64,000 nt of DNA, taken from positions 90,150,001 to 90,214,000 of the forward strand of contig NC_086097.1 of assembly GCF_963921235.1 (NCBI RefSeq). Reading direction: 5' to 3'. Position 1 is the first letter of the stretch; the number at the start of each line of letters is the position of its first letter. The translations under genes were made by a program, and so were the position numbers. The DNA comes from Mobula hypostoma. Its lineage: Eukaryota. This document shows, piece by piece, positions 1 through 64,000 of this stretch. The notes beneath the pieces are model-generated. The model was not told the origin of the DNA. It did not search any database and saw nothing but the letters and a program-made list of their open reading frames with translations.

Positions 1-500
1 TTCACACCTGCCACCCTTTTTTTCTTCACATAATTGAAGAATGCCTTGGGGTTTTCCTTTACCCTACTCGCCAAGGCCTTCTCATGCCCCCTTCTTGCTC
101 TTCTCAGCCCCTTCTTAAGCTCCTTTCTTGCTACCCTATATTCCTCAATAGACCCATCTGATCCTTGCTTCCTAAACCTCATGTATGCTGCCTTCTTCCA
201 CCTGACTAGATTTTCCACCTCACTTGTCACCCATGGTTCCCTCACCCTACCATTCTTTATCTTCCTCACTGGGACAAATTTATCCCTAACATCCTGCAAG
301 AGATCTCTAAACATCGACCACATGTCCATAGTACATTTCCCTGCAAAAACATCACCCCAATTCACACCCGCAAGTTCTAGCCTTACAGCCTCATAATTTG
401 CCCTTCCCCAATTAAAAATTTTCCTGTCCTCTCTGATTCTATCCTTTTCCATGATAATGCTAAAGGCCAGGGAGCAGTGGTCACTGTCCCCCAGATGCCC
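1..500 (-). mobile_element. CR1-clade LINE ORF2 fragment (end of endonuclease to pre-RT linker), runs off window start
   Basis: Reverse strand reads GHLGDSDH...NWGRANY...EPWVT...RRARRGHEKALASRVKENPKAFFNYVKKKR, homologous to the ORF2 at 14377-16833. Confidence 0.85.
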
Positions 501-679
501 ACAGATGCAGTGAGATATGGAAGGCACCCACTGAACGATTCAAAAGCAGCTTCTTCCCAGCTGCCATCCAATTTTTCAAATGACTTTGAACCCATAAACA
601 CTACCCCACTACCATTCATTTCAATTTTTGCACTACTTATGTAATTTAAATATTTTATATATACACATAAAAAAGGAAA

Positions 680-922
680 GGTACGTCGCATCCGGAGTTT
701 CTCCGGTTAGCGGACAATTTCCCTCCACGCCACTCTGACGTAGTGGGGAACCACATACGAGGCAAGTTACAGCAGTGGTTTGCCATTGCCGTCTGCCGAG
801 TGAGTTTCCAAAGAGATCACCAGCTCGTAACCCAGCACGGATGGAAAGCGTGTGGGGAGCCGGCTGGATTCGAACTCGGGACCTTTCATCCCGAAGTCCG
901 ACGCTGATGTCACTATGCCACC
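680..922 (-). mobile_element. tRNA-derived SINE
   Basis: Reverse strand begins GGTGGCATAGTGACATCAGCG...GAGTTCGAATCC (Pol III A- and B-box); head similar to the SINE at 47265. Confidence 0.7.
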
Positions 923-1880
923 TTCTTCTTCATGTGTCTTGTGCATTACACGCTTGGGTGATCATGGCTTTCCACATCAAACGATCCCATGCAGCGTCAA
1001 TGATATCTCGCACACTTAGACCTGTTAGTTCTTTCACAGTGTCCATATATTTTCTTCTTTGCTTTCCTCTTACGCGTTTCCCAGGCATACGACCTTGTAA
1101 TGTAAGGCATTCTATTTCTCCCTTTCTGATGACATGGCCCAGGAATTCATGTTTCCTCTCATTTAATCTTCTCATTAAAGATCTTTTTGTATGGGCACAT
1201 TGGAGTACTGTCTCATTAGTTACCCTATCTCTATATGATATTTTCAGCATTCTTCTAAGAAACTACATGTCTGTTGCTTCTAAGTTTCTTTGGAGTTCTG
1301 GTGTTATTGTCCATGTTTCAGAAGTATACAGCAAGATTGATCAGATATAACATTTTAGTAGCCTAAGCCTTGTTGTCATAGAAATGTGTCTGTTGGTAAA
1401 AATGGGTTTCATTTTTTGGAAGTTGGTTTTGGCAATGGCAGTTCTTCCTTTCATTTCTACTTTACTTCTTGCATTGTGTGATATAAAGCTCCCAAGGTAA
1501 TTAAAGCTGGTCTTTTTTTCAGTCTCTTGGTTACTGATGTACAATTGGCGGTTGGGAGTATCCCGCTATTTTGATATTACCATACATACATTTGGTTTTT
1601 TTATAGTTGACAATTAAACCAAAATCTGCACTTGTTTGTATTACTTTGTCTTGGAGAATTTGTAGGTCTTCTGCAGCACTTGCTATTAGGGTTGTATCAT
1701 CTACATATCTTATATTGCTGATGTTAACACCTCCAATTTTTATCCCATCTAGGTTTTCTATTTCTCTGAGAATCATTTCACTATAGGTATTAAACAATTC
1801 CGGTGAGGCAACGCATCCTTGTCTAACTCCTCTTTGAATTTTAGTCCAACTGCTTATATTATCATCAATTTTTTTGATGT
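923..1880 (-). mobile_element. RTE-clade LINE, 5'-truncated and frameshifted (RT and C-terminus)
   Basis: ORF pieces GVRQGCVASPELFNTYSE...IRYVDDTTL, FNYLGS, MLKISYRDRVTNE...FLGHVIR...GKRVRGKQR; (GAA)n tail at about 923-930. Confidence 0.85.
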
Positions 1881-2707
1881 AACTATGCCACCTGCCAGGA
1901 CTTATATACACATATTTATGGTAATTCACAGTTTTGTTCTCTATTATCATGTATTGCATTGTACTGCTGCCGCAAAGTTAACAAATTTCACCACACATGC
2001 TGATGATAGTAAATCCGATTCTGATCCTGATTCTCAGACCCGGAATATTGCTTGTTTCTCTTTCCACAGATACTGCCTGCTCTGTTAAGCATTTGTAACA
2101 TCTTTTTGTTTAATCCACACATAGACTTTTTCTCCGCTAGCTCCTCAACTCCAAGAGCTGTGGCGGGTGAGCTGAGAGTGAGTCATGCTGTGGAGGGATG
2201 GGTTAGGCCTGGAGTGGGGTACAGGCTTACAGGGGTACTGATGGCATCAAGAGGTGGAGAAGCAGGGCTATTGAGGGATTGGAATTAGAAATGAGATTGG
2301 TCTATTATACTGAGATACAGTGAAAAGCTTGTTTTGCATAATGTTCCTACAGATCAAATCATCGCCTACTGTATTGAAGCAGTACAAAGTAAAACATTAA
2401 CCTAATTCAGAATAAAGTGGAATATTACTGTCTGTAGTGCAGTAATGTGTAACATCATAACAGATCGATTGTGAGGTCAAGAATATGTCTTATCAGACTA
2501 GGGAGCCAATAAATAGTTTTATAACAGTGGAGAAGAATCTGTCCTTGAGCCTGGAGATACATACTTCAAGGTTTTGATGGAGGGGAGAAGAGAGAATGTC
2601 AAGGTGAGTGCCATCCTTGGTTATGTGGGCTGCTTTAATGAGGCAGTGAGAAGTATTCACAGGGTCCAGGGAATGGGGTGGGCGGGGTGGGGGGGAATGG
2701 TTTCTGT

Positions 2708-3477
2708 TGTTGGCCAGTAGAAACTACAGTCTAATCAAGGACAGGGAAAGCAGACAAACCAATTCTCTTTGTCTCCTCCCCACCCCCCCCCCACCACATT
2801 TTGCGGACTTTGAACTGATTCTTGTGCTTGGATAATCTAATCAGAGCAACTGAATGTGGACACAGGAAGCTTCAGGTAATAATCTGCTAAACCTGAGACC
2901 ATTCTCGGAGGAGTAACTACTTGTTACGTAAAATGCCAGTCCTGCCAAAGAAGGAATTTGTAATCTTGTTATACTTAGTTTGTGTTGCCTCATTTAACTG
3001 GTTTGAAACAGTCAGAGTTGAAAGACACAAATACACAAGGCTGGGGTGGGAAAAACAATGTTGGTTGTTGCCCTGTACAGTGATCAGTAAGAAGGTGACC
3101 CAGGTAAGTCAGGTGACCTTGAGCCAATGGGATGGAGATCCACCAGATCAATTGATGAGGAACCGTATAAGACTCTGGAGCTCCAAATATGCAGGTTCCA
3201 GCAGCCAGAAACCAACCATCATGGATAAGGAGGACCCCACGGACACGTGGAAATTGAGACCACGAGGAACATTTGGCCAGCATAGACTCATTTCCAGGTA
3301 ATACCTTTTCTCTTCATTGACTGTCCATGGAAGGCCAGGGATTCTAATAGGGTGCACACAGGTTGATAGTTTGTGAACCCAAGTGCTTTTTAGTTGAGAC
3401 AATAAAAGTTAGCGGTCGGTAAATACAGATTCTCTGTATCTCACTGATCATTACTACAAGGGGTGATTCTTGTAACA
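2708..3477 (+). mobile_element. Solo LTR, about 770 bp
   Basis: TGTTG...TAACA termini, flanking CTGT/CTAT (4-bp TSD, 1 mismatch), AATAAA at 3401; absent at the equivalent site in duplicate copy B (about 8112-8120). Confidence 0.7.
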
Positions 3478-3830
3478 CTATGATGTGTGGAGCTGTGTCC
3501 ACAAATTTTTGCAGTTTATTGCAGTCATGCGCAGAGCATTGCCATACCAAACTCTTGAGATAGGGTGGGGGGGGTCAGACATTATTGGGCCAAGGTCTTA
3601 TGGCTGGGGGAGGGGGAATATGATTTGTTCAACACACCATTGGAGGGATCTCAGTGTCAGCAGTATTGAGGAAAGAGAATGAAAGACACGAATACTGACC
3701 AAGACATTCATTGAAGACAATCTGCATGAAGACTGACACCTCATATTCTCCAGCAGCAAACACCTTTTGGTAGCTTTCTATTAGTTCAGTAGTATTGGGT
3801 GTTATTTGGTAAGTAGAAAGACATAATATA

Positions 3831-3897
3831 CAGTACTGTGCAAAAGTCTTAGGCACCCTAGCTATAAATATGTGCCTAAGACTTTTGCACAGCACTG
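3831..3897. mobile_element. Tc1/mariner-type mini-MITE, 67 bp
   Basis: TA-CAGTACTGTGCAAAAGTCTTAGGCAC...GTGCCTAAGACTTTTGCACAGCACTG-TA; other copies near 9292, 31048 and 32389. Confidence 0.8.
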
Positions 3898-3899
3898 TA

Positions 3900-4480
3900 A
3901 GTTTGCAGATGACATCATCGTAATAGGCCAGATCTCAAGTAACGATGAGTCACAGTACAGGAAGGAGATAGGAAGCCTAGTGAATGGTGTCATGTCAAAA
4001 ACCATTTCCTCAATATCAGCAAAACAAAAAAGCCGATGAGAGACTTCAGGAAAGGAGTTAGTACATATACTCCTTTTTACATGAATAGATCTGAGCTTGC
4101 GAGGGTTGAGAGCTTCAGGTTTCCTAGGAATGATCATTAATATCCTGTCCTGGGCTAAACAGGTAGATGCCACAGCTGTGAAACTTCACCAGCGCCTCCA
4201 GTTCCTCAGGAGATGAAAGAAATTTGGCATGTCCTCTTTGACCCTCACAATTCTTTAAAGATGCACCATAGAAGGCATCTTATCTGGATGCATCACGGCT
4301 TGGTGTGACAACTGTTCTAGTTGGGACCTCAGAATCTGTAGATACAGTTCAGCACATCACAAAAGCCAGACTACCCTCCAAGGACTCTGCCTACACTTCT
4401 CATTGCCTTGGGAGGGCAGCTAACATTAATAAAGAGCCCACCACCCTCTCTTCTGCCCCCTCCCATTTGGCAGAAGATAA
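3900..4480 (+). mobile_element. Degenerate Rex1/Babar-like LINE RT fragment (paralogous copy at about 9345-9870)
   Basis: AAG TTT GCA GAT GAC (KFADD), then FRFLG and FLRR-KKFGM-like remnants. Confidence 0.6.
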
Positions 4481-5409
4481 ATAAGCCTGTAAGGTGACAG
4501 TAACTCAAGTAACCACATGATACAACAGTGGTGTGCAGAAGAGTATCTCTGAATGCACAACATGCTGAATCTTGGGCCACAGCAGCAGAAGACCACAGAC
4601 ATTAGTGGCTGCTTTATTACAAATGGGACATAGCTAATAGAGTTGCCACCGAGTGTATGCTACAATAATAAACCAATTTAAAGAAATTACTGAAAAAGTT
4701 CAATATGTTGAGTGCTCAGCTGCATTGATCTGCAGTCCTTGCCTAGTCACTGAAGCCCTGATATCATTCAGAAATTAATTAGTGCTCTACAAACATCTGA
4801 AGTGTTCTGAGTTAGGGTAAGAAGAGTAGGCAACAATTTTCTCTTCTTCTCTTCTGTCTTACTCTCCTGATTCTGATTTTAGGCACCATCCAACATTTAA
4901 ATGATCACCCAACCAAGTGTAACAACGTATTTACTCTTCCCAAATGCTCACTGATTTTGTATTCCCAGTATTTTTCATGTTGTACATGACTCTGTATGAT
5001 AGTGTGTGACAAACCTTGCAGTCAGCCCAACAGACTCCTGGCTATATATCCCATATTCCATTGAGTCCAACAAGCCAGTCCTGGTTCTGGTTAAAGAGCT
5101 GTACAAGAAAGTGTTAAAATTATTTTCCCAAAATCATTTTAATAATCTCAATATTGTCAAATCCAATGAGAACCCAAATATCAAGTTAATTGAACCAAAT
5201 ATGGTTCAAAAAATCAAATGGACTGCAGATTCTGGAAATCTGAAATAAAAGCAGAAAATACAGGAAAAACTTAGCAGTTCAGCTCGTATCTATGCAAACA
5301 GAAACAGAGCTAACTTTTCATATCAAAGACCTTCACCATGTCCTGTCATCCTCCATGAAACTTAGAAGTAACTAGTATTCTCTGTTTACAAGTTCTGATA
5401 TTCATAGAC

Positions 5410-6660
5410 ATATGGAAAAGTACAGCATAGAAACAGGCTCTTTGGACCATCCAGTGAGTGCCAAAACATTTAAATTGCCTAGTCCCATTGCCCTCCATCC
5501 ATGTGCCTATCCAAACTTCTCTTAAATGTTGAAATCGAAATTGCTTACACCACTTGCACTGGCAGTTCATTCAACTGCCTAAGTGATGAAATTTCCCCTA
5601 ACGTTCCCCTTAAACATTTCACCTTTCACCCTTAACCCATGACCTCTTGTTGTAGCTCACCCAACCTCGGTGGAAAAAGCCTGCTGGCATTTACCCTATC
5701 TATACCCCTCATAGTTTTTTATACCTCTTTTAAATCCCCCCACACTCTTCTATGTTTTAAGGAATAAAGTTATAACCTATACAATCTTTCCTCATAACTT
5801 AGGTCCTCCAGTCCTACCAACATCCTTGTAAATTTTCTCTTTATTCTATCAATCTTATTTACATCTTTCTGGCTTGGTGACCAAACCTGCATATGATACT
5901 CCAAATTAGGCCTTACCAATGTCCTATACAACTTCAACATAACATCCCAAATCCTGTACATAGTACTTTGATCTATGAAGGCCGATGTGCCGAAAGCTTT
6001 CTTTGCAAACCTATCTACCTGTTTCTCAACTTGCAATTAATTATGGACCTTTATTCCTACATCCCTGTGTCCTACTGCTCACTGTGCAAGACCTACCCTG
6101 GTTGGTCCTTCCAAAATGCAATACCTCACCTTGTTTGCATTAAATTCCATCTGCCATTTTTCAGCCCATTTTTCCAGCTGATCCAGATCATGTTGCAAGC
6201 CATGATGGTCTTCCTCGCTGTCCACTCACCCCCAATCTTGGTGTCATCTGCTAATTTGCTGATCCAGTTAACCATATTATCTTCCAGACCATTGATATAG
6301 ATGACAAACAGCAACGGACCCAGCACCGATCCCTGCAGCACTCCACTAGTCACAGGCCACCAGTCAGAGAGACAACCCCCTACTACCACTCTCTGGCTTC
6401 TCCCGCAAAGCCAATTTCTAATCCAATTTACTGCCTCACCTTGAATACCTAGCAATTGAACCTTCTTGTCCAACCTCCCATGTGGATCCTTGTTAAATGC
6501 CTTACTGAAGTCCATGCTGACAACATCCACTACCTCGACTTCATCAATATTTCCAGGAACTTCTACAGAAAGCTCTATAAGATTGGTTAGGCACCACCTA
6601 CCATGCACAAAGCCATGTTGACTATTTCTAATCAGTCCATATCTCTCCAGAAACTCATGT
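5410..6660 (-). mobile_element. CR1 LINE 3' part, degenerate
   Basis: ORFs 6126-6608 (DFSKAF, GVLQGSVLGP, LADD) and 5770-6036 (LYRTLVRPNLEY). Confidence 0.9.
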
Positions 6661-6744
6661 ATTTGCTTATTCTATTCTAGTATTCTGCCCTGCTAGACAT
6701 GTTCCACAGCCTCACTATTTACAATACATTACCATATTCAGCGG

Positions 6745-7372
6745 CGGGAGGAGAAGATGGCAGTGGAAAGCAACATGCACAGCTCTCCAATGAAATGATA
6801 TCGTATCTGTTAAATAGGGGCCGTGGACAATTCTGATTTGATGGAGACAGACGTGAGAAGCACAGAGGAACATCTGGAGAAATTTCTGAAATGCCCGGTT
6901 CGCTGCCGCTGCTACTGTGCGATCGAGAATCTCCGGAGGGAAGGCCCCAAAATCCCCAGCTTTGCCTGCTGCTGGCTACTGAGGTTGAGGTCGAAGCGTT
7001 TGGCAGAAATGGTGCTCGGTACTCGGTGTCGGAGGACTGATCTGAGCTCGAAGTTTTCGGATGACTCAGAGTCGGACTGTGTTCGGGCATGACGGGGAGA
7101 GTTTTCTTCCTTCTCCCGTCTGCGTGAGATGTGGGACTTCCGAGAGACTTTGAACTTTTTTGCTGTGCCATGGCCTGTTCTTCACCAAGTTATGGTATTG
7201 TTGCACTGTTGTAACTATATGTTATAATTATGTGGTTTTTGTTTTTCAGTCTTGGTCTGTCCTGTGTTTCTGTGATATCACACCGGAGGAATATTATATC
7301 ATTTCTTAATGCATGCATTACTAAATGACAATAAAAGAGGACTGCGTGTCCTCGTAATCTAATCTAATCTAC
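6745..7372 (+). mobile_element. Non-coding non-autonomous retroelement with (CTAAT)n tail
   Basis: Starts GGAGAAGATGGC and ends AATAAAAGAGGACTGC...TAATCTAATCTAATCT; a second copy lies on the minus strand at about 37690-38205. Confidence 0.6.
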
Positions 7373-10070
7373 TCTAACCATCTCTTCCTCGCCTTTTCTC
7401 CTGCTCAAAACCAGCTTTGTATTCTCTCATTCTCAGGCCTGGAATGTGCTTGTTTCTCTTTCCACAGATACTGCCTGATCTGCTGAGTATATTTCTATCA
7501 ACTTCTGTTTTTAATACATCCATAGACTTTTTCTCTACTAGCTCCACAACTCCAAGAGCTGTGGTGGATGAGCTGAGGGAGAACCATGCAGTGGAGGAAT
7601 GGGTTAGGCCTGGAGTGGGGTACAGGCTTACAGGGGTACTGATGGCATCAAGAGGTGGAGAAGCAGGGATATTGAGGAATTGGAATTAGAATTGAGATTG
7701 GTTTATTATACTGAGATACAGTGAAAAGCTTGTCTGACATAATGTTCCTACAATCAAATTATTGCACACTGTGTTGAAGCAGTGCAAGGTAAAACAATAA
7801 CAATGCAGAATAAAGTGGAACTGCTGTAGAGAAGAGTAGTGCAGGTAAGCAATAATGTACAACAGCATAACAGATGGATTGTGAGGTCAAGAGTACCCTT
7901 TATCACACTGGGGATTCAATGAATAGTTTTATAGCAGCGGAGAAGAACCTGTCCTTGAGCCTGGTAATAGATACTTTCAGGTTTCTATGTCTTCTGCCTG
8001 ATGGAAGAGGGGAGAAGAGGGAATGTTGGGGTGAATGGAGTTTTTGGATATGCTGGCTACTGTAATGAGGCAGTGAGAAGAATTGATATAGTCTGGGGTG
8101 GGGGTGTAGGCTTCTGAGATGTGTGGAGCTGTGTCCACAAATCTTTGCAGTTTATTGTGGTCACGTGCAGAGCTGTTGTCATACAAAGCTATTGAGATAA
8201 GCTTGGCGGTGGCGGGGTCAGACATTATTGGGCCAAGGTCTTACCGCCGGGGGAGGGGGAACATGGATTGCTCGACACGCAGTTGGAAGGACCTCAGTGT
8301 CAGCAGTACTGAGGAAAGAGAATGAAACACACGAATACTGACCAAGACATGCATTGAAGACAATCTGCATGAAGATTGGCACCTCAGGTTCTCCAGTAGC
8401 ACACACTTGTTGGTAACTTTCTTTAACTAGTACCTAAGCAGGCCCCTCTCTCCTTTGGTCAGAATGACCTAATCCATTTAGTCAGATCACACATGCAATG
8501 AATTTTGTGTGAGTGCCATTAAGGCAGCAGTTGCTTGCCAACTTGACACCACCGCATAAACCTGAGACGTTCCATTTGCCAGGTATGGGAGAAGCATCAG
8601 TTAAATTCCGTCATGTGTCGTTCAATGAAAGGGGCACTTTGAACCAAAGTGCTTCTTTACCTAGTAGCTTTAGTGGATCCAAGGACACTAGTAATTTGTT
8701 ATAAACCACCCCCCCCACCCCCCACCAAGCGATCAGTAGCATTTCCCATGTTCCAGAATATACTTGACAAACATGCTGGACAAAATCATAGTAATACTTA
8801 CATTTTACTGGTGAGTATGGTGGTGGAAAGTGGACTAATAAAGATCAAAGTAAATTTATTATGGAAGTATATATACTGTACGTCACCATATACAACCTTG
8901 AGATTCACTTTCTTGTGGGCATACTCAATAAATTTATAGAATACTAACCATAACAGAATCAATGAAGGACCTCCCAACACTGCACCTTCAACAGTTACCC
9001 CTTGTATTCAGGATGTTGGTGCAGAAGGCAAGCAAAGGTAGGGGGAATCTTTTAGAACAGGGTTAGACCACCCCTTCTGCACAAGGAATGTGGGAGATTT
9101 GAATACAGGGTCTGAATTGGGCTGGATAATCTCTATTGCTCCATTGCCTGCCTTGTACAGAGCAGGCAGTCGTCTCTGACTGGCAATGAGCAAGACAGAT
9201 GGGAATAAACCCATTCCAGTGGTGGGGGTGACTTAGCTTGTACAGTTCAGTGGTATTGGGTGTTATTTGGTAAGTAGAAAGACATAATATACAGTACTGT
9301 ACAAAAGTCTAAGGCACCCTAACTATACTTTTGCACAGCACTGTAAGTTTACAGATGACATCATTGTAATGGGCCAAATCTCAAGTAACGATGAGTCACA
9401 GTACAGGAAAGAGAGAGAAAACCTAGTGAATGGTGTCATGTCAAAAACCATTTCCTCAATATCAGCAAAACAAAAGAGCCGATGAGAGACTTCAGGAAAG
9501 GAGTTAGTACATGTACTCCTTTTTACATGAATAGCTCTGAGGTTGAGAGCTTCAGGTTCCTAGGAGAGATCATCAATAGCTTGTCCTGGTCTAACCACAG
9601 CCAAGAAAGCTCACTAGCACTTGCACTTCCTCAGGAGGCCAAAGGAATTTGGCATGGCCCCTTTGAACCTCACATTTCTTTAGAGATGCACCATAGAAAG
9701 CATCCTATCTGGATGCATCATGGTTCTGCAGAGACCTCAAAAAACTGTTGTCACAACTCTGAACATCACAAAAACCACCTTACACTCCTTGGACTCTACC
9801 TACACTTCTCGTTGCCTTGGGAAAGCAGCTAACACTATCAAAGAACCCACCCACCCCAGACATTCTAGAGGAAGGAGAAGTCCTGGCCCGAAACATCAAC
9901 TGTTTATTCATTTCCATTGATGCTGCCTAACTTACTGAGTTCCTCCAGCATTGTGTGTATGTTACTTTATTCTGTATTATTTTATTGTTCTCCCTTCTAC
10001 TACATCAATGGCTTGATGTGATGAAATATTCTCTATGGATGACAGCAAAACAAAGATTTTTTTTACTGTA

Positions 10071-11524
10071 CCCCAGTGGCCACTTTATTAGGTACACCTG
10101 GACACCTGCTCATTAATGCAAATAGCTGATCAGCCAATCATGTGGCAGCAACTCAATGCATAAAAGCCTGCAGATATGGTCAAGAGGTTCAGTTGTTGCT
10201 CTGACCAAATGTCAGAACAAGGAAGAAATGTGATCTAAGTGACTTTGACCATGGAATGACTGTTGCCAAATGGGTGGGGCTTGAGTATCTCAGAAACCGC
10301 TGGTCTCCTGGAGTTTTCCACACACAACAGTGTTTAGAGTTTACAGAGAATGGTGTGAAAAACAAAAAAAAATCAAGAGAGAGGCAGTTCCGTGGGTGAA
10401 AATGGCTTGTTAATGAATGGCTTACCCCACCACTATGCACATCTCTCCACCCCTCTCCGCGACTCCCTTATCCACACGTCCCTCCCCATGGATCTCCCAC
10501 CCGGCCCTTATCCCTGTAAGCGTAAGTGCTACACCTGTCCCTACACCTGTCCCTACACCTCCTCTCTTGCCACCGTTCAGAGCCCCAAACAGTCCTTCCA
10601 GCTGAGGCAACACTTCACTCGTGAGTCTGTTGGGGTCATCTATTGCATCCGGTGCTCCCAGTGCGGCCTCCTCTACATCGATGAAACCCGACGCAGATTA
10701 GGGGACCGCTTCATCGAGCACCTCCACTCTGTCCGCCAAAACAGACAGGATCTCCCGGTAGCCAGCCACTTCAACTCTGCTTCACATTCCCAATCAGATA
10801 TGTCCATACATGGCCTCCTCTCCTGCCATGATGAGGCTAAACAGAGGTTGGAGGAGCAACACCTCATACACCGTCTAGGTAGTCTCCAGCCCCTTGGTAT
10901 GAACATAGAATTCTCCAACTTCCAGTAATTCCCTCCCCCTCCCTTCCTCTATCCGTACTTCACTCTGCCCCCTCCCCCAGCTGCCCATCACCTCCCTCAT
11001 GGTTCCGCCTCCTTCTACTACCCATTGTTTTCCTGCCTATCACCTCCCTACTTCCCCTCCCCCACCCCTTTGTCTTTCAAGTTACTGGTTTTTCAACTGA
11101 ACCTACCAGCCTTCTACTTCCAACCCTCCCCCACCTTCTTTATAGGGCCTCTGCCCCTTCCCTCTTCAGTCGTGACGAAGGGTTCCGGCCCGAAACGTTG
11201 ACTCATCGTTTCCATGGATGCTGCCCGACCTGATGAGTTCCTCCAGCGTGTTGTGAGTGCTGCTTTGATCCCAGCATCTGCAGATTACTTTGTGTTTGTT
11301 AATGAAAGAGGCCAGAGGAGAATGTCAGACTGCTTCAAGCTGACAGGAAGGTAACAGTAACACAAATAACCACATGTTACAACAGTGGTGTGTAGAAGAG
11401 TTTCTATGAATGCACAACCTGTTACATCTTGAATTGGATGGGCTACAGCAGCAGAAGATCACGGACATACCATTAGTGGCTATAACCAAGAACAGGAGGT
11501 ACCTAATAACGTGGCCACTGAGTG
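10071..11524. mobile_element. Non-autonomous Tc1/mariner element interrupted by a PLE
   Basis: TIRs CAGTGGCCACTTTATTAGGTAC (10074-10095) and GTACCTAATAACGTGGCCACTG (11499-11520), followed by AGTG-TA. Confidence 0.75.
10418..11295 (+). mobile_element. Penelope-like element, 5'-truncated (GIY-YIG end and 3' region)
   Basis: ORF 10392-10928 VIYCIRCSQCGLLYIDETRRRLGDRFIEH...LGSLQPLGMN; TSD TTGTTAATGAA at 10407-10417 and 11296-11306. Confidence 0.9.
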
Positions 11525-11730
11525 TATGCTACAATAATAAACCAATTTAAAGAAATTAATGAAAAGGTTCAATATGTTGAGTGCTCAGCTGCAGTGGCCT
11601 GGAGTTCTTGCCTAGTCACTGAAGCCCTGATATCATTCAGAAGTTAATGGGTGCTCAACAAAATATCTGGAGTGTTCTGAATTAGGATAAGAAGAGTATG
11701 CAAATATTCTAAAAAAAAAACTCAGCTGTT

Positions 11731-13082
11731 ACATAGAAACATAGAAACATAGAAAATAGGTGCAGCAGTAGGCCATTTGGCCCTTCGAGCCTGCACCGCC
11801 ATTCAGTATGATCATGGCTGATCATCCAACTCAGAACCCTGTACCAGCCTTCCCTCCATACCCCTTGATCCCTTTAGCCACAAGGGCCATATCTAACTCC
11901 CTCTTAAATATAGCCAATGAACTGGCCTCAACTGTTTCCTGTGGCAGAAAATTCCACAGATTCACCACTCTCTGTGTGAAGAAGTTTTTCCTAATCTCGG
12001 TCTTAAAAGGTTTCCCCTTTATCCTCAAACTGTGACCCCTCGTTCTGGACTTCTCCAACATCGGGAACAATCTTCCTGCATCTAGCCTGTCCAACCACTT
12101 TAGGATTTTATACGTTTCAATAAGATCTCCCCTCAGTCTTCTAAATTCCACAGAGTATAAGCCTAGTTGATCCAGTCTTTCATCATATGAAAGTCCTGCC
12201 ATCCCAGGAATCAATCTGGTGAACCTTCTTTGTACTCCCTCTATGGCAAGGATGTCTTTCCTCAGATTAGGGGACCAAAACTGCACACAATACTCCAGGT
12301 GTGGTCTCACCAAGGCCTTGCACAACTGCAGTAGTACCTCCCTGCTCCTGTACTCGAATCCTCTTGCTATGAATGCCAGCATACCATTCGCCCTTTTCAC
12401 CGCCTGCTGTACCTGCATGCCCACTTTCAATGACTGGTGTATAATGACACCCAGTTCTCGTTGCACCTCCCCTTTTCCTAATCAGCCACCATTCAGATAA
12501 TAATCTGTTTTCCTGTTCTTGCCACCAAAGTGGATAACCACACATTTATCCACATTAAATTGCATCTGCCATGAATTTGCCCACTCACCCAACCTATCCA
12601 AGTCACCCTGCATCCTCTTAGCATCCTCCTCACAGCTAACACTGTCGCCCAGCTTCGTGTCATCCGCAAACTTGGAGATGCTGCATTTAATTCCCTCATC
12701 TAAGTCATTAATATATATTGTAAACAACTGGGGTTCCAGCACTGAGCCTTGCGGTACCCCACTAGTCACTGCCTGCCATTCTGAAAAGGTCCCGTCTATT
12801 CCCACTCTTTGCTTCCTGTCTGCCAACCAATTCTCTATCCACATCAATACCTTACCCCCAATACCATGTGCTTTAAGTTTGCACACTAATGGCCTGTGTG
12901 GGACCTTGTCAAAAGCCTTTTGAAAATCCAAACATACCACATCCACCGGTTCCCCCCTATCCACTCTACTAGTTACATCCTCAAACAATTCTATGAGATT
13001 CGTCAGACATGACTTTCCTTTCACAAATCCATGCTGACTTTGTCCAATGATTTCACCGCCTTCCAAATGTGCTGTTATCACA
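11731..13082 (-). mobile_element. CR1 LINE, 3' half (5' half at 17815-18430)
   Basis: ORFs 12482-13123 (DFQKAFDKV, GVPQGSVL, FADD) and 11831-12466; (CATAGAAA)n tail at 11732-11755. Confidence 0.95.
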
Positions 13083-13455
13083 AACAACAGGAATTCTGCA
13101 GATGCTGGAAATTCAAGCAACACACATCAAAGTTGCTGGTGAACGCAGCAGGCCAGGCAGCATCTCTAGGAAGAGGTACAGTCGATGTTTCAGGTCGAGA
13201 CCCTTCGTCAGGACTAACTGAAGGAAGAGTTAGTAAGAGATTTGAAAGTGGGAGGGGGAGGGGGAGATCCAAAATGATAGGAGAAGACAGGAGGGGGAGG
13301 GATGGAGCCAAGAGGTGGACAGGTGATTGGCAAAGGGGGTATGAGAGGATCATGGGACAGAAGGTCCGGGGAGAAAGACAAGGGGGGGGAACTCAGAGGA
13401 TGGGCAAGGGGTATAGTCAGAGGGACAGAGGGAGAAAAAGGAGAGTGAAAGAAAG
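13083..13455 (-). mobile_element. PLE 3' terminal region; left arm of the inverted insertion 13083-17814
   Basis: Reverse complement of the PLE 3' end seen at 42500-42936; preceded by TSD GTGCTGTTATCACA (13069-13082). Confidence 0.9.
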
Positions 13456-13903
13456 GAGAGAATCCAGGATGGTTTGTTGCCTCCCGGGTGCCAGGGTCAA
13501 GGATGTCTCTGATCGATTGCATGACATTCTGAAGTGGGAGGGTGACCAGCCAGATGTCGTGGTGCACATTGGTACCAATGACAGAGCAAGGAAGAGTGAA
13601 GAGGTCCTGGACAGTGAGTATAGAGAACTTGGTAGGAAGTTGAAAAGCAGGACCTCAAGGGTGGTAATCTCAGGATTGCTACCTGTGCTAGGTGCCAGTG
13701 AGGGTAGGAATAGGATGCTCTGGAGGAGGAACAAGTGGCTGAGGAGCTGGTGTAGGGGGCAGGGTTTCAGATTTCAGGATCATTGGGACCTCTTCTGGGG
13801 CAGGTGGGACCTGTACAAGAGAGACGGGTTACACTTGAACCACAGGGGGACCAATATCCTTTCAGGGAGGTTTGTTAGTGTTATTGGGGAGGCTTTAAAC
13901 TAG
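13456..13903 (+). pseudogene. CR1 ORF1 C-terminal SGNH esterase domain, 5'-truncated
   Basis: CCLPGARVKDV...DVVVHIGTND...VVISGLLP...DGLHLN, the SGNH/GDSL esterase motifs of CR1 ORF1. Confidence 0.85.
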
Positions 13904-13905
13904 AT

Positions 13906-16833
13906 TTGCAGGGGGATGGGAACCAGAGTGCCAGAGCTGACAGTGTGGCTGGGGTGAAAATAAATGATGTTGAAAGTTTAAGCAAATCCGCTGATAGAAA
14001 GGTTGTGAGTGGTGGTAAAAATCTTCTGAGGTTTATATATTTCAATGCTAGGAGTATTGCGGGGAAGGCGGATGAGTTGAGGGCGTGGATTGACACGTGG
14101 AATTATGATGTTGTAGCAATTAGTGAAACTTGGCTACAGGAGGGGCAGGACTGGCAGCTTAATTTACCAGGGTTCCGATGTTTCAGATGTGATCGAGGCA
14201 GAGGAATGAAAGGTGGGGGAGTAGCATTGCTTGTTAGGGAAAATATTACAGCAGTGCTCAGGCAGGACAGATTAGAGGGCTTGTCTACTGAGTCCTTATG
14301 GGTGGAGCTGAGAAACAGGAAAGGTATGGCCACATTAGTGGGATTGTAGTACAGACCACCCAATAGTCAACGAGACTTGGAAGAGCAAATATGCAGAGAG
14401 ATAGCAGGCAACTGCAGGAAACATAAAGTTGTGGTGGTAGGGGATTTTAATTTTCCATACATTGATTGGGACTCCCATACTGTTAGGGGTCTAGATGGTT
14501 TAGAGTTTGTAAAATGTGTTCAGGAAAGTTTTCTAAATCAATATATAGAGGGACCAACTAGAGGGGATGCAATATTGGATCTCCTGTTAGGTAACAAATT
14601 AGGGCAAGTGACAGAAGCCTGTGTAGGGGAGCACTTTGGTTCCAGTGATCATAACACCATTAGTTTCAATTTGATCATGGACAAGGATAGATCTGGTCCT
14701 AGGGTTGAGGTTCTGAACTGGAAGAAGGCCAAATTTGAAGAAATGAGAAAGGATCTAAAAAGCGTGGATTGGGACAGGTTGTTCTCTGGCAAAGATCTGA
14801 TTGGTAGGTGGGAAGCCTTCAAAGGGGAAATTTTGAGAGTGCAGAGTTTGTATGTTCCTGTCAGGATTAAAGGCAAATTGAATAGCAATAAGGAACCTTG
14901 GTTCTCAAGGGATATTGCAACTCTGATAAAGAAGAAGAGGGAGTTGTATGAAATGTATAGGAAACAGGGGATAAATCAGGTGCTTGAAGAGTATAAGAAG
15001 TGCAAGAAAATACTTAAGAAAGAAATCAGGAGGGCTAAAAGAAGACATGAGGTTGCCTTGGCAGTCAAAGCGAAAGATAATCCAAAGAGCTTTTACAAGT
15101 ATATTAAGAGCAAAAGGATTGTAAGGGATAAAATTGGTCCTCTTGAAGATCACAGTGGTCGGCTTTGTGCGGAACCAAAGGAAATGGGGGAGATCTTAAA
15201 TAGGTTTTTTGCGTCTGTATTTACTAAGGAAGCTGGCATGAAATCTATGGAATTGAGGGAGTCAAGTAGTGAGACCATGGAAACTGTACAGATTGAAAAG
15301 GAGGAGGTGCTTGCTGTCTTGAGGAAAATTAAAGTGGATAAATCCCCGGGACCTGACAGAGTGTTCCCTCGGACCTTGAAGGAGACTAGTGTTGAAATTG
15401 CGGGGGCCCTGGCAGAAATATTTAAAATGTCGCTGTCTACGGGTGAAGTGCCGGAGGATTGGAGAGTGGCTCATGTTGTTCCGTTGTTTAAAAAAGGATC
15501 GAAAAGTAATCCGGGAAATTATAGGCCAGTGAGTTTAACGTCAGTAGTAGGTAAGTTATTGGAGGGAGTACTAAGAGACAGAATCTACAAGCATTTGGAT
15601 AGACAGGGGCTTATTAGGGAGAGTCAACATGACTTTGTGCGTGGTAGGTCATGTTTGACCAATCTGTTGGAGTTTTTCGAGGAGGTTACCAGGAAAGTGG
15701 ATGAAGGGAAGGCAGTGGATATTGTCTACATGGACTTCAGTAAGGCCTTTGACAAGGTCCCGCATGGGAGGTTAGTTAGGAAAATTCAGTCGCTAGGTAT
15801 ACATGGAGAGGTGGTAAATTGGATTAGACATTGGCTCAATGGAAGAAGCCAGAGAGTGGTGGTAGAGAATTGCTTCTCTGAGTGGAGGCCTGTGACTAGT
15901 GGTGTGCCACAGGGATCAGTGCTGGGTCCATTGTTATTTGTCATCTATATCAATGATCTGGATGATAATGTGGTAAATTGGATCAGCAAGTTTACTGATG
16001 ATACAAAGATTGGAGGTGTAGTAGACAGTGAGGAAGGTTTTCAGCGCCTGCAGAGGGACTTGGACCAGCTGGAAAAATGGGCTGAAAAATGGCAGATGGA
16101 GTTTAATACTGACAAGTGTGAGGTATTGCACGTTGGAAGGACAAACCAACGTAGAACATACAGGGTTAATGGTAAGGCACTGAGGAGTGCAGTGGAACAA
16201 AGGGATCTGGGAATACAGATACAAAATTCCCTAAAAGTGGCGTCACAGGTAGATAGGGTCGTAAAGAGAGCTTTTGGTACATTGGCCTTTATTAATCGAA
16301 GTATTGAGTATAAGAGCTGGAATGTTATGATGAGGTTGTATAAGGCATTGGTGAGGCCGAATCTGGAGTATTGTGTTCAGTTTTGGTCACCAAATTACAG
16401 GAAGGATATAAATAAGGTTGAAAGAGTGCAGAGAAGGTTTACAAGAATGTTGCCGGGACTTGAGAAACTCAGTTACAGAGAAAGGTTGAATAGTTTAGGA
16501 CTTTATTCCCTGGAGCGTAGAAGAATGAGGGGAGATTTGATAGAGGTATATAAAATTGTGATGGGTATAGATAGAGTGAATGCAAGCAGGCTTTTTCCAC
16601 TGAGCCAAGGGGAGAAAAAAACCAGAGGACATGGGTTAAGGGTGAGGGGGGAAAAGTTTAAAGGGAACATTAGTGGGGGCTTCTTCACACAGAGAGTGGT
16701 GGGAGTATGGAATGAGCTGCCAGACGAGGTGGTAAATGCGGGTTCTTTTTTAACATTTAAGAATAAATTGGACAGATACATGGATGGGAGGTGTATGGAG
16801 GGATATGGTCCGTGTGCAGGTCAGTGGGACTAG
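13906..16833 (+). pseudogene. CR1 ORF2 (APE endonuclease plus RT), near-intact with one in-frame stop
   Basis: YFNARS, AISETW, GDFN, SSDHN, KSPGPD, YRPVSLTS, DFSKAFDKV, GVPQGSVLGP, FTDD; ORFs 13906-14349 and 14377-16833 are in one frame separated by TAG at 14347-14349. Confidence 0.95.
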
Positions 16834-16915
16834 GCAGAAAATGGTTCGGCACAGCCAAGAAGGGCCAAAAGGCCTGTTTCTGTGCTGTAGTTTCTGTGGT
16901 TCTATGGTTCTATGG

Positions 16916-17110
16916 TGTGTATAAAAATAAATAATGGATGGGGTACGAGGGGGAGGTGGAGCATTAGCGGAAGTTAGAGAAGTCGATGTTCATGCCATCA
17001 GGTTGGAGGCTACCCAAATGGAATATAAGGTGTTGTTCCTCCAACCTGAGTGTGGCTTCATCTTTACAGTAGAGGAGGCCATGGATAGATACAGTAGAGG
17101 AGGCCGTGGA
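16916..17110 (-). mobile_element. Remainder of the PLE left arm (end of GIY-YIG ORF)
   Basis: Reverse complement of ...DEATLRLEEQHLIFHLGSLQPDGMNIDFSNFR; continues 13083-13455. Confidence 0.85.
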
Positions 17111-17814
17111 CACTTCACCTGTGAGTCGGCTGGGGTGATATACTGCGTCCGGTGCTCCCGATGTGGCCTTTTATATATTGGCGAGACCCGACGCAGACTG
17201 GGAGATCGTTTTGATGAACACCTACGCTCTGTCCACCAGAGAAAGCAGGATCTCCCGGTGGCCACACATTTTAATTCCATATCCCATTCCCATTCTGACA
17301 TGTCTATCCACGGCCTCCTCTACTGTAAAGATGAAGCCACACTCAGGTTGGAGGAACAACACCTTATATTCTGTCTGGGTAGCCTCCAACCTGATGGCAT
17401 GAACATCGACTTCTCTAACTTCCGCTAATGCCCCACCCCTCCGTACCCCATCCGTTATTTATTTTCATACATACATTCTTTCTTTCACTCTCCTTTTTCT
17501 CCCTCTGTCCCTCTGACTATACCTCTTGCCCATCCTCTGGGTTCCCCCCCCCCTTGTCTTTCTCCCCGGACCTCCTGTCCCATGATCCTCTCATATCCCC
17601 TTTGCCAATCACCTGACCACCTCTTGGCTCCATCCCTCCCCCTCCTGTCTTCTCCTATCATTTTGGATCTCCCCCTCCCCCTCCCACTTTCAAATCTCTT
17701 ACTAACTCTTCCTTCAGTTAGTCCTGACGAAGGGTCTCGACCTGAAACATCGACTATACCTCTTCCTAGAGATGCTGCCTGGCCTGCTGCGTTCACCAGC
17801 AACTTTGATGTGTG
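17111..17814 (+). mobile_element. PLE right arm (GIY-YIG domain and 3' region)
   Basis: HFTCESAGVIYCVRCSRCGLLYIGETRRRLGDRF; followed by TSD GTGCTGTTATCACA (17815-17828). Confidence 0.9.
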
Positions 17815-18430
17815 GTGCTGTTATCACATCTTTGATAACTGACTCTAGCATTTTCCCCACCACCGATGTCAGGCTAACCGGTCTATAATTCCTCGGTTTC
17901 TCTCTCCCTCCTTTTTTAAAAAGTGAGGTTACATTAGCCACCCTCCAATCCTCAGGAACTAGTCCAGAATCTAAAGAGTTTTGAAAAATTATCACTAATG
18001 CATCCACTATTTCTTGGGCTACTTCCTTAAGCCCTCTGGGATGCAGACCATCTGGCCCTGGGGATTTATCTGCCTTTAATCCCTTCAATTTACCTAACAC
18101 CACTTCCCTACTAACATGTATTTCCCTCAGTTCCTCCATCTCACTGGACCCTCTGTCCCCTACTATTTCTGGAAGATTATTTATGTCCTCCTTAGTGAAG
18201 ACAGAACCAAAGTAGTTATTCAATTGGTCTGCCATGTCCTTGCTCCCCATAATTAATTCACCTGTTTCTGTCTGTAGGGGCCTACATTTGTCTTAACCAA
18301 TCTTTTTCTTTTCACATATCTATAAAAGCTTTTACAGTCAGTTTTTATGTTCCCTGCCAGTTTTTTCTCATAATCTTTTTTCCCCTTCCTAATTAAGCCC
18401 TTCGTACTCCTCTGCTGGACTCTGAATTTC
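17815..18430 (-). mobile_element. CR1 LINE 5' half of the copy at 11731-13082
   Basis: KSPGPDGLHPR...NYRPVSLTSVVGKMLESVIKDVITA joins ITAHLEGGEIIGQSQHGF across the insertion. Confidence 0.95.
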
Positions 18431-18698
18431 AGGTAGTATCTATGCAAACAGAAACAGAGCTAACTTTTCATATCAAAGACCTTCACCATGTCCTACTTTA
18501 TGCAACTTAGATATACCTACTATTCTCTGTTTACCAGTTCTGATAATCATAGACACATAGAAAACTATAGTACAGTACTTAGAACTAACTTGTATTTTCT
18601 GTATATCAGTTCTGATGATGAGTCATCGACCCAGATGAGATGATAACTCTGTTTCACTTTTCCCAGGTGCAGTCTGTCTCACTGAGAGTTTCCAGCAC

Positions 18699-18884
18699 TT
18701 ATTTATTCTGGTATGTACAGATTAAAGGTATGTATTTATTTATTCCAGTATGTACAGTTTATATGTATTTATTTATTCTGGTATGTACAGATTATACGCA
18801 TGTATTTATTTATTCCGGTACGTACGGTTTATACGCATGTATTTATTTATTCCGGTACGTACAGTTTATACGCATGTATTTATT
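18699..18884. repeat. Minisatellite, 33-37 bp unit, about 5 copies
   Basis: Unit TATTTATTTATTCCGGTACGTACAGTTTATACGCATG with variants; abuts the (TTTA)n tail of a SINE remnant. Confidence 0.85.
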
Positions 18885-19209
18885 GAGATACAGTGCGGAG
18901 AAGACCCTTCCAGCCCTTCAGGCCCAGGAGACCAATTGAACTATCGACCGCTACATCTTTGAACGGTGGGAGGAAACTGGAGCACCAGACGTACAAACTC
19001 CTTACGGACAGTGGCTGCTTTGTATTTGGTTTTATTTCACACTTTTTTGCATTGTAAAATTTCAGAAGGTTGTACAAAACTTTAGTGAGAGCTTAAACAG
19101 TGCTGTTTTTGATGAATCTGCGACATTTACTTCACACTTTTCAATAAAAACAGAACAGAAAGCATTCACGTATTAACATGACCTATCTCGAAACACTTGT
19201 GTTCTCTCT

Positions 19210-21446
19210 AGAGGGCAACACACATGAACTGCTGGAGAAACTCAGCAGGTCAGGCAGCATCCATGGAAAAGAGTGAACAGTCAATGTTTCAGGCCGAGGC
19301 CCTTCATCAGGACTGGAAAGGAAGGGGAGAAGTCAGAATAAGAAGGTGAGGGGAGGGGAGGAAGAAGTACAAGGTGGCAGGTGATAGGTGAAACTGGGAG
19401 TGTGGGGGGGTGAAGTAAAGAGCTGGAAAGTTGATTGGTGAAAGAGATAAAGGGCTGGAGAAGGGGAATCTGATAGAGAGGACAGAAGGCCATGGAAGAA
19501 GGGGAAGGTGGAGGAGAATGAAAAGCCTGATCCTGATAACAGATACAGCAGAGAAAAAAGAATTCAGAGAAGAGGATGGCATTTTTACAAGTGACAGTGT
19601 GGGAAGAGCTATAGTCCAGATAGCTGTGAGAGTCAGTGGGTTTATAAAAGATATCAGTAGATAGACTGTCTCCAGGGGTGGAGACAGAGAGATCAAGAAA
19701 TGAGAGAGAGGTGTCAGAAGTGGACCAAGTAAATTTGAGGGTAGGGTGGAAGTTGGAGGCAAAGTTGATAAAATTGATGAGCTCAGAATGGGTGCAGGAA
19801 GCAACACTAATTCAGTTGTCAATGTAGCATAGGAAGAGTTGGGAGCAATGCTGGTGTAGGCTTAAAACATGGACTGTTCCACATAGCTGATGAAAAGACA
19901 GGTATAGCTGGGACTCATGTGATGTGCCCATAATTTCATCTTTAGTTTGAAGGAAGTGGGAGGAGCTGAAGGAGAAATTATTGATGGTGAAGACCAGTTC
20001 CACCAGATGGAGGAGAGTGGTGGTATAGGGGAACTGGTTGGGTTTGTTGCCCAGAAGAGAGCAGAGAGCTTTATGGGCCTCCTGATAGGGGATGGAGGTG
20101 TTAAGGGACTGGAAGTCCATGGTGAAAATAATTCAGTGGGGCAGGAACAAGCAGAAACTATGGGTCTACCTGGACAGTCAGGTGTATGGATCTTGGGTAG
20201 CAGGTAGAAATGGGAGGTGTGGTGTAAGGGAACTATGAGGTCGGTGGCCGTGGATGGGAGATCCCAGAGTTGATGAGGTCAGTGACGTTGTGGGGGACGA
20301 TGGCCTGGTTCTCCTTAGTAGGACCCTGTTCGAGGGGTTAGTTAGAGGAGGAGGTATCTGACAGTTGTCATTGGTCCTCAGCAAGGTAGAGATCAATCCA
20401 CCAGCCTACTACAGCACTCTTCTTATCTGCAGGTTTGATGGTGAGGTTGGGATTAGTGCAGACAGAGTGGAGAGCAGTGCATTCAGAAGAAGTGAGGTTA
20501 GAATTGGACAGAGAAGTGTTGATGTCCCGTCGGCAGCTAGCGATGAAAAGGTCCAGATCAGGCAGAAGACCAGGGCGGAATGTCCAGGAAGAGGAAGAGG
20601 GTTGATGACAGGAGAAGGGGTCATCGGTGCGGGGTGGAGGGTCCTTACCAAAGAAGTAGACACAGAAATGGAGATGATGGAAGAAGAGCTCGGTGTCACG
20701 GCAGGTGCGGAACTCATTGAGGTGCGGGCACCAGGGGACAATGATGAGGCCCTTGCTGAGGACAGAACATTCTGCCTCAGAGAGAGGCAGGTTGGAGGGA
20801 ATTGTGAAGATCTGGCACAGATGACAGCTGGGATGATAGGACTGGTAGTGTCTCAGGAGAGAGGAGAGTTGGGGTGTTCAGGGAAGGTAGGGAGGGAGGG
20901 AGGAAGTTGAAGGCTCCGTGGACCCAAGAGTTAACAGTGGGGCTTGAGAGAAACAAGGTTGCAGAGTGGTGGTGGGGGAAGGAGAGACTGGGGTTCCAGC
21001 GGCAGCACGCAAAGTCTCAGCCTGGACGTGCTGTTGGTCAAATTCCAGGCAGGAGTCGGAGTTTGAGGTTGTGTAATTAGCAGTTTCAAGGTGTCCGCGT
21101 TTGTTGAAATCGGCACCGGCAGTGGTGGAATCCCAGTTCTGAATCCGCTCAGGATCATTGGAACCGGTGTTGGTGATGTTGGAAATGTCCAGCACTGTGG
21201 GGCCAGGGACAGATTCAAAGAGGTTTGTAACCTGGGGGCGTGTGATAGTATCAATGTCCAAGTGGCGGCAGCAGGGATGCTGGTCTGGGGCATCCAGGGC
21301 CGCCAGTGTTAAAGGCGGTGGGTTCTGTGGTCTGCATACGGGTGTCGGCTGCTCACTCTTTTCCATAGATGCTACCGACCTGCTGAGTTCTTCCGGGCTT
21401 TTGTGTGTGTTGCTTGGATTTCCAGCATCCGTAGATTTTCCCCTGT
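19210..21446 (-). mobile_element. Older PLE: minus-strand 3' region, degenerate RT and N-terminal part, plus a short inverted 3' end at about 21350-21446
   Basis: Minus frames TSIPYQE...NNFSFSSSHFLQTK, LFLCYIDN; GIY-YIG region deleted; TSD TTG(T/C)GTTCTCTCT at 19197-19209 and 21447-21459. Confidence 0.8.
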
Positions 21447-22699
21447 TTGCGTTCTCTCTGTCTTTTATAAATTATGCTATTCATCATACCATAAAATTAA
21501 ATGTAGGATATTTGTGCAGGGATTGCTGACTTTGCACCATGTAACTGAGGTAAATGCAATAACATGTGCTGTGAGGAAATGGATTATGATCAAATGTCAT
21601 GTGATTGAGCATTGCAAAAGCAGTGTCACGTGACTGAGTGACATCATTGAGTGCCTTCACTCACTGTTTTGTACATTGTACAAAAGGCTGCCCTCCTCCT
21701 TGTTAAAAATGAAACCATGATTATAAGCTTCCTCAGACCTAAAGGAAAAATGAGTGAACAAGAGACATGAAAAGACTAGTTGGTCCTATCCCATGTATCA
21801 TGGCTGGAGTGCAAAGAACAATCTAGAAAATGTTCGGGTCCATACAATTAATAAATACAATATAAAATTCTCTTACTGATTGAGATTATGATTCAAAGTT
21901 AAACAGAATTAATTTAAACAATTTAAATGTCCTTACATGGATTTAGATGATCAAAGTTCAAAGTATATTTAATTATTATCAAAGTTATGTATACATTATA
22001 CAACCTTGAGATTCACCTCCTTACAGGCAGCCATGAAACAAAAAAACTCAAAGGAACCCATAAAAAAAGAAAAAAAAGAACCCAAAGCGCAGGGAGAAAG
22101 AAGAACAAATCACGCAAACAATAAACACAAGCAAACAGTGCTTTCCACTGAAGTCCATGGAGAGTTCAGCACCAGATCCTTAACTCTGTGCAGAATGGGG
22201 CAGTGAGTGAACTGGCCTGTCCTTTGCCTCAGGCCCCAACACCCTGACCCTTTCAATTTGGCCTGGTGTTTAAGTCGTTGTCCAAACATTGGGTTCGGTC
22301 ACTTCAGTACACTCTGGGGCCTGGATCTTACTGCCTTGCTTCGGCCCGTGCCTGACCTTTCCAATTTGGCTCAGCACTTAAATCGATCAAACCTCGGGTC
22401 TTCCTCGGTCTTGTGAAAAGGCCTCACCTCGCCTCGATCCTGCCACATCACATTGCCTCCAGGTCCAAAAGAGGTTACAGACTATCGCTTACCATGATCG
22501 ATTGTCAGAAAAAGTCTGATTAACTAAGTATTTGGTTGTTTTCCTTGTTTCTTCGGCCACCAGCTAGAAGCTGCGTGGTTCACCAGCACCATCTAAAACT
22601 GGAAGTTAATAAGCAATGAGCCATTTTGACTGCTACTTGATCAGTTTTACCACTTCATTTGGTTTTAACCGACTGATGACTGGATGATCCTTTTGCTTA

Positions 22700-22972
22700 T
22701 TTATTGGGATACAGCATGGAGTAGTCCATTCCAGCCCTTTGAGTCGTGCTGCCTGGCAACACTTTCTTTAATCCTAGCCTAATCACGGGACAAATTATAA
22801 TTAATCTCCCAACCGCTGTGTCCTTGACTGTGGGAGGACACTGGAGCACCTGGAGGAAACCCACGCAGTCACAGAAAGAATATACAAGCTCCTTGCAGGC
22901 AGCGGTGGGAATTGAACCTGTGTCACTGATACTGTGAAGTGTTGTGCTAACCACTATGCTACCACACCACCC
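22700..22972 (-). mobile_element. tRNA-derived SINE (HE1/V-SINE-like)
   Basis: Reverse strand GGTGTGGTAGCATAGTGGTTAGCAC...GGTTCAATTCC, then CTGCGTGGGTTTCCTCCAGGTGCTCCAGTGTCCTCCCAC core; related remnants near 18885, 28165, 32790, 51270 and 58320. Confidence 0.7.
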
Positions 22973-24689
22973 TCTTTAACTGTCATAATGTTCAATGATC
23001 TCGCAGAGACACTGCAGTGGGGTGACAACACAGAACTAAAGAAAAACAAGTTCAGCTATTTAGCTGGGAATTATATTGAAGTAGTACACCACTCATTTCT
23101 CACTTCATTCCTTATGCCAATGGATCATCAATGGCCTAAGGCATCAGGACTTTGCAACTCTCTTCCAAGTCGCTTTACTCTCTCAATGTCTACCTTCTAT
23201 GGTATCAAACATATTGTATCTTCCTTTGGTCCTTTCCCAATATCACACATCTCTAATCCATTTGCGGTTAGAGCACAGAGAGTTAGAGTATAGTAGAGGA
23301 TGATAATGAAACAGGAAAATGACATGGAGTTGATCAGTCAGCAACTATGCAGAGAGAAACAGAGCACTACTGTCTTACTACTGAATATAGTACCGCAGTG
23401 TGGCCCACCTGTGTAAGAGAGAGCAGGCTTCACAAATGAACTCAGAACTGGAGGTCTGGTCTAACTACAGCTTTCTGTGGCACAACACAAGCTCAAATGT
23501 TCTAGATTCCAGATAGAAAGTGAGTATTCCATTATCTTGTAAGGGCCATGATGAAAAAACAAGGCAAAGAGAAACAGCTAAGATGAAATCCCCTCATCTA
23601 ACAAGGAATGTGGGAAATACTGTTGATGGTAGTGCACTCCAGTATCACCAAGAGATCTTTGACAGAATGCAATGCGTACAGATCTCAAGATAAAGGATAC
23701 TATTTTGAAAGGCGACTTGTTGCAGAAGTACAGTGGTATCACAGGAGAACTGGTTTCACATTTCATTGGACTGGCATTGGTGTAGAATGAGGCCCAAGAT
23801 GGTCTACTGGGAATTAAGCCACAGAAAATAACCAAACCCGAAAGCTGCTATTGGGTCTGTGCTTAGCCAGGTCTTCTCAGGTTCTATCTGACTGAAACCT
23901 CCAAAGGCACTAAGAGTCATTGATTGAGGAATACAATTAGAAAATTACAATACAGAACCCAGAACAGAAGACTTAATCCCATATTCACTATTCTTCATCA
24001 TTCCCATCAGCATACCTTACTACTCCATTCTCATTCATGTGGAGGCCCAAAAATATCTTTCAAAGCATTCATTAAAATGTCAAAGACAGATATGGAACAC
24101 GGTAAGATAAAATGCTGGAGGAACTCTACAGGCCAGGCAATCTATGGAAAAGAGGAAATAGTCGATGTTTTGGGCCGAGATCCTTCTTCAGGACCCTTCC
24201 TGTGTTTGTAAGATAAAGAGGTTTTTTTTCAGGAAGGCCCACTTTGAAGAACCTCCGGTCCTCTTTCTAAGGAAATGTCTGCTTTTTGATGCTAATTTAA
24301 CCATATAACCATATAACAATTACAGCACAGAAACAGGCCATCTTGGCCCTTCTAGTCTGTGCCGAGTGCTTACTCTCACCTAGTCCCACCAACGTGCACT
24401 CAGCCCACAAACCTCAGTCCATAGACCTATCCAATTTTTTTTTCACCTTCGCTGGCTTCTGTTTCCTATGTTGCTTTTGATCATGGTTCTCTTCCTGGAT
24501 AATAGAATACTGCCCATGTCTGGAATAGAGGGAAGTTAAAAGTTGTCATGGCTCTTTACAAAATCCAAGTTAGGCCTTACCTGTTGGAACATGATCAATT
24601 CTGGACATAATAACAAAGGAAAGGCAAACTAGAATTAGATAGACTGCAGCATACACTTACCAGAATGATGGTTTTAAGTGTTAAGTTCT

Positions 24690-25087
24690 TCTTTTACCCA
24701 TTATGCCACTGGGTGTTTAGGACAGCAATGAAGGTCCATTTCTGGCAGTGTCCAGGGCTTCCTTCATCATATCAGTAACTTCCTCTCAGTTTACGGGCGA
24801 TCACGTAGGTCCCGGGTGGAGATCAGGAATATCATCGCACTCAGACATAGAAGAATTCTTCATTGTTATTGTCATTAAAATTTTGTTTTACCAGTCAGGG
24901 TGTTAGCCCTGAGCTGAACCACTGAACCTGGAGGACTGGTGGATCACTCTTAGTCTGGCCTTTACCCTTTGACCTGTATGACATGGATGACCCTACCAAG
25001 AGCCCCGACTCCAGCCAGCATCGCTCTCCGGGTCAAAGAGGCAGACATGCCTCCAAACCGTGACAAGGTAGTGGTCCTCTTGGAGGT
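24690..25087 (-). mobile_element. Non-autonomous RTE (Rex3/Expander-like) derivative
   Basis: Matches 27014-27435; reverse strand contains CTTGGTAGGGTCATCCATG...GGCCAGACTAAGAG, recalled as an Expander-type 5' UTR; no ORF. Confidence 0.55.
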
Positions 25088-25336
25088 AAGGGTTAAATAA
25101 CCAATGGAACTTCCAAGATTAAAGGATGATATGATTAAAATTTCAAGAATATAAAGAAATTATTGCTTACTTACTTACTTGGTACCATATTGAAAGAGGC
25201 TACTTTGGACTATTTGGCCAACTACCAGCAAAGAAATCCCATTAATTCTATTAGCCTTGTTATTTCTCTGTGGCCCTCCATCTCTCTCTCTCTCAGACAC
25301 ATGCAAGCACACACTTCTCCCTCTCTCTCCCTCATA

Positions 25337-25337
<1 letters not shown>

Positions 25338-25397
<60 letters not shown>
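25338..25397. repeat. (CA)n microsatellite, about 30 units
   Basis: Seen directly. Confidence 0.98.
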
Positions 25398-25400
<3 letters not shown>

Positions 25401-25989
25401 TCAACTTCACTTTGATTCTTTTTGCCACTTATCTACACCAGGGGGTAATTTACACTATCCAATTAACCTACTAGCATGTCTTTTGCATGTGGGGCACAAG
25501 GGGAAAACCAACCCAGAGAACATGCAAACACCACACAGGCAGCATCCAAATTTGGACTGAACACACATCCCTGAGGCTGTGAGACAACAGCACTACTTTC
25601 TGTATCAGATGTCAAGAGAAACAGGGTATGAAGCTATTAAACACTTTTACACTTGCACAAATGGCAATTAGTATGGATGAATCGTACACTTTAAAACTGA
25701 GATAGGTCGAGGTCAGAAATGCATGGCACAGTAGCTTCCACTGTTGCCTCCAGTGCTGTTTATATGGAGTTAACAAGCTCACCTTTAAGTGTTGTCACTC
25801 TGAGTGATCTGGTTACTTCCTACAAAATTTCTTGGTTGCTAAATTAATTGCCTGCTGTAAATCATCCATGTTGTAATCTTAGATGGTGGTCAATGGGGTG
25901 GGCCAAAGTTCTTGTTTCTGTATGTACAACGCAAAAAATCTTTGAATGCCAAGATATGCTTGAAAGGTTACTCTAGGATTACTGAACAA

Positions 25990-26635
25990 AAACACAAGAA
26001 ATTCTGTAGATGTAGAAATCCAAAGCAACACACACAAAATGGTGGAGCAACTCAGCAGGTCAGGCAGTATCTATGGAAATGAATAGACAACCAACGTTCT
26101 GGGCTGAGACCCTTCTTCAGGACTGGAAAGGAAGGGAAAAGGTGCCAGAATAAAAAGGTAGTAGGAGGGGAAGGAGGATAACTGGAAGGTGGTAAGTGAA
26201 GCCAGGGGGTGGGAAAGGTACAGAGAGAGCAAAGAATCTGAGGAGAGTGGACCATAGGTGGAAGGGAAGGAGGAAGGGACCCAGGGAAAGTGTTAGGTAG
26301 ATGAGAAGAGGTAAGGGGCCAGAGTGGGGAATAGAAGAAGAGGGAGGGGAGGGAATTTCTTTTAGCAGAAGGAGAAATTGACACTCATGCCATCAGGTTG
26401 GAGGCTACCCTAACGGAATATAAGATGTTGCTCCTCCACCCTGAGGTGGCACAAGAGGAGGCCATGAACCAACATGTCGGAACAGGAATGGGAATCCGAA
26501 TTAAAACATTTGGCCACTGGGAAGTCCTGCTTTTGGTGGATAGAGTAGAGGCACTTGACAAAGCAGTCCGCTAATTTAAGACGGGTATCACCAATGTACA
26601 GCAGGTTGCATTGGGAGTACCGGGCACAATAGACA
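25990..26635 (-). mobile_element. Degenerate PLE 3' fragment
   Basis: ORF 26410-26658 CNLLYIGDTRLKLADCF...RVEEQHLIFR and PLE 3' region. Confidence 0.8.
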
Positions 26636-27013
26636 AAATACAGAACAAGAAGAAACATTGGAGCAGATTTTTAACCCCTTCCCACACTGATCATTGCTGC
26701 ATGCCTGCCCCAACATCAAACTCATTCTTTTGGCCGTGTGAGCAACACAATCCCAGGCTCCCAATACATCCTTCTTCAGGCGGGTGAGGGCAGAACAATG
26801 ACTGTCTGTCACTACACAGCACAGACAAGAGGGATACAACCCAGGTGCTCCTCATAAGAGTACCTGGAAAAGCAGCTCCAAAGCTGTGGAAAGTTGCACT
26901 TGCAGCATATGGCTTGCAATCATTGCTTCACTTTTGTATTTTCTTCAAAGTTAAGTAGCAAGCGTTTTATTGTGACATGTGCTCCAGAAGGCCTTATTAA
27001 TTTTTATAAAAAG

Positions 27014-27435
27014 TTACTGCCTGTTACGCCACTGGCATTTAGGACAGCAATGAAGGTCCTCCATCTTTGGCAATGTTCAGGGCTCCCTTCATCATGTCAG
27101 TAACTTCCTCTCGGTTTTCACTCCTGTCAGACATGCAAGTCCCAGCTGGAGACTGGGGAATACTGTCATACTTAGATGTAGAAGGATTCTTCATTGCTGT
27201 TTCCATAACAATTTTGTTTGACCAGTTAGGCTTGTTAGCCCTGAACTGAATCCCCAAACCTGGAGGACCGGTGGACCACTCTTAGTCTGGCCTCTACCCT
27301 TTGACCTGTTTGACATGGATGACCCTACCAAGAGCCAAAACATAAGGCCCTGACTCCAGCCAACATTGCTCTCTGGAGTCATTTGAGGCACACAAGCCTC
27401 CAAACCCTATGACAAGGTTGTGGTCCTCTTGGAGG
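27014..27435 (-). mobile_element. Non-autonomous RTE (Expander-like) derivative, second copy
   Basis: Homologous to 24690-25087. Confidence 0.55.
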
Positions 27436-27631
27436 CCTTTATTAAATTATGCCAGGTTAGATTGTAATCTTAAACTTAATCCTTATTTTATTTGCTCTGA
27501 AGTTATAAAACATCTTTCTACGATTTAATGACATCAGAAATGTTTACATACAAAGTTTGCATTTTAAATGATGTGTTTATATCTAGATCTGAATTTTAAT
27601 CCAAGTATTTTTATCACCGTGTGATTTTAAT

Positions 27632-27927
27632 AGTCAAGTGGTTAAGGCGTTGGTCTAGTGATCTGAAGGTTGCTAGTTCGAGCCTCAGCTGAGCCAACGT
27701 GTTGTGTTCTTGAGCAAGGCATTTAACCGCACATTGCTCTGCGACGACACTGGTACCAAGCTGTATCGGCCCTAGTGCCCTTCCCTTGGACAACATCGGT
27801 GGCGTGGAGAGGGGAGACTTGCAGCATGGGCAACTGCTGGTCTTCCATATAACCTTGCCCAGGCCTGTGCCCTGGAAACCTTCCAAGGCGCAAATCCATT
27901 GTCTCACAAGACTAACGGATGCCTATA
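27632..27927 (+). mobile_element. tRNA-derived SINE
   Basis: GTCAAGTGGTTAAGGCGTTGG...AGTTCGAGCC head; near-identical body on the minus strand at 50157-50430. Confidence 0.8.
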
Positions 27928-28472
27928 TTAAATTACTAAGTTATTTGAATGATATCCTCACTTAGGATTTAAGGAGCTTTAAGTGTACAAAATGGGGTGC
28001 AAGATCAGCAGAAATAGCCAGTGCACACAAAATTTCATCAAGAATCTCACTGAAATTGAGGGAAACAGAGAAATGAGTGAAATGATACTGAGGAAGGTTG
28101 TAAATGTGAGCTTTCTGCAAAACTGCAAATCAATGCAGGAAAACATTAAACATCCATGAGATGATTTGGAGTGGGTGGCACAGCAGCATTGCAGTTGGTG
28201 TAACCAGCATCACGGTTCAGTTCTCACTGCTGTCTGTGAGGTGTTTCTATATTTTCTCTGTGACCACCTGGGTTTTCTCCGGGTGCTCCAGTTTCCTACA
28301 TTCCAAAGACGTACAGGTTAGGGTTGGTGATCTGTGGGTATGCTAAGTTGGTGCCAGAAGTGTGACAACACTTGCAGGCTGCCCAGCATAATCACCACTG
28401 ATTTGATCTGCTGCAAATGAAGGACATATTTTGCTGTATGATCTACATGCGACAAATAAAGCCAATTTTTTC

Positions 28473-28825
28473 ACTCCAGTGGTTCCATTGATCTGTCCAG
28501 ACACCAAAAGCATGATTCTAGCACTCTGGTTGTGCTCTCTACCAGCTGATATGTACAGTGTTCTCACCGCTCAGACCAACTCTTCAGCTGGATTCAGAAA
28601 CTCTATATACCATAACGTGAGCTCATTGCACAGAGGACTACTACTACTACCACGACGTCGAATCAGGCCTAGGGGGCCGGCATCGGGCACAGAGGATCTA
28701 CAGATAAACATCTCCTAAAATGATCACATTGAGTGAGTAGTAACTCCTTCTGTTGACAAACATGCCTGATTCACTTTTGGATGCCTTTAATGCAATATAA
28801 TTCCCATTAACAAGCCAAATCCCTT
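28473..28825 (-). pseudogene. PIF/Harbinger (HARBI1-like) transposase fossil
   Basis: Minus translations LVNGNYIALKASKSESGMFVNRRSYYSLNVIILGD and HCTYQLVESTTRVLESCFWCLDRS resemble the recalled Harbinger motifs IDGTHIAIKAP..FVNRKGYHSLNVQ..CD and H.RTR..VERTIGVLK.RFRCLDRS. Confidence 0.7.
28638..28686 (-). mobile_element. 49-bp 5'-truncated retroposed 3' end with (GTA)n tail
   Basis: Perfect 10-bp TSD GCACAGAGGA at 28628-28637 and 28687-28696. Confidence 0.8.
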
Positions 28826-28830
28826 TAGAG

Positions 28831-28910
28831 CAGTGGTTCCCAATCTGGAGACCATGGACCTCCCAGTTACTGGTAGAGGCCCATGGCATTGAAAAGGTTG
28901 GGAATTCCTG
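28831..28910. mobile_element. hAT (Charlie-like) MITE, 80 bp
   Basis: TIRs CAGTGGTTCCCAA / TTGGGAATTCCTG; 8-bp TSD CTTTAGAG / CTTTAGCG. Confidence 0.75.
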
Positions 28911-29064
28911 CTTTAGCGAAATCTACATTTTGGTAAACCACTATCATCCAGCCTTTCACATAGGTGTGATAAATCTAAGGTAAGGAACTATGAAGCAGTT
29001 CTGTTAACTTGTGGATGCACGCTTTAGCACGCTCTGTGCAATGTTACATTTGTCTTCAATATCA

Positions 29065-29950
29065 CACATCACACGCTATGAAGGCCCTAGCAAGGCTGGT
29101 CCTGGCTCACCTCCAACCCTTGGTCAGGATCAGCCATCAACCCCTGCAGTTTGCCTACCAGGAGCATATTGGAGTCAATGATGCTGTAATCTATCTGCTG
29201 AACAGAGCGTACTCCCTTTTGGATAAGCAGGGCAACACTGTGAGGATCATGTTTTTTGATTTGTCAAGTGTCTTCAATACCATACAGCCCTCATTGCTGG
29301 AGGAAAAGCTCCATTCAATGCAGAAGCTGAATCATCTGCAGCTCAGCATCAGTAAGACAACGGAGATGGAGATGGACTTTAGGAAGACTAAGCCTGCACT
29401 GCTCCCTGTTACCTTTGATGGTGAGGACGTGGATGTGGTGAGGACCTACAAGTACCTGGACGTGCCCCTGGATGACAGACTTGAGTGGGATACAAATACA
29501 GAGGCTATGTACAAGAAGGGCCAGAGTCACCTCTACTTCCTGAGGAGACTGAGGTCCTTTAGAGTATGCAGGCCTCTCCTTCACATGTTCTATCAGTCTG
29601 TTGTCACCAGTACAATATTCTCTGTGGGAGTGTGCTGGGGCAATGGCATCAACATGGGTGAAGCCAACAGGTTCAGTAAACTGATTAGAAAGGCTGGCTC
29701 TGTTATAGGAATCAAACAGGACATACTAGAGGCTGTGGTAGAACAAAGGACCCTCTGGAAAATCCTGGCAACTCTGGACAATGTTTCTCACCCTCTGCAT
29801 GCCACCTCGGCTGAACAGAGGAGCACTTTTAGTAATAGACTAAGACAACTGTGCTGCTCCAAAGAGCACGACATGAGGTCATTCTTACCCTCAGCCATTA
29901 GGCTCTATAATGAGTCAATCTATAGCCAGGGAAGCGATCACTGCCTCCTG
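29065..29950 (+). pseudogene. Rex1/Babar LINE RT remnant with in-frame internal deletion
   Basis: LQFAYQ, VRIMFFDLSSVFNTIQP, LQLSISKT, YKYL, LYFLRRLRSF, SFLPSAIRLYN; the QG and xADD segments are missing. Confidence 0.85.
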
Positions 29951-31185
29951 TTAGACTATTATTAACCTCTGTTTACCAGAACTGTTTAAGCTGTGTTTCA
30001 TTCCTGGGATCCATCTCCTCTGGATCTTCTCCAATGCCAGCACATTCTTTCTTAGATAAGGGGCCCAAAACCACTCACAATACTCCAAAAGTAGTATGAC
30101 TACAGTTGGAGCATCCTTCTGGAAAAAAAAATCACAAGAAAAAAAACAGAAGGACACGGATTAAATGCTTGATAGTTCTTTCAATGCTTTAAAAACCTAT
30201 GAACATATGCTCCATTAGTTAAATTCTTCAGATTCCGGAAATTATAAATTATATGGGTATAGAGTACTGAATGGCATGGTGTCATGACAACAAACTTTTG
30301 CTCAGTGTCAGCAAAACAAAAGAACTGGTCAGGAAGACTGGGGGGAGATGCTCCTGTTCATATCAATGCTGCTGACATTGAAATGGTTGGAAGCTTCAGG
30401 TTCCTAGGAGTGAACCTCATCAGGTCCAACTGCTTAGGTGCTGCAGAGCCAGAGCCCCTACTTCTTCAGAAGGTTAAAGAAATTTAGAATGCTTATTTTG
30501 ATCCCCATCAATGTTCCATAAAGAGCAGCCTACCCAGGTGTATTATGGTTTGATACATTCGTGACCCCAAGGAAATGCAGACAGCTGGAGAGAGAATTGA
30601 GGGTTCAGAACATCATGGAAACCAATGTCCCCTCCGCGGACTGTGTCCAAACTTCTCACCGCCCTGGTAAAGCAGCCAACGTAATCAAAGACCTCACCCG
30701 CCCCTGATATTCTCTCTTTTTCCCCTCCCATCAGGAAGAAAATCATGCATAAGCAAAGCTTCTATCCCGCTGATAGAAGACTATTGAAAATTCCCCTACC
30801 GTGATAAGATGGACTCTTAACCTTACAATTGACCTTGTTGTGGCCTTGCATCTTATTGTCTGCCTGCCTGCTCTGTGCTTCTCTGTTTCAATGTATTTTG
30901 TTATAGATTTCTCTTGTACTACCTCAATATAATGTTGTAATGAAGTGATCTACATGGATGACATGCAAAACAAATTTTTTTGCTGTGCCTTGATACATGT
31001 GACAATAATAAACCAATGTAACAATTCAAAGTTTGAAGTTCAAACTACAGTACTACGCAAAATTCCTAGGCACATATATAGAGCTAGGATGCCTGAGACT
31101 TTTGTACAGTTCTATAGTAATATTATGTATTGTACTGTACTGCTGCAAAATGAAAAAAAAATTCATGAAATATTTGAGTATTAAC

Positions 31186-32048
31186 TGTTACGTACCCCGT
31201 AACTGGGTTGCCAAACCAGCAGAAATGGATCACTCAGTTGGAGTCTGGATTACTAGAACTAAGAAAGTTTTATTAAAGAAACAAGCAACACAGTACTCTA
31301 ATCAAAAGGATAATAAATGCAACAGTTCAGCAATGATAAACATACATGTACATAGAATTAAGATAACAGGATCAATCGAGCTCTATCGTTGTCTAAGGGT
31401 AAATGACCAATTTCAAAGTGACGCAAAGTTCAGTTCAATTTAGTTCAGTTCAGTTCGCAGACAGTGGGGGGAAGGAGAGAGAGAGCAAAACGAATGAATA
31501 TTCAAACGGCTTCCACAGACAGACCTTCGCAGTCAGCTTTCGTGCGAGCCCTTTGTGATGTCATCTGAGGTCACTGACCGTGACCCCTCCGTTTCCAGAT
31601 ATGAATCGTTTCCCTGCGGTGAACCTGGCACCCAGGCAAGGGTGGACACACACCAGGTTCCCGCCAATCGTGCATTTCCACCCTGAGCGTCTATGGCTTG
31701 ATCCCGCGATCAGCCGTCCAAAAGCTTTCCACCGACTTGTGAGAGGCGCACCGCTTCCAGGGTCTCGTTACCTAAGGTGTCGTGTGTGCTGCCTTAGCGA
31801 ACCTATCCCTTTTTATCCCCCTGCTGGGGAATCGCCTGTCCATCACTTCAAACAGTTCAGGGTTCAAAGGGGGAGCCGCTCTTGACAGCTCCCTCCTTCT
31901 GTTACTCTCTCTCCCGTCCCTTCATTACACATCTCCAAATGCTGCTCCATTGTTTTCCTTATCTCTCTCTCTCCTGAAGACAGGTGGCAGACCAACTGCT
32001 GATCACACAGGACAGCTAACATCTTAATCTATGTGTATTCCTGTCACA
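31186..32048 (-). mobile_element. Solo LTR, 863 bp (4-bp TSD, Gypsy- or ERV-like)
   Basis: TGTTAC...GTCACA termini; TSD TAAC at 31182-31185 and 32049-32052; TTTATT at about 31269 suggests minus orientation. Confidence 0.8.
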
Positions 32049-33489
32049 TAACAAACCTGATTCTAATATGGGTCTCTATTGTGGACTGAGAGTGGGACAG
32101 GGGCAGGTAGAGGGGAATCATGGTGGGGAAAAGGGAAGGGGGAGAGAAGGGAGCAGGAAGCACCAGAGAAACACTCTGTAATGATCCATGAACCAATTGT
32201 TTGGAATCAAATTATCTTTCCTGCTGTCTCAGGGCTGGGTGTATCTGCACTCGTGCCAACCCACGCCACTGGCATTCCTACTCTACCACCTGTCCCAATC
32301 CTTCCTACCGCACTCCACCCTCACCATTCCCAATATCCTTTGCTCCACCAGATTTACATACTCGATCTCCGCTCCACTTTGACAAATGCAGTATTGTGCA
32401 AAGGTCTTGTGCACCCTGGCTATATGAGGGTGCCTAAGACTTTTGCACAGTACTGTACATTTATTATCAAAGTATATATACTGTATACAATACTGTCTTC
32501 CTACCATTTCACCATCGTATTACAGAAATTACTGGAGATAATCAACAGGTCAGGCAGCATCTGCAGAGAGAAGTGCAGATTTAGTGTTTCATGTGATGAA
32601 ACAGTAACTTTGTTTCTGTCTCCATTTAATCATGCAGACTCTGCTGTCCAAATCAGGTCAAGTTGCCCTCCTGAGTGTGGAATTGTCCGCCTAAGTAGAT
32701 ATTAGGCAGGTGAATGATGGATTTATGGTCTCATAACCAGATCAGCTAAGAAGTCTAACAACACTCAGCAAATTAGTAAAGAGATTAGATTTCAGCTTTA
32801 TTGTGTCAAAACAGCCAAACATACAGTGAAATGCATAGTTTGTGTCATTTCCGATGTGCAGGGAGCAACCAGATAGTATCGTCATGCTTCCAGTGCCAAC
32901 ATAGTATGCCCACAACTTACTATCCCCAACCTGTATGTCTTTTTGGAATGTGGGAAGAAAGCAGAGCACCCAGAGATACCCACGTGGTCTCAGGGAGAAC
33001 ATACTAACTCCTTACAGATAGCAGTGGGAGTTAAACACCAATTTTCTGATCGTTGCTGTTGTAAAGCATTACACTAACTGCTACCCTACCATGCTGCCCA
33101 CACTCTGCTGTGCCATTACTGTTATCATCCAACATTATTCCTTATTGCACATGAAAATTTATAATTTTTAAAATTATTTGTGAAGTACAGTAACCTTACT
33201 TGTACTACCTAATGTACAAATAGCAAATTTATGTTTTGCATAATAGGGAATAGAGAGAAAGATAACCCAGATTTGGTTAGAATGTCTTCTCTACTCTTGG
33301 TCTCATTGATATTGCCTCAACCCACTTTCCCATATTTGATGTTGAATTGGAGGAAAGGCAAGTCCTCTTTCCGTTCTGTGAAAATATTGGTGACAGCTCT
33401 AATATACTAAAAATAACTCAATAATCCTTTCTCTTCATTGCTCTGATTCCAAGGCGTCTGTTCTCATGATGAGACGTTCCACTGGAGGA

Positions 33490-35215
33490 TATCCAAGATC
33501 TCCTCTTTTTGCAGGAAGTGCTAATTCCTCCTCCATTGCTATTAATGCAACCTTTACTCACATCTTCTGCATTTCCTGCACAGCTACTCTCACCTATCCC
33601 CCCAACCGAGCAAATCAGGGATATGGTTCTCTTTGTCCCCACCCACCACCCAATACCCTCCATATATGGGGTGTATGGGGTGTCAGGGAGGGGTAGCACC
33701 TCTGGTGAGGGAACATGTCGCGTCCTTTTCAGGGCGGTTAGTCCACCTTTGGTCCCCACCTGGCACTCAGCTCTCACCTGTGGCCCCCCGTAGCTGTTTA
33801 CATGCGACAGCGGCCACACCCCGGGCAATGGCTTCGACAAGCCGGCTAAACCAGGTGAGGGTAGCCGACGGGTCTCAAACCCTCGGTGAGCTAGGGAGTT
33901 GTCTATCCCAGCATGTGAAGACAGATTCCGGCGGATTGAGCGGATGAGGCCAATGGAAGGTCCAACGGTCAAGAAGGCGGTCTCTGCAAACGTCATGGAA
34001 CGTGTAGAGCAGGACAAGACACAGAAGATGTCCTGGTCATCCACTGCGCCTAGTCCCATCTCCAGCCGTCTAGACTCTGTCTTGCCACTGGATCCAGATG
34101 GGAATTGGGAAGAGAGAGTGAGGCTGACACTGCAACTCTCCCTCACTTAAATCCAAATCACGCGCTAGTCTTGACATCATCATAATGGTGTCGAGGTCCT
34201 CATCGATGTCAACGATGGACGAACAACCAACCAACCCTCCATATCTAACACATCATTCTCCACATCTTCTGCTATCTCCAGCAGATCCCATCACCACACA
34301 CACCTTCCCCTCCCCTTCCCACAGGGATTGCTTTCCACACAATTTACTTGTTTGTTCATCACTCCCCCTCCATGCACTTAGCTCTACAACCGTGCTCAGT
34401 GTGACATATCCTCCCTCACCACCATTCAGGGCCCTAAGCAATCCTTCCAGGTGAGATATCACCTCATACGTAAATGCACAGGGGTCATTTATTGTATCCA
34501 GTTTAACTGGTGCAGCTTCCTCTACATCAGTGACACCCAGCACAGACTGGGGGATCGCCTTTCAAGCAACTATGCTCTGTACTCTTGAAAAATGCAGTAT
34601 ATCTGGTGGGCACCCATTCTAATTCTACCTCCCACTCCCCCATTGATGTTTGTCCATGGCATCCTCTACTACCATATTAAGCAAATTGAAGAAGCAACAC
34701 CTCACATTCCATCATGGTAGCCTCCAAACTGATGGCATCAACATCGATCTTCCTAACATCTGGTAACCACTCCCTTGTGTTTCCCACCCTCCCACCCTAT
34801 ACCCAAGTGTTACACTGTAGCCCCTTTACCCTGTTCTGTTTCCCCTCGCAGCCCTCATAAACCACACCTTTCTCCATCTGTTTCCCCATCTCCTTCCCTT
34901 TATTCCATCTCACTGTCCTCTCCTATCAGATTCCTTCTTCTTCAGCCCTTTGCCTCTTCCACCAATCACCTTCCAGCTTCTCACATCACTCCCTTCCCCT
35001 CCCTACTTTCACCATCTTCCTATCTTCTCCCTCTCACCTAGATTCACCTATGACCCCCCAGCTTCCGCTCCTCCCCCTTCCTTCTATGTTACTCTGGCTT
35101 CTGCACTCTTTCTATCCTGTCCCGTCAAAGGGTCACAGCCCCAAACATCAACTGTTCATTTCCCTCCATGGACGCTGCCTGACTTGCTGAGTTCTTCCAG
35201 CATTTTATGCATGTT
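33490..35215 (+). mobile_element. Highly degenerate PLE (RT C-terminus, GIY-YIG, 3' region) interrupted at 33666-34233
   Basis: Decayed matches to 41790-42900, e.g. GAAGAAGCAACACCTCACATTCC...AGCCTCCAAACTGATGGCATCAACATCGA. Confidence 0.7.
33666..34233 (+). mobile_element. Non-autonomous retroelement (probably RTE-related) with (CAAC)n tail
   Basis: 11-bp TSD ACCCTCCATAT at 33655-33665 and 34234-34244; diverged relative on the minus strand at about 39230-39750. Confidence 0.7.
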
Positions 35216-35259
35216 TCACGAATGCATTTGCTCTTTACAAGGATTCAATGTTTCACATT

Positions 35260-36420
35260 CTTGAGGGTTCAAGTCCATAGCTTCTTGAAAATGGCCACAC
35301 AAGTAGATAGTGTAAATAAGATGTTTGGTATAAGATGTATGGTTGGAGGAACAACACCTTATATTCCGTCTGGGTAGCCTTCAACCTGATGGCATGAACA
35401 TTGACTTCTCAAACTTCCGCTAATGCCCCACCTCCCCCTCGTACCCCATCCGTTATTTATTTATATACACACATTCTTCTTCTCTCTCTCCTTTTCCTCC
35501 CTCTGTCCCTCTCACTATACCCCTTGCCCATCCTCTGGGTTCCCCCCCCCCCTTTTCTTTCTCCCTAGGCCTCCTGTCCCATGATCCTCTCATATCCCTT
35601 TTTCCAATCAACTGCCCAGCTCTTGGTTCCATCCCTTCCCCTCCTGTCTTCTCCTATCATTTTGGATCTCCCCCTCCCCCTCCCACTTTCAAATCTCTTA
35701 CTAACTCTTCTTTCAGTTAGTCCTGACGAAGGGTCTCAGCCCGAAAAGTCAACTGTACCTCTTCCTAGAGATGCTGCCTGGCCTGCTGTGTTCACCAGCA
35801 ACTTTGATGTGTGTTGTATGGTATACTTGCCTATAATAGTCAATGTATTGTGTTCAGGAGTCAGGAAGTTATAAAATTCTCGTTAGGCCACCCCTGGAGT
35901 ACTGCATTCATTTCTGATCATCCTGTTATAGGAAGGATATGGAAGCTATGGAGAGGGTGCAGAAAAGGCTTACAAGGATTCTCCCTGGACTAGAGGTCAT
36001 GTGCTATAAGGAGACATTGAACAAACTAGGTTTTATTTTCTCTGCAGCTGTGGCCCAGAAGAGAAGCTTATAGAAACTTTGAGACATAGATAGGTAGCCA
36101 ATATCACTTATCAAGGGACAAAATATTTAATTCTAGAAGCTATGCATTTAAGGTCAGGGGGATAAAGTTTGAAGGAATGTGAGGGACAATGTTTTTCTTA
36201 CACAGAGAATGGTGGGTGACTGGAATGCACAGCCATGGTGTAGGTGGTGGCAGATACAAAAGCATTTAACAAGCTGTTACATAGGCACACGAATATACAG
36301 AGAATGGAGGGTCATTGATTACATGCAGGCAGAAGTGAGTAGGTGTCATTCACTTCGTTAGCTCGACACAGCATCATGGGCCAAAGGGCCTGGTCTTGCC
36401 TTGTACTCCTCAATGTTCTA
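35260..36420 (+). mobile_element. Degenerate CR1 3' end interrupted by a PLE fragment
   Basis: VRPPLEYC-like, FLTQRMVGDWN and 3' UTR GGGCCAAAGGGCCTG remnants. Confidence 0.7.
35341..35816 (+). mobile_element. Short young PLE 3' fragment
   Basis: LEEQHLIFRLGSLQPDGMN plus 3' region ending TTTGATGTGTGTTG; TGTATGGT duplicated at 35336-35343 and 35815-35822. Confidence 0.85.
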
Positions 36421-39400
36421 CCTACATCAGATGCCTCACCTCACTTTTCCAATTTGCCCACTATCACTTGGTTCAGGGATGTAGGTTATGAGGTCAGTGG
36501 CATTCTGATGTAAGTGAAGCAATCCTTCACTATGAATCTAGACCAAAAAGGGAGGCAGGAGCACAGGAGCAAAAATATGTTTTGGGGAGTGAGGGAAGAT
36601 CAAAACATTCGCTTAAGTGTGTGGCCAAGCTGGAAAATGCTGACTTCCACTGGGATGTATATATGAATAAAATCTTGGATGCAATGTTCAGAACTGAGGA
36701 CTTGCACCTTTTTGTAGCAAAATTATGAAACGACTATTCAGTTAAAAATTGACAGCCATAGCTTGTGCAATGAAAAGATTATAGACTATCAAAACAGAGA
36801 ATTATAACTTTGTGGTCTTCTAAAAATAAATTCTTGAGGTTGTTCAATGGATGAAGTGTTAACCTAATATATCAACTTTTGATATACACGTACATGATTC
36901 TAAAGTTCTACTGAGTCAAACCACATTCTCTTTACAGACTAAATTTCCAGTCCAAGAACAATACAAACCAAACTTCTGATTTAGCTTTAAAGTGTTTTGT
37001 AAGTGATAATTTTTGCAATAATCAGCAAAGTTTATTGAAATATAATAATTCTTGTCAAGTAGTTATAGGATGTGGCTATTCAAAGTCAAAATCAAAGTCA
37101 AGTTTATTGTTACATGCACAAGTACATGTGTGCACAGGTGCAATGGAAAGCTTACTTGCAGAGGCATCAAAGGCACAGGGCATCATATAAACAGAATTCA
37201 CAAGAAAAATATGAATTATGCTATCATGTCATTGAGGAATATTAGAGATTTAGTTAGAACTGACCACAGTTACATTGGGATTGACCGGTGAAAATAAAAA
37301 TGAGAAGAGGTCTTTGAAATCGGCTCCCAAGTTACCATCACTCATCTTGTTACACATTGACAAAATCTACTCAATAAAAAGGCGTCCTAATCAATGTGTA
37401 GAATGTAAAGTGCACAAATAGAAAACATGACTTTCACATTTTTACAAGCCATTTATACAATTTTTTTTTTACCAATGAAGAGAAAAATAGCAATGACCAG
37501 AATATTTGTCCTGTTGGAAAGACTGTTGCCAACAACTTGCTCACAACAGCAGCAGAACGCTTAGGTCCCTGGGACGGCAATTCCAATCATGGCCCAGAAA
37601 CTGCTCAGCACTGGCAGCGTCAAGTTCCTAGGGACATATATGATTGACCAATAAACTTGCTCAAAGAGGACAAAGATCATTTTTTTTAGACTATGAAGAA
37701 ATGCAGTCCTCTTTTATTATCATTTTATTATCATTTAAAAATGCATTAAATGCATTAAAAAATGATACAATATTTCCTGCGGTGTGATATCACAAAGCAC
37801 AGGACAGACCAAGACTGAAAAAAACTAACAAAACCACATAATTATAACATATAGTTACAACAGTGCAATAATACCATAACTTGATGAAGAAGTCCATGAG
37901 CACAGTAAAAGTCCAAAGTCTCTCAAATGTCCCACATCTCACGCAGACGGGAGAATGAAGAAAAACTCTCCCTGCCATACCCGACTACGGTCCAACTCTA
38001 AGTCATCCAAAAACTTCGAGCTCTGATCAACTCTCTGACACCGAGTACTGAGTGCCACCTCTATCCAAACAATTCAACTTCCATCTCGGTCGCCAACAGC
38101 AGGTATTTTGAGGCTTTCCCTCCGAAAGATTCCCGACCGCACAGTAACGACAGCAGCGAACGAGCATTTCAGAAATTTTTCTAGATGTTCCTCTGTGCTT
38201 TCACGTCCTTCACATCAAAGTATCAAGTCCTTATACAGGTAGCACATAGAGCCCCAGTGTAAGCAATAGAAAGAGTGCGTCACTTCTCGAACTAATTCCC
38301 TGTACAACCCAACAAGCACGCATTGCCTCACCTGTGCAGGATCTTTGGTTCCCACATTGGCATCATCAGTCACCCGAAGTGAAGTGGATGCAAGTCGTCC
38401 CTGATCCCTAGAGACCATTTCAAAAGAGGAAAGAATGATGTGTCATTAACTGAATTAGTTCAGCACAACATTGTGGGCCAAAGGGGATTTGTGGTAAATG
38501 TGGTTGTAGATTATAATTTAAAGTAAATTGGCAAGCATAGCCAATCACAAGGCAATAAACCATCTGTGGGTGCAACTCAGTGGGTTGATCAACCTCTGTG
38601 GGCAGGGGTAAGAAATCAGAGTCAGAAAGCGTGGAAACAGGTCCTTGGGCCCAACTGTTTCATGCTGACCAAGATTTCCATTTAAGATAATCCCATTTGC
38701 TTATGTTTGGCCCATATTCCTCCAGACTCTACCTATCCAAATACCTTCTAAATGTTATTAATGTTTTGGGTTGAAACCTTGCATCAGGACTCCAAATCGC
38801 AATGCAATGCATGTTGTCTACCCACCCTGACAATAGGTTGATATCACTAGCTGGTCAGTGACCCCCCCCCCACCCCCACCATTGAAATGAACTGAGCTGC
38901 TACATGGAGATCAACCTGCAGAATTAACTCAATGGTTTGCACTCCATAGATATCCTGGCCAGCTGAATTTTTCCAGAATTCTCTTTAATTGTTGGCAACT
39001 GATACACTAGCAGAAAACTTTTCACTTCTGAAAAGACAACTTTATATCCCTGTTCCCTTTAATTTTTCCACAGAATTTCTGTGGAAAAATTAACTTCAAC
39101 TAATCATCACATCATTCTGTCTTGAATCTTCTCAGCCTTCACATTATGTTAAAACAGTTAATTGTTTCCATTACCAATGAAGAATTTAAGACACTCTTAT
39201 CAGATTGCTCTCTACACCATTTTGTGGAGGTTGTCAGTCATATTCAATGATGACAGGAAACAATGTGAGAGACTTTAAAGTGGAACAGCCATTGCACCAG
39301 GGCAGTTCCGCTCTCTTGACCTTGGAAATCTGTGTCCGTGGTACAAGCAAGCGTCACAATGGGGTCTTCCTTGCTTGCAGTGGATGATCATGACTTTTCC

Positions 39401-40629
39401 TGTGCCTCATCATGCCCTTCACTCTCCACGGAACATTACAGAGCCCCCTTCCTGGCACTGGATCTCACTGTAGATCTCATCCACCCGGTCCACTCAAGCT
39501 GACTTTGCATGCTGGGAAAGGCATGTCCCTATTTCACTGGGGTTTGAAGCTGGTGGTTATCCTCACCTTGTAGAGCCCGCCTGTCAAAGCGCTAATCCAG
39601 GGTGTGGCCACCGTCTCATGCAAACAGCTACTTGGAGACACAGGTGAGAGGTGCGTGTCTGGAGGGGACTAAAATTGAGCAAGCCTCCCTAGGATGGACA
39701 CAAGCCCCTTTACCTGAGATGCTACTGCTCCCTGGACACCCATACACCCCTTGCTATTTTAATGTAGGCTATATCTCATTTATTTTTTAATTAGGTAACC
39801 AGTCAGTCAATATAGTGGCATGAAGGAAAGTGACTCGTCCATCAACAATGAGGCTTCTGTAATTCTCTAATTCATCTTTCTATTTAAGTAAAATTAGTTT
39901 TTCTTTTCTATAAATGATATGGGTATTAAAACCAAAACTACATCCCACTTTATTCTTATTGCTGCTAATTTTCCTTTTTATAGAAACAGTAAAAGGGAAT
40001 AAACATTTGGTCTGAGTAAGACTTTGTTTTACAGACTTGTGGTTCCAGAGAACCTCCTTATTCCCACTCTTTCTCATTCCACCACCATTAACCCACTCAA
40101 GGACATCAATGTCTTATGTTTATTATAAGACTTACATAATCAAGGCTTCTCTAGTGTTAGTGAGGGATTTTGGATACTAGCCCAAGTAGTGAATCAGCAT
40201 CATGTGGAGCAGACAAACGTATATCCCTCAAAGGTATGTGCAAAACAAATGAAGATAGGCCTGCAGAGGTACTCATTCTTCAATAATAATATAAAAGAAA
40301 TATGTACATGCCAGGCTATGAACCAGCACACGTTTATCTTTTAATGTAATATTTGCTCTTTTAAGAAAAGTAAATTGAAATGTGCTTGCCTTTCCTGATA
40401 TTTCTCCCTTCAATGGGGATAAACAGGAACATAATAGTTTATTCAGCCATATATTTAGACTATGGCTGATGTGCAGATCAAGCACTTATCCTTCTGGCTT
40501 ATTCAACCCATATCACTGTTAACCAAGAAAAATATGTCAATCTCAAAATTTTCCCAGCTTCCACTGTCTTTGGCAATTTGAGTTCCAGGTTCCTATACCA
40601 TGCTTTATTTTAAAAATGTGCCCTCTCAT

Positions 40630-41163
40630 TACCCTTTGTAAATTGAGGGGCTGCTTCGTCAAGCACCTGCGTTCCATCCACCACAAGCGGGTCTTCCCAG
40701 TGGCCAAGCATTTTAATTCTGATTCCCATTCCCATTCTGACATGTTGATCCATGGCCTTCTCTTATGACAAGATGACAGGGTGGAGGACCAACACCTTAT
40801 ATTCTGTCTGGGTAGTCTCCAACCTGATGGCATAAGTATCAATTTCTCTTTCTGGTAAACAAATTCCACCCCCCCCCCTTCTCTATTCCCCACTCTGACT
40901 TTTTAACTCCTCTCACCTGCCTAATATTTCTCCCTGGGTCCCCTCCTCCTTCTATGGCCCACCCTCCTCTCCTATCAGATTCCTTCTTCTCCAGCCCTTG
41001 CCTTCTCCCACCCACAAGGCTTCACCTATCACCTTCCAGCTAGCCTCCTCCTCCTCCCCACACATTTTTATTCTGACATTTTTCCTCTTCCTGTTAGTCC
41101 TGACAAAGGGTCTTGGCCTGAAACGCCAACTATCTATTCATTTCCATAGATGCTGCCTGACTT
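40630..41163 (+). mobile_element. Older PLE 3' fragment (continues at 42937-42980)
   Basis: Decayed GIY-YIG end and 3' region; host of the younger PLE. Confidence 0.75.
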
Positions 41164-42936
41164 CCATCCCCCATCAGGAAGGTCTCAAAGCTCTACGCTT
41201 CTTTTTGGATTCCAGACCTAATCAGTTCCCCTCTACCACCACTCTGCTCCGTCTAGCAGAATTAGTCCTTACTCTTAATAATTTCTCCTTTTGCTCCTCC
41301 CATTTCCTCCAAACTAAAGGTGTAGCTATGGGCACCCGTATGGGTCCTAGCTATGCCTGCCTTTTTGTTGGGTTTGTGGAACAATCTATGTTCCGTGCCT
41401 ATTCTGGTATCTGTCCCCCACTTTTCCTTCGCTACATCGACGACTGCATTGGCGCTGCTTCCTGCACGCATGCAGAACTCGTTAACTTTATTAACTTTGC
41501 CTCCAACTTTCACCCTGCCCCCAAGTTTACCTGGTCCATTTCTGACACCTCCCTCCCCTTTCTAGATCTTTCTGTCTCTGTCTCTGGAGACAGCTTATCC
41601 ACTGATGTCTACTATAAGCCTACTGACTCTCACAACTATCTGGACTATTCCTCTTCTCACCCTGTCTCTTGCAAAAACGCCATCCTCTTCTCGCAATTCC
41701 TCCGTCTCCGCCGCATCTGCTCTCAGGATGAGGCTTTTCATTCTAGGACGAGGGAGATGTCTTCATTTTTTAAAGAAAGGGGCTTCCCTTCCTCCACTAT
41801 CAACTCTGCTCTTAAACGCATCTCCCCCATTTCACGTACATCTGCTCTCACTCCATCCTCCCACCACCCCACTAGGAATAGAGTTCCCCTGGTCCTCACC
41901 TACCACCCCACCAGCCTCCGGGTCCAACATATTATTCTCCGTAACTTCCGCCACCTCCAACGGGATCCCACCACTAAGCATATCTTTCCCTCCCCGCCTC
42001 TCTCTGCATTCCGCAGGGATCGCTCCCTACACAACTCCCTTGTCCATTCGTCCCCCCCATCCCTCCCCACTGATCTCCCTCCTGGCACTTATCCGTGTAA
42101 GCGGAACAAGTGCTACACATGCCCTTACACTTCCTCCCTTACCACCATTCAGGGCCCCAAACAGTCCTTCCAGGTGAGGCATCACTTCACCTGTGAGTCG
42201 ACTGGGGTGATATACTGCGTCCGGTGCTCCCGATGTGGCCTTTTATATATTGGTGAGACCCGACGCAGACTGGGAGACCGCTTTGCTGAACATCTACGCT
42301 CTGTCCGCCAGAGAAAGCAGGATCTCCCAGTGGCCACACATTTTAATTCCACATCCCATTCCCATTCTGACATGTCTATCCACGGCCTCCTCTACTGTAA
42401 AGATGAAGCCACACTCAGGTTGGAGGAACAACACCTTATATTCCGTCTGGGTAGCCTCCAACCTGATGGCATGAACATTGACTTCTCTAACTTCCGCTAG
42501 GCCCCACCTCCCCCTCGTACCCCATCGGTTACTCTTTTTAATGCACACATTCTTTCTCTCACTCTCCTTTTTCTCCCTCTGTCCCTCTGAATATACCTCT
42601 TGCCCATCCTCTGGGTCACCCCCCCCCCCCCGTCTTTCGTCTTTCTTCCCGGACCTCCTGTCCCATGATCCTCTCGTATCCCCTTCTGCCTATCACCTGT
42701 CTAGCTCTCGGCTCCATCCCTCCCCCTCCTGTCTTCTCCTATCATTTTGCATCTCCCCCTCCCCCTCCAGCTTTCAAATCCCTTACTCACTCTTCCTTCA
42801 GTTAGTCCTGACGAAGGGTCTCGGCCTGAAACGTCGACTGCGCCTCTTCCTATAGATGCTGCCTGGCCTGCTGCGTTCACCAGCAACTTTGATGTATATT
42901 GCTTGAATTTCCAGCATCTGCAGAATTCCTGTTGTT
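41164..42936 (+). mobile_element. Young Neptune-type PLE, 5'-truncated, with open RT to GIY-YIG frame (41164-42500)
   Basis: SIPHQEG, QTKGVAMGTRMGPSYACLF, LRYIDD, PFLDL, YYKPTD, linker CKRNKCYTC, VIYCVRCSRCGLLYIGET; TSD TGCTGCCTGACTT at 41151-41163 and 42937-42949. Confidence 0.95.
42804..42839 (+). ncRNA. Minimal type I hammerhead ribozyme motif in the PLE terminal region
   Basis: AGTC-CTGACGA-AGGGTCTCGGCCT-GAAACGTC-GACT: CUGANGA core, short stem II, GAAA, GUC cleavage triplet, stem I AGTC/GACT. Confidence 0.8.
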
Positions 42937-44257
42937 TGCTGCCTGACTTGCTGGGTTCCTCAGCATTTTGTGTGCATTGCTCCCTTATTTCACTCGCAGA
43001 TAATAATCTCCAATTTCAATTCATAGAACTGATGGAAGGAGCTGTGTTCTCCCAGGTTAAGGCTAAGCTCAGGATCTCAGGTCATTGCATATATCCTTGG
43101 TAACGACTGGGAATCAGTTACTGCCGGGCGCAAGTTTAATGCAGAGTCTAAACGTTCCCTGTTCATGTTTTTCAGGTTCATATAGAGAGTGATGAGTTGA
43201 TTACAGGGCATAAGGGAGTGTAAAAAAAAGATATCCATTTATAAAGTAAACTTTGTGTCTCAAGATATCCAAAGTTCTTAAAGCTGTACATTATAAAATT
43301 CGAAGGGAGTTCACAAAATTAAAATTAATACAACAAAAACAAAAGCTTTGATGAGTAACAACTTTTACACAGAAAATAATATGGGTGTTATAGTGCCCAT
43401 TTCAAAAATGGAATCATTACATTTATTTAATGCCCCTGCTCACAAAAATGAAAGAGTGCATTACATCTTACATAATAGCCTCTCAAAATATTTCACAGCT
43501 CATTACCGACAACAGTGTATTTTCAAAGTTCAAAATTCAAAACAACTTTGTCATTAAGGCACACATATGTTATCATGTACTATCGTGAGATTCATTGTCT
43601 TGCAGGCATTTACAGAGAAAAGAAAGAAATACAATAGAATTCTGTAAAACAAAACTGTATATAAAAAGACCAATGTTCAAAAAGAAGACAAACTATGCAA
43701 GTAAAAATAATACTGGGAGCATGAGTTGTACAGTCTTTGAAAGCAAGTCTGTATGTCAAAGCGTTAATTCAATGTATTGTTTGCCAGAACCAATAGTTTC
43801 ACTTTAAGGACTCTTTGTCTCATTATCTCATGTTCTTGTTATTTATTGCCATTTGTTTATATTTGCATTTGTGCAGTTCTTTGACTTCTGCACTCTGGTT
43901 GATCTTTCATTGATTCTGTTATAGTTACTATTCTATAGATTTGCTGAATATATACACAGGAAAATGGTGACATATACAGTATCTACATTGATAATAAAAT
44001 TTACTTTGAACTTGAAGAGTAGCAACTGCTTCTGAATCTGATGGTGTAGGACCTAAGGCTTTGTTGCCCCCTGCCTGATGGTAATAATGAGAAGAGGGCA
44101 TGGTCTGGTTGGCGTTGGTCTCTGTTGATGGATGCTGCTTTCTTGTGGCAATGCTCCTTGTAAATTTACTCAGTGGTAGGGAGACCTTTGAATGTGTAAT
44201 GAACACATCAACCAATATGTACACAGCAAGGTCCAAAAAATAATATGATAACAGCCA

Positions 44258-44778
44258 ACAACAGGAATTCTGCAGATGCTGTAAAGATGAAGCCACACTC
44301 AGGTTGGAGGAACAACACCTTATATTCCGTCTGGGTAGCCTCCAACCTGATGGCATGAACATCGACTTCTCTAACTTCCGCTAAGGCCCCACCTCCCCCT
44401 CGTACCCCATCTGTTACTCATTTTTATGCACACATTCTTTCTCTCACTCTCCTTTTTCTCCCTCTGTCCCTCTGAATATACCTCTTGCCCATCCTCTGGG
44501 TCCCCCCCCCCCTTGTCTTTCTTCCCGGACCTCCTGTCCCATGATCCTCTCGTATCCCCTTTTGCCTATCACCTGTCCAGCTCTTGGCTCTATCCCTCCC
44601 CCTCCTGTCTTCTCCTATCATTTTGGATCTCCCCCTCCCTCTCCAACTTTCAAATCCCTTACTCACTCTTCCTTCAGTTAGTCCTGACGAAAGGTCTCCG
44701 CCTGAAACGTCAACTGCACCTCTTCCTACAGATGCTGCCTGGCCTGCTGCATTCACCAGCAACTTTGATGTGTGTTGC
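44258..44778 (+). mobile_element. PLE fragment with a short inverted 3' terminus at its left end
   Basis: ACAACAGGAATTCTGCAGATGCTG (antisense 3' end) joined to the sense GIY-YIG end; TSD ATGATAACAGCCA at 44245-44257 and 44779-44791. Confidence 0.9.
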
Positions 44779-45009
44779 ATGATAACAGCCAGATAATTTG
44801 TCTTTTGTGGACATTCGGCATAAATATCAGGCAGTGTCTGGAATTAAATTTAAGACCAATGAAATACTGGACGGACATTGTCAAGAGTGATTATTCACTG
44901 CAAGAGACATTTGAAGGTGCCAAACTAGTCCAGAATCTATATCAGAAAAGTGAATTGATTAAGCCATCAATATTACTGAGCTTACAGATGCAAGTTTAGA
45001 AGCACAGAG

Positions 45010-46680
45010 CACAAAACATACAAAACACTACAGACTCTTAGGTCTACAACATTGTGCCACCCCTTTAACCTATTCTTAGGTCAATCTACCCCATCCCTTT
45101 CACATTCTTCTAATATCTATGTGCCTGTCTAAAAGTAGCTTAAATGTCCCTAATGTATCTCTGTCTACCATGACCTATAGAGCCATTCCACACACCCACT
45201 ACTCTGTGTAAAAAACTCACCTCTGACATCCCCACTATACTTTCCTCCAATCAGCTTAAAATTATGCCTGCTCATATTAGCCTTCCCCAACTTGGGGAAA
45301 AAATCCATGGCTGTCCACTAGATCCATTACCTTGTATACCTCTATTAATTACCTCTCATCCTCTTTCGCTCTAAAGGGAAAAGTCTATCCTCCTTGCTCA
45401 ACCTATTTTAATCCAGGAAGGGTCCTGATGAATCTCCTCTGCACACTCTCTGAAGCTTCCCCGTCCTTCCTATAATGAGGTGATCAGAACTGAACACGAT
45501 ATTCCAAGTGTGTGATTGTAGAGAGCTGCAACATTACCTTGTAGTTCTTGAACTCACTGCCACAACTAATGAAGGCCAATACACCACACGCCTTCTTAAC
45601 AATCTTGTCAACTTGCATGGCAAATTTGAGAGGTAAATGGACAAGGATCCCAAGATCCCTTCTGCTCCTCCACACTGCTAAGAATCCTGCCATTAAACCT
45701 GTATTCTGCCACCAAATTCAGCTTTCCAAAGTGAATTATTTCACACTTTTCCTGGTTGAACTCCATTTGTTGTTTCTCAGCCCAGCTCTGCCTCATGTCA
45801 ATCAATGTCCCATTTTAATCTACGGCAAACTTCTATGCTACACACAACTCCACAAACCTTAATGTCATCTGCAAACTTACTAACCCACTCTTCTACTTCC
45901 TCATCCAAATCACTTATAAAATTCACAAAGCGCAGGGGTTTCAGAACAGATCACTAACCTCCAGCTCCGTCTTGCTCCATCTACAACCACCCTCTGCCTT
46001 CTATGGGCAAGCCAATTCGAATCCACACAGCCAAGTTTCCTGAATCCTATGCCTCTTGACTTTCTGAATGAGCCTACAATGGGGAACCTTATCAAAAGCC
46101 TTACTAAAATTCATATACACCATTTCCACTGCTCTACCTTCACCAATTTGCCCTGTTACATCCTCACAGAATTCAATCATACTCATGAGGCATGACAGAT
46201 TCATTCAGCTCTGCTGTCACCAGATTTGTTACAGAAAATCTTTCCTACTACAGTTCATCTCTGCATGTCAGGAAACACACATCATAGTACAATAGTCTCT
46301 GTTTTATTATTTTGTACGTTATTACTGCACATTATTGAACATTGGTACATTATTATTGGGTATTTATTATTCTGTATTTTATTATTAGTTAAGTCTGCAC
46401 ACTGCTGAGTGTGTTTTTAAATGTTGCTGCTGCAACTAAAGAATTTTCCACTCAGGATCAATACTTATTATTATTATTATTATTATTACCTGCCCCTCAC
46501 AAAGCCATGGTGATTATCCCTAATCAGTCTATGCTTCTCCAAATGCTTGCAAACCCAGTCTCTAAGAATTTCTCCAATAATATGCCACCACTGAGATAAG
46601 ACTCGCTGGTCTATAGCTCCTAGAGTTTAGCCTACTTCCTAATTGATATCAGGGAATTTGCAATCACCTATGACAACAAC
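45010..46680 (-). mobile_element. Degenerate CR1 RT and 3' end (gap at about 46200-46490)
   Basis: MNFSKAFDKVPH, WAEKQQMEFN, RDLGILVH, HLEYRVQF. Confidence 0.8.
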
Positions 46681-47024
46681 CCCATTAGACCTCCTCCCTT
46701 TCCCTACCTATGTTGTTGGTACCAATATGTAACAAGACTTCAGGCGACTCGCCCTCCCCCTTTAGGATGCCATGGATCCTATCTAAGACATCCTTAACCT
46801 GGATCCTGGGAGGAAACATACCATCCAAGAGTCTTTCACATCCACAAAATCTCTTGTCTGCTCCCCTAACTGATGAATCCTTAATCACCACCGCACTCCT
46901 CATCATCCTCCTTCCCTCTGAGCCACAGACCCAGACTCAGATCCAGAGACCTGGTTGCTGCAGCTTTCCCCTTGTTGGTCCCCCCCAACCCCCAACATTA
47001 TCCGAAGCGGTGTACTGGTTATTG

Positions 47025-47251
47025 CAGCAACACACACAAAAAATGCTGGTGAACACAGCAGGCCAGGCTGCATCTATAGGAAGAGGTACAGTCGACGTTT
47101 CGGGCTGGGACCCTTCGTCAGGACTCTGATGAAGGGTCCTGACCCGAAACGTCGACTGTACCTCTTCCTATAGATGCTGCCTGGCCTGCTGTGTTCACCA
47201 GCATTTTTTGTGTGTGTTGCTTGAATTTCCAGCATCTGCAGATTTCCTCGA
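47025..47251. mobile_element. Palindromic mini-PLE (two inverted 3' ends, two hammerhead cores)
   Basis: About 95-bp inverted arms centred near 47125; TSD GTACTGGTTATTG at 47012-47024 and 47252-47264. Confidence 0.9.
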
Positions 47252-47264
47252 GTACTGGTTATTG

Positions 47265-47476
47265 GGCCGGCTGGTGGTGCAGTGGCATCAGCACTGGACT
47301 TCAAGGCAGATGGTCCTGAGTTCAAACCCAGCCGGGTCCCAACCTAGGCAGCAGCAGTATCTGCATGGAAGAAAGGCCTAGCAATCTACTTCCGTATCTT
47401 ACCATGAAAACACTATCGACCCTATGGTCCATGAGGTCATGAAAAGCTGGACTCGACTTAATGACTGAACAACAAA
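47265..47476 (+). mobile_element. tRNA-SINE with an RTE/BovB-like 3' tail
   Basis: GGTGGTGCAGTGGC...GAGTTCAAACCC head; tail GTCCATGAGGTCATGAAAAGCTGGACTCGACTTAATGACTGAACAACAA; TSD TACT(G/T)GTTATTG. Confidence 0.75.
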
Positions 47477-48219
47477 TACTTGTTATTGAAGGGAATGGCC
47501 ACTGGGGTACACTGCATTGTCTGCCTATTCCCTTTCCTTCTCTTGACAGTCACCCAACTACTCACCTCCTGCAATTTCAGGGTGACCACCTCCCTGTAGC
47601 ACCTATCTAACATCTCTTCATTCTCCCATATGAGCTGAAAATCATCCAGCTGCAGCTCAAGTTCCCTAACATGATTTGAAAGGAGCTGCAGGTGGATGCG
47701 CTTCATGTAGTTGTCAGGGACCTTGGAGGTCTCCTAGAACTCCTACATTTGGCATGAAGAATACACCACCAACCCTGAAACCATTCTCACTACTCTAACT
47801 AGGCTAATAGATAAGCAAAGAAAGAACAGAAACTTAACTTAGCCTCTGCCTCTTCTCACTGCATTCTCCTGAGCCAAAGCCGCAAACTCCCCACTCTAAC
47901 TCTGTCCACTCACACAACGGCCACTTCACTTAAACCATACTTTTTAGTCTAGGTCTTTGCCAATTGCCCAATAAACTGCCATATCTCAAGCCTGACAAAA
48001 AGTTCCAAATGGTCCCTCTCATGTTTTAAATCTCGCACGCGGCTTACTCACCTCCAAACAAGCGACCGCTTATAATATCTCAAACCCACACCGAGGTTCC
48101 AAAAGACCCTGGTTGCATTTTAAATTTTGCGTTCAGCTCAGTCACCTCCAGGCAAGCAAATGCTCGCAACATCTCAAGCCTGCTGAAGGCTCAAAGTTTG
48201 ACGGGCACGTCAAATGAAT

Positions 48220-49010
48220 TCTGAACTTGGATTGGCTCTGAAAACTTGGATTTTGTAGCCATTAGAGACATATGACAGAACTGGCAGTTCAAGGCTTCGG
48301 GGGTACAGATGCTACTACGCGTAAGACAGAGTTACAAGTAAGCAACGAGATAGTGGAGGCTTTTTGAAAAGGGAAGATGTAACAGCAGTATTTGGGGATG
48401 ACATCCTTGTGGAAATCATCCAATGAGACCATATGGGTAAAACTTAGAAACAAGGGGAGAGTCACTCTAATCGGTCTGTATTATAGACCCCCAGTGGTCA
48501 GCGGGAACCTAAGAAGCAGGTATGTATGGAAATTGCTCATAGGTGTAAGAGTAGTAGAGTCGCATTAGTTGGAGATTTTAATTTTCCCATTCAGGATTGT
48601 TAAGAATGTTTAGGGCCTTGTCAGGGTGGAATATATGAAACTTATCCAGGAAAGTTTCCTGAGTCAATATATAGAGGGCCCTACTTGGGAGGATGCAATG
48701 CTGGACTTCTGCTTAGGGAACAAGGCAGGGCAAGTAACTGAAGAAGCAGTCAGGGAGCACTTTGGTTCCAGTGACCATTAGTTTTAAGATAGTAATGGAA
48801 AAGGATAGGACAGGTCCACAGGGTAGGGTCCTAAACTGGAACAGAACTAATTTTGGTGGAATTAAGACAGGATCTAGCAGAGTTGATAGGATGATGCTGT
48901 TTGAAGGGAAGGGAATGAATGGCACATGGCAGGCTTTTAAGAGTGTGATTGCAAGTGTCAGCTGGCAAATTTAGAGAACCTTGGCTGATGAAAGATATTG
49001 TGACATTGAC
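48220..49010 (+). mobile_element. Degenerate CR1 endonuclease region
   Basis: GLYYRPP, VGDFNFP, EHFGSSDH and MEKDRTGPQGRVLNW remnants. Confidence 0.75.
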
Positions 49011-49659
49011 TAGATTGGTCCCTGCAGCCTCCTGAGGATCCACCAATAGTTCCATTTTAATTGTCATACAACCAGACACACATACACAGCTAAATGAAAC
49101 ACCATTCCTCTGGGGCCAAGATGTAAAACACAGTATATACAGTCACACAGCGAACACAGCACATATAGTTACAAGTTCATACAGTCACACAAAATAACAC
49201 TCAAACAAGTCCCTGTGTGGCATAGTCTGAAGTTTGATGGTGCTTGCGATGTTGTCCTGGAGCCACGTTTCTCCAAGAACAGTAACACAGCAGTTCCTCA
49301 TCTCATGCTGGTTCAGCAAATGATGGCAGCTCAGTTTGTCTCACATCAGGTCAGCCACAGGCAATCCAGCTTGCCTTCCAGAGATCGAACACTAGAGAGC
49401 AGCATCAAGGGGAGAGGCCATCGTACAACCCAGCCAGGATTGCAGTGCGTTCACCGTGCCTCTGTTCTCCCCCATACCGCCACCAGCCCCTCCTCGCCTG
49501 GGTGGCTGTAATAGGTGGCACCACAGCACCAGGGCCTGGTCCTTGCAATAATCGAGATCACACAATTCCCTGCTGTCGGTCTCGCCAATGAACCAATGAA
49601 CCAATGAACCCGACCTGCAGTATTTTATATTAGAATCAGAACCAGGTCAGGGCACTGAG

Positions 49660-50150
49660 TTTAGATGTTGCAGTGCGTCAGCTACTGATGAGGCTCCACT
49701 CAGAGTACTGTGTAGTTTGACTCACCTTGTTATAGGAAAGATGTGGTTAACAGGAAAATGTGCAGAAAATACTTACAAGGATGTTGCCAAGATTAGAGGG
49801 CTAAGTCACAGGGAGAGAACGGCCAGACTAGGTCCTTATTCCTCGGAACCTAGCAAAACAAGGGACAATCTTACAGAAATGTTTAAAACAATGAGAGGTA
49901 TAGATACGGAAGATGGCAGCAGTCTTTTTCCCAGGGTAGGCAAATCCAAAACTGGGAACACAGATTTAGGATGAAATAGGAAAGATTTAAAAGGGAACTG
50001 AGGGGGTGAGTATATGAAACAAACTGCTCAAAGAAGTGGTTGAAGCAGGTACAATAACATAAGTTAAGAAGTGATTGGATAGGCACACGGTGGGGCAGGG
50101 CTTGGAGGGATGTGGGCCAAATTGGAAAATTGGGACTATCTAGGTGGACA
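49660..50150 (+). mobile_element. Degenerate CR1 3' fragment (further fragments at about 50790-51240)
   Basis: RLGPYS...EMFKTMRGID..SLFP; second piece WAEKWQMEFSPEKC...LYKTLVRS. Confidence 0.7.
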
Positions 50151-50156
50151 CCAGGT

Positions 50157-50430
50157 ATAGGCATCCATTAGTCTCATGAGACCATGGATTTGCGCCTTGG
50201 AAGGTTTCCAGGGCGCAGGCCTGGGCAAGGTTGTATGGAAGACGAGCAGTTGCTCATGCTGCAAGTCTCCCCTCTCCACACCACCAATGTTGTCCAAGGG
50301 AAGGGCATTAGGACCCATACAGCTTGGCATCGGTGTCGTCGCAGAGCAATGTGTGGTTAAGTGCCTTGCTCAAGGACACACACACTGCCTCAGCCAAGGC
50401 TCGAACTAGCGACCTTCAGATCACTAGACA
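50157..50430 (-). mobile_element. tRNA-derived SINE, same family as 27632-27927
   Basis: Reverse-complement match; flanking GACAC(C/T)AGGT duplication. Confidence 0.8.
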
Positions 50431-53047
50431 AATGACACTAGGTTGGCATGAATTCATCGGTCTGGACGACCTATATACATTGGTTTGATCAAAACAATAA
50501 TGTCATCCTCCATCCTGAAGACTGTCTAGAAAGATACAGAAACAAGAACAGTGGCAGCAACTAAGTTGGAAGTTAAATTCACCTAATACAAATGATCTAG
50601 ATTGACGTGGAGCTACAATGTATATCACCCACACTTTTAGTGCACCCTAATTGACCCATCTCTGCCACCAATCCACTCTCACATACCCTGCTGCTTGACT
50701 TGCTTTACATAGGGTGCACCAGAACCTCACGTATTATAGTTATATCTGATTTTGGAAAAACAGAAGAACTAATGACTTGTACGAAGAAATGGAAGGGTTG
50801 GTTAGTGAACTGGCATAAAACTTGAAGGTTGGAGGTGCTGTGGATAGTGTAGAATGCTTTCGTAGGTTACAACAGGACATGGGCAAGATGCAGAGCTGGG
50901 CAGAGAAGTGGCAGATGGAGTTCAGTCCAGAAAAGTGTGAAAGATTAATCTTGAAGGTGGAGTACAAGGTGAATGGCAGGATTCTTAGCAGCACAGAGGA
51001 TCTTGGGGCTGAAGTGCATAAATCCCTCAAAGTGACTAAACAATTTGTTAGCATGGTTAAGAAGGCATATGGTGTGTTCACCTTCATTATTCACGGCACT
51101 GAGTTTAAGGGCTGCCAGGTAATATTGCAACTCTATAAAACTCTGGTTAGATCACAGTAATGAGATACAGATCTCATTGTAAAGTTCAGGGGAGATGTCA
51201 GAGGTATTTTACACAGTGGTAGAGGTTGATACAATAGGGACATTTCAGAAATGATCATTTATTTTATTTATTTAGTGATAAAGCATGGAGTAAGCACTTC
51301 TGGCCCTCCAAGCGGCATCGCTCCAGCTCCCCGATATAACACTATCTTAATCACAGGACAATTTACAATGACCAGTCAGCCCACCTGGTATGCCTTTGGA
51401 CCGTGGGAGGACGTACAGAATCCTTTCACAGCATGGCAGAATTGCACTTCAAACTCCGAGGCCCCGAGCAGTAATTGTGTCACACTAACTACTATGCTAC
51501 CATAGCACCCGACAACAAATCTATCTATGGAAAATGAAGGATTATGGGCAATATACGAGGGAAGGGCTAGGTTGATCCTGGAATAGGTTAGCTTGCACCG
51601 TGAGTCAAAGGGCCTTACTGTGCCATACTGTTCTATGTAAATCACTCCTCTTAGTTGTCTGGCTGAAACCTGACAATGTGGAGCTATGTAACTGATAGAG
51701 TTACGCTGAATCACGGCCAATAGCACTTCAACCCCTGCTCCAATACAGGGAAACAATAGACCATTTGACAGCCAGCTGAATGAGCAACATTTCAGCTGTG
51801 TAAACATAGCTCCAAGCCCAAGGGGCAGAGGGCGGACTTCACACTCCCTTGGGAATGGATGCCTCCTCACAGGATCTGGGAAGTGCAGCAATCAGATTAA
51901 CCCCCAAAGGAACAGAAATTTATTCTTAAACTTTAAGACAGGACCAATTTATTAAGTTACTTGCAATAGAGTGATTCCTCTACAGGTCTCCCGTTGAAAT
52001 GGATTCAGAATGACTTAAAACTTACTTCTTTTGTTCAATGCCATTTTTCTTAAAATGTTTATGAAAAGTGTGATTTGGAAGTGAAGAACTGAAAAAAGAC
52101 ATTTTTTCTTTCCCTCATACATGGGAGGTGACCGTGACAGGAAGGTTGGCATTTATTTCCAATCACAACTGCACTCATGGAGGCAATGGTGAACAGCAAC
52201 CATACTGCTGGTGGGACAATGTTGAGGGAGAGTCACACTGTTGGAAGGGCAATACTGAGGGATTGCTGCAATGCCAGAGCAAGTGCCACAACATCAGAGG
52301 GACAGCTGTACGGAGGGAGCACCAGGCTATCTGAGGGCCAGTGCAGAGAGGTGCTGATTGGTAAAGAGTTCCAGCATTTTGACCAGATGCTGATGAAGGA
52401 TTGGCATTTCCAAGTTTCGAGTGTGCACAGCTTCAAAAGGAATGTGTAAGTGATGACGTTTCCATGTTACGTTTTGCCCTCCAGAAGGTAAAAGTTAAGG
52501 GTTTGGGAGGCAGTGTTGAGAAGATGAGATGTCACAGTGCACACTCTAAATGGCACATACCGCATTTGGGGTAAACTGGAGGAGAGGCTGATACATGGTT
52601 TTGATTTCTACAACTGCACTTGCTGAATTGTCCTGAATGGTTGCAAAAATTCTGAGTATCGTTAAGGCTGCAATTATTAAGTAAGAGATTCAACATTCAA
52701 GATTGTTCTATGTCATTTCCTGCACACAAGAAGAATGGAATAATTATTACTCCGAATCCGGTGCAGCAAAAAAAACCCCACAAAAGATAAAGAACACAAA
52801 GATAATAAAAAAAACACAATAAATATAATCACAACTGCTCTCAAGGTAGCTTATATACATACTGTAGATTGATCGTAGTCCATAAAAAGGAGACCATTGT
52901 ATCATATTTCTGACACATAGATGGCAATGGTCTTCAGAGAAGCAGGAAGTGAGTCACTTGCCACAAAATTCCCAGCCTCTGAGCTGCTGGTAGAGTCAAT
53001 ATATGTAAAGTTAAATCACCTAAAAGGACTGCGGAAGGGTTTGTCAA

Positions 53048-53315
53048 CACACATCAAAGTTGCTGGTGAACGCAGCAGGCCAGGCAGCATCTCTGGGAAG
53101 AGGTACAATCGACGTTTCGGGCCGAGACCCTTCATCAGGACGAACTGAAAGAAGAGCTAGTAAGAGAGCTAACTGAAAGCAGATTAGTCCTGACGAAGGG
53201 TCTCATCCCAAAACGTCGACTGTACCTCTTCCCAGAGATGCTCCCTGGCCTGCTGCGTTCACCAGCAACTTTGATGTGTGTTGCTTCAATTTCCAGCATC
53301 TGCAGAGTTCCTCGT
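53048..53315. mobile_element. Palindromic mini-PLE
   Basis: Inverted PLE 3' ends with filler at about 53166-53193; TSD GGAAGGGTTTGTCAA at 53033-53047 and 53316-53330. Confidence 0.9.
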
Positions 53316-53734
53316 GGAAGGGTTTGTCAAATGTGTTCAGGGAAGTTTCCTTAGTCAATATGCAGAGGTCTGAAAGAATGCAATATTGGATCTCCTCTTT
53401 GGGAATAAGGCAAGGGCAGGTGACAGACGTGCATGTAGGAGAACATTCTGGATCCAGTGATCATAATTCCATTTGTTTTAAGTTAATTATGAAGGATTGG
53501 ACTAGTCCTCAGCTTGAGATTCTAAAATGTAGAAAGGTCAATTTAGATGGCATCAGAAGGGATCTGGCAGGTGTAGATTAGGAAAGGCTGTTTCCCAGCT
53601 TGGTAAGTGGAGGGGTCTTTAAAAGTGAAATATTAAGTTTACAAAATCTGTATGTTCCTGTCAGAATAAAAGGCAGACTGGCACACTTGTGGAACCTTGA
53701 TTATCAAGGGATATTGAGGCCCAGGTAAAGAAAG

Positions 53735-56420
53735 GCTTTATTGGTAAGAAATGATATTAAGTCATTAGAAAGAGGTGATATAGGATCAGAAGGTGCAGAA
53801 TCTTTATGGGTTGAGCTAAGAAATTGCAGGGGTAAAAGGACCCTGATGGCAGTTATTTAGAGGCCTCCAAACAGCTGCAGAGATGTGGACTACAAATTAC
53901 AACAGGAAATAGAAAAGGCTTGTCAGAAGGGCAGTGTTATGATAATTGAGGGGGATTTTAACATGCGAGTGGATTGGGAAAATCAGGTGGGCACTGGATC
54001 TCAAGAGAGAGAATTTGTAGAATGTCTGCGAGATAGCTTTTTAGAACAGCTTGTTGTTGAGCCCACTAGGGGATCGGCTGTACTTGATTGGGTATTGTGT
54101 AATGAACCAGAGGTGATTAGAGAGATTGAGGTGAAGGAACCCTTAGGAGGCAGTGATCATAACATGATTGAATTCACTGTGAAATTTGAAAAAGAGAAGC
54201 CGAAATCTGATGTGTCGGTATTTCAGTGGAATAAAGGAAATTACAGTGGCATGAGAGAGGAACTGGCCAAAGTTGACTGGAAAGGGACACTGGCGGGAAA
54301 GACAGCAGAGCAGCAGTGGCTGGAGTTTATGCAAGAAGTGAGGAAGGCGCAAGACAGGTATATTCCAAAAATGACGAAATTTTCGAATGGAAAAAGGATG
54401 CAACCGTGGTTGACAAGAGAAGTCAAAGCCAAAGTTAAAGCAAAGGAGAGGGCATACAAGGAAGCAAAAATTAGTGGGAAGACAGAGGATTGGGAAGTTT
54501 TTAAAACCTTACAAAAGGAAACTAAGAGGTCATTAAGAGGGAAAAGATTAACTATGAAAGGAAGTGAGCAAATAATATCAAAGAGGATACTAAAAGTTTT
54601 TTCAAGTATATAAAGAGTAAAAGACAGGTGACAGTAGATATAGGACTGATAGAAAATGATGCTGGAGAAATTGGAATGGGAGATAAGGAGATGGCGGAGG
54701 AACTGAATGAGTATTTTGCATTAGTCTTCACTGAGGAAGACATCAGCAGTATACCAGATACTCAAGGGTGGCAGGGAAGAGAAGTGTGCGCCGTCACAAT
54801 TATGACACAGAAAGTACTCAGAAAGCTGAATAGTCTAAAGGTAGATAAATCTCCCGGACCAGATGGAATGCACCCTTGTGTTCTGAAGGAAGTAGCTGTG
54901 GAGATTGCGGAGGAATTAGCGATGATCCTTCAAAAGGCGATAGATTCTGGCATGGTTCCGGAGGACTGGAAGATTGCAAATGTCACTCTGCTATTTAAGA
55001 AGGGGGCAAGGAAGCAAAAAGGAAATTATAGACCTGTTAGCTTGACATCGGTGTTTGGGAAGTTGTTGGAGTCCATTGTCAAGGATGAGGTTATAGAGTA
55101 CCTGGAGGCATATGACAAGATAGGCAGAACTCAGCATGGATTCCTTAAAGGAAAATCCTGCCTGACAAACCTATTACAATTTTTTGAGGAAATTACCAGT
55201 AGGCTAGACAAGGGAGATGCAGTAGTTGTTGTATATTTGGATTTTCAGAAGGCCTTTGACAAGGTGCCACACATGAGGCTACTTAACAAGATAAGAGCCC
55301 ATGGAATTACGGGAAAGTTACATACGTGGATAGAGCATTGGCTGATTGGCAGGAAACAGAGAGTGGGAATAAAGGGATCCCATTCTGGTTGGCTGCCGGT
55401 TACCAGTGGTGTTCCACAGGGGTCCGTGTTGGGGCCGTTTCTTCTTACATTGTACATCAATGATTTGAATTATGGAATAGATGGCTTTGTGGCTAAGTTT
55501 GCTGATGATACGAAAATAGGTGGAGAGGCCAGTAGTGCTGAGGAAATGGAGAGTCTGCAGAGAGACTTGGATAGATTGGAAGAATGGGCAAAGAAGTGGC
55601 AAATGAAATACAATATTGGAAAGTGTATGGTTATGCACTTTGGCAGAAGTAATAAACGGGCAGACTATTATTCAAATGAGGAAAGAATTCAAAGTTCAGA
55701 GATGCAACGGGACTTGGGAGTCCTTGTACAGGATACCCTTAAGGTTAACCTCCAGGTTGAGTCAGTAGTGAAGAAGGCGAATGCAATGTTGGCATTCATT
55801 TCTAGAGGAATAGAGTATAGGAGCAGGGATGTGATGTTGAGGCTCTATAAGGCGCTGGTGAGACCTCACTTGGAGTACTGTGGGCGGTTTTGGTCTCCTT
55901 ATTTAAGAAAGGATGTGCTGACGTTGGAGAGGGTACAGAGAAGATTCACTAGAATGATTCCAGGAATGAGAGGGTTAACATATGAGGAACATTTGTCCGC
56001 TCTTGGACTGTATTCCTTGGAGTTTAGAAGAATGAGGGGATACCTCATAGAAACATTTCAAATGTTGAAAGGCATGGACAGAGTGGATGTGGCAAAGTTG
56101 TTTCCCATGATGGGGGAGTCTAGTACGAGAGGGCATGACTTAAGGATTGAAGGGTGCCCATTCAGAACAGAAATGCGAAGACATTTTTTTAGTCAGAGGG
56201 TGGTGAATCTGTGGAATTTGTTGCCACGGGCAGCAGTGGAGGCCAAGTCATTGGGTGTATTTAAGGCAGAGATTGATAGGTATCTGAGTAGCCAGGGCAT
56301 CAAAGGTTATGGTGGGAAGGCGGGGGAGTGGGACTAAATGGGAGAATGGATCAGCTCATGATAAAATGGCCGAGCAGACTCGATGGGCCGAATGACCGAC
56401 TTCTGTTTCTTTGTCTTATG
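53735..56420 (+). mobile_element. Younger CR1 LINE, 5'-truncated in the endonuclease; one stop and a frameshift
   Basis: ORFs 53885-54613 (GDFN, SDHN) and 54628-56337 (DFQKAFDKV, GVPQGSVLGP, FADD); possible 5-bp TSD GAAAG at 53730-53734 and 56421-56425. Confidence 0.92.
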
Positions 56421-59091
56421 GAAAGAGAAGTTATATACTGTATCAGGTGTAGACAGTTAGGATCGAATAAGTGATTGAGGAGTATAAGAATTGGAAGAGA
56501 ACACCTAAGAGATAAAGCAGGAGGGCCATAGGGTCATGAGGTTTCTCTGGAAGACAAGGCAAAAGAGAATCTCAAGGGGTTGTCTAGCTATATTAAAAGG
56601 TTAGCAAGGGACAAAATGAGTCTTCTTGAAAATCAGCATGGTTACCTATGCATGGAGCCAAAAGAGATGGTGATAACTTTAATGAATTTTTTGCATCTCT
56701 ATTTACTTGGGAGACACACAGAGACCATAGCAGTGAGGTAAAAGAGTAGAGCGGTCATGGACCATATCCAGATTACAGACGAGGTGATCTGACTGTCTTG
56801 AGGCGAATTAGGGTGGATAAATCCCCAACAGCAAACAAGGTGTCCCCTCAGACCTAATGGGAGACTAGTGCAGAAATTGGAGGGGTCCAGGCAAAAACAG
56901 TTAAAACATCCTGAGTTGAAGTGCTGGAGGACTGGAGAACAGCCAATGGTAAATTACTGGAAGGGTTTCTAAGGACCAGGCTTTTGGATAGGCAGGGCCT
57001 AATTAGGGATAGTTGACATGTTTTGTGCGTGGTAAGTCATGTCTAACCAATCTTACAGAGTTTTTTAGAGAGGTTACCAAGAAGGTTAATGAAGGAAAGG
57101 TGGTGAACATTGTCTATGTGGCCTTTAGCAAGCCTTTTGACAATGACAACATCCCACACGGGAAGCTGGCACAGAAGTTTAAATTGCTTGCCATTCACAA
57201 TGAAGCAGTCAATTGGATTCAATGTTGGCTTAGTCGGGGAAGCCAGAGAGTGGTAGTAAATGGTTGTCTCTCTGACTAAAGACACCTGTGACTGCTAGTG
57301 TGCTGCATCAGTCAGTGCAGGCTTCATTATTGTGTGATGATGTGTTTCTAGAAGGAAATGTTGTAAACAGGATTAGCAAATTTCAGGATGACACCAAGAT
57401 TGGTAAGCAGGGGATAGCACGGAAGGCTATCAAAACTTGCAGCATGATCTCGACCAACTTGGAAAATAGACTGAATAATGGCAGATGGAATTTAATGCAA
57501 AAAAGTGTGTTGCACTTTGAAAGGATAAACAAGGGTAAAAATTAAACTGTGAATGATGGTGCTTTGATGTGTGCTGTAGAACAAAGGGACCTGGGAACAC
57601 AGATCAATAATTCCGTGGAAGTGAAATCAAATGTAGGTAGTGTCATAAAGAGAGCTTTTGGTGCACTGGCCTTCATAAATCCCTGCACTGAACACAGGAT
57701 CTAGTATATTATGTTGTACACTACCTCACTTTTTTTTTCTTTTTTCACTCTCTTTTCGCACTATTTACTTAATTTTTCTATATAAGTGTTGATCAAGATT
57801 GAAATTGACAAGAACAAGAGCAGGAGAGCAGGTGTTCGGCCTGTGTTTGACTAGGCCCTCTCCCTCTCCCTCGCTGCTGCCAAAGGAAGGTGCAGAAGTC
57901 TTGGGTCTTGGGAAGGTTTCATTGGTGCAGCTTGTGGATTGGACTCATTCTTAGAGATTTCTGCGGTTCATATTACATGTTTTTCTGTTTTCTTATTACT
58001 CTTGTTGTTATTCTGCATGATTCTGATCTGGACGCGTTGACGCAGCCAAATTGAACTGAACTGGACTAAACTGAACACTCCTAGACCATTTCAAGGACCC
58101 TGCAGGTCTGTGACTCTGCAACCTAATGTGTTATTCACTCGTCTTTTGCTGATGGCACAATTTGTTCTTTTTTTCGCACGTTGGGTGTTTTCTTTGAACA
58201 GATTCCATGGTGTTTCTTTGTTTGGTAGCTGCCCGCAGGAAGACAAATGCATACATATTTGGATAATAAATATACTTTGAATCTTTGTATATTTCTTATT
58301 ATAATGTAAAGTTTATGTATTTATTTATTTTAGAGATATAGCATGGAATAGGCTATTCCGGCCCTTCAAGCCACACTCTCTACCAATCCTGATTTAACCC
58401 TAGCCTAATCATGGGACAACTTAAAATAACCGATTAACAACTAACCAGGACTATGGGAGAAAACTGGAGCACCCAGAAAAAACCTACGCAGTCCACGTGG
58501 AGGACGTAAAAACCCCTTACTGTGGACACTGGATTGAGCTCTGACATAGTGTCCCACTAACCCCTATGTACCCTGGTGCCCGCATATTGCAATGTACCGC
58601 TGCCACAAAACTACAAATTTCACAACATACACTACACCAGCAATATTGTATAAGACATTGGTGAGGTCACATTTGGATTACTGTTTGCAGCTGTGGTCAC
58701 TTAACTACCGGAAAGATGTTAATAACCTTGAAAAAGTGCAGAGAAGATTTACAAGGATGTTGCCAGGGCTCGAGGTCTTGAATTATCAGGAAAGATTAAA
58801 TAGATTAGGACTTTATTCCTTGAAGTGCAAGAAAAGGAGGGGAGATCATATAGAGGTATAGAAAATTATGAGGATTACAGATACGGTGAATACATACAGG
58901 CTTCTTCCCCTCAGGTTGTTTGAGACTAAAACTAGAGGTCGCTGGTTTAGAGAAAAAGGTGAAATATCTAAGGGCCTCTGAGGGAAAACTTCATCATCAG
59001 ATGGTGGTGCAAGTGTGGAACGAACTGCCAGTGGAAATGAGAAATGTAGGTTCAGTTGTAATATCTAAGAAAAGTACAAGGATGAGAGGGG

Positions 59092-61244
59092 TACAGTCGA
59101 CGTTTCAGGCCAAGACCCTTCGTCAGGACTAACTGAAGGAAGAGTGAGTACGAGATTTGAAAGTTGGAGGGGGAGATCCAAAATGATGGGAGAAGACAAG
59201 AGGGGGAGGGATGGAGCCAAGAGCTGGACAGGTGATTGGCAAAACGGATATGAGAGGATCATGGGACAGGAGGTCCAGGAAGAAAGACAAGGTGGGGGGG
59301 CACCCAGAGGATGGGCAAGGGGTATATTCAGAGGGACAGAGAAAGAAAAAGGAGAGTGAGAGAAAGAATGTCTGTATAAAAATAAATAACAGATGGGGTA
59401 CGAGGGGGAGGTGGGGCATTAGCGGAAGTTAGAGAAGTCGGTGTTCATGCCATCAGGTTGGAGGCTACCCAGACGGAATATAAGGTGTTGTTCCTCCAAC
59501 TTGAGTGTGGCTTCATCTTTACAGTAGAGGAGACCGTGGATAGACATGTCAGAATGGGAATGGGATGTGGAATTAAAATGTGTGGCCACTGGGAGATCCT
59601 GCTTTCTCTGGCGGACAGAGCGTAGGTGTTCAGCAAAGCGGTCTCCCAGTCTGCGTCAGGTCTCGCCAATATATAAAAGGCCACATCGGGAGCACCGGAC
59701 ACAGTATATCACCCCAGCCGACTCATAGGTGAAGTGTCGCCTCACCTGGAAGGACTGTTTGGGGCCCTGAATGGTGGTAAGGGAGGAAATGTAAGGGCAT
59801 GTGTAGCACTTGTTCCGCTTACGTGGATAAGTGCCAGGAGGGAGATCAGTGGGGAGGGATGGGGGGGACGAATGGACAAGGGAGTTGTGTAGGGAGCGAT
59901 CCCTGTGGAAAGCAGAGGGGGGGGAGGGAAAGATGTGCTTAGTGGTGGGATCCCGTTGGAGGTGGCGGAAGTTACGGAGAATAATATGTTGGACCCGGAG
60001 GCTGGTGGGGTGGTAGGTGAGGACCAGGGGAACCCTATTCTTAGTGGGGTGGCGGGAGGATGGAGTGAGAGCAGATGTACATGAAATGGGGGAGATGCGT
60101 TTAAGAGCAGAGTTGATAGTGGAGGAAGGGAAGCCCCTTTCTTTAAAAAAGGAGGACATCTCCCTCGTCCTAAAATGAAAAGCCTCATCCTGAGAGCAGA
60201 TGCGGCGGAGATGGAGGAATTGCGAGAAAGGGATGGCGTTTTTGCAAGAGACAGGGTGAAAAGAGGAATTGTCCAGATAGCTGTGAGAGTCAGTAGGCTT
60301 ATAGTAGACATCAGTGGATAAGCTGTCTCCAGAGACAGAGACAGAAAGATCTAGAAAGGGGAGGGAGGTGTCGGAAATGGACCAGGTAAACTTGAGGGCA
60401 GGGTGGAAGTTGGAGGCAAAGTTAATAAAGTCAACGAGCTCAGCATGTGTGCAGGAAGCAGCGCCAATGCAGTCGTCGATGTAGCGAAGGAAAAGTAGCG
60501 GACAGATACCAGAATAGGCACGGAACATAGATTGTTCCACAAAGCCAACAAAAAGGCAGGCATAGCTAGGACCCATACGGGTGCCCATAGCTACACCTTT
60601 AGTTTGGAGGAAGTGGGAGGAGCCAAAGGAGAAATTATTAAGAGTAGGGACTAATTCCGCTAGACGGAGCAGAGTGGTGGTAGAGGGGAACTGATTAGGT
60701 CTGGAATCCAAAAAGAACCGGAGAGCTTTGAGACCTTCCTAGTGGGGGATGGAAGCATAAAGGGACTGGACATCCATGGTGAAAATAAAGCGGTGGGGGC
60801 CAGGGAACTTAAAATCATCGAAAAGTTTAAAAGCGTGAGAAGTGTCACGAATATAGGTAGGAAGGGATTGAACAAGGGGGGATAAAACCGTGTCGAGGTA
60901 TGCAGAAACGAGTTCGGTGGGGCAGGAGCAAGCTGAGACAATAGGTCGGCCAGGACAGGGAGGTTTGTGGATCTTGGGTAGGAGGTAGAAACGGGAAGTG
61001 CAAGGTGTGGGAACTATAAGGTTGGTAGCAGTGGATGGGAGATCCCCTGAGCGGATAAAGTCGGTGATGGTGTGGGAGACAATGGCCTGGTTCTCCTTAG
61101 TGGGGTCACGATCGAGGGTTAAATAAGAGGAGGTATCCGCGAGTTGTCGCTGTGCCTCAGCAAGGTAGAGGTCAGTACGCCAGACTACAACAGCACCCCC
61201 CTTATCGGCGGGTTTAATAATAAGGTTAGGATTAGTGCGGAGGA
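59092..61244 (-). mobile_element. Neptune-type PLE, left arm (RT, GIY-YIG, 3' region)
   Basis: ORF 59656-60711 with AMGTRMGP, LRYIDD, GLLYIGET; upstream RT motifs to about 61240; TSD AGGATGAGAGGGG at 59079-59091. Confidence 0.92.
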
Positions 61245-61259
61245 GGTTTAGTAATAAGG

Positions 61260-62847
61260 ACCCGTATGGGTCCTAGCTATGCCTGCCTTTTTGTTGGCTT
61301 TGTGGAACAATCTATGTTCCGTGCCTCTTCTGGTATCTGTCCCCCACTTTTCCTTCGCTACATCGACGACTGCATTGGCGCTGCTTCCTGCACGCATGCA
61401 GAGCTCGTTGACTTTATTAACTTTGCCTCCAACTTTCACCCTGCCCTCAAGTTTACCTGGTCCACTTCTGACACCTTCCTCCCCCTTCTAGATCTTTCTG
61501 TCTCTGTCTCTGGAGACAGCTTATCCACTGATGTCTACTATAAGCCTACTGACTCTCACAGCTATCTGGACTATTCCTCTTCTCACCTTGTCTCTTGCAA
61601 AAACGCCATCCCCTTCTCGCAATTCCTCCGTCTCCGCTGCATCTGCTCTCAGGATGAGGCTTTCCATTTTAGGACGAGGGCGATGTCCTCCTTTTTTAAA
61701 GAAAGGGGCTTCCCTTCCTCCACTATCAACTCTGCTCTTAAACGCATCTCCCCCATTTCACGCACATCTGCTCTCACTCCATCCTCCCGCCACCCCACTA
61801 GGAATAGGGTTCCCCTGGTCCTCACTTACCACCCCACCAGCCTCCGGGTCCAACATATTATTCTCCGTAACTTGCGCCACCTCCAACGGGATCCCACCAC
61901 TAAGCACATCTTTCCCTCCCCCCCCCCGCTTTCCGCAGGGATCGCTCCCTACGCGACTCCCTTGTCCATTCGTCCCCCCCATCCCTCCCCACTGATCTCC
62001 CTCCTGGCACTTATCCGTGTAAGCAGAACAAGTGCTACACATGCCCTTACACTTCCTCCCTTACCACCATTCAGGGCCCCAAACAGTCCTTCCAGGTGAG
62101 GCGACACTTCACCTGTGAGTCGGCTGGGGTGATACACTGCGTCCGGTGCTCCCGATGTGGCCTTTTATATATTGGCGAGACCCGACGCAGACTGGGAGAC
62201 CGCTTTGCTGAACATCTACGCTCTGTCCGCCAGAGAAAGCAGGATCTCCCAGTGGCCACACATTTTAATTCCACATCCCATTCCCATTCTGACATGTCTA
62301 TCCATGGCCCCTTCTACTGTAAAGATGAATCCACACTCAGGTTGGAGGAGCAACACCTTATATTCCGTCTGGGTAGCCTCCAACCTGATGGCAGGAACAT
62401 CGACTTCTCTAACTTCTGCTAAGGCCCCACCTCCTCCTCATACCCCATCTGTTATTTATTTTTATACAGACATTCTTTCTCTCACTCTCCCTCCGGCCCT
62501 CTGACTATACCCCTTGCCCATCCTCTGGGTTTTTCCCCCCCTCCCCCTTTTCCTTCTCCCTGGGCCTCCTGTCCCATGATCCTCATATATCCCCTTTGCC
62601 AATCAACTGTCCAGCTCCTGGCTCCATCCCTCCCCCTCCTGTCTTCTCTTATCATTTTGGATCTCCCCCTCCCCCTCCCACTTTCAAATCTCTTACTAGC
62701 TCTTCTTTCAGTTAGTCCTGACGAGGGGTCTCGGCCCGAAATGTCGACTGTACCTCTTCTTAGAGATGCTGCCTGGCCTGCTGCGTTCACCAGCAACTTT
62801 GATGTGTGTTGTTTGAATTTCCAGCATCTGCAGAATTCCTGTTGTTT
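61260..62847 (+). mobile_element. Neptune-type PLE, right arm
   Basis: ORFs 61266-62099 (LRYIDD) and 62096-62422 (GIY-YIG); complete 3' end; TSD AGGATGAGAGGGG at 62848-62860. Confidence 0.92.
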
Positions 62848-63269
62848 AGGATGAGAGGGGAATGGAGGGCTGTGATCCGGGTGCAGGTAGATGGTACCAG
62901 AGAGAATGCCTAGTTGGCATGGACTAGATGGGCCAAAAGGTCTGTTTCTGTGCTGAGGTACTTTATGACTCTATCCTGGTCATACATGTCCTTGGGTATA
63001 TGACAAGAAACTCTATTTTTAAATTGACTTTATCTTTCATTATTCCCTTCAAGTGTAGATTAATCCTGTTCTACGGAATGTTTTTTCAATTATTTCTCTA
63101 CCAATGGAGTTAAGAGTCATTGGCCTCTAACTGCCCTTCTTGAATAAAGGCATCATCTTTGCTGTCCTGAAGTCAGCTGGCACACTTTTGTGGCTGGAGA
63201 ACATATGAAAAACTTAGTCAGGGATTTTTGTCCCCTGCATCCAGTATTAAATTTACTATTGTGACAGGT

Positions 63270-63905
63270 ACTAAGGTACAGCAATGAAGTTGTCCTGCAT
63301 ACTGTTCATATCGATCAAATCATTACAAAGTGCACTGAGGTAGTAATAACAGAATGAAGTGTAATAGCTTTAGAGAAAAGGAGCAGGTAGACAATAATAT
63401 CTAAGATCATAACAAGGTAGATACTAGGGAACCATTCAATAGTCTTTTAACGGACAAAAACAGTCCTTGAGCCAGCTAGTTTGTGCTTTCAAACTTTCGT
63501 AACTACTGTGCAATAGGAGAAGGGAGAAGAGAGAAGATCTGGCTGGGTGGGTCTTTGATAACACTGGCTGGTTTACCAAAGCAGCAAAAGGTGCAGTGAA
63601 AGTCCATAGAACGGAGGCTGGTTTCCATAATGTGCTGAGCTGTGTCCATGAGTTTCAGCATTTTATTGCAGACATGGGCAGAGCAGATTCCATCCCAAGC
63701 CATGATGCATCCGGATAGCTTGCTTTCAGTGACACATCAATAAGCATTCATAAGGGTCAATTGGGAAATGCCAAATTCCTTGAGCCACTTGAGGATGTAG
63801 GGGCGTTGGTGAGCTTTCTTTGCCCTGCTGCCAACATGGTTGGACCAAGGCAGGCATTTGGTGACGTTCATTCCTTGGAACTGAAAGCTCTCGACCTTAG
63901 CACTG
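63270..63905 (-). mobile_element. Degenerate Rex1/Babar-like LINE 3' end
   Basis: Antisense match to the remnants at 4100-4480 and 2300-2660. Confidence 0.55.
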
Positions 63906-64000
63906 TTGGTATAAGACCTGGATGCAAATTAGGCCATTCAGCACATTGTCTGCTCCACCACTCTATCGTGGTTGATCCATTTTCCCCCTCAATCCCATTC

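Follow-up and report, generated by a model that had tools for sequence, protein, structure and literature searches.

Strict pairing of one tailed and one tail-less arm in inverted insertions of a Neptune-like Penelope family of Mobula hypostoma suggests copying from both host cut ends

Described systems

The closest described systems are the endonuclease-bearing (EN+) Penelope-like elements (PLEs), for which inverted pseudo-LTRs (pLTRs) with a one-sided tail have been described inside a target-site duplication (TSD) (PMC3846280, PMC8557442). Arkhipova et al. 2013 report an inverted pLTR that is 37 bp shorter than the full one, an optional tail of 31 bp, and TSDs of 8-10 bp, and they propose self-priming (PMC3846280). 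Craig et al. 2021 draw the inverted-pLTR layout as typical, ascribe the tail to resolution by the endonuclease, and call the origin of the tandem and inverted structures of PLEs undefined and the next task (PMC8557442). In the in vitro system of Frangieh et al. 2024, built on the Poseidon element of Anolis carolinensis, both strands are nicked and extended, a dimer is predicted, and two internal start sites of the reverse transcriptase (RT) bound the tail (PMC11167929). The text of that study reports no difference in start site between the strands, leaves pairing outside its scope, regards the steps after initiation as unvalidated, gives an ATT preference with no microhomology reported, and mentions neither TSDs nor inverted insertions (PMC11167929). 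The first-pass annotation of the present locus was right that inverted pLTRs are known but undersold this prior knowledge, as the one-sided tail and the extension from two starts were already published (PMC3846280, PMC8557442, PMC11167929); the mechanism it proposed is mostly right and largely anticipated by the literature.

The element of M. hypostoma shares with these systems the canonical EN+ PLE unit: head-to-head arms, one tail, one TSD, partial tandems, and a putative hammerhead-like motif (PMC3846280, PMC8557442). Its TSD, however, measures 13-15 bp as compared with 8-10 bp in rotifer PLEs (PMC3846280), and its tail occurs strictly once per inverted pair, whereas these accounts describe it as optional or often one-sided and leave it uncounted (PMC3846280, PMC8557442). 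The self-priming and endonuclease resolution of those accounts are disfavoured by the present data (PMC3846280, PMC8557442). The likeness to Poseidon lies in nicking and extension of both strands, in two internal starts, in a tail between them, and in a predicted dimer; the differences are a CX4CxxC linker, which Poseidon lacks and which places the present element in another clade, an excess of 1-3 nt microhomology where none is reported for Poseidon, and a symmetric AAnnnA motif in place of the ATT preference (PMC11167929).

A literature search listed no study in which the pairing is counted or twin priming is invoked for PLEs; supplements and subscription papers lay outside this search and may do so. 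In L1 twin priming, a second nick primes internally and gives rise to an inverted segment within one TSD; the inverted and direct segments do not overlap, and the endonuclease is of the AP type. The present insertions differ by fixed starts ~36 nt apart near the repeat end and by arms that overlap in 57 of 62 pairs, and in addition by the lack of poly(A), a narrow TSD range, and a GIY-YIG instead of an AP endonuclease. The layout is known; the present analysis adds the pairing count, the flank motif on both sides of the TSD, the private sequence of the arms, the internal termini, an empty orthologous site, and the hand-over jumps.

Insertions of the window

The window, i.e., the whole 64-kb stretch that was analysed, is repeat-rich animal DNA from an assembly of 3.48 Gb. 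Six inverted insertions, each within one TSD of 13-15 bp, had been annotated in it, and their coordinates and lengths are reproduced here (Table 1). Each consists of two copies of the PLE 3' end, the antisense arm on the left and the sense arm on the right. All six TSDs lie where the annotation put them, five of them exact, and the chance of an exact 13-mer being shared by two given boundaries is ~1e-5 each. Weakest among the TSDs is that of insertion 2, which has an exact core of 9 bp and whose first 7 nt are, in addition, similar to the sequence that continues the element itself; the tail-less arm of this insertion belongs to an older subfamily (75-80% to a young copy) with an internal deletion. 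Arm positions are numbered backward from the usual tailed end, which is -1. As had been claimed, one arm of each insertion reaches the full end (-1 to ~-11, the tailed arm) and the other stops ~30-95 nt short of it (-35 to -96, the tail-less arm). The arms overlap in five of the six, again as annotated; the exception is insertion 3, where the tailed arm is the tail alone. The six are confirmed as genuine, non-random head-to-head PLE insertions.

Two entries of the annotation need amendment. The bounds of insertion 1 stand, but 3.46 kb of it is a nested RT/AP-endonuclease LINE and not a PLE arm, which inflates the insertion; this LINE, which we take to be CR1-like by name, probably entered the tailed arm later. 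The list of six, correct in its entries, is incomplete: a seventh inverted insertion, an older case that is also tailed plus tail-less, and a simple tailed copy sitting within an older PLE 3' end had been missed.

Table 1. Positions of PLE insertions, their parts, and associated features in the window (arm extents are element positions)
Feature	Position	Strand	Extent or remark
Insertion 1, TSD	13069-13082 / 17815-17828		14 bp
Insertion 1, tailed arm	13083-17089	-	-2 to ~-552, split by nested LINE
Nested LINE in insertion 1	13456-16914	+	5'-truncated; RVT_1 + Exo_endo_phos_2
Insertion 1, tail-less arm	17111-17814	+	~-744 to -40
Insertion 2, TSD	19197-19209 / 21447-21459		13 bp, 1 mismatch
Insertion 2, tail-less arm	19210-21343	-	end -36
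Insertion 2, tailed arm	21344-21446	+	end ~-11 (old copy, uncertain)
Seventh insertion, TSD	24102-24111 / 24208-24217		10 bp
Seventh insertion	24112-24207		antisense tail-less arm 24113-24194 + ~12 nt sense tail
Simple, non-inverted tailed copy	41164-42936	+	RT C-half + GIY-YIG frame; 13-bp TSD
Hammerhead-like core in 3' repeat	42804-42840 (approximate)	+	pattern match
Insertion 3, TSD	44245-44257 / 44779-44791		13 bp
Insertion 3, tail-only arm	44258-44285	-	-3 to ~-30
Insertion 3, tail-less arm	44279-44778	+	~-532 to -36
Insertion 4, TSD	47012-47024 / 47252-47264		13 bp
Insertion 4, tail-less arm	47025-47125	-	-35 to -134
Insertion 4, tailed arm	47126-47251	+	-130 to ~-6
Insertion 5, TSD	53033-53047 / 53316-53330		15 bp
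Insertion 5, tail-less arm	53048-53167	-	-40 to -159
Insertion 5, tailed arm	53184-53315	+	-136 to ~-8, after 16-nt junction
Insertion 6, TSD	59079-59091 / 62848-62860		13 bp
Insertion 6, tail-less arm	59092-61243	-	-96 to ~-2250
Insertion 6, tailed arm	61244-62847	+	~-1610 to -1; haplotype unlike partner arm's

The element and its template

The full-length copies L200 and L220 carry a natural stop-to-stop frame of 1043 codons with an RT, a CX4CxxC linker, and a GIY-YIG domain. Against Pfam, this frame gives RVT_1 at E=3e-5 and GIY-YIG at E=1e-3, both below Pfam's cut-off, and the GIY-YIG domain of the window copy gives E=4e-4. The single ORF with RT and C-terminal GIY-YIG endonuclease, together with the inverted 5'-truncated copy, the one-sided tail of 30-40 nt, and the TSD, characterizes an EN+ PLE. 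In L220, as well as in the ORFs of the window, the CX4CxxC motif lies ahead of the GIY-YIG domain. A CX2-5CxxC linker between RT and endonuclease is described for the Neptune and Nematis clades and as absent in Penelope/Poseidon (PMC8557442); because of this linker, the element is Neptune- or Nematis-like and not Poseidon, and, as judged by the motif, it is probably a Neptune-like family. The family is large and young in this genome: Exact matches number 65,069 for a 30-nt core motif and 27,962 for a 26-nt tail motif genome-wide, and at least 40 copies are identical over 351 nt (40 of 40 scored matches).

Partial tandems (pLTRs) occur in 9/40 long copies, with a truncated unit ahead of a full one (unit 3513 nt). 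The tail passes directly into the 5' part of the ORF in 9/40 long copies, and therefore the "full terminus" is not the end of the RNA. Tailed ends spread from -8 to +9, often with the first letters of the ORF continuation, so both start sites are internal to a read-through template. The first-pass proposal of priming at both ends from one long and one short start is thus supported, except that neither start is terminal: Both are internal to the tandem read-through.

A putative hammerhead-like core lies at -134 to -98 as judged by pattern match (helix I, CUGANGA, helix II, GAAA, GUC); no hammerhead was matched by Rfam in window positions 42600-53400, and the minimum-free-energy fold did not form one. 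The Rfam matches obtained are miRNA hairpins far below their own thresholds and arise from the palindrome. The hammerhead region, -100 to -139, contains 46 of 110 inner arm ends. Hammerhead cleavage is not claimed as the origin of the arm 5' ends, since these are scattered and do not accumulate sharply at ~-102, where the cut is predicted.

Pairing of arms

Two samples were analysed. Sample 1 covers 1.66 Mb and consists of the 64-kb window, 80 random 10-kb loci, and 80 loci centred on a motif that lies upstream of both start sites; sample 2 consists of 40 further loci chosen for long young copies. In all, ~2 Mb were examined, and the pairing figures are sample counts from these rather than a whole-genome census. 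Pairs with an identity of at least 85% were taken as young, giving 63 rows, or 62 pairs after removal of a duplicate reading of L131.

All 62 young inverted pairs of sample 1 join one tailed with one tail-less arm, as do all 12 that are inverted out of the 40 long copies (74/74 together); the lack of enrichment that the first-pass annotation had named as a refutation is not seen in these samples. Simple copies split into 33 tailed and 32 tail-less, so independent ends would give about half mixed pairs, and the probability of all pairs being mixed by independence is ~5e-23. Among older pairs (<85%), 25 of 27 are mixed and two are tail-less plus tail-less; one of the latter, L059, has a TSD of its own and sits nested in another copy, and the second, L039, stands as a degraded exception. 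Young neighbouring ends at most 3 kb apart face outward in 60 cases, inward in four, and the same way in nine. The overlap of the arms amounts to at least 15 nt in 57/62 pairs and extends to ~3 kb in L230. In insertion 3, L175, L161, L135, and L222, the tail-only arm goes no further than the upstream start site. A search for hidden tiny second arms in simple insertions found them in only 1/37. The strictness of one tail per pair suggests that both host cut ends are copied at once from two fixed points of the RNA.

Two independent insertions at different times, a later rearrangement, or an assembly artefact could in principle create such pairs: PLEs do enter older PLE ends (the simple copy at 41164 and the nested L059), and a long inverted repeat from which one arm has been lost could look like a jump within an arm. 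This reading is nevertheless largely refuted and highly improbable, as a single TSD encloses both arms in 57/63 young rows and the pairing holds throughout, and as orthologous sites speak against it. A contig of organism E, a related species, spans site 5 with ~20 nt at the place where 302 nt separate the flanks in the window; these ~20 nt match one TSD copy and neither arm, so that arms of different age, which the annotation had named as a refutation, are not seen at this site. Contigs of organism B read through the left junction of insertion 4 and that of insertion 5. At insertion 3, the match to contigs of both organisms opens precisely at the TSD copy on the right; another 109-117 letters of these contigs have no listed placement, which would be compatible with an empty site.

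Target site and microhomology

Exact TSDs of 13-15 bp enclose 40/47 inverted insertions; a nick spacing sharper than this spread was not found in the sampled insertions. Outside both nicks, A occupies positions -8, -7, and -3, in the same way at tailed and tail-less ends, and simple insertions (n=24) have these on both sides too. The resulting AAnnnA is present at 39/178 half-sites versus 2.7% background, the motif having been chosen after part of the data had been viewed. Since inverted and simple insertions share the flank motif on both sides, the same symmetric double nick likely begins every insertion, whether inverted or simple.

Microhomology between primer and template was compared with a simulation in which arm bases may, by chance, be counted as part of the TSD. 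At tail-less ends it averages 1.50 nt versus 0.71 simulated (0/5000 runs, n=40 of 47), and at tailed ends a weak excess of 1.03 versus 0.68 nt is found (p=0.016, n=37 of 47).

Junctions, arm extents, and jumps

In 25/55 pairs with a direct junction, the tail-less arm extends >20 nt further in the 5' direction, in 14 the reverse holds, and in 16 the ends lie within 20 nt; among long pairs, the tail-less arm extends further in 8/12. Each arm of the 25 pairs therefore holds sequence absent from its partner, for which two RNA-templated cDNAs are needed, and fold-back alone fails. Single priming, after which the cDNA folds back and primes itself and the endonuclease resolves the product so that the tail stays on one side (PMC3846280, PMC8557442), would account for the palindromic junctions with equal inner ends (L115 at -637/-637, L159, L163, and L133). 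In addition, both start sites, when read on the antisense strand, resemble by eye the target half-site motif, so that the endonuclease could cut the element there, and an antisense template, suggested in PMC3846280, would be compatible with the sequence taken by itself. Palindromic junctions are few, however, 33/55 being blunt or near-blunt; neither the private sequence of the arms (25/55; 8/12) nor non-overlapping tail-only arms nor discordant haplotypes can be produced by fold-back on a cDNA, and the microhomology excess is at both outer ends. Fold-back is, hence, quite improbable.

Of five jumps within an arm, three resume at a distance of 9-68 nt from the 5' end of the partner (P ~7e-4): The tailed arm of L175 copies 29 nt, skips 1.2 kb, and restarts 30 nt from the partner's stop; L123 lands at 68 nt and L075 at 9-22 nt. 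The remaining two, L210 and L223, land away from it, at 367 and 686 nt. Inner ends at most 10 nt apart are not enriched (10 versus 6.9 expected, p=0.11). Long arms associate with long arms (odds ratio 18, p=7e-5), and lengths among the longer pairs show no significant correlation (rho 0.29, p=0.23, n=19).

Proposed mechanism

Two-ended priming as such is strongly favoured and has an in vitro precedent (PMC11167929). The fuller account, to which a slight preference is given, is that these are single events of a Neptune-like Penelope in which both ends of a staggered cut prime at two internal starts, usually on one RNA. Layout, TSD, pairing, target motif, and internal termini are direct observations, whereas for its steps we infer a dimer, an order of events, strand displacement, and joining. 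Two endonuclease sites, contributed by a dimer of the kind modelled for the lizard PLE, would nick both strands 13-15 bp apart at a quasi-symmetric, AAnnnA-flanked site, leaving two 3' overhangs. One overhang would prime at the upstream site (~-34 to -48), its counterpart at the downstream one (~-8 to +9), aided by 1-3 nt of microhomology, and the tail would be the ~36 nt between these starts. If the downstream RT stops at the first hybrid, a tail-only arm would result; displacement of this hybrid would give overlapping arms, and a hop to the stopping point of the first RT would give a jump. Head-to-head joining and repair would then unite both cDNAs at their 3' ends, which would often have stalled within the hammerhead region. 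Extension from one end only would yield a simple tailed or tail-less copy with the same TSD.

In its most specific form—a symmetric double nick (AAnnnA - 13-15 bp - TnnnTT), two RTs on one RNA at two fixed starts, an inverted product with exactly one tail, and a trailing RT that displaces or hands over—the model has about an even chance of being correct. If true, it would represent a distinct, two-headed form of target-primed reverse transcription that accounts in a single scheme for the inversion of the pLTR, the presence of the tail on one side, and the narrow range of the TSD. The abundance of young copies yields rules that can be counted: each pair has a single tail, the spacing is 13-15 bp, the flank motif is symmetric, and jumps hand over. 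Predictions for the existing in vitro system follow from these rules, and, with the discordant haplotypes, they render the PLE mechanism directly testable.

One RNA or two

The use of one RNA is favoured because of the tail-only arms, the hand-over jumps, the concordance of the arms, and the unit match of L214. Haplotypes were compared at non-CpG polymorphic sites in 63 insertions, L131 being left out. The arms of one insertion differ at 39/461 comparisons (8.5%) versus 37% between insertions, with no difference at all in 43/63; this concordance could also be explained by one active source locus per cell. The discordance of 8.5% exceeds the background of 1.5%, and in 10/63 insertions at least two shared-variant sites distinguish the arms. 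Insertion 6 of the window and L059 show an identical linked four-site haplotype switch, the very young L195 has four discordant sites, and the nearest arm proves to be the partner in just 5/16 long overlaps. Discordant arms imply either later gene conversion or a second template, be it another RNA or another unit of a chimeric tandem, and, as a rough estimate, about a fifth of the pairs used two templates or were converted later.

These pairs remain tailed plus tail-less, which is what an asymmetric dimer with two template copies would give: One protomer would start downstream and the other upstream, on two RNAs or two units of a tandem RNA, with no strand displacement. Discordant arms that still obey the pairing (insertion 6, L059, L195, L209, and L115) and the chimeric tandems (2/9) fit this arrangement, and the long overlaps described above come naturally from it. 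It requires, however, an unexplained asymmetry, as the target half-sites are alike for both end types, and it predicts neither jumps to the partner's end (3/5) nor tail-only arms that halt at the upstream start; it is, overall, unlikely, although less so than fold-back. The preferred reading of two starts on one RNA accords with L214, in which the tailed arm matches the downstream tandem unit at 5/6 diagnostic sites and the partner arm starts from that same unit; by this match, an origin of the tailed arm from the upstream tandem junction is ruled out for L214.

Start sites and tandem units

The 3′ end of the Penelope-like element (PLE) carries its two reverse transcription start sites (window 42890-42937) as two similar GU-rich words, each ending in UGUU(U)GC, and read in antisense both resemble, by eye, the target half-site motif AAnnnA. 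The tail-less ends include a secondary cluster at −47/−48 (9 of 62), counted back from the usual tailed end. At a sampled locus elsewhere in the genome, the antisense arm carries at its 5′ end (L175:6921-7346) a piece of approximately 100 nt repeated in tandem in about 2.2 copies, as if from repeated template slips preceding the join.

Among the nine tandems, in which a truncated unit lies ahead of a full one, the upstream partial unit starts at −1653/−1652 in two unrelated insertions (L201, ~1719; L214, ~1720; oriented coordinates). This common start hints that the RNA has a discrete 5′ end, or else that both insertions go back to one source tandem of ~5.2 kb. In two of the nine, the units of one insertion differ in haplotype, namely at six diagnostic sites in L214 and at three in L220.

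Hairpins, nesting, and other repeats

Short inverted PLE insertions form long hairpins (window 47054-47193), with weak scores against miRNA models. If transcribed, the hairpin-forming inverted copies, which number in the thousands, could give double-stranded RNA.

Older LINE copies, which we take to be CR1-like, are the landing sites of PLE insertions 1 and 6, the first and last head-to-head insertions of the window; insertion 1 later received a younger such LINE inside it. A frame without stops (window 13013-13903, +) passes out of the antisense PLE arm and on into an ORF1 piece of the nested LINE, which matches a GDSL-like esterase (E = 3e-12). This frame is a chance fusion where the LINE nested into the PLE arm.

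LINE copies, further PLE copies, and a tandem array in the window
Feature	Window position	Strand	Remark
LINE copy, presumably CR1-like	6126-6671	-	
PLE copy, simple or decayed	10455-11300		older subfamily
LINE copy, presumably CR1-like	11831-13126	-	
LINE copy, presumably CR1-like	14350-16833	+	
Tandem array	18699-18884		37-nt unit, ~5 copies
PLE copy, simple or decayed	25985-26631		older subfamily
Other LINE family, fragment	28994-29965	+	RVT_1 and PF09004 match
PLE copy, simple or decayed	35341-35816		older subfamily
PLE copy, simple or decayed	40630-41159		older subfamily
LINE copy, presumably CR1-like	54568-56337	+

Follow-up and report, generated by a model that had tools for sequence, protein, structure and literature searches.

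The canonical insertion unit of an EN+ Penelope-like element (PLE) is that of Pen2a_Av from Adineta vaga (PMC3846280), and the same scheme is given in PMC8557442. As far as the available parts of these papers describe it, the unit consists of an inverted, 5'-truncated copy arranged head-to-head, a short TSD and a tail of 30–40 bp at one end. The locus analysed here is alike in all of these features. It differs from the Pen2a_Av unit in the divergent 3' regions of its arms and in the off-register end of one of them, and the available parts of PMC3846280 and PMC8557442 contain no comparison of arm subfamilies. The route to tandem and inverted PLE insertions is described as undefined in the accessible text of PMC8557442. 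PMC3846280 proposes, in its accessible part, that junction palindromes allow self-priming on an antisense template, whereas the joint at this locus holds direct templated filler.

According to the available text of PMC11167929, both strands are cut and extended in vitro by a PLE protein that uses two neighbouring start sites on its RNA and probably acts as a predicted dimer. The locus resembles PAc, the Poseidon element of Anolis treated there, in having a tail defined by two adjacent start sites (36 nt apart here) and in the presumed cleavage and extension of both strands; the hammerhead near the start sites of PAc has a putative counterpart here in the hammerhead-like motifs. PAc differs in its Poseidon affiliation, while the present element carries a Neptune/Nematis linker, and in starting without target homology, whereas the left arm here appears to have begun at another point, where there is microhomology; the accessible text reports no two-RNA test for PAc. 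In L1 twin priming and synchronous double insertions (bioRxiv 10.1101/2024.08.27.596794, as far as available), both target ends prime, as they would at this locus, the second by spurious complementarity, the cDNAs are joined at the inversion point, and two RNAs are possible in one outcome. However, L1 twin priming uses one RNA and mostly non-overlapping segments, and the L1 two-RNA events described there involve two sites and translocations, whereas the present arms overlap by 1.5 kb at one site with flanks that are not rearranged. No report of mixed-subfamily arms or of a two-RNA PLE integration was found in the main texts of the open-access literature searched, and the available part of bioRxiv 10.64898/2026.07.22.740005 held nothing relevant to mixed arms.

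The locus is a head-to-head PLE insertion (59079–62860) in the window, which denotes the whole 64-kb stretch of DNA that was analysed. The coordinates of its features are listed in Table 1. The obtained results bore out the earlier claim of about 1.5 kb of inverted homology inside one 13-bp TSD: the repeat AGGATGAGAGGGG is exact at both ends, and 1418 of 1524 positions (93%) are identical between 59087–60598 and 61244–62757, the true start of the right-arm homology being 61260. The left arm holds ∼650 nt extra (60599–61244), and the locus is therefore no plain palindrome. Both flanks align collinearly with a further LINE copy (16336–16887), and the host LINE is presumably CR1-like. The other insertions in the window have TSDs of 13–15 bp in five cases and 8 bp in one, with a modal length of 13. 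Filler of the same type as that at the joint was found at 17090–17108 (18/19) and 53168–53183 (13/16), both in matched pairs. Loose contig ends pile up at 62811 in four of four read runs and at 62847 in three of four, among the rows listed. An inverted layout of this kind, in which one arm alone bears a 36-nt tail, is already published and ordinary.

Table 1. Positions of the features of the insertion within the window.
Feature	Position	Strand	Remarks
Host repeat, left part	58646..59078	+	Older LINE 3' region; 72% to 16336-16763
Left TSD copy	59079..59091	+	Exact 13-bp direct repeat
Non-canonical left junction	59090..59093		Last two TSD bases (GG) also fit the element
Left arm	59092..61244	-	5'-truncated PLE, ~2.15 kb; outward 3' end, no tail
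Left-arm minimal hammerhead-like motif	59095..59130	-	Read by eye; core intact, palindromic ACGT in helix III
Left-arm 3' haplotype, sister to 42k/44k subfamily	59107..59327	-	4/12 diagnostic alleles
Templated filler at head-to-head joint	61245..61259	+	14/15 copy of 61211-61225
Right arm	61260..62847	+	5'-truncated PLE, ~1.59 kb
Stretch identical in both arms	62441..62479	+	Inside candidate switch/crossover zone 62423-62505
Right-arm 3' haplotype common to 35k and 53k copies	62505..62737	+	0/12 42k/44k alleles
Right-arm minimal hammerhead-like motif	62714..62749	+	Read by eye; two substitutions
Tail, right arm only	62812..62847	+	36 nt; pile-up of loose contig ends
Right TSD copy	62848..62860	+	Exact 13-bp direct repeat
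Host repeat, right part	62861..62955	+	Same LINE continued; 76% to 16782-16887

The element is Penelope-like and EN+, with a Neptune-type linker. A PLE-type RT with the DKG motif is present, PADKGG and further RT motifs being visible, and 103 homologues were retrieved at E ≤ 1e-3 among 2466 candidates, most of them with PF00078; the direct Pfam RT match was weak (E = 0.039, below the cut-off), with none at 1e-3. At the C-terminus, a GIY-YIG motif with CCHH, and cysteines between GIY and YIG, can be seen. Over 168 aa the endonuclease region shares 47% identity with the PF01541-bearing P0008, and its own Pfam GIY-YIG match was weak (E = 0.014, below the cut-off). The layout is that of an EN+ PLE, with an inverted 5'-truncated copy, one TSD and a tail of 30–40 bp at one end. 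The right arm carries CX4CxxC upstream of GIY-YIG, and a CX2-5CxxC linker in this position defines Neptune/Nematis in the available text of PMC8557442; its presence ruled out an assignment to the Penelope/Poseidon clade. The left arm keeps the RT-GIY-YIG frame with two in-frame stops, and the right arm contains the linker, the GIY-YIG/CCHH endonuclease, the 3' UTR and the tail, with one frameshift near 61925. Nothing points to a host function of the locus, which is a dead transposon copy.

The comparison of the arms covered one locus, with 11 arm or copy rows from seven insertions. Columns with CpG in any copy, the poly-C tract at 1948–1973 and columns 2019–2022 were dropped from the mismatch and parsimony counts; columns 1322–1335 were also dropped for the parsimony (swap) analysis, and columns covered by fewer than three other rows for the mismatch count, and Fisher tables on hand-picked sites were set aside. 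The earlier note had tentatively assigned the arms to different subfamilies, and this held for the outer ∼250 nt (62505–62737 and its mirror). At 9 of the 28 non-CpG arm differences in 388 columns of the 3' region, the alleles of both arms recur among the other copies, against a null mean of 1.7, and none of 20,000 simulations reached 9 under a null that models no mutation hot spots beyond CpG and the masked poly-C tracts. The control head-to-head pairs in the window match, with shared-allele differences of 1/13 in the 13k/17k pair, 0/2 in 53k and 0/1 in 47k. In the outer UTR the arms differ at 22/226 non-CpG positions and the 13k/17k pair at 6/239 (Fisher p = 0.0014), and an AU test on 363 non-CpG columns from seven copies rejected a clade made up of both arms (p = 0.04; p-KH 0.055).

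The likeness of the left arm to the 42k/44k subfamily does not amount to membership: the arm has only a third of the alleles that define this subfamily (Table 1), which makes it a sister lineage. Eight of the nine shared-allele sites fit the original grouping, and 62423 goes the opposite way. The motifs quoted for the arms are present, with ACTCACTCTTCCTTCAG exact in the 42k and 44k copies, AATCAACTG in the 35k copy and CTAGCTCTTCTTTCAG in the 53k left arm; the likeness of one motif to 42k/44k fell away, as these read TATCACCTG and the left arm's AATCACCTG is the 13k/17k form. Contigs of four runs (two samples) were aligned to 61000–62950 at 85% likeness. Among the 40 of 171 rows listed in the read table, at least 28 of the 46 right-arm-only substitutions appear, most with another letter at 95% or more, and the 10 diagnostic UTR sites are absent, which fits common alleles.

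The left end of the insertion is unusual in its position. The 3' end of the left arm lies ∼57 nt short of the usual no-tail end (family ends taken from read contigs) and 7–9 nt beyond the predicted ribozyme cut site, which was placed from the motif by eye. Microhomology to the target at this junction amounts to 2 nt exact and four of the last five. Of the four pairs one is mixed, and a non-canonical arm end occurs in that pair alone. A hammerhead-cleaved template for the left arm was rejected, since the arm runs past the predicted cut. The Rfam search for hammerheads gave no match at E ≤ 5, and folding gave no stable monomer of the left motif, with an MFE no better than that of shuffles. The motifs resemble the minimal dimer-dependent PLE hammerheads of PMC4209133, as far as available, in the type I core, the palindromic positions 15.2-16.2 and an almost absent helix III. 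However, the dimers described there join tandem copies, cleave weakly and are presented without a link to integration, and neither arm here ends at a cut site.

A single TSD, head-to-head arms, a tail on one arm, templated filler at the joint and a haplotype mismatch were observed directly. The modal 13-bp TSD, the collinear flanks, filler like that of two matched pairs, the one-arm tail and similar CpG decay point to a single integration event. We favour, with a probability of roughly 0.6, the copying of two different templates at one integration; these would be a pair of RNAs or else differing units of a single tandem RNA. The endonuclease would make a 13-nt staggered cut, and both cut target strands would prime reverse transcription on different templates. 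One 3' end would use a 35k/53k-like RNA and start at its canonical tail site, and the other would start off-register via the 2-nt microhomology on an RNA from the lineage sister to 42k/44k. Both cDNAs would stop early and then be joined by repair synthesis. Of the earlier proposal that two RNAs served one integration, the use of two different templates is supported for the outer ∼250 nt; we regard separate RNAs as a serious candidate at somewhat below even odds and unlike units of one tandem transcript as improbable, and a dimeric RNP or hammerhead pairing, which had also been suggested, as hypothetical. Single-RNA twin priming of the L1 type does not fit the 3' region, as its overlapping parts should share all subfamily alleles.

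Further inward, the arm differences in the ORF are near neutral (10 synonymous and 21 nonsynonymous; dN/dS 0.66–0.88, p 0.19–0.43); the left arm compared with the 42k ORF gave a dN/dS of 0.34–0.45 (p 0.004–0.025). With the outgroup, three ORF sites join the right arm and 42k, three join both arms, and two join the left arm and 42k. Wholesale arm-to-arm homogenisation of the ORF is disfavoured, a rare allele occurring at only one of the 40 non-CpG sites where both arms differ from 42k. The inner 1.1 kb may go back to two templates or, following an RT switch, to a single one, or it may have been flipped between the arms later.

The neutral ORF divergence would also suit a single template for both arms with later ectopic gene conversion overwriting the outer ∼250–300 nt of one arm, for which the donor family is very abundant. 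Two rare or unique alleles common to the arms, the one at 61669/60173 (1–4% of the family) and a G at 62469/59372 (0/5 other copies), both lie inside the 62505 boundary, and the inner non-CpG divergence of 2.8% is near the 2.6% of the matched 13k/17k pair. Conversion is nevertheless unlikely: the inner arms differ at the common family polymorphisms 61400 and 62423 and at 61436 and 62215, and the non-canonical left end, which lies exactly at a modal-length TSD, becomes a separate coincidence. The same four sites bear on a possible, if rather improbable, addition to the two-template reading, in which arms copied from two templates over their whole length underwent a later crossover at 62423–62505 that flipped the central ∼3 kb and left them as reciprocal recombinants. 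On the upstream side of the zone it is the right arm that agrees with 42k/44k at these sites, and on the downstream side it is the left arm. Within the zone itself the arms show no difference, unique allele included, and an arm swap there saves two parsimony steps, the largest gain among 21 pairs (permutation p 0.052–0.056). With the outgroup, however, the gain drops to one step (p 0.38–0.40), the support comes from only two ingroup sites, the zone was chosen after inspection of the data, and 42k/44k could itself be a recombinant lineage.

Two successive insertions, the second arm landing exactly at the 5' junction of the first, would account for the different subfamilies and the odd left end, and a PLE-into-PLE insertion is seen in the window (41161). 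This is very unlikely, as a second TSD is absent, the joint filler resembles that of matched pairs, the one-tail rule holds and CpG decay has gone about equally far in the two arms (9 vs 7 sites). An assembly or polishing artefact mixing alleles of different copies into one arm is just as improbable: assemblies are known to have difficulty with inverted PLE structures (PMC8557442, available text) and no contig among the 32 pieces listed spans the stretch compared, which neither supports nor refutes the assembly, but the TSD is exact, the flanks are collinear, the filler is templated, and the right arm keeps 24 alleles at ≤5% of the family (run X1), one of them common to the left arm, and was thus not polished to consensus. 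That the arm differences are post-insertion private mutations only, which holds for most ORF differences, is scarcely credible, as random private mutation is refuted for the 3' region by the simulations above.

The family is so abundant that its copies swamp the read-contig tables, of which 32 pieces and 40 of the 171 letter rows were listed. Searches of metagenome and genome contigs gave no further copies, and viral contigs gave one locus with only a 20-nt match, which was taken as chance. Word shares of 0.67–0.69 and 0.50–0.55 were recorded in two organisms and were not counted as ortholog evidence.

The arm mismatch provides a clue to the insertion mode of a poorly understood element class. 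Mixed arms should arise at different rates under one-RNA self-priming, tandem-RNA twin priming and two-RNA models, and a many-copy genome with distinct subfamilies turns this into a countable test, which the locus and its matched neighbours show to work. It is conceivable, though doubtful, that PLE head-to-head insertions routinely arise from two RTs copying two separate RNAs, each serving one target strand, in the manner of co-packaged RNAs. If so, matched pairs would come from two transcripts of one active source, and mixed pairs would reveal the two-RNA mechanism and allow recombination between subfamilies where the element inserts.

The insertion at 59079-62860 consists of two head-to-head arms of a Penelope-like element (PLE). 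Sequence comparison showed an exact 13-bp direct repeat at both ends, which confirms the target-site duplication (TSD) proposed in an earlier note. An older LINE, which we take to be CR1, is interrupted here, and the flanks are collinear with each other when set against the copy at 16336-16887. The inverted homology of the earlier note was also recovered, as the arms overlap over ~1.5 kb at 93% identity; the left arm carries ~650 nt more. An inverted truncated copy with a one-sided tail is already described for PLEs in excerpts of PMC3846280 and PMC8557442, and the architecture is therefore ordinary and of a known kind.

Both arms encode the C-terminal portion of an RT and GIY-YIG ORF, with DKG, CCHH and a CX4CxxC linker. 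According to part of PMC8557442, such a linker marks Neptune/Nematis, while Penelope/Poseidon are without it. Direct Pfam matches of the arm ORFs were under the cut-off; 103 homologues support the assignment, the best named being from a cartilaginous fish (68%). In contigs of four runs, family ends pile up, among the matches listed, at 62811 and 62847, equivalent to the pair of start sites by which a section of PMC11167929 defines the PLE tail. Many contigs of four runs also depart from the reference at 62331, 62382 and 62416 and share one consensus beyond it, suggesting related abundant subfamilies whose ORF end or 3' UTR is different.

Head-to-head PLE insertions in the window and their parts
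Feature	Position	With TSDs	Strand	Details
Left arm	59092-61244		minus	3' end outward
Filler	between left and right arms			15 nt
Right arm	61260-62847		plus	3' end outward
Head-to-head insertion (13k/17k)	13083-17815	13069-17828		13-14 bp TSD; arms match (3.3%)
Nested LINE	13456-16914			~3.5 kb; splits left arm of 13083-17815
Insertion (44k)	44260-44778	44245-44791		13-bp TSD; inverted left arm barely more than tail (~24 nt)
Miniature two-armed insertion (47k)	47026-47250	47012-47264		~225-270 nt
Miniature two-armed insertion (53k)	53045-53314	53033-53330		~225-270 nt
Fillers at head-to-head joints	17090-17108, 53168-53183, 61245-61259			15-19 nt; source in left arm 25-34 nt away

Four further head-to-head insertions in the window have TSDs of 13-15 bp, and each bears the tail on one arm, the other ending at or near the equivalent of 62811. 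The 47k pair is a distinct subfamily whose alleles are common to both its arms. An older minus-strand PLE copy with internal deletions (19215-20462) is ~78% identical to the young family. Short hairpin repeats at 3829-3899 and 32385-32461, with sub-threshold microRNA matches in Rfam, are probably a miniature inverted-repeat element.

Eleven arms or copies from 7 insertions were aligned, and CpG and poly-C columns were excluded from difference counts; 44k was left out of the arm-mismatch comparison because of its tail-only left arm. At 9 of the 28 differences between the arms of 59079-62860, both alleles are present in other copies, whereas a same-template null gave 1.7 expected and never reached 9 in 20,000 runs. 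The testable control pairs gave 1/13 (13k/17k), 0/2 (53k) and 0/1 (47k), the last two being short and weak. The tree places the arms apart (bootstrap 91), the AU test rejects their monophyly (p=0.04), and outer-UTR divergence is 9.7% versus 2.5% for 13k/17k. The left arm, likened to 42k/44k in the earlier note, has 4/12 of their alleles and is therefore a sister rather than a member; the right arm has 0/12 and shares alleles with the 35k and 53k copies, as proposed. The arm mismatch in the outer part is real and mechanistically informative, within a known architecture.

Several results speak against different subfamilies over the whole arms. ORF differences between them are neutral (dN/dS 0.66-0.88), and both hold T at 61669/60173 (right/left arm), carried by only 1-4% of family depth in contigs of four runs, and G at 62469, seen in 0/5 other copies; by a rough estimate, ~0.2 such coincidences would be expected by chance. 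The left arm compared with 42k shows purifying selection, and the three long copies are about equidistant in the ORF (2.8-3.0% non-CpG). Four sites at which the arms differ argue against one shared inner template: 61400 and 62423, which are polymorphisms common in the family, and 61436 and 62215. There it is the right arm that agrees with 42k, the opposite of the UTR pattern. A crossover between the arms at 62423-62505 could have flipped the centre: exchanging the arms there saves two parsimony steps, the largest gain among 21 pairs (p ~0.05). With an outgroup included, the gain drops to one step (p ~0.39), and the flip is thus no more than a hint. The shared alleles would be explained just as well by an RT switch, inside 62423-62505, from the second RNA to the first. 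The ORF end of both arms (62305-62400 and mirror) also holds a cluster of private changes, with 9 non-CpG differences in 119 columns versus 1 in 13k/17k.

A single integration is favoured by the modal TSD length, the filler, the retained one-tail rule and similar CpG decay in both arms. This filler was copied from 34 nt away, the same type occurs in two matched pairs, and the fillers are a recurrent end-joining signature. The left arm is unusual in that it stops ~57 nt before the canonical site, at a point where the final two bases of the target fit the element as well. The sole mixed pair is also the sole off-register pair, a coincidence that, from this one case, we infer a second, opportunistically primed template would explain in one step. 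As judged from the sequence, an assembly artefact is unlikely because of the exact TSD, collinear flanks, filler and many private alleles.

Two different templates copied at one integration best explain the locus. The likely scheme would comprise a 13-nt staggered cut of the target, reverse transcription from both 3' ends on the two templates, early termination of both cDNAs and their joining by repair synthesis. Both templates may lie on one RNA, an option absent from the earlier note, because PLE transcripts are described as multi-copy tandems (part of PMC11167929) and the insertion at 41161 (40630-42970) is a partial tandem of unlike units or subfamilies: a young copy (41161-42938) lies in an older PLE's 3' end, in the same orientation, with a 13-bp TSD. 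A dimeric PLE protein is only predicted in that excerpt. The hammerhead-like motif here resembles dimer-dependent ribozymes in its palindromic helix III (excerpt of PMC4209133); 0/2 arms end at the predicted cut site, and nothing in 59079-62860 ties the motif to integration.

No report of mixed-subfamily PLE arms was found in the open-access literature searched. For L1, outcomes with two RNAs have been described that involve two sites (part of bioRxiv 10.1101/2024.08.27.596794), whereas one site is involved here. The head-to-head architecture with one tail was known; the mismatch of the arms in their outer part appears to be new.
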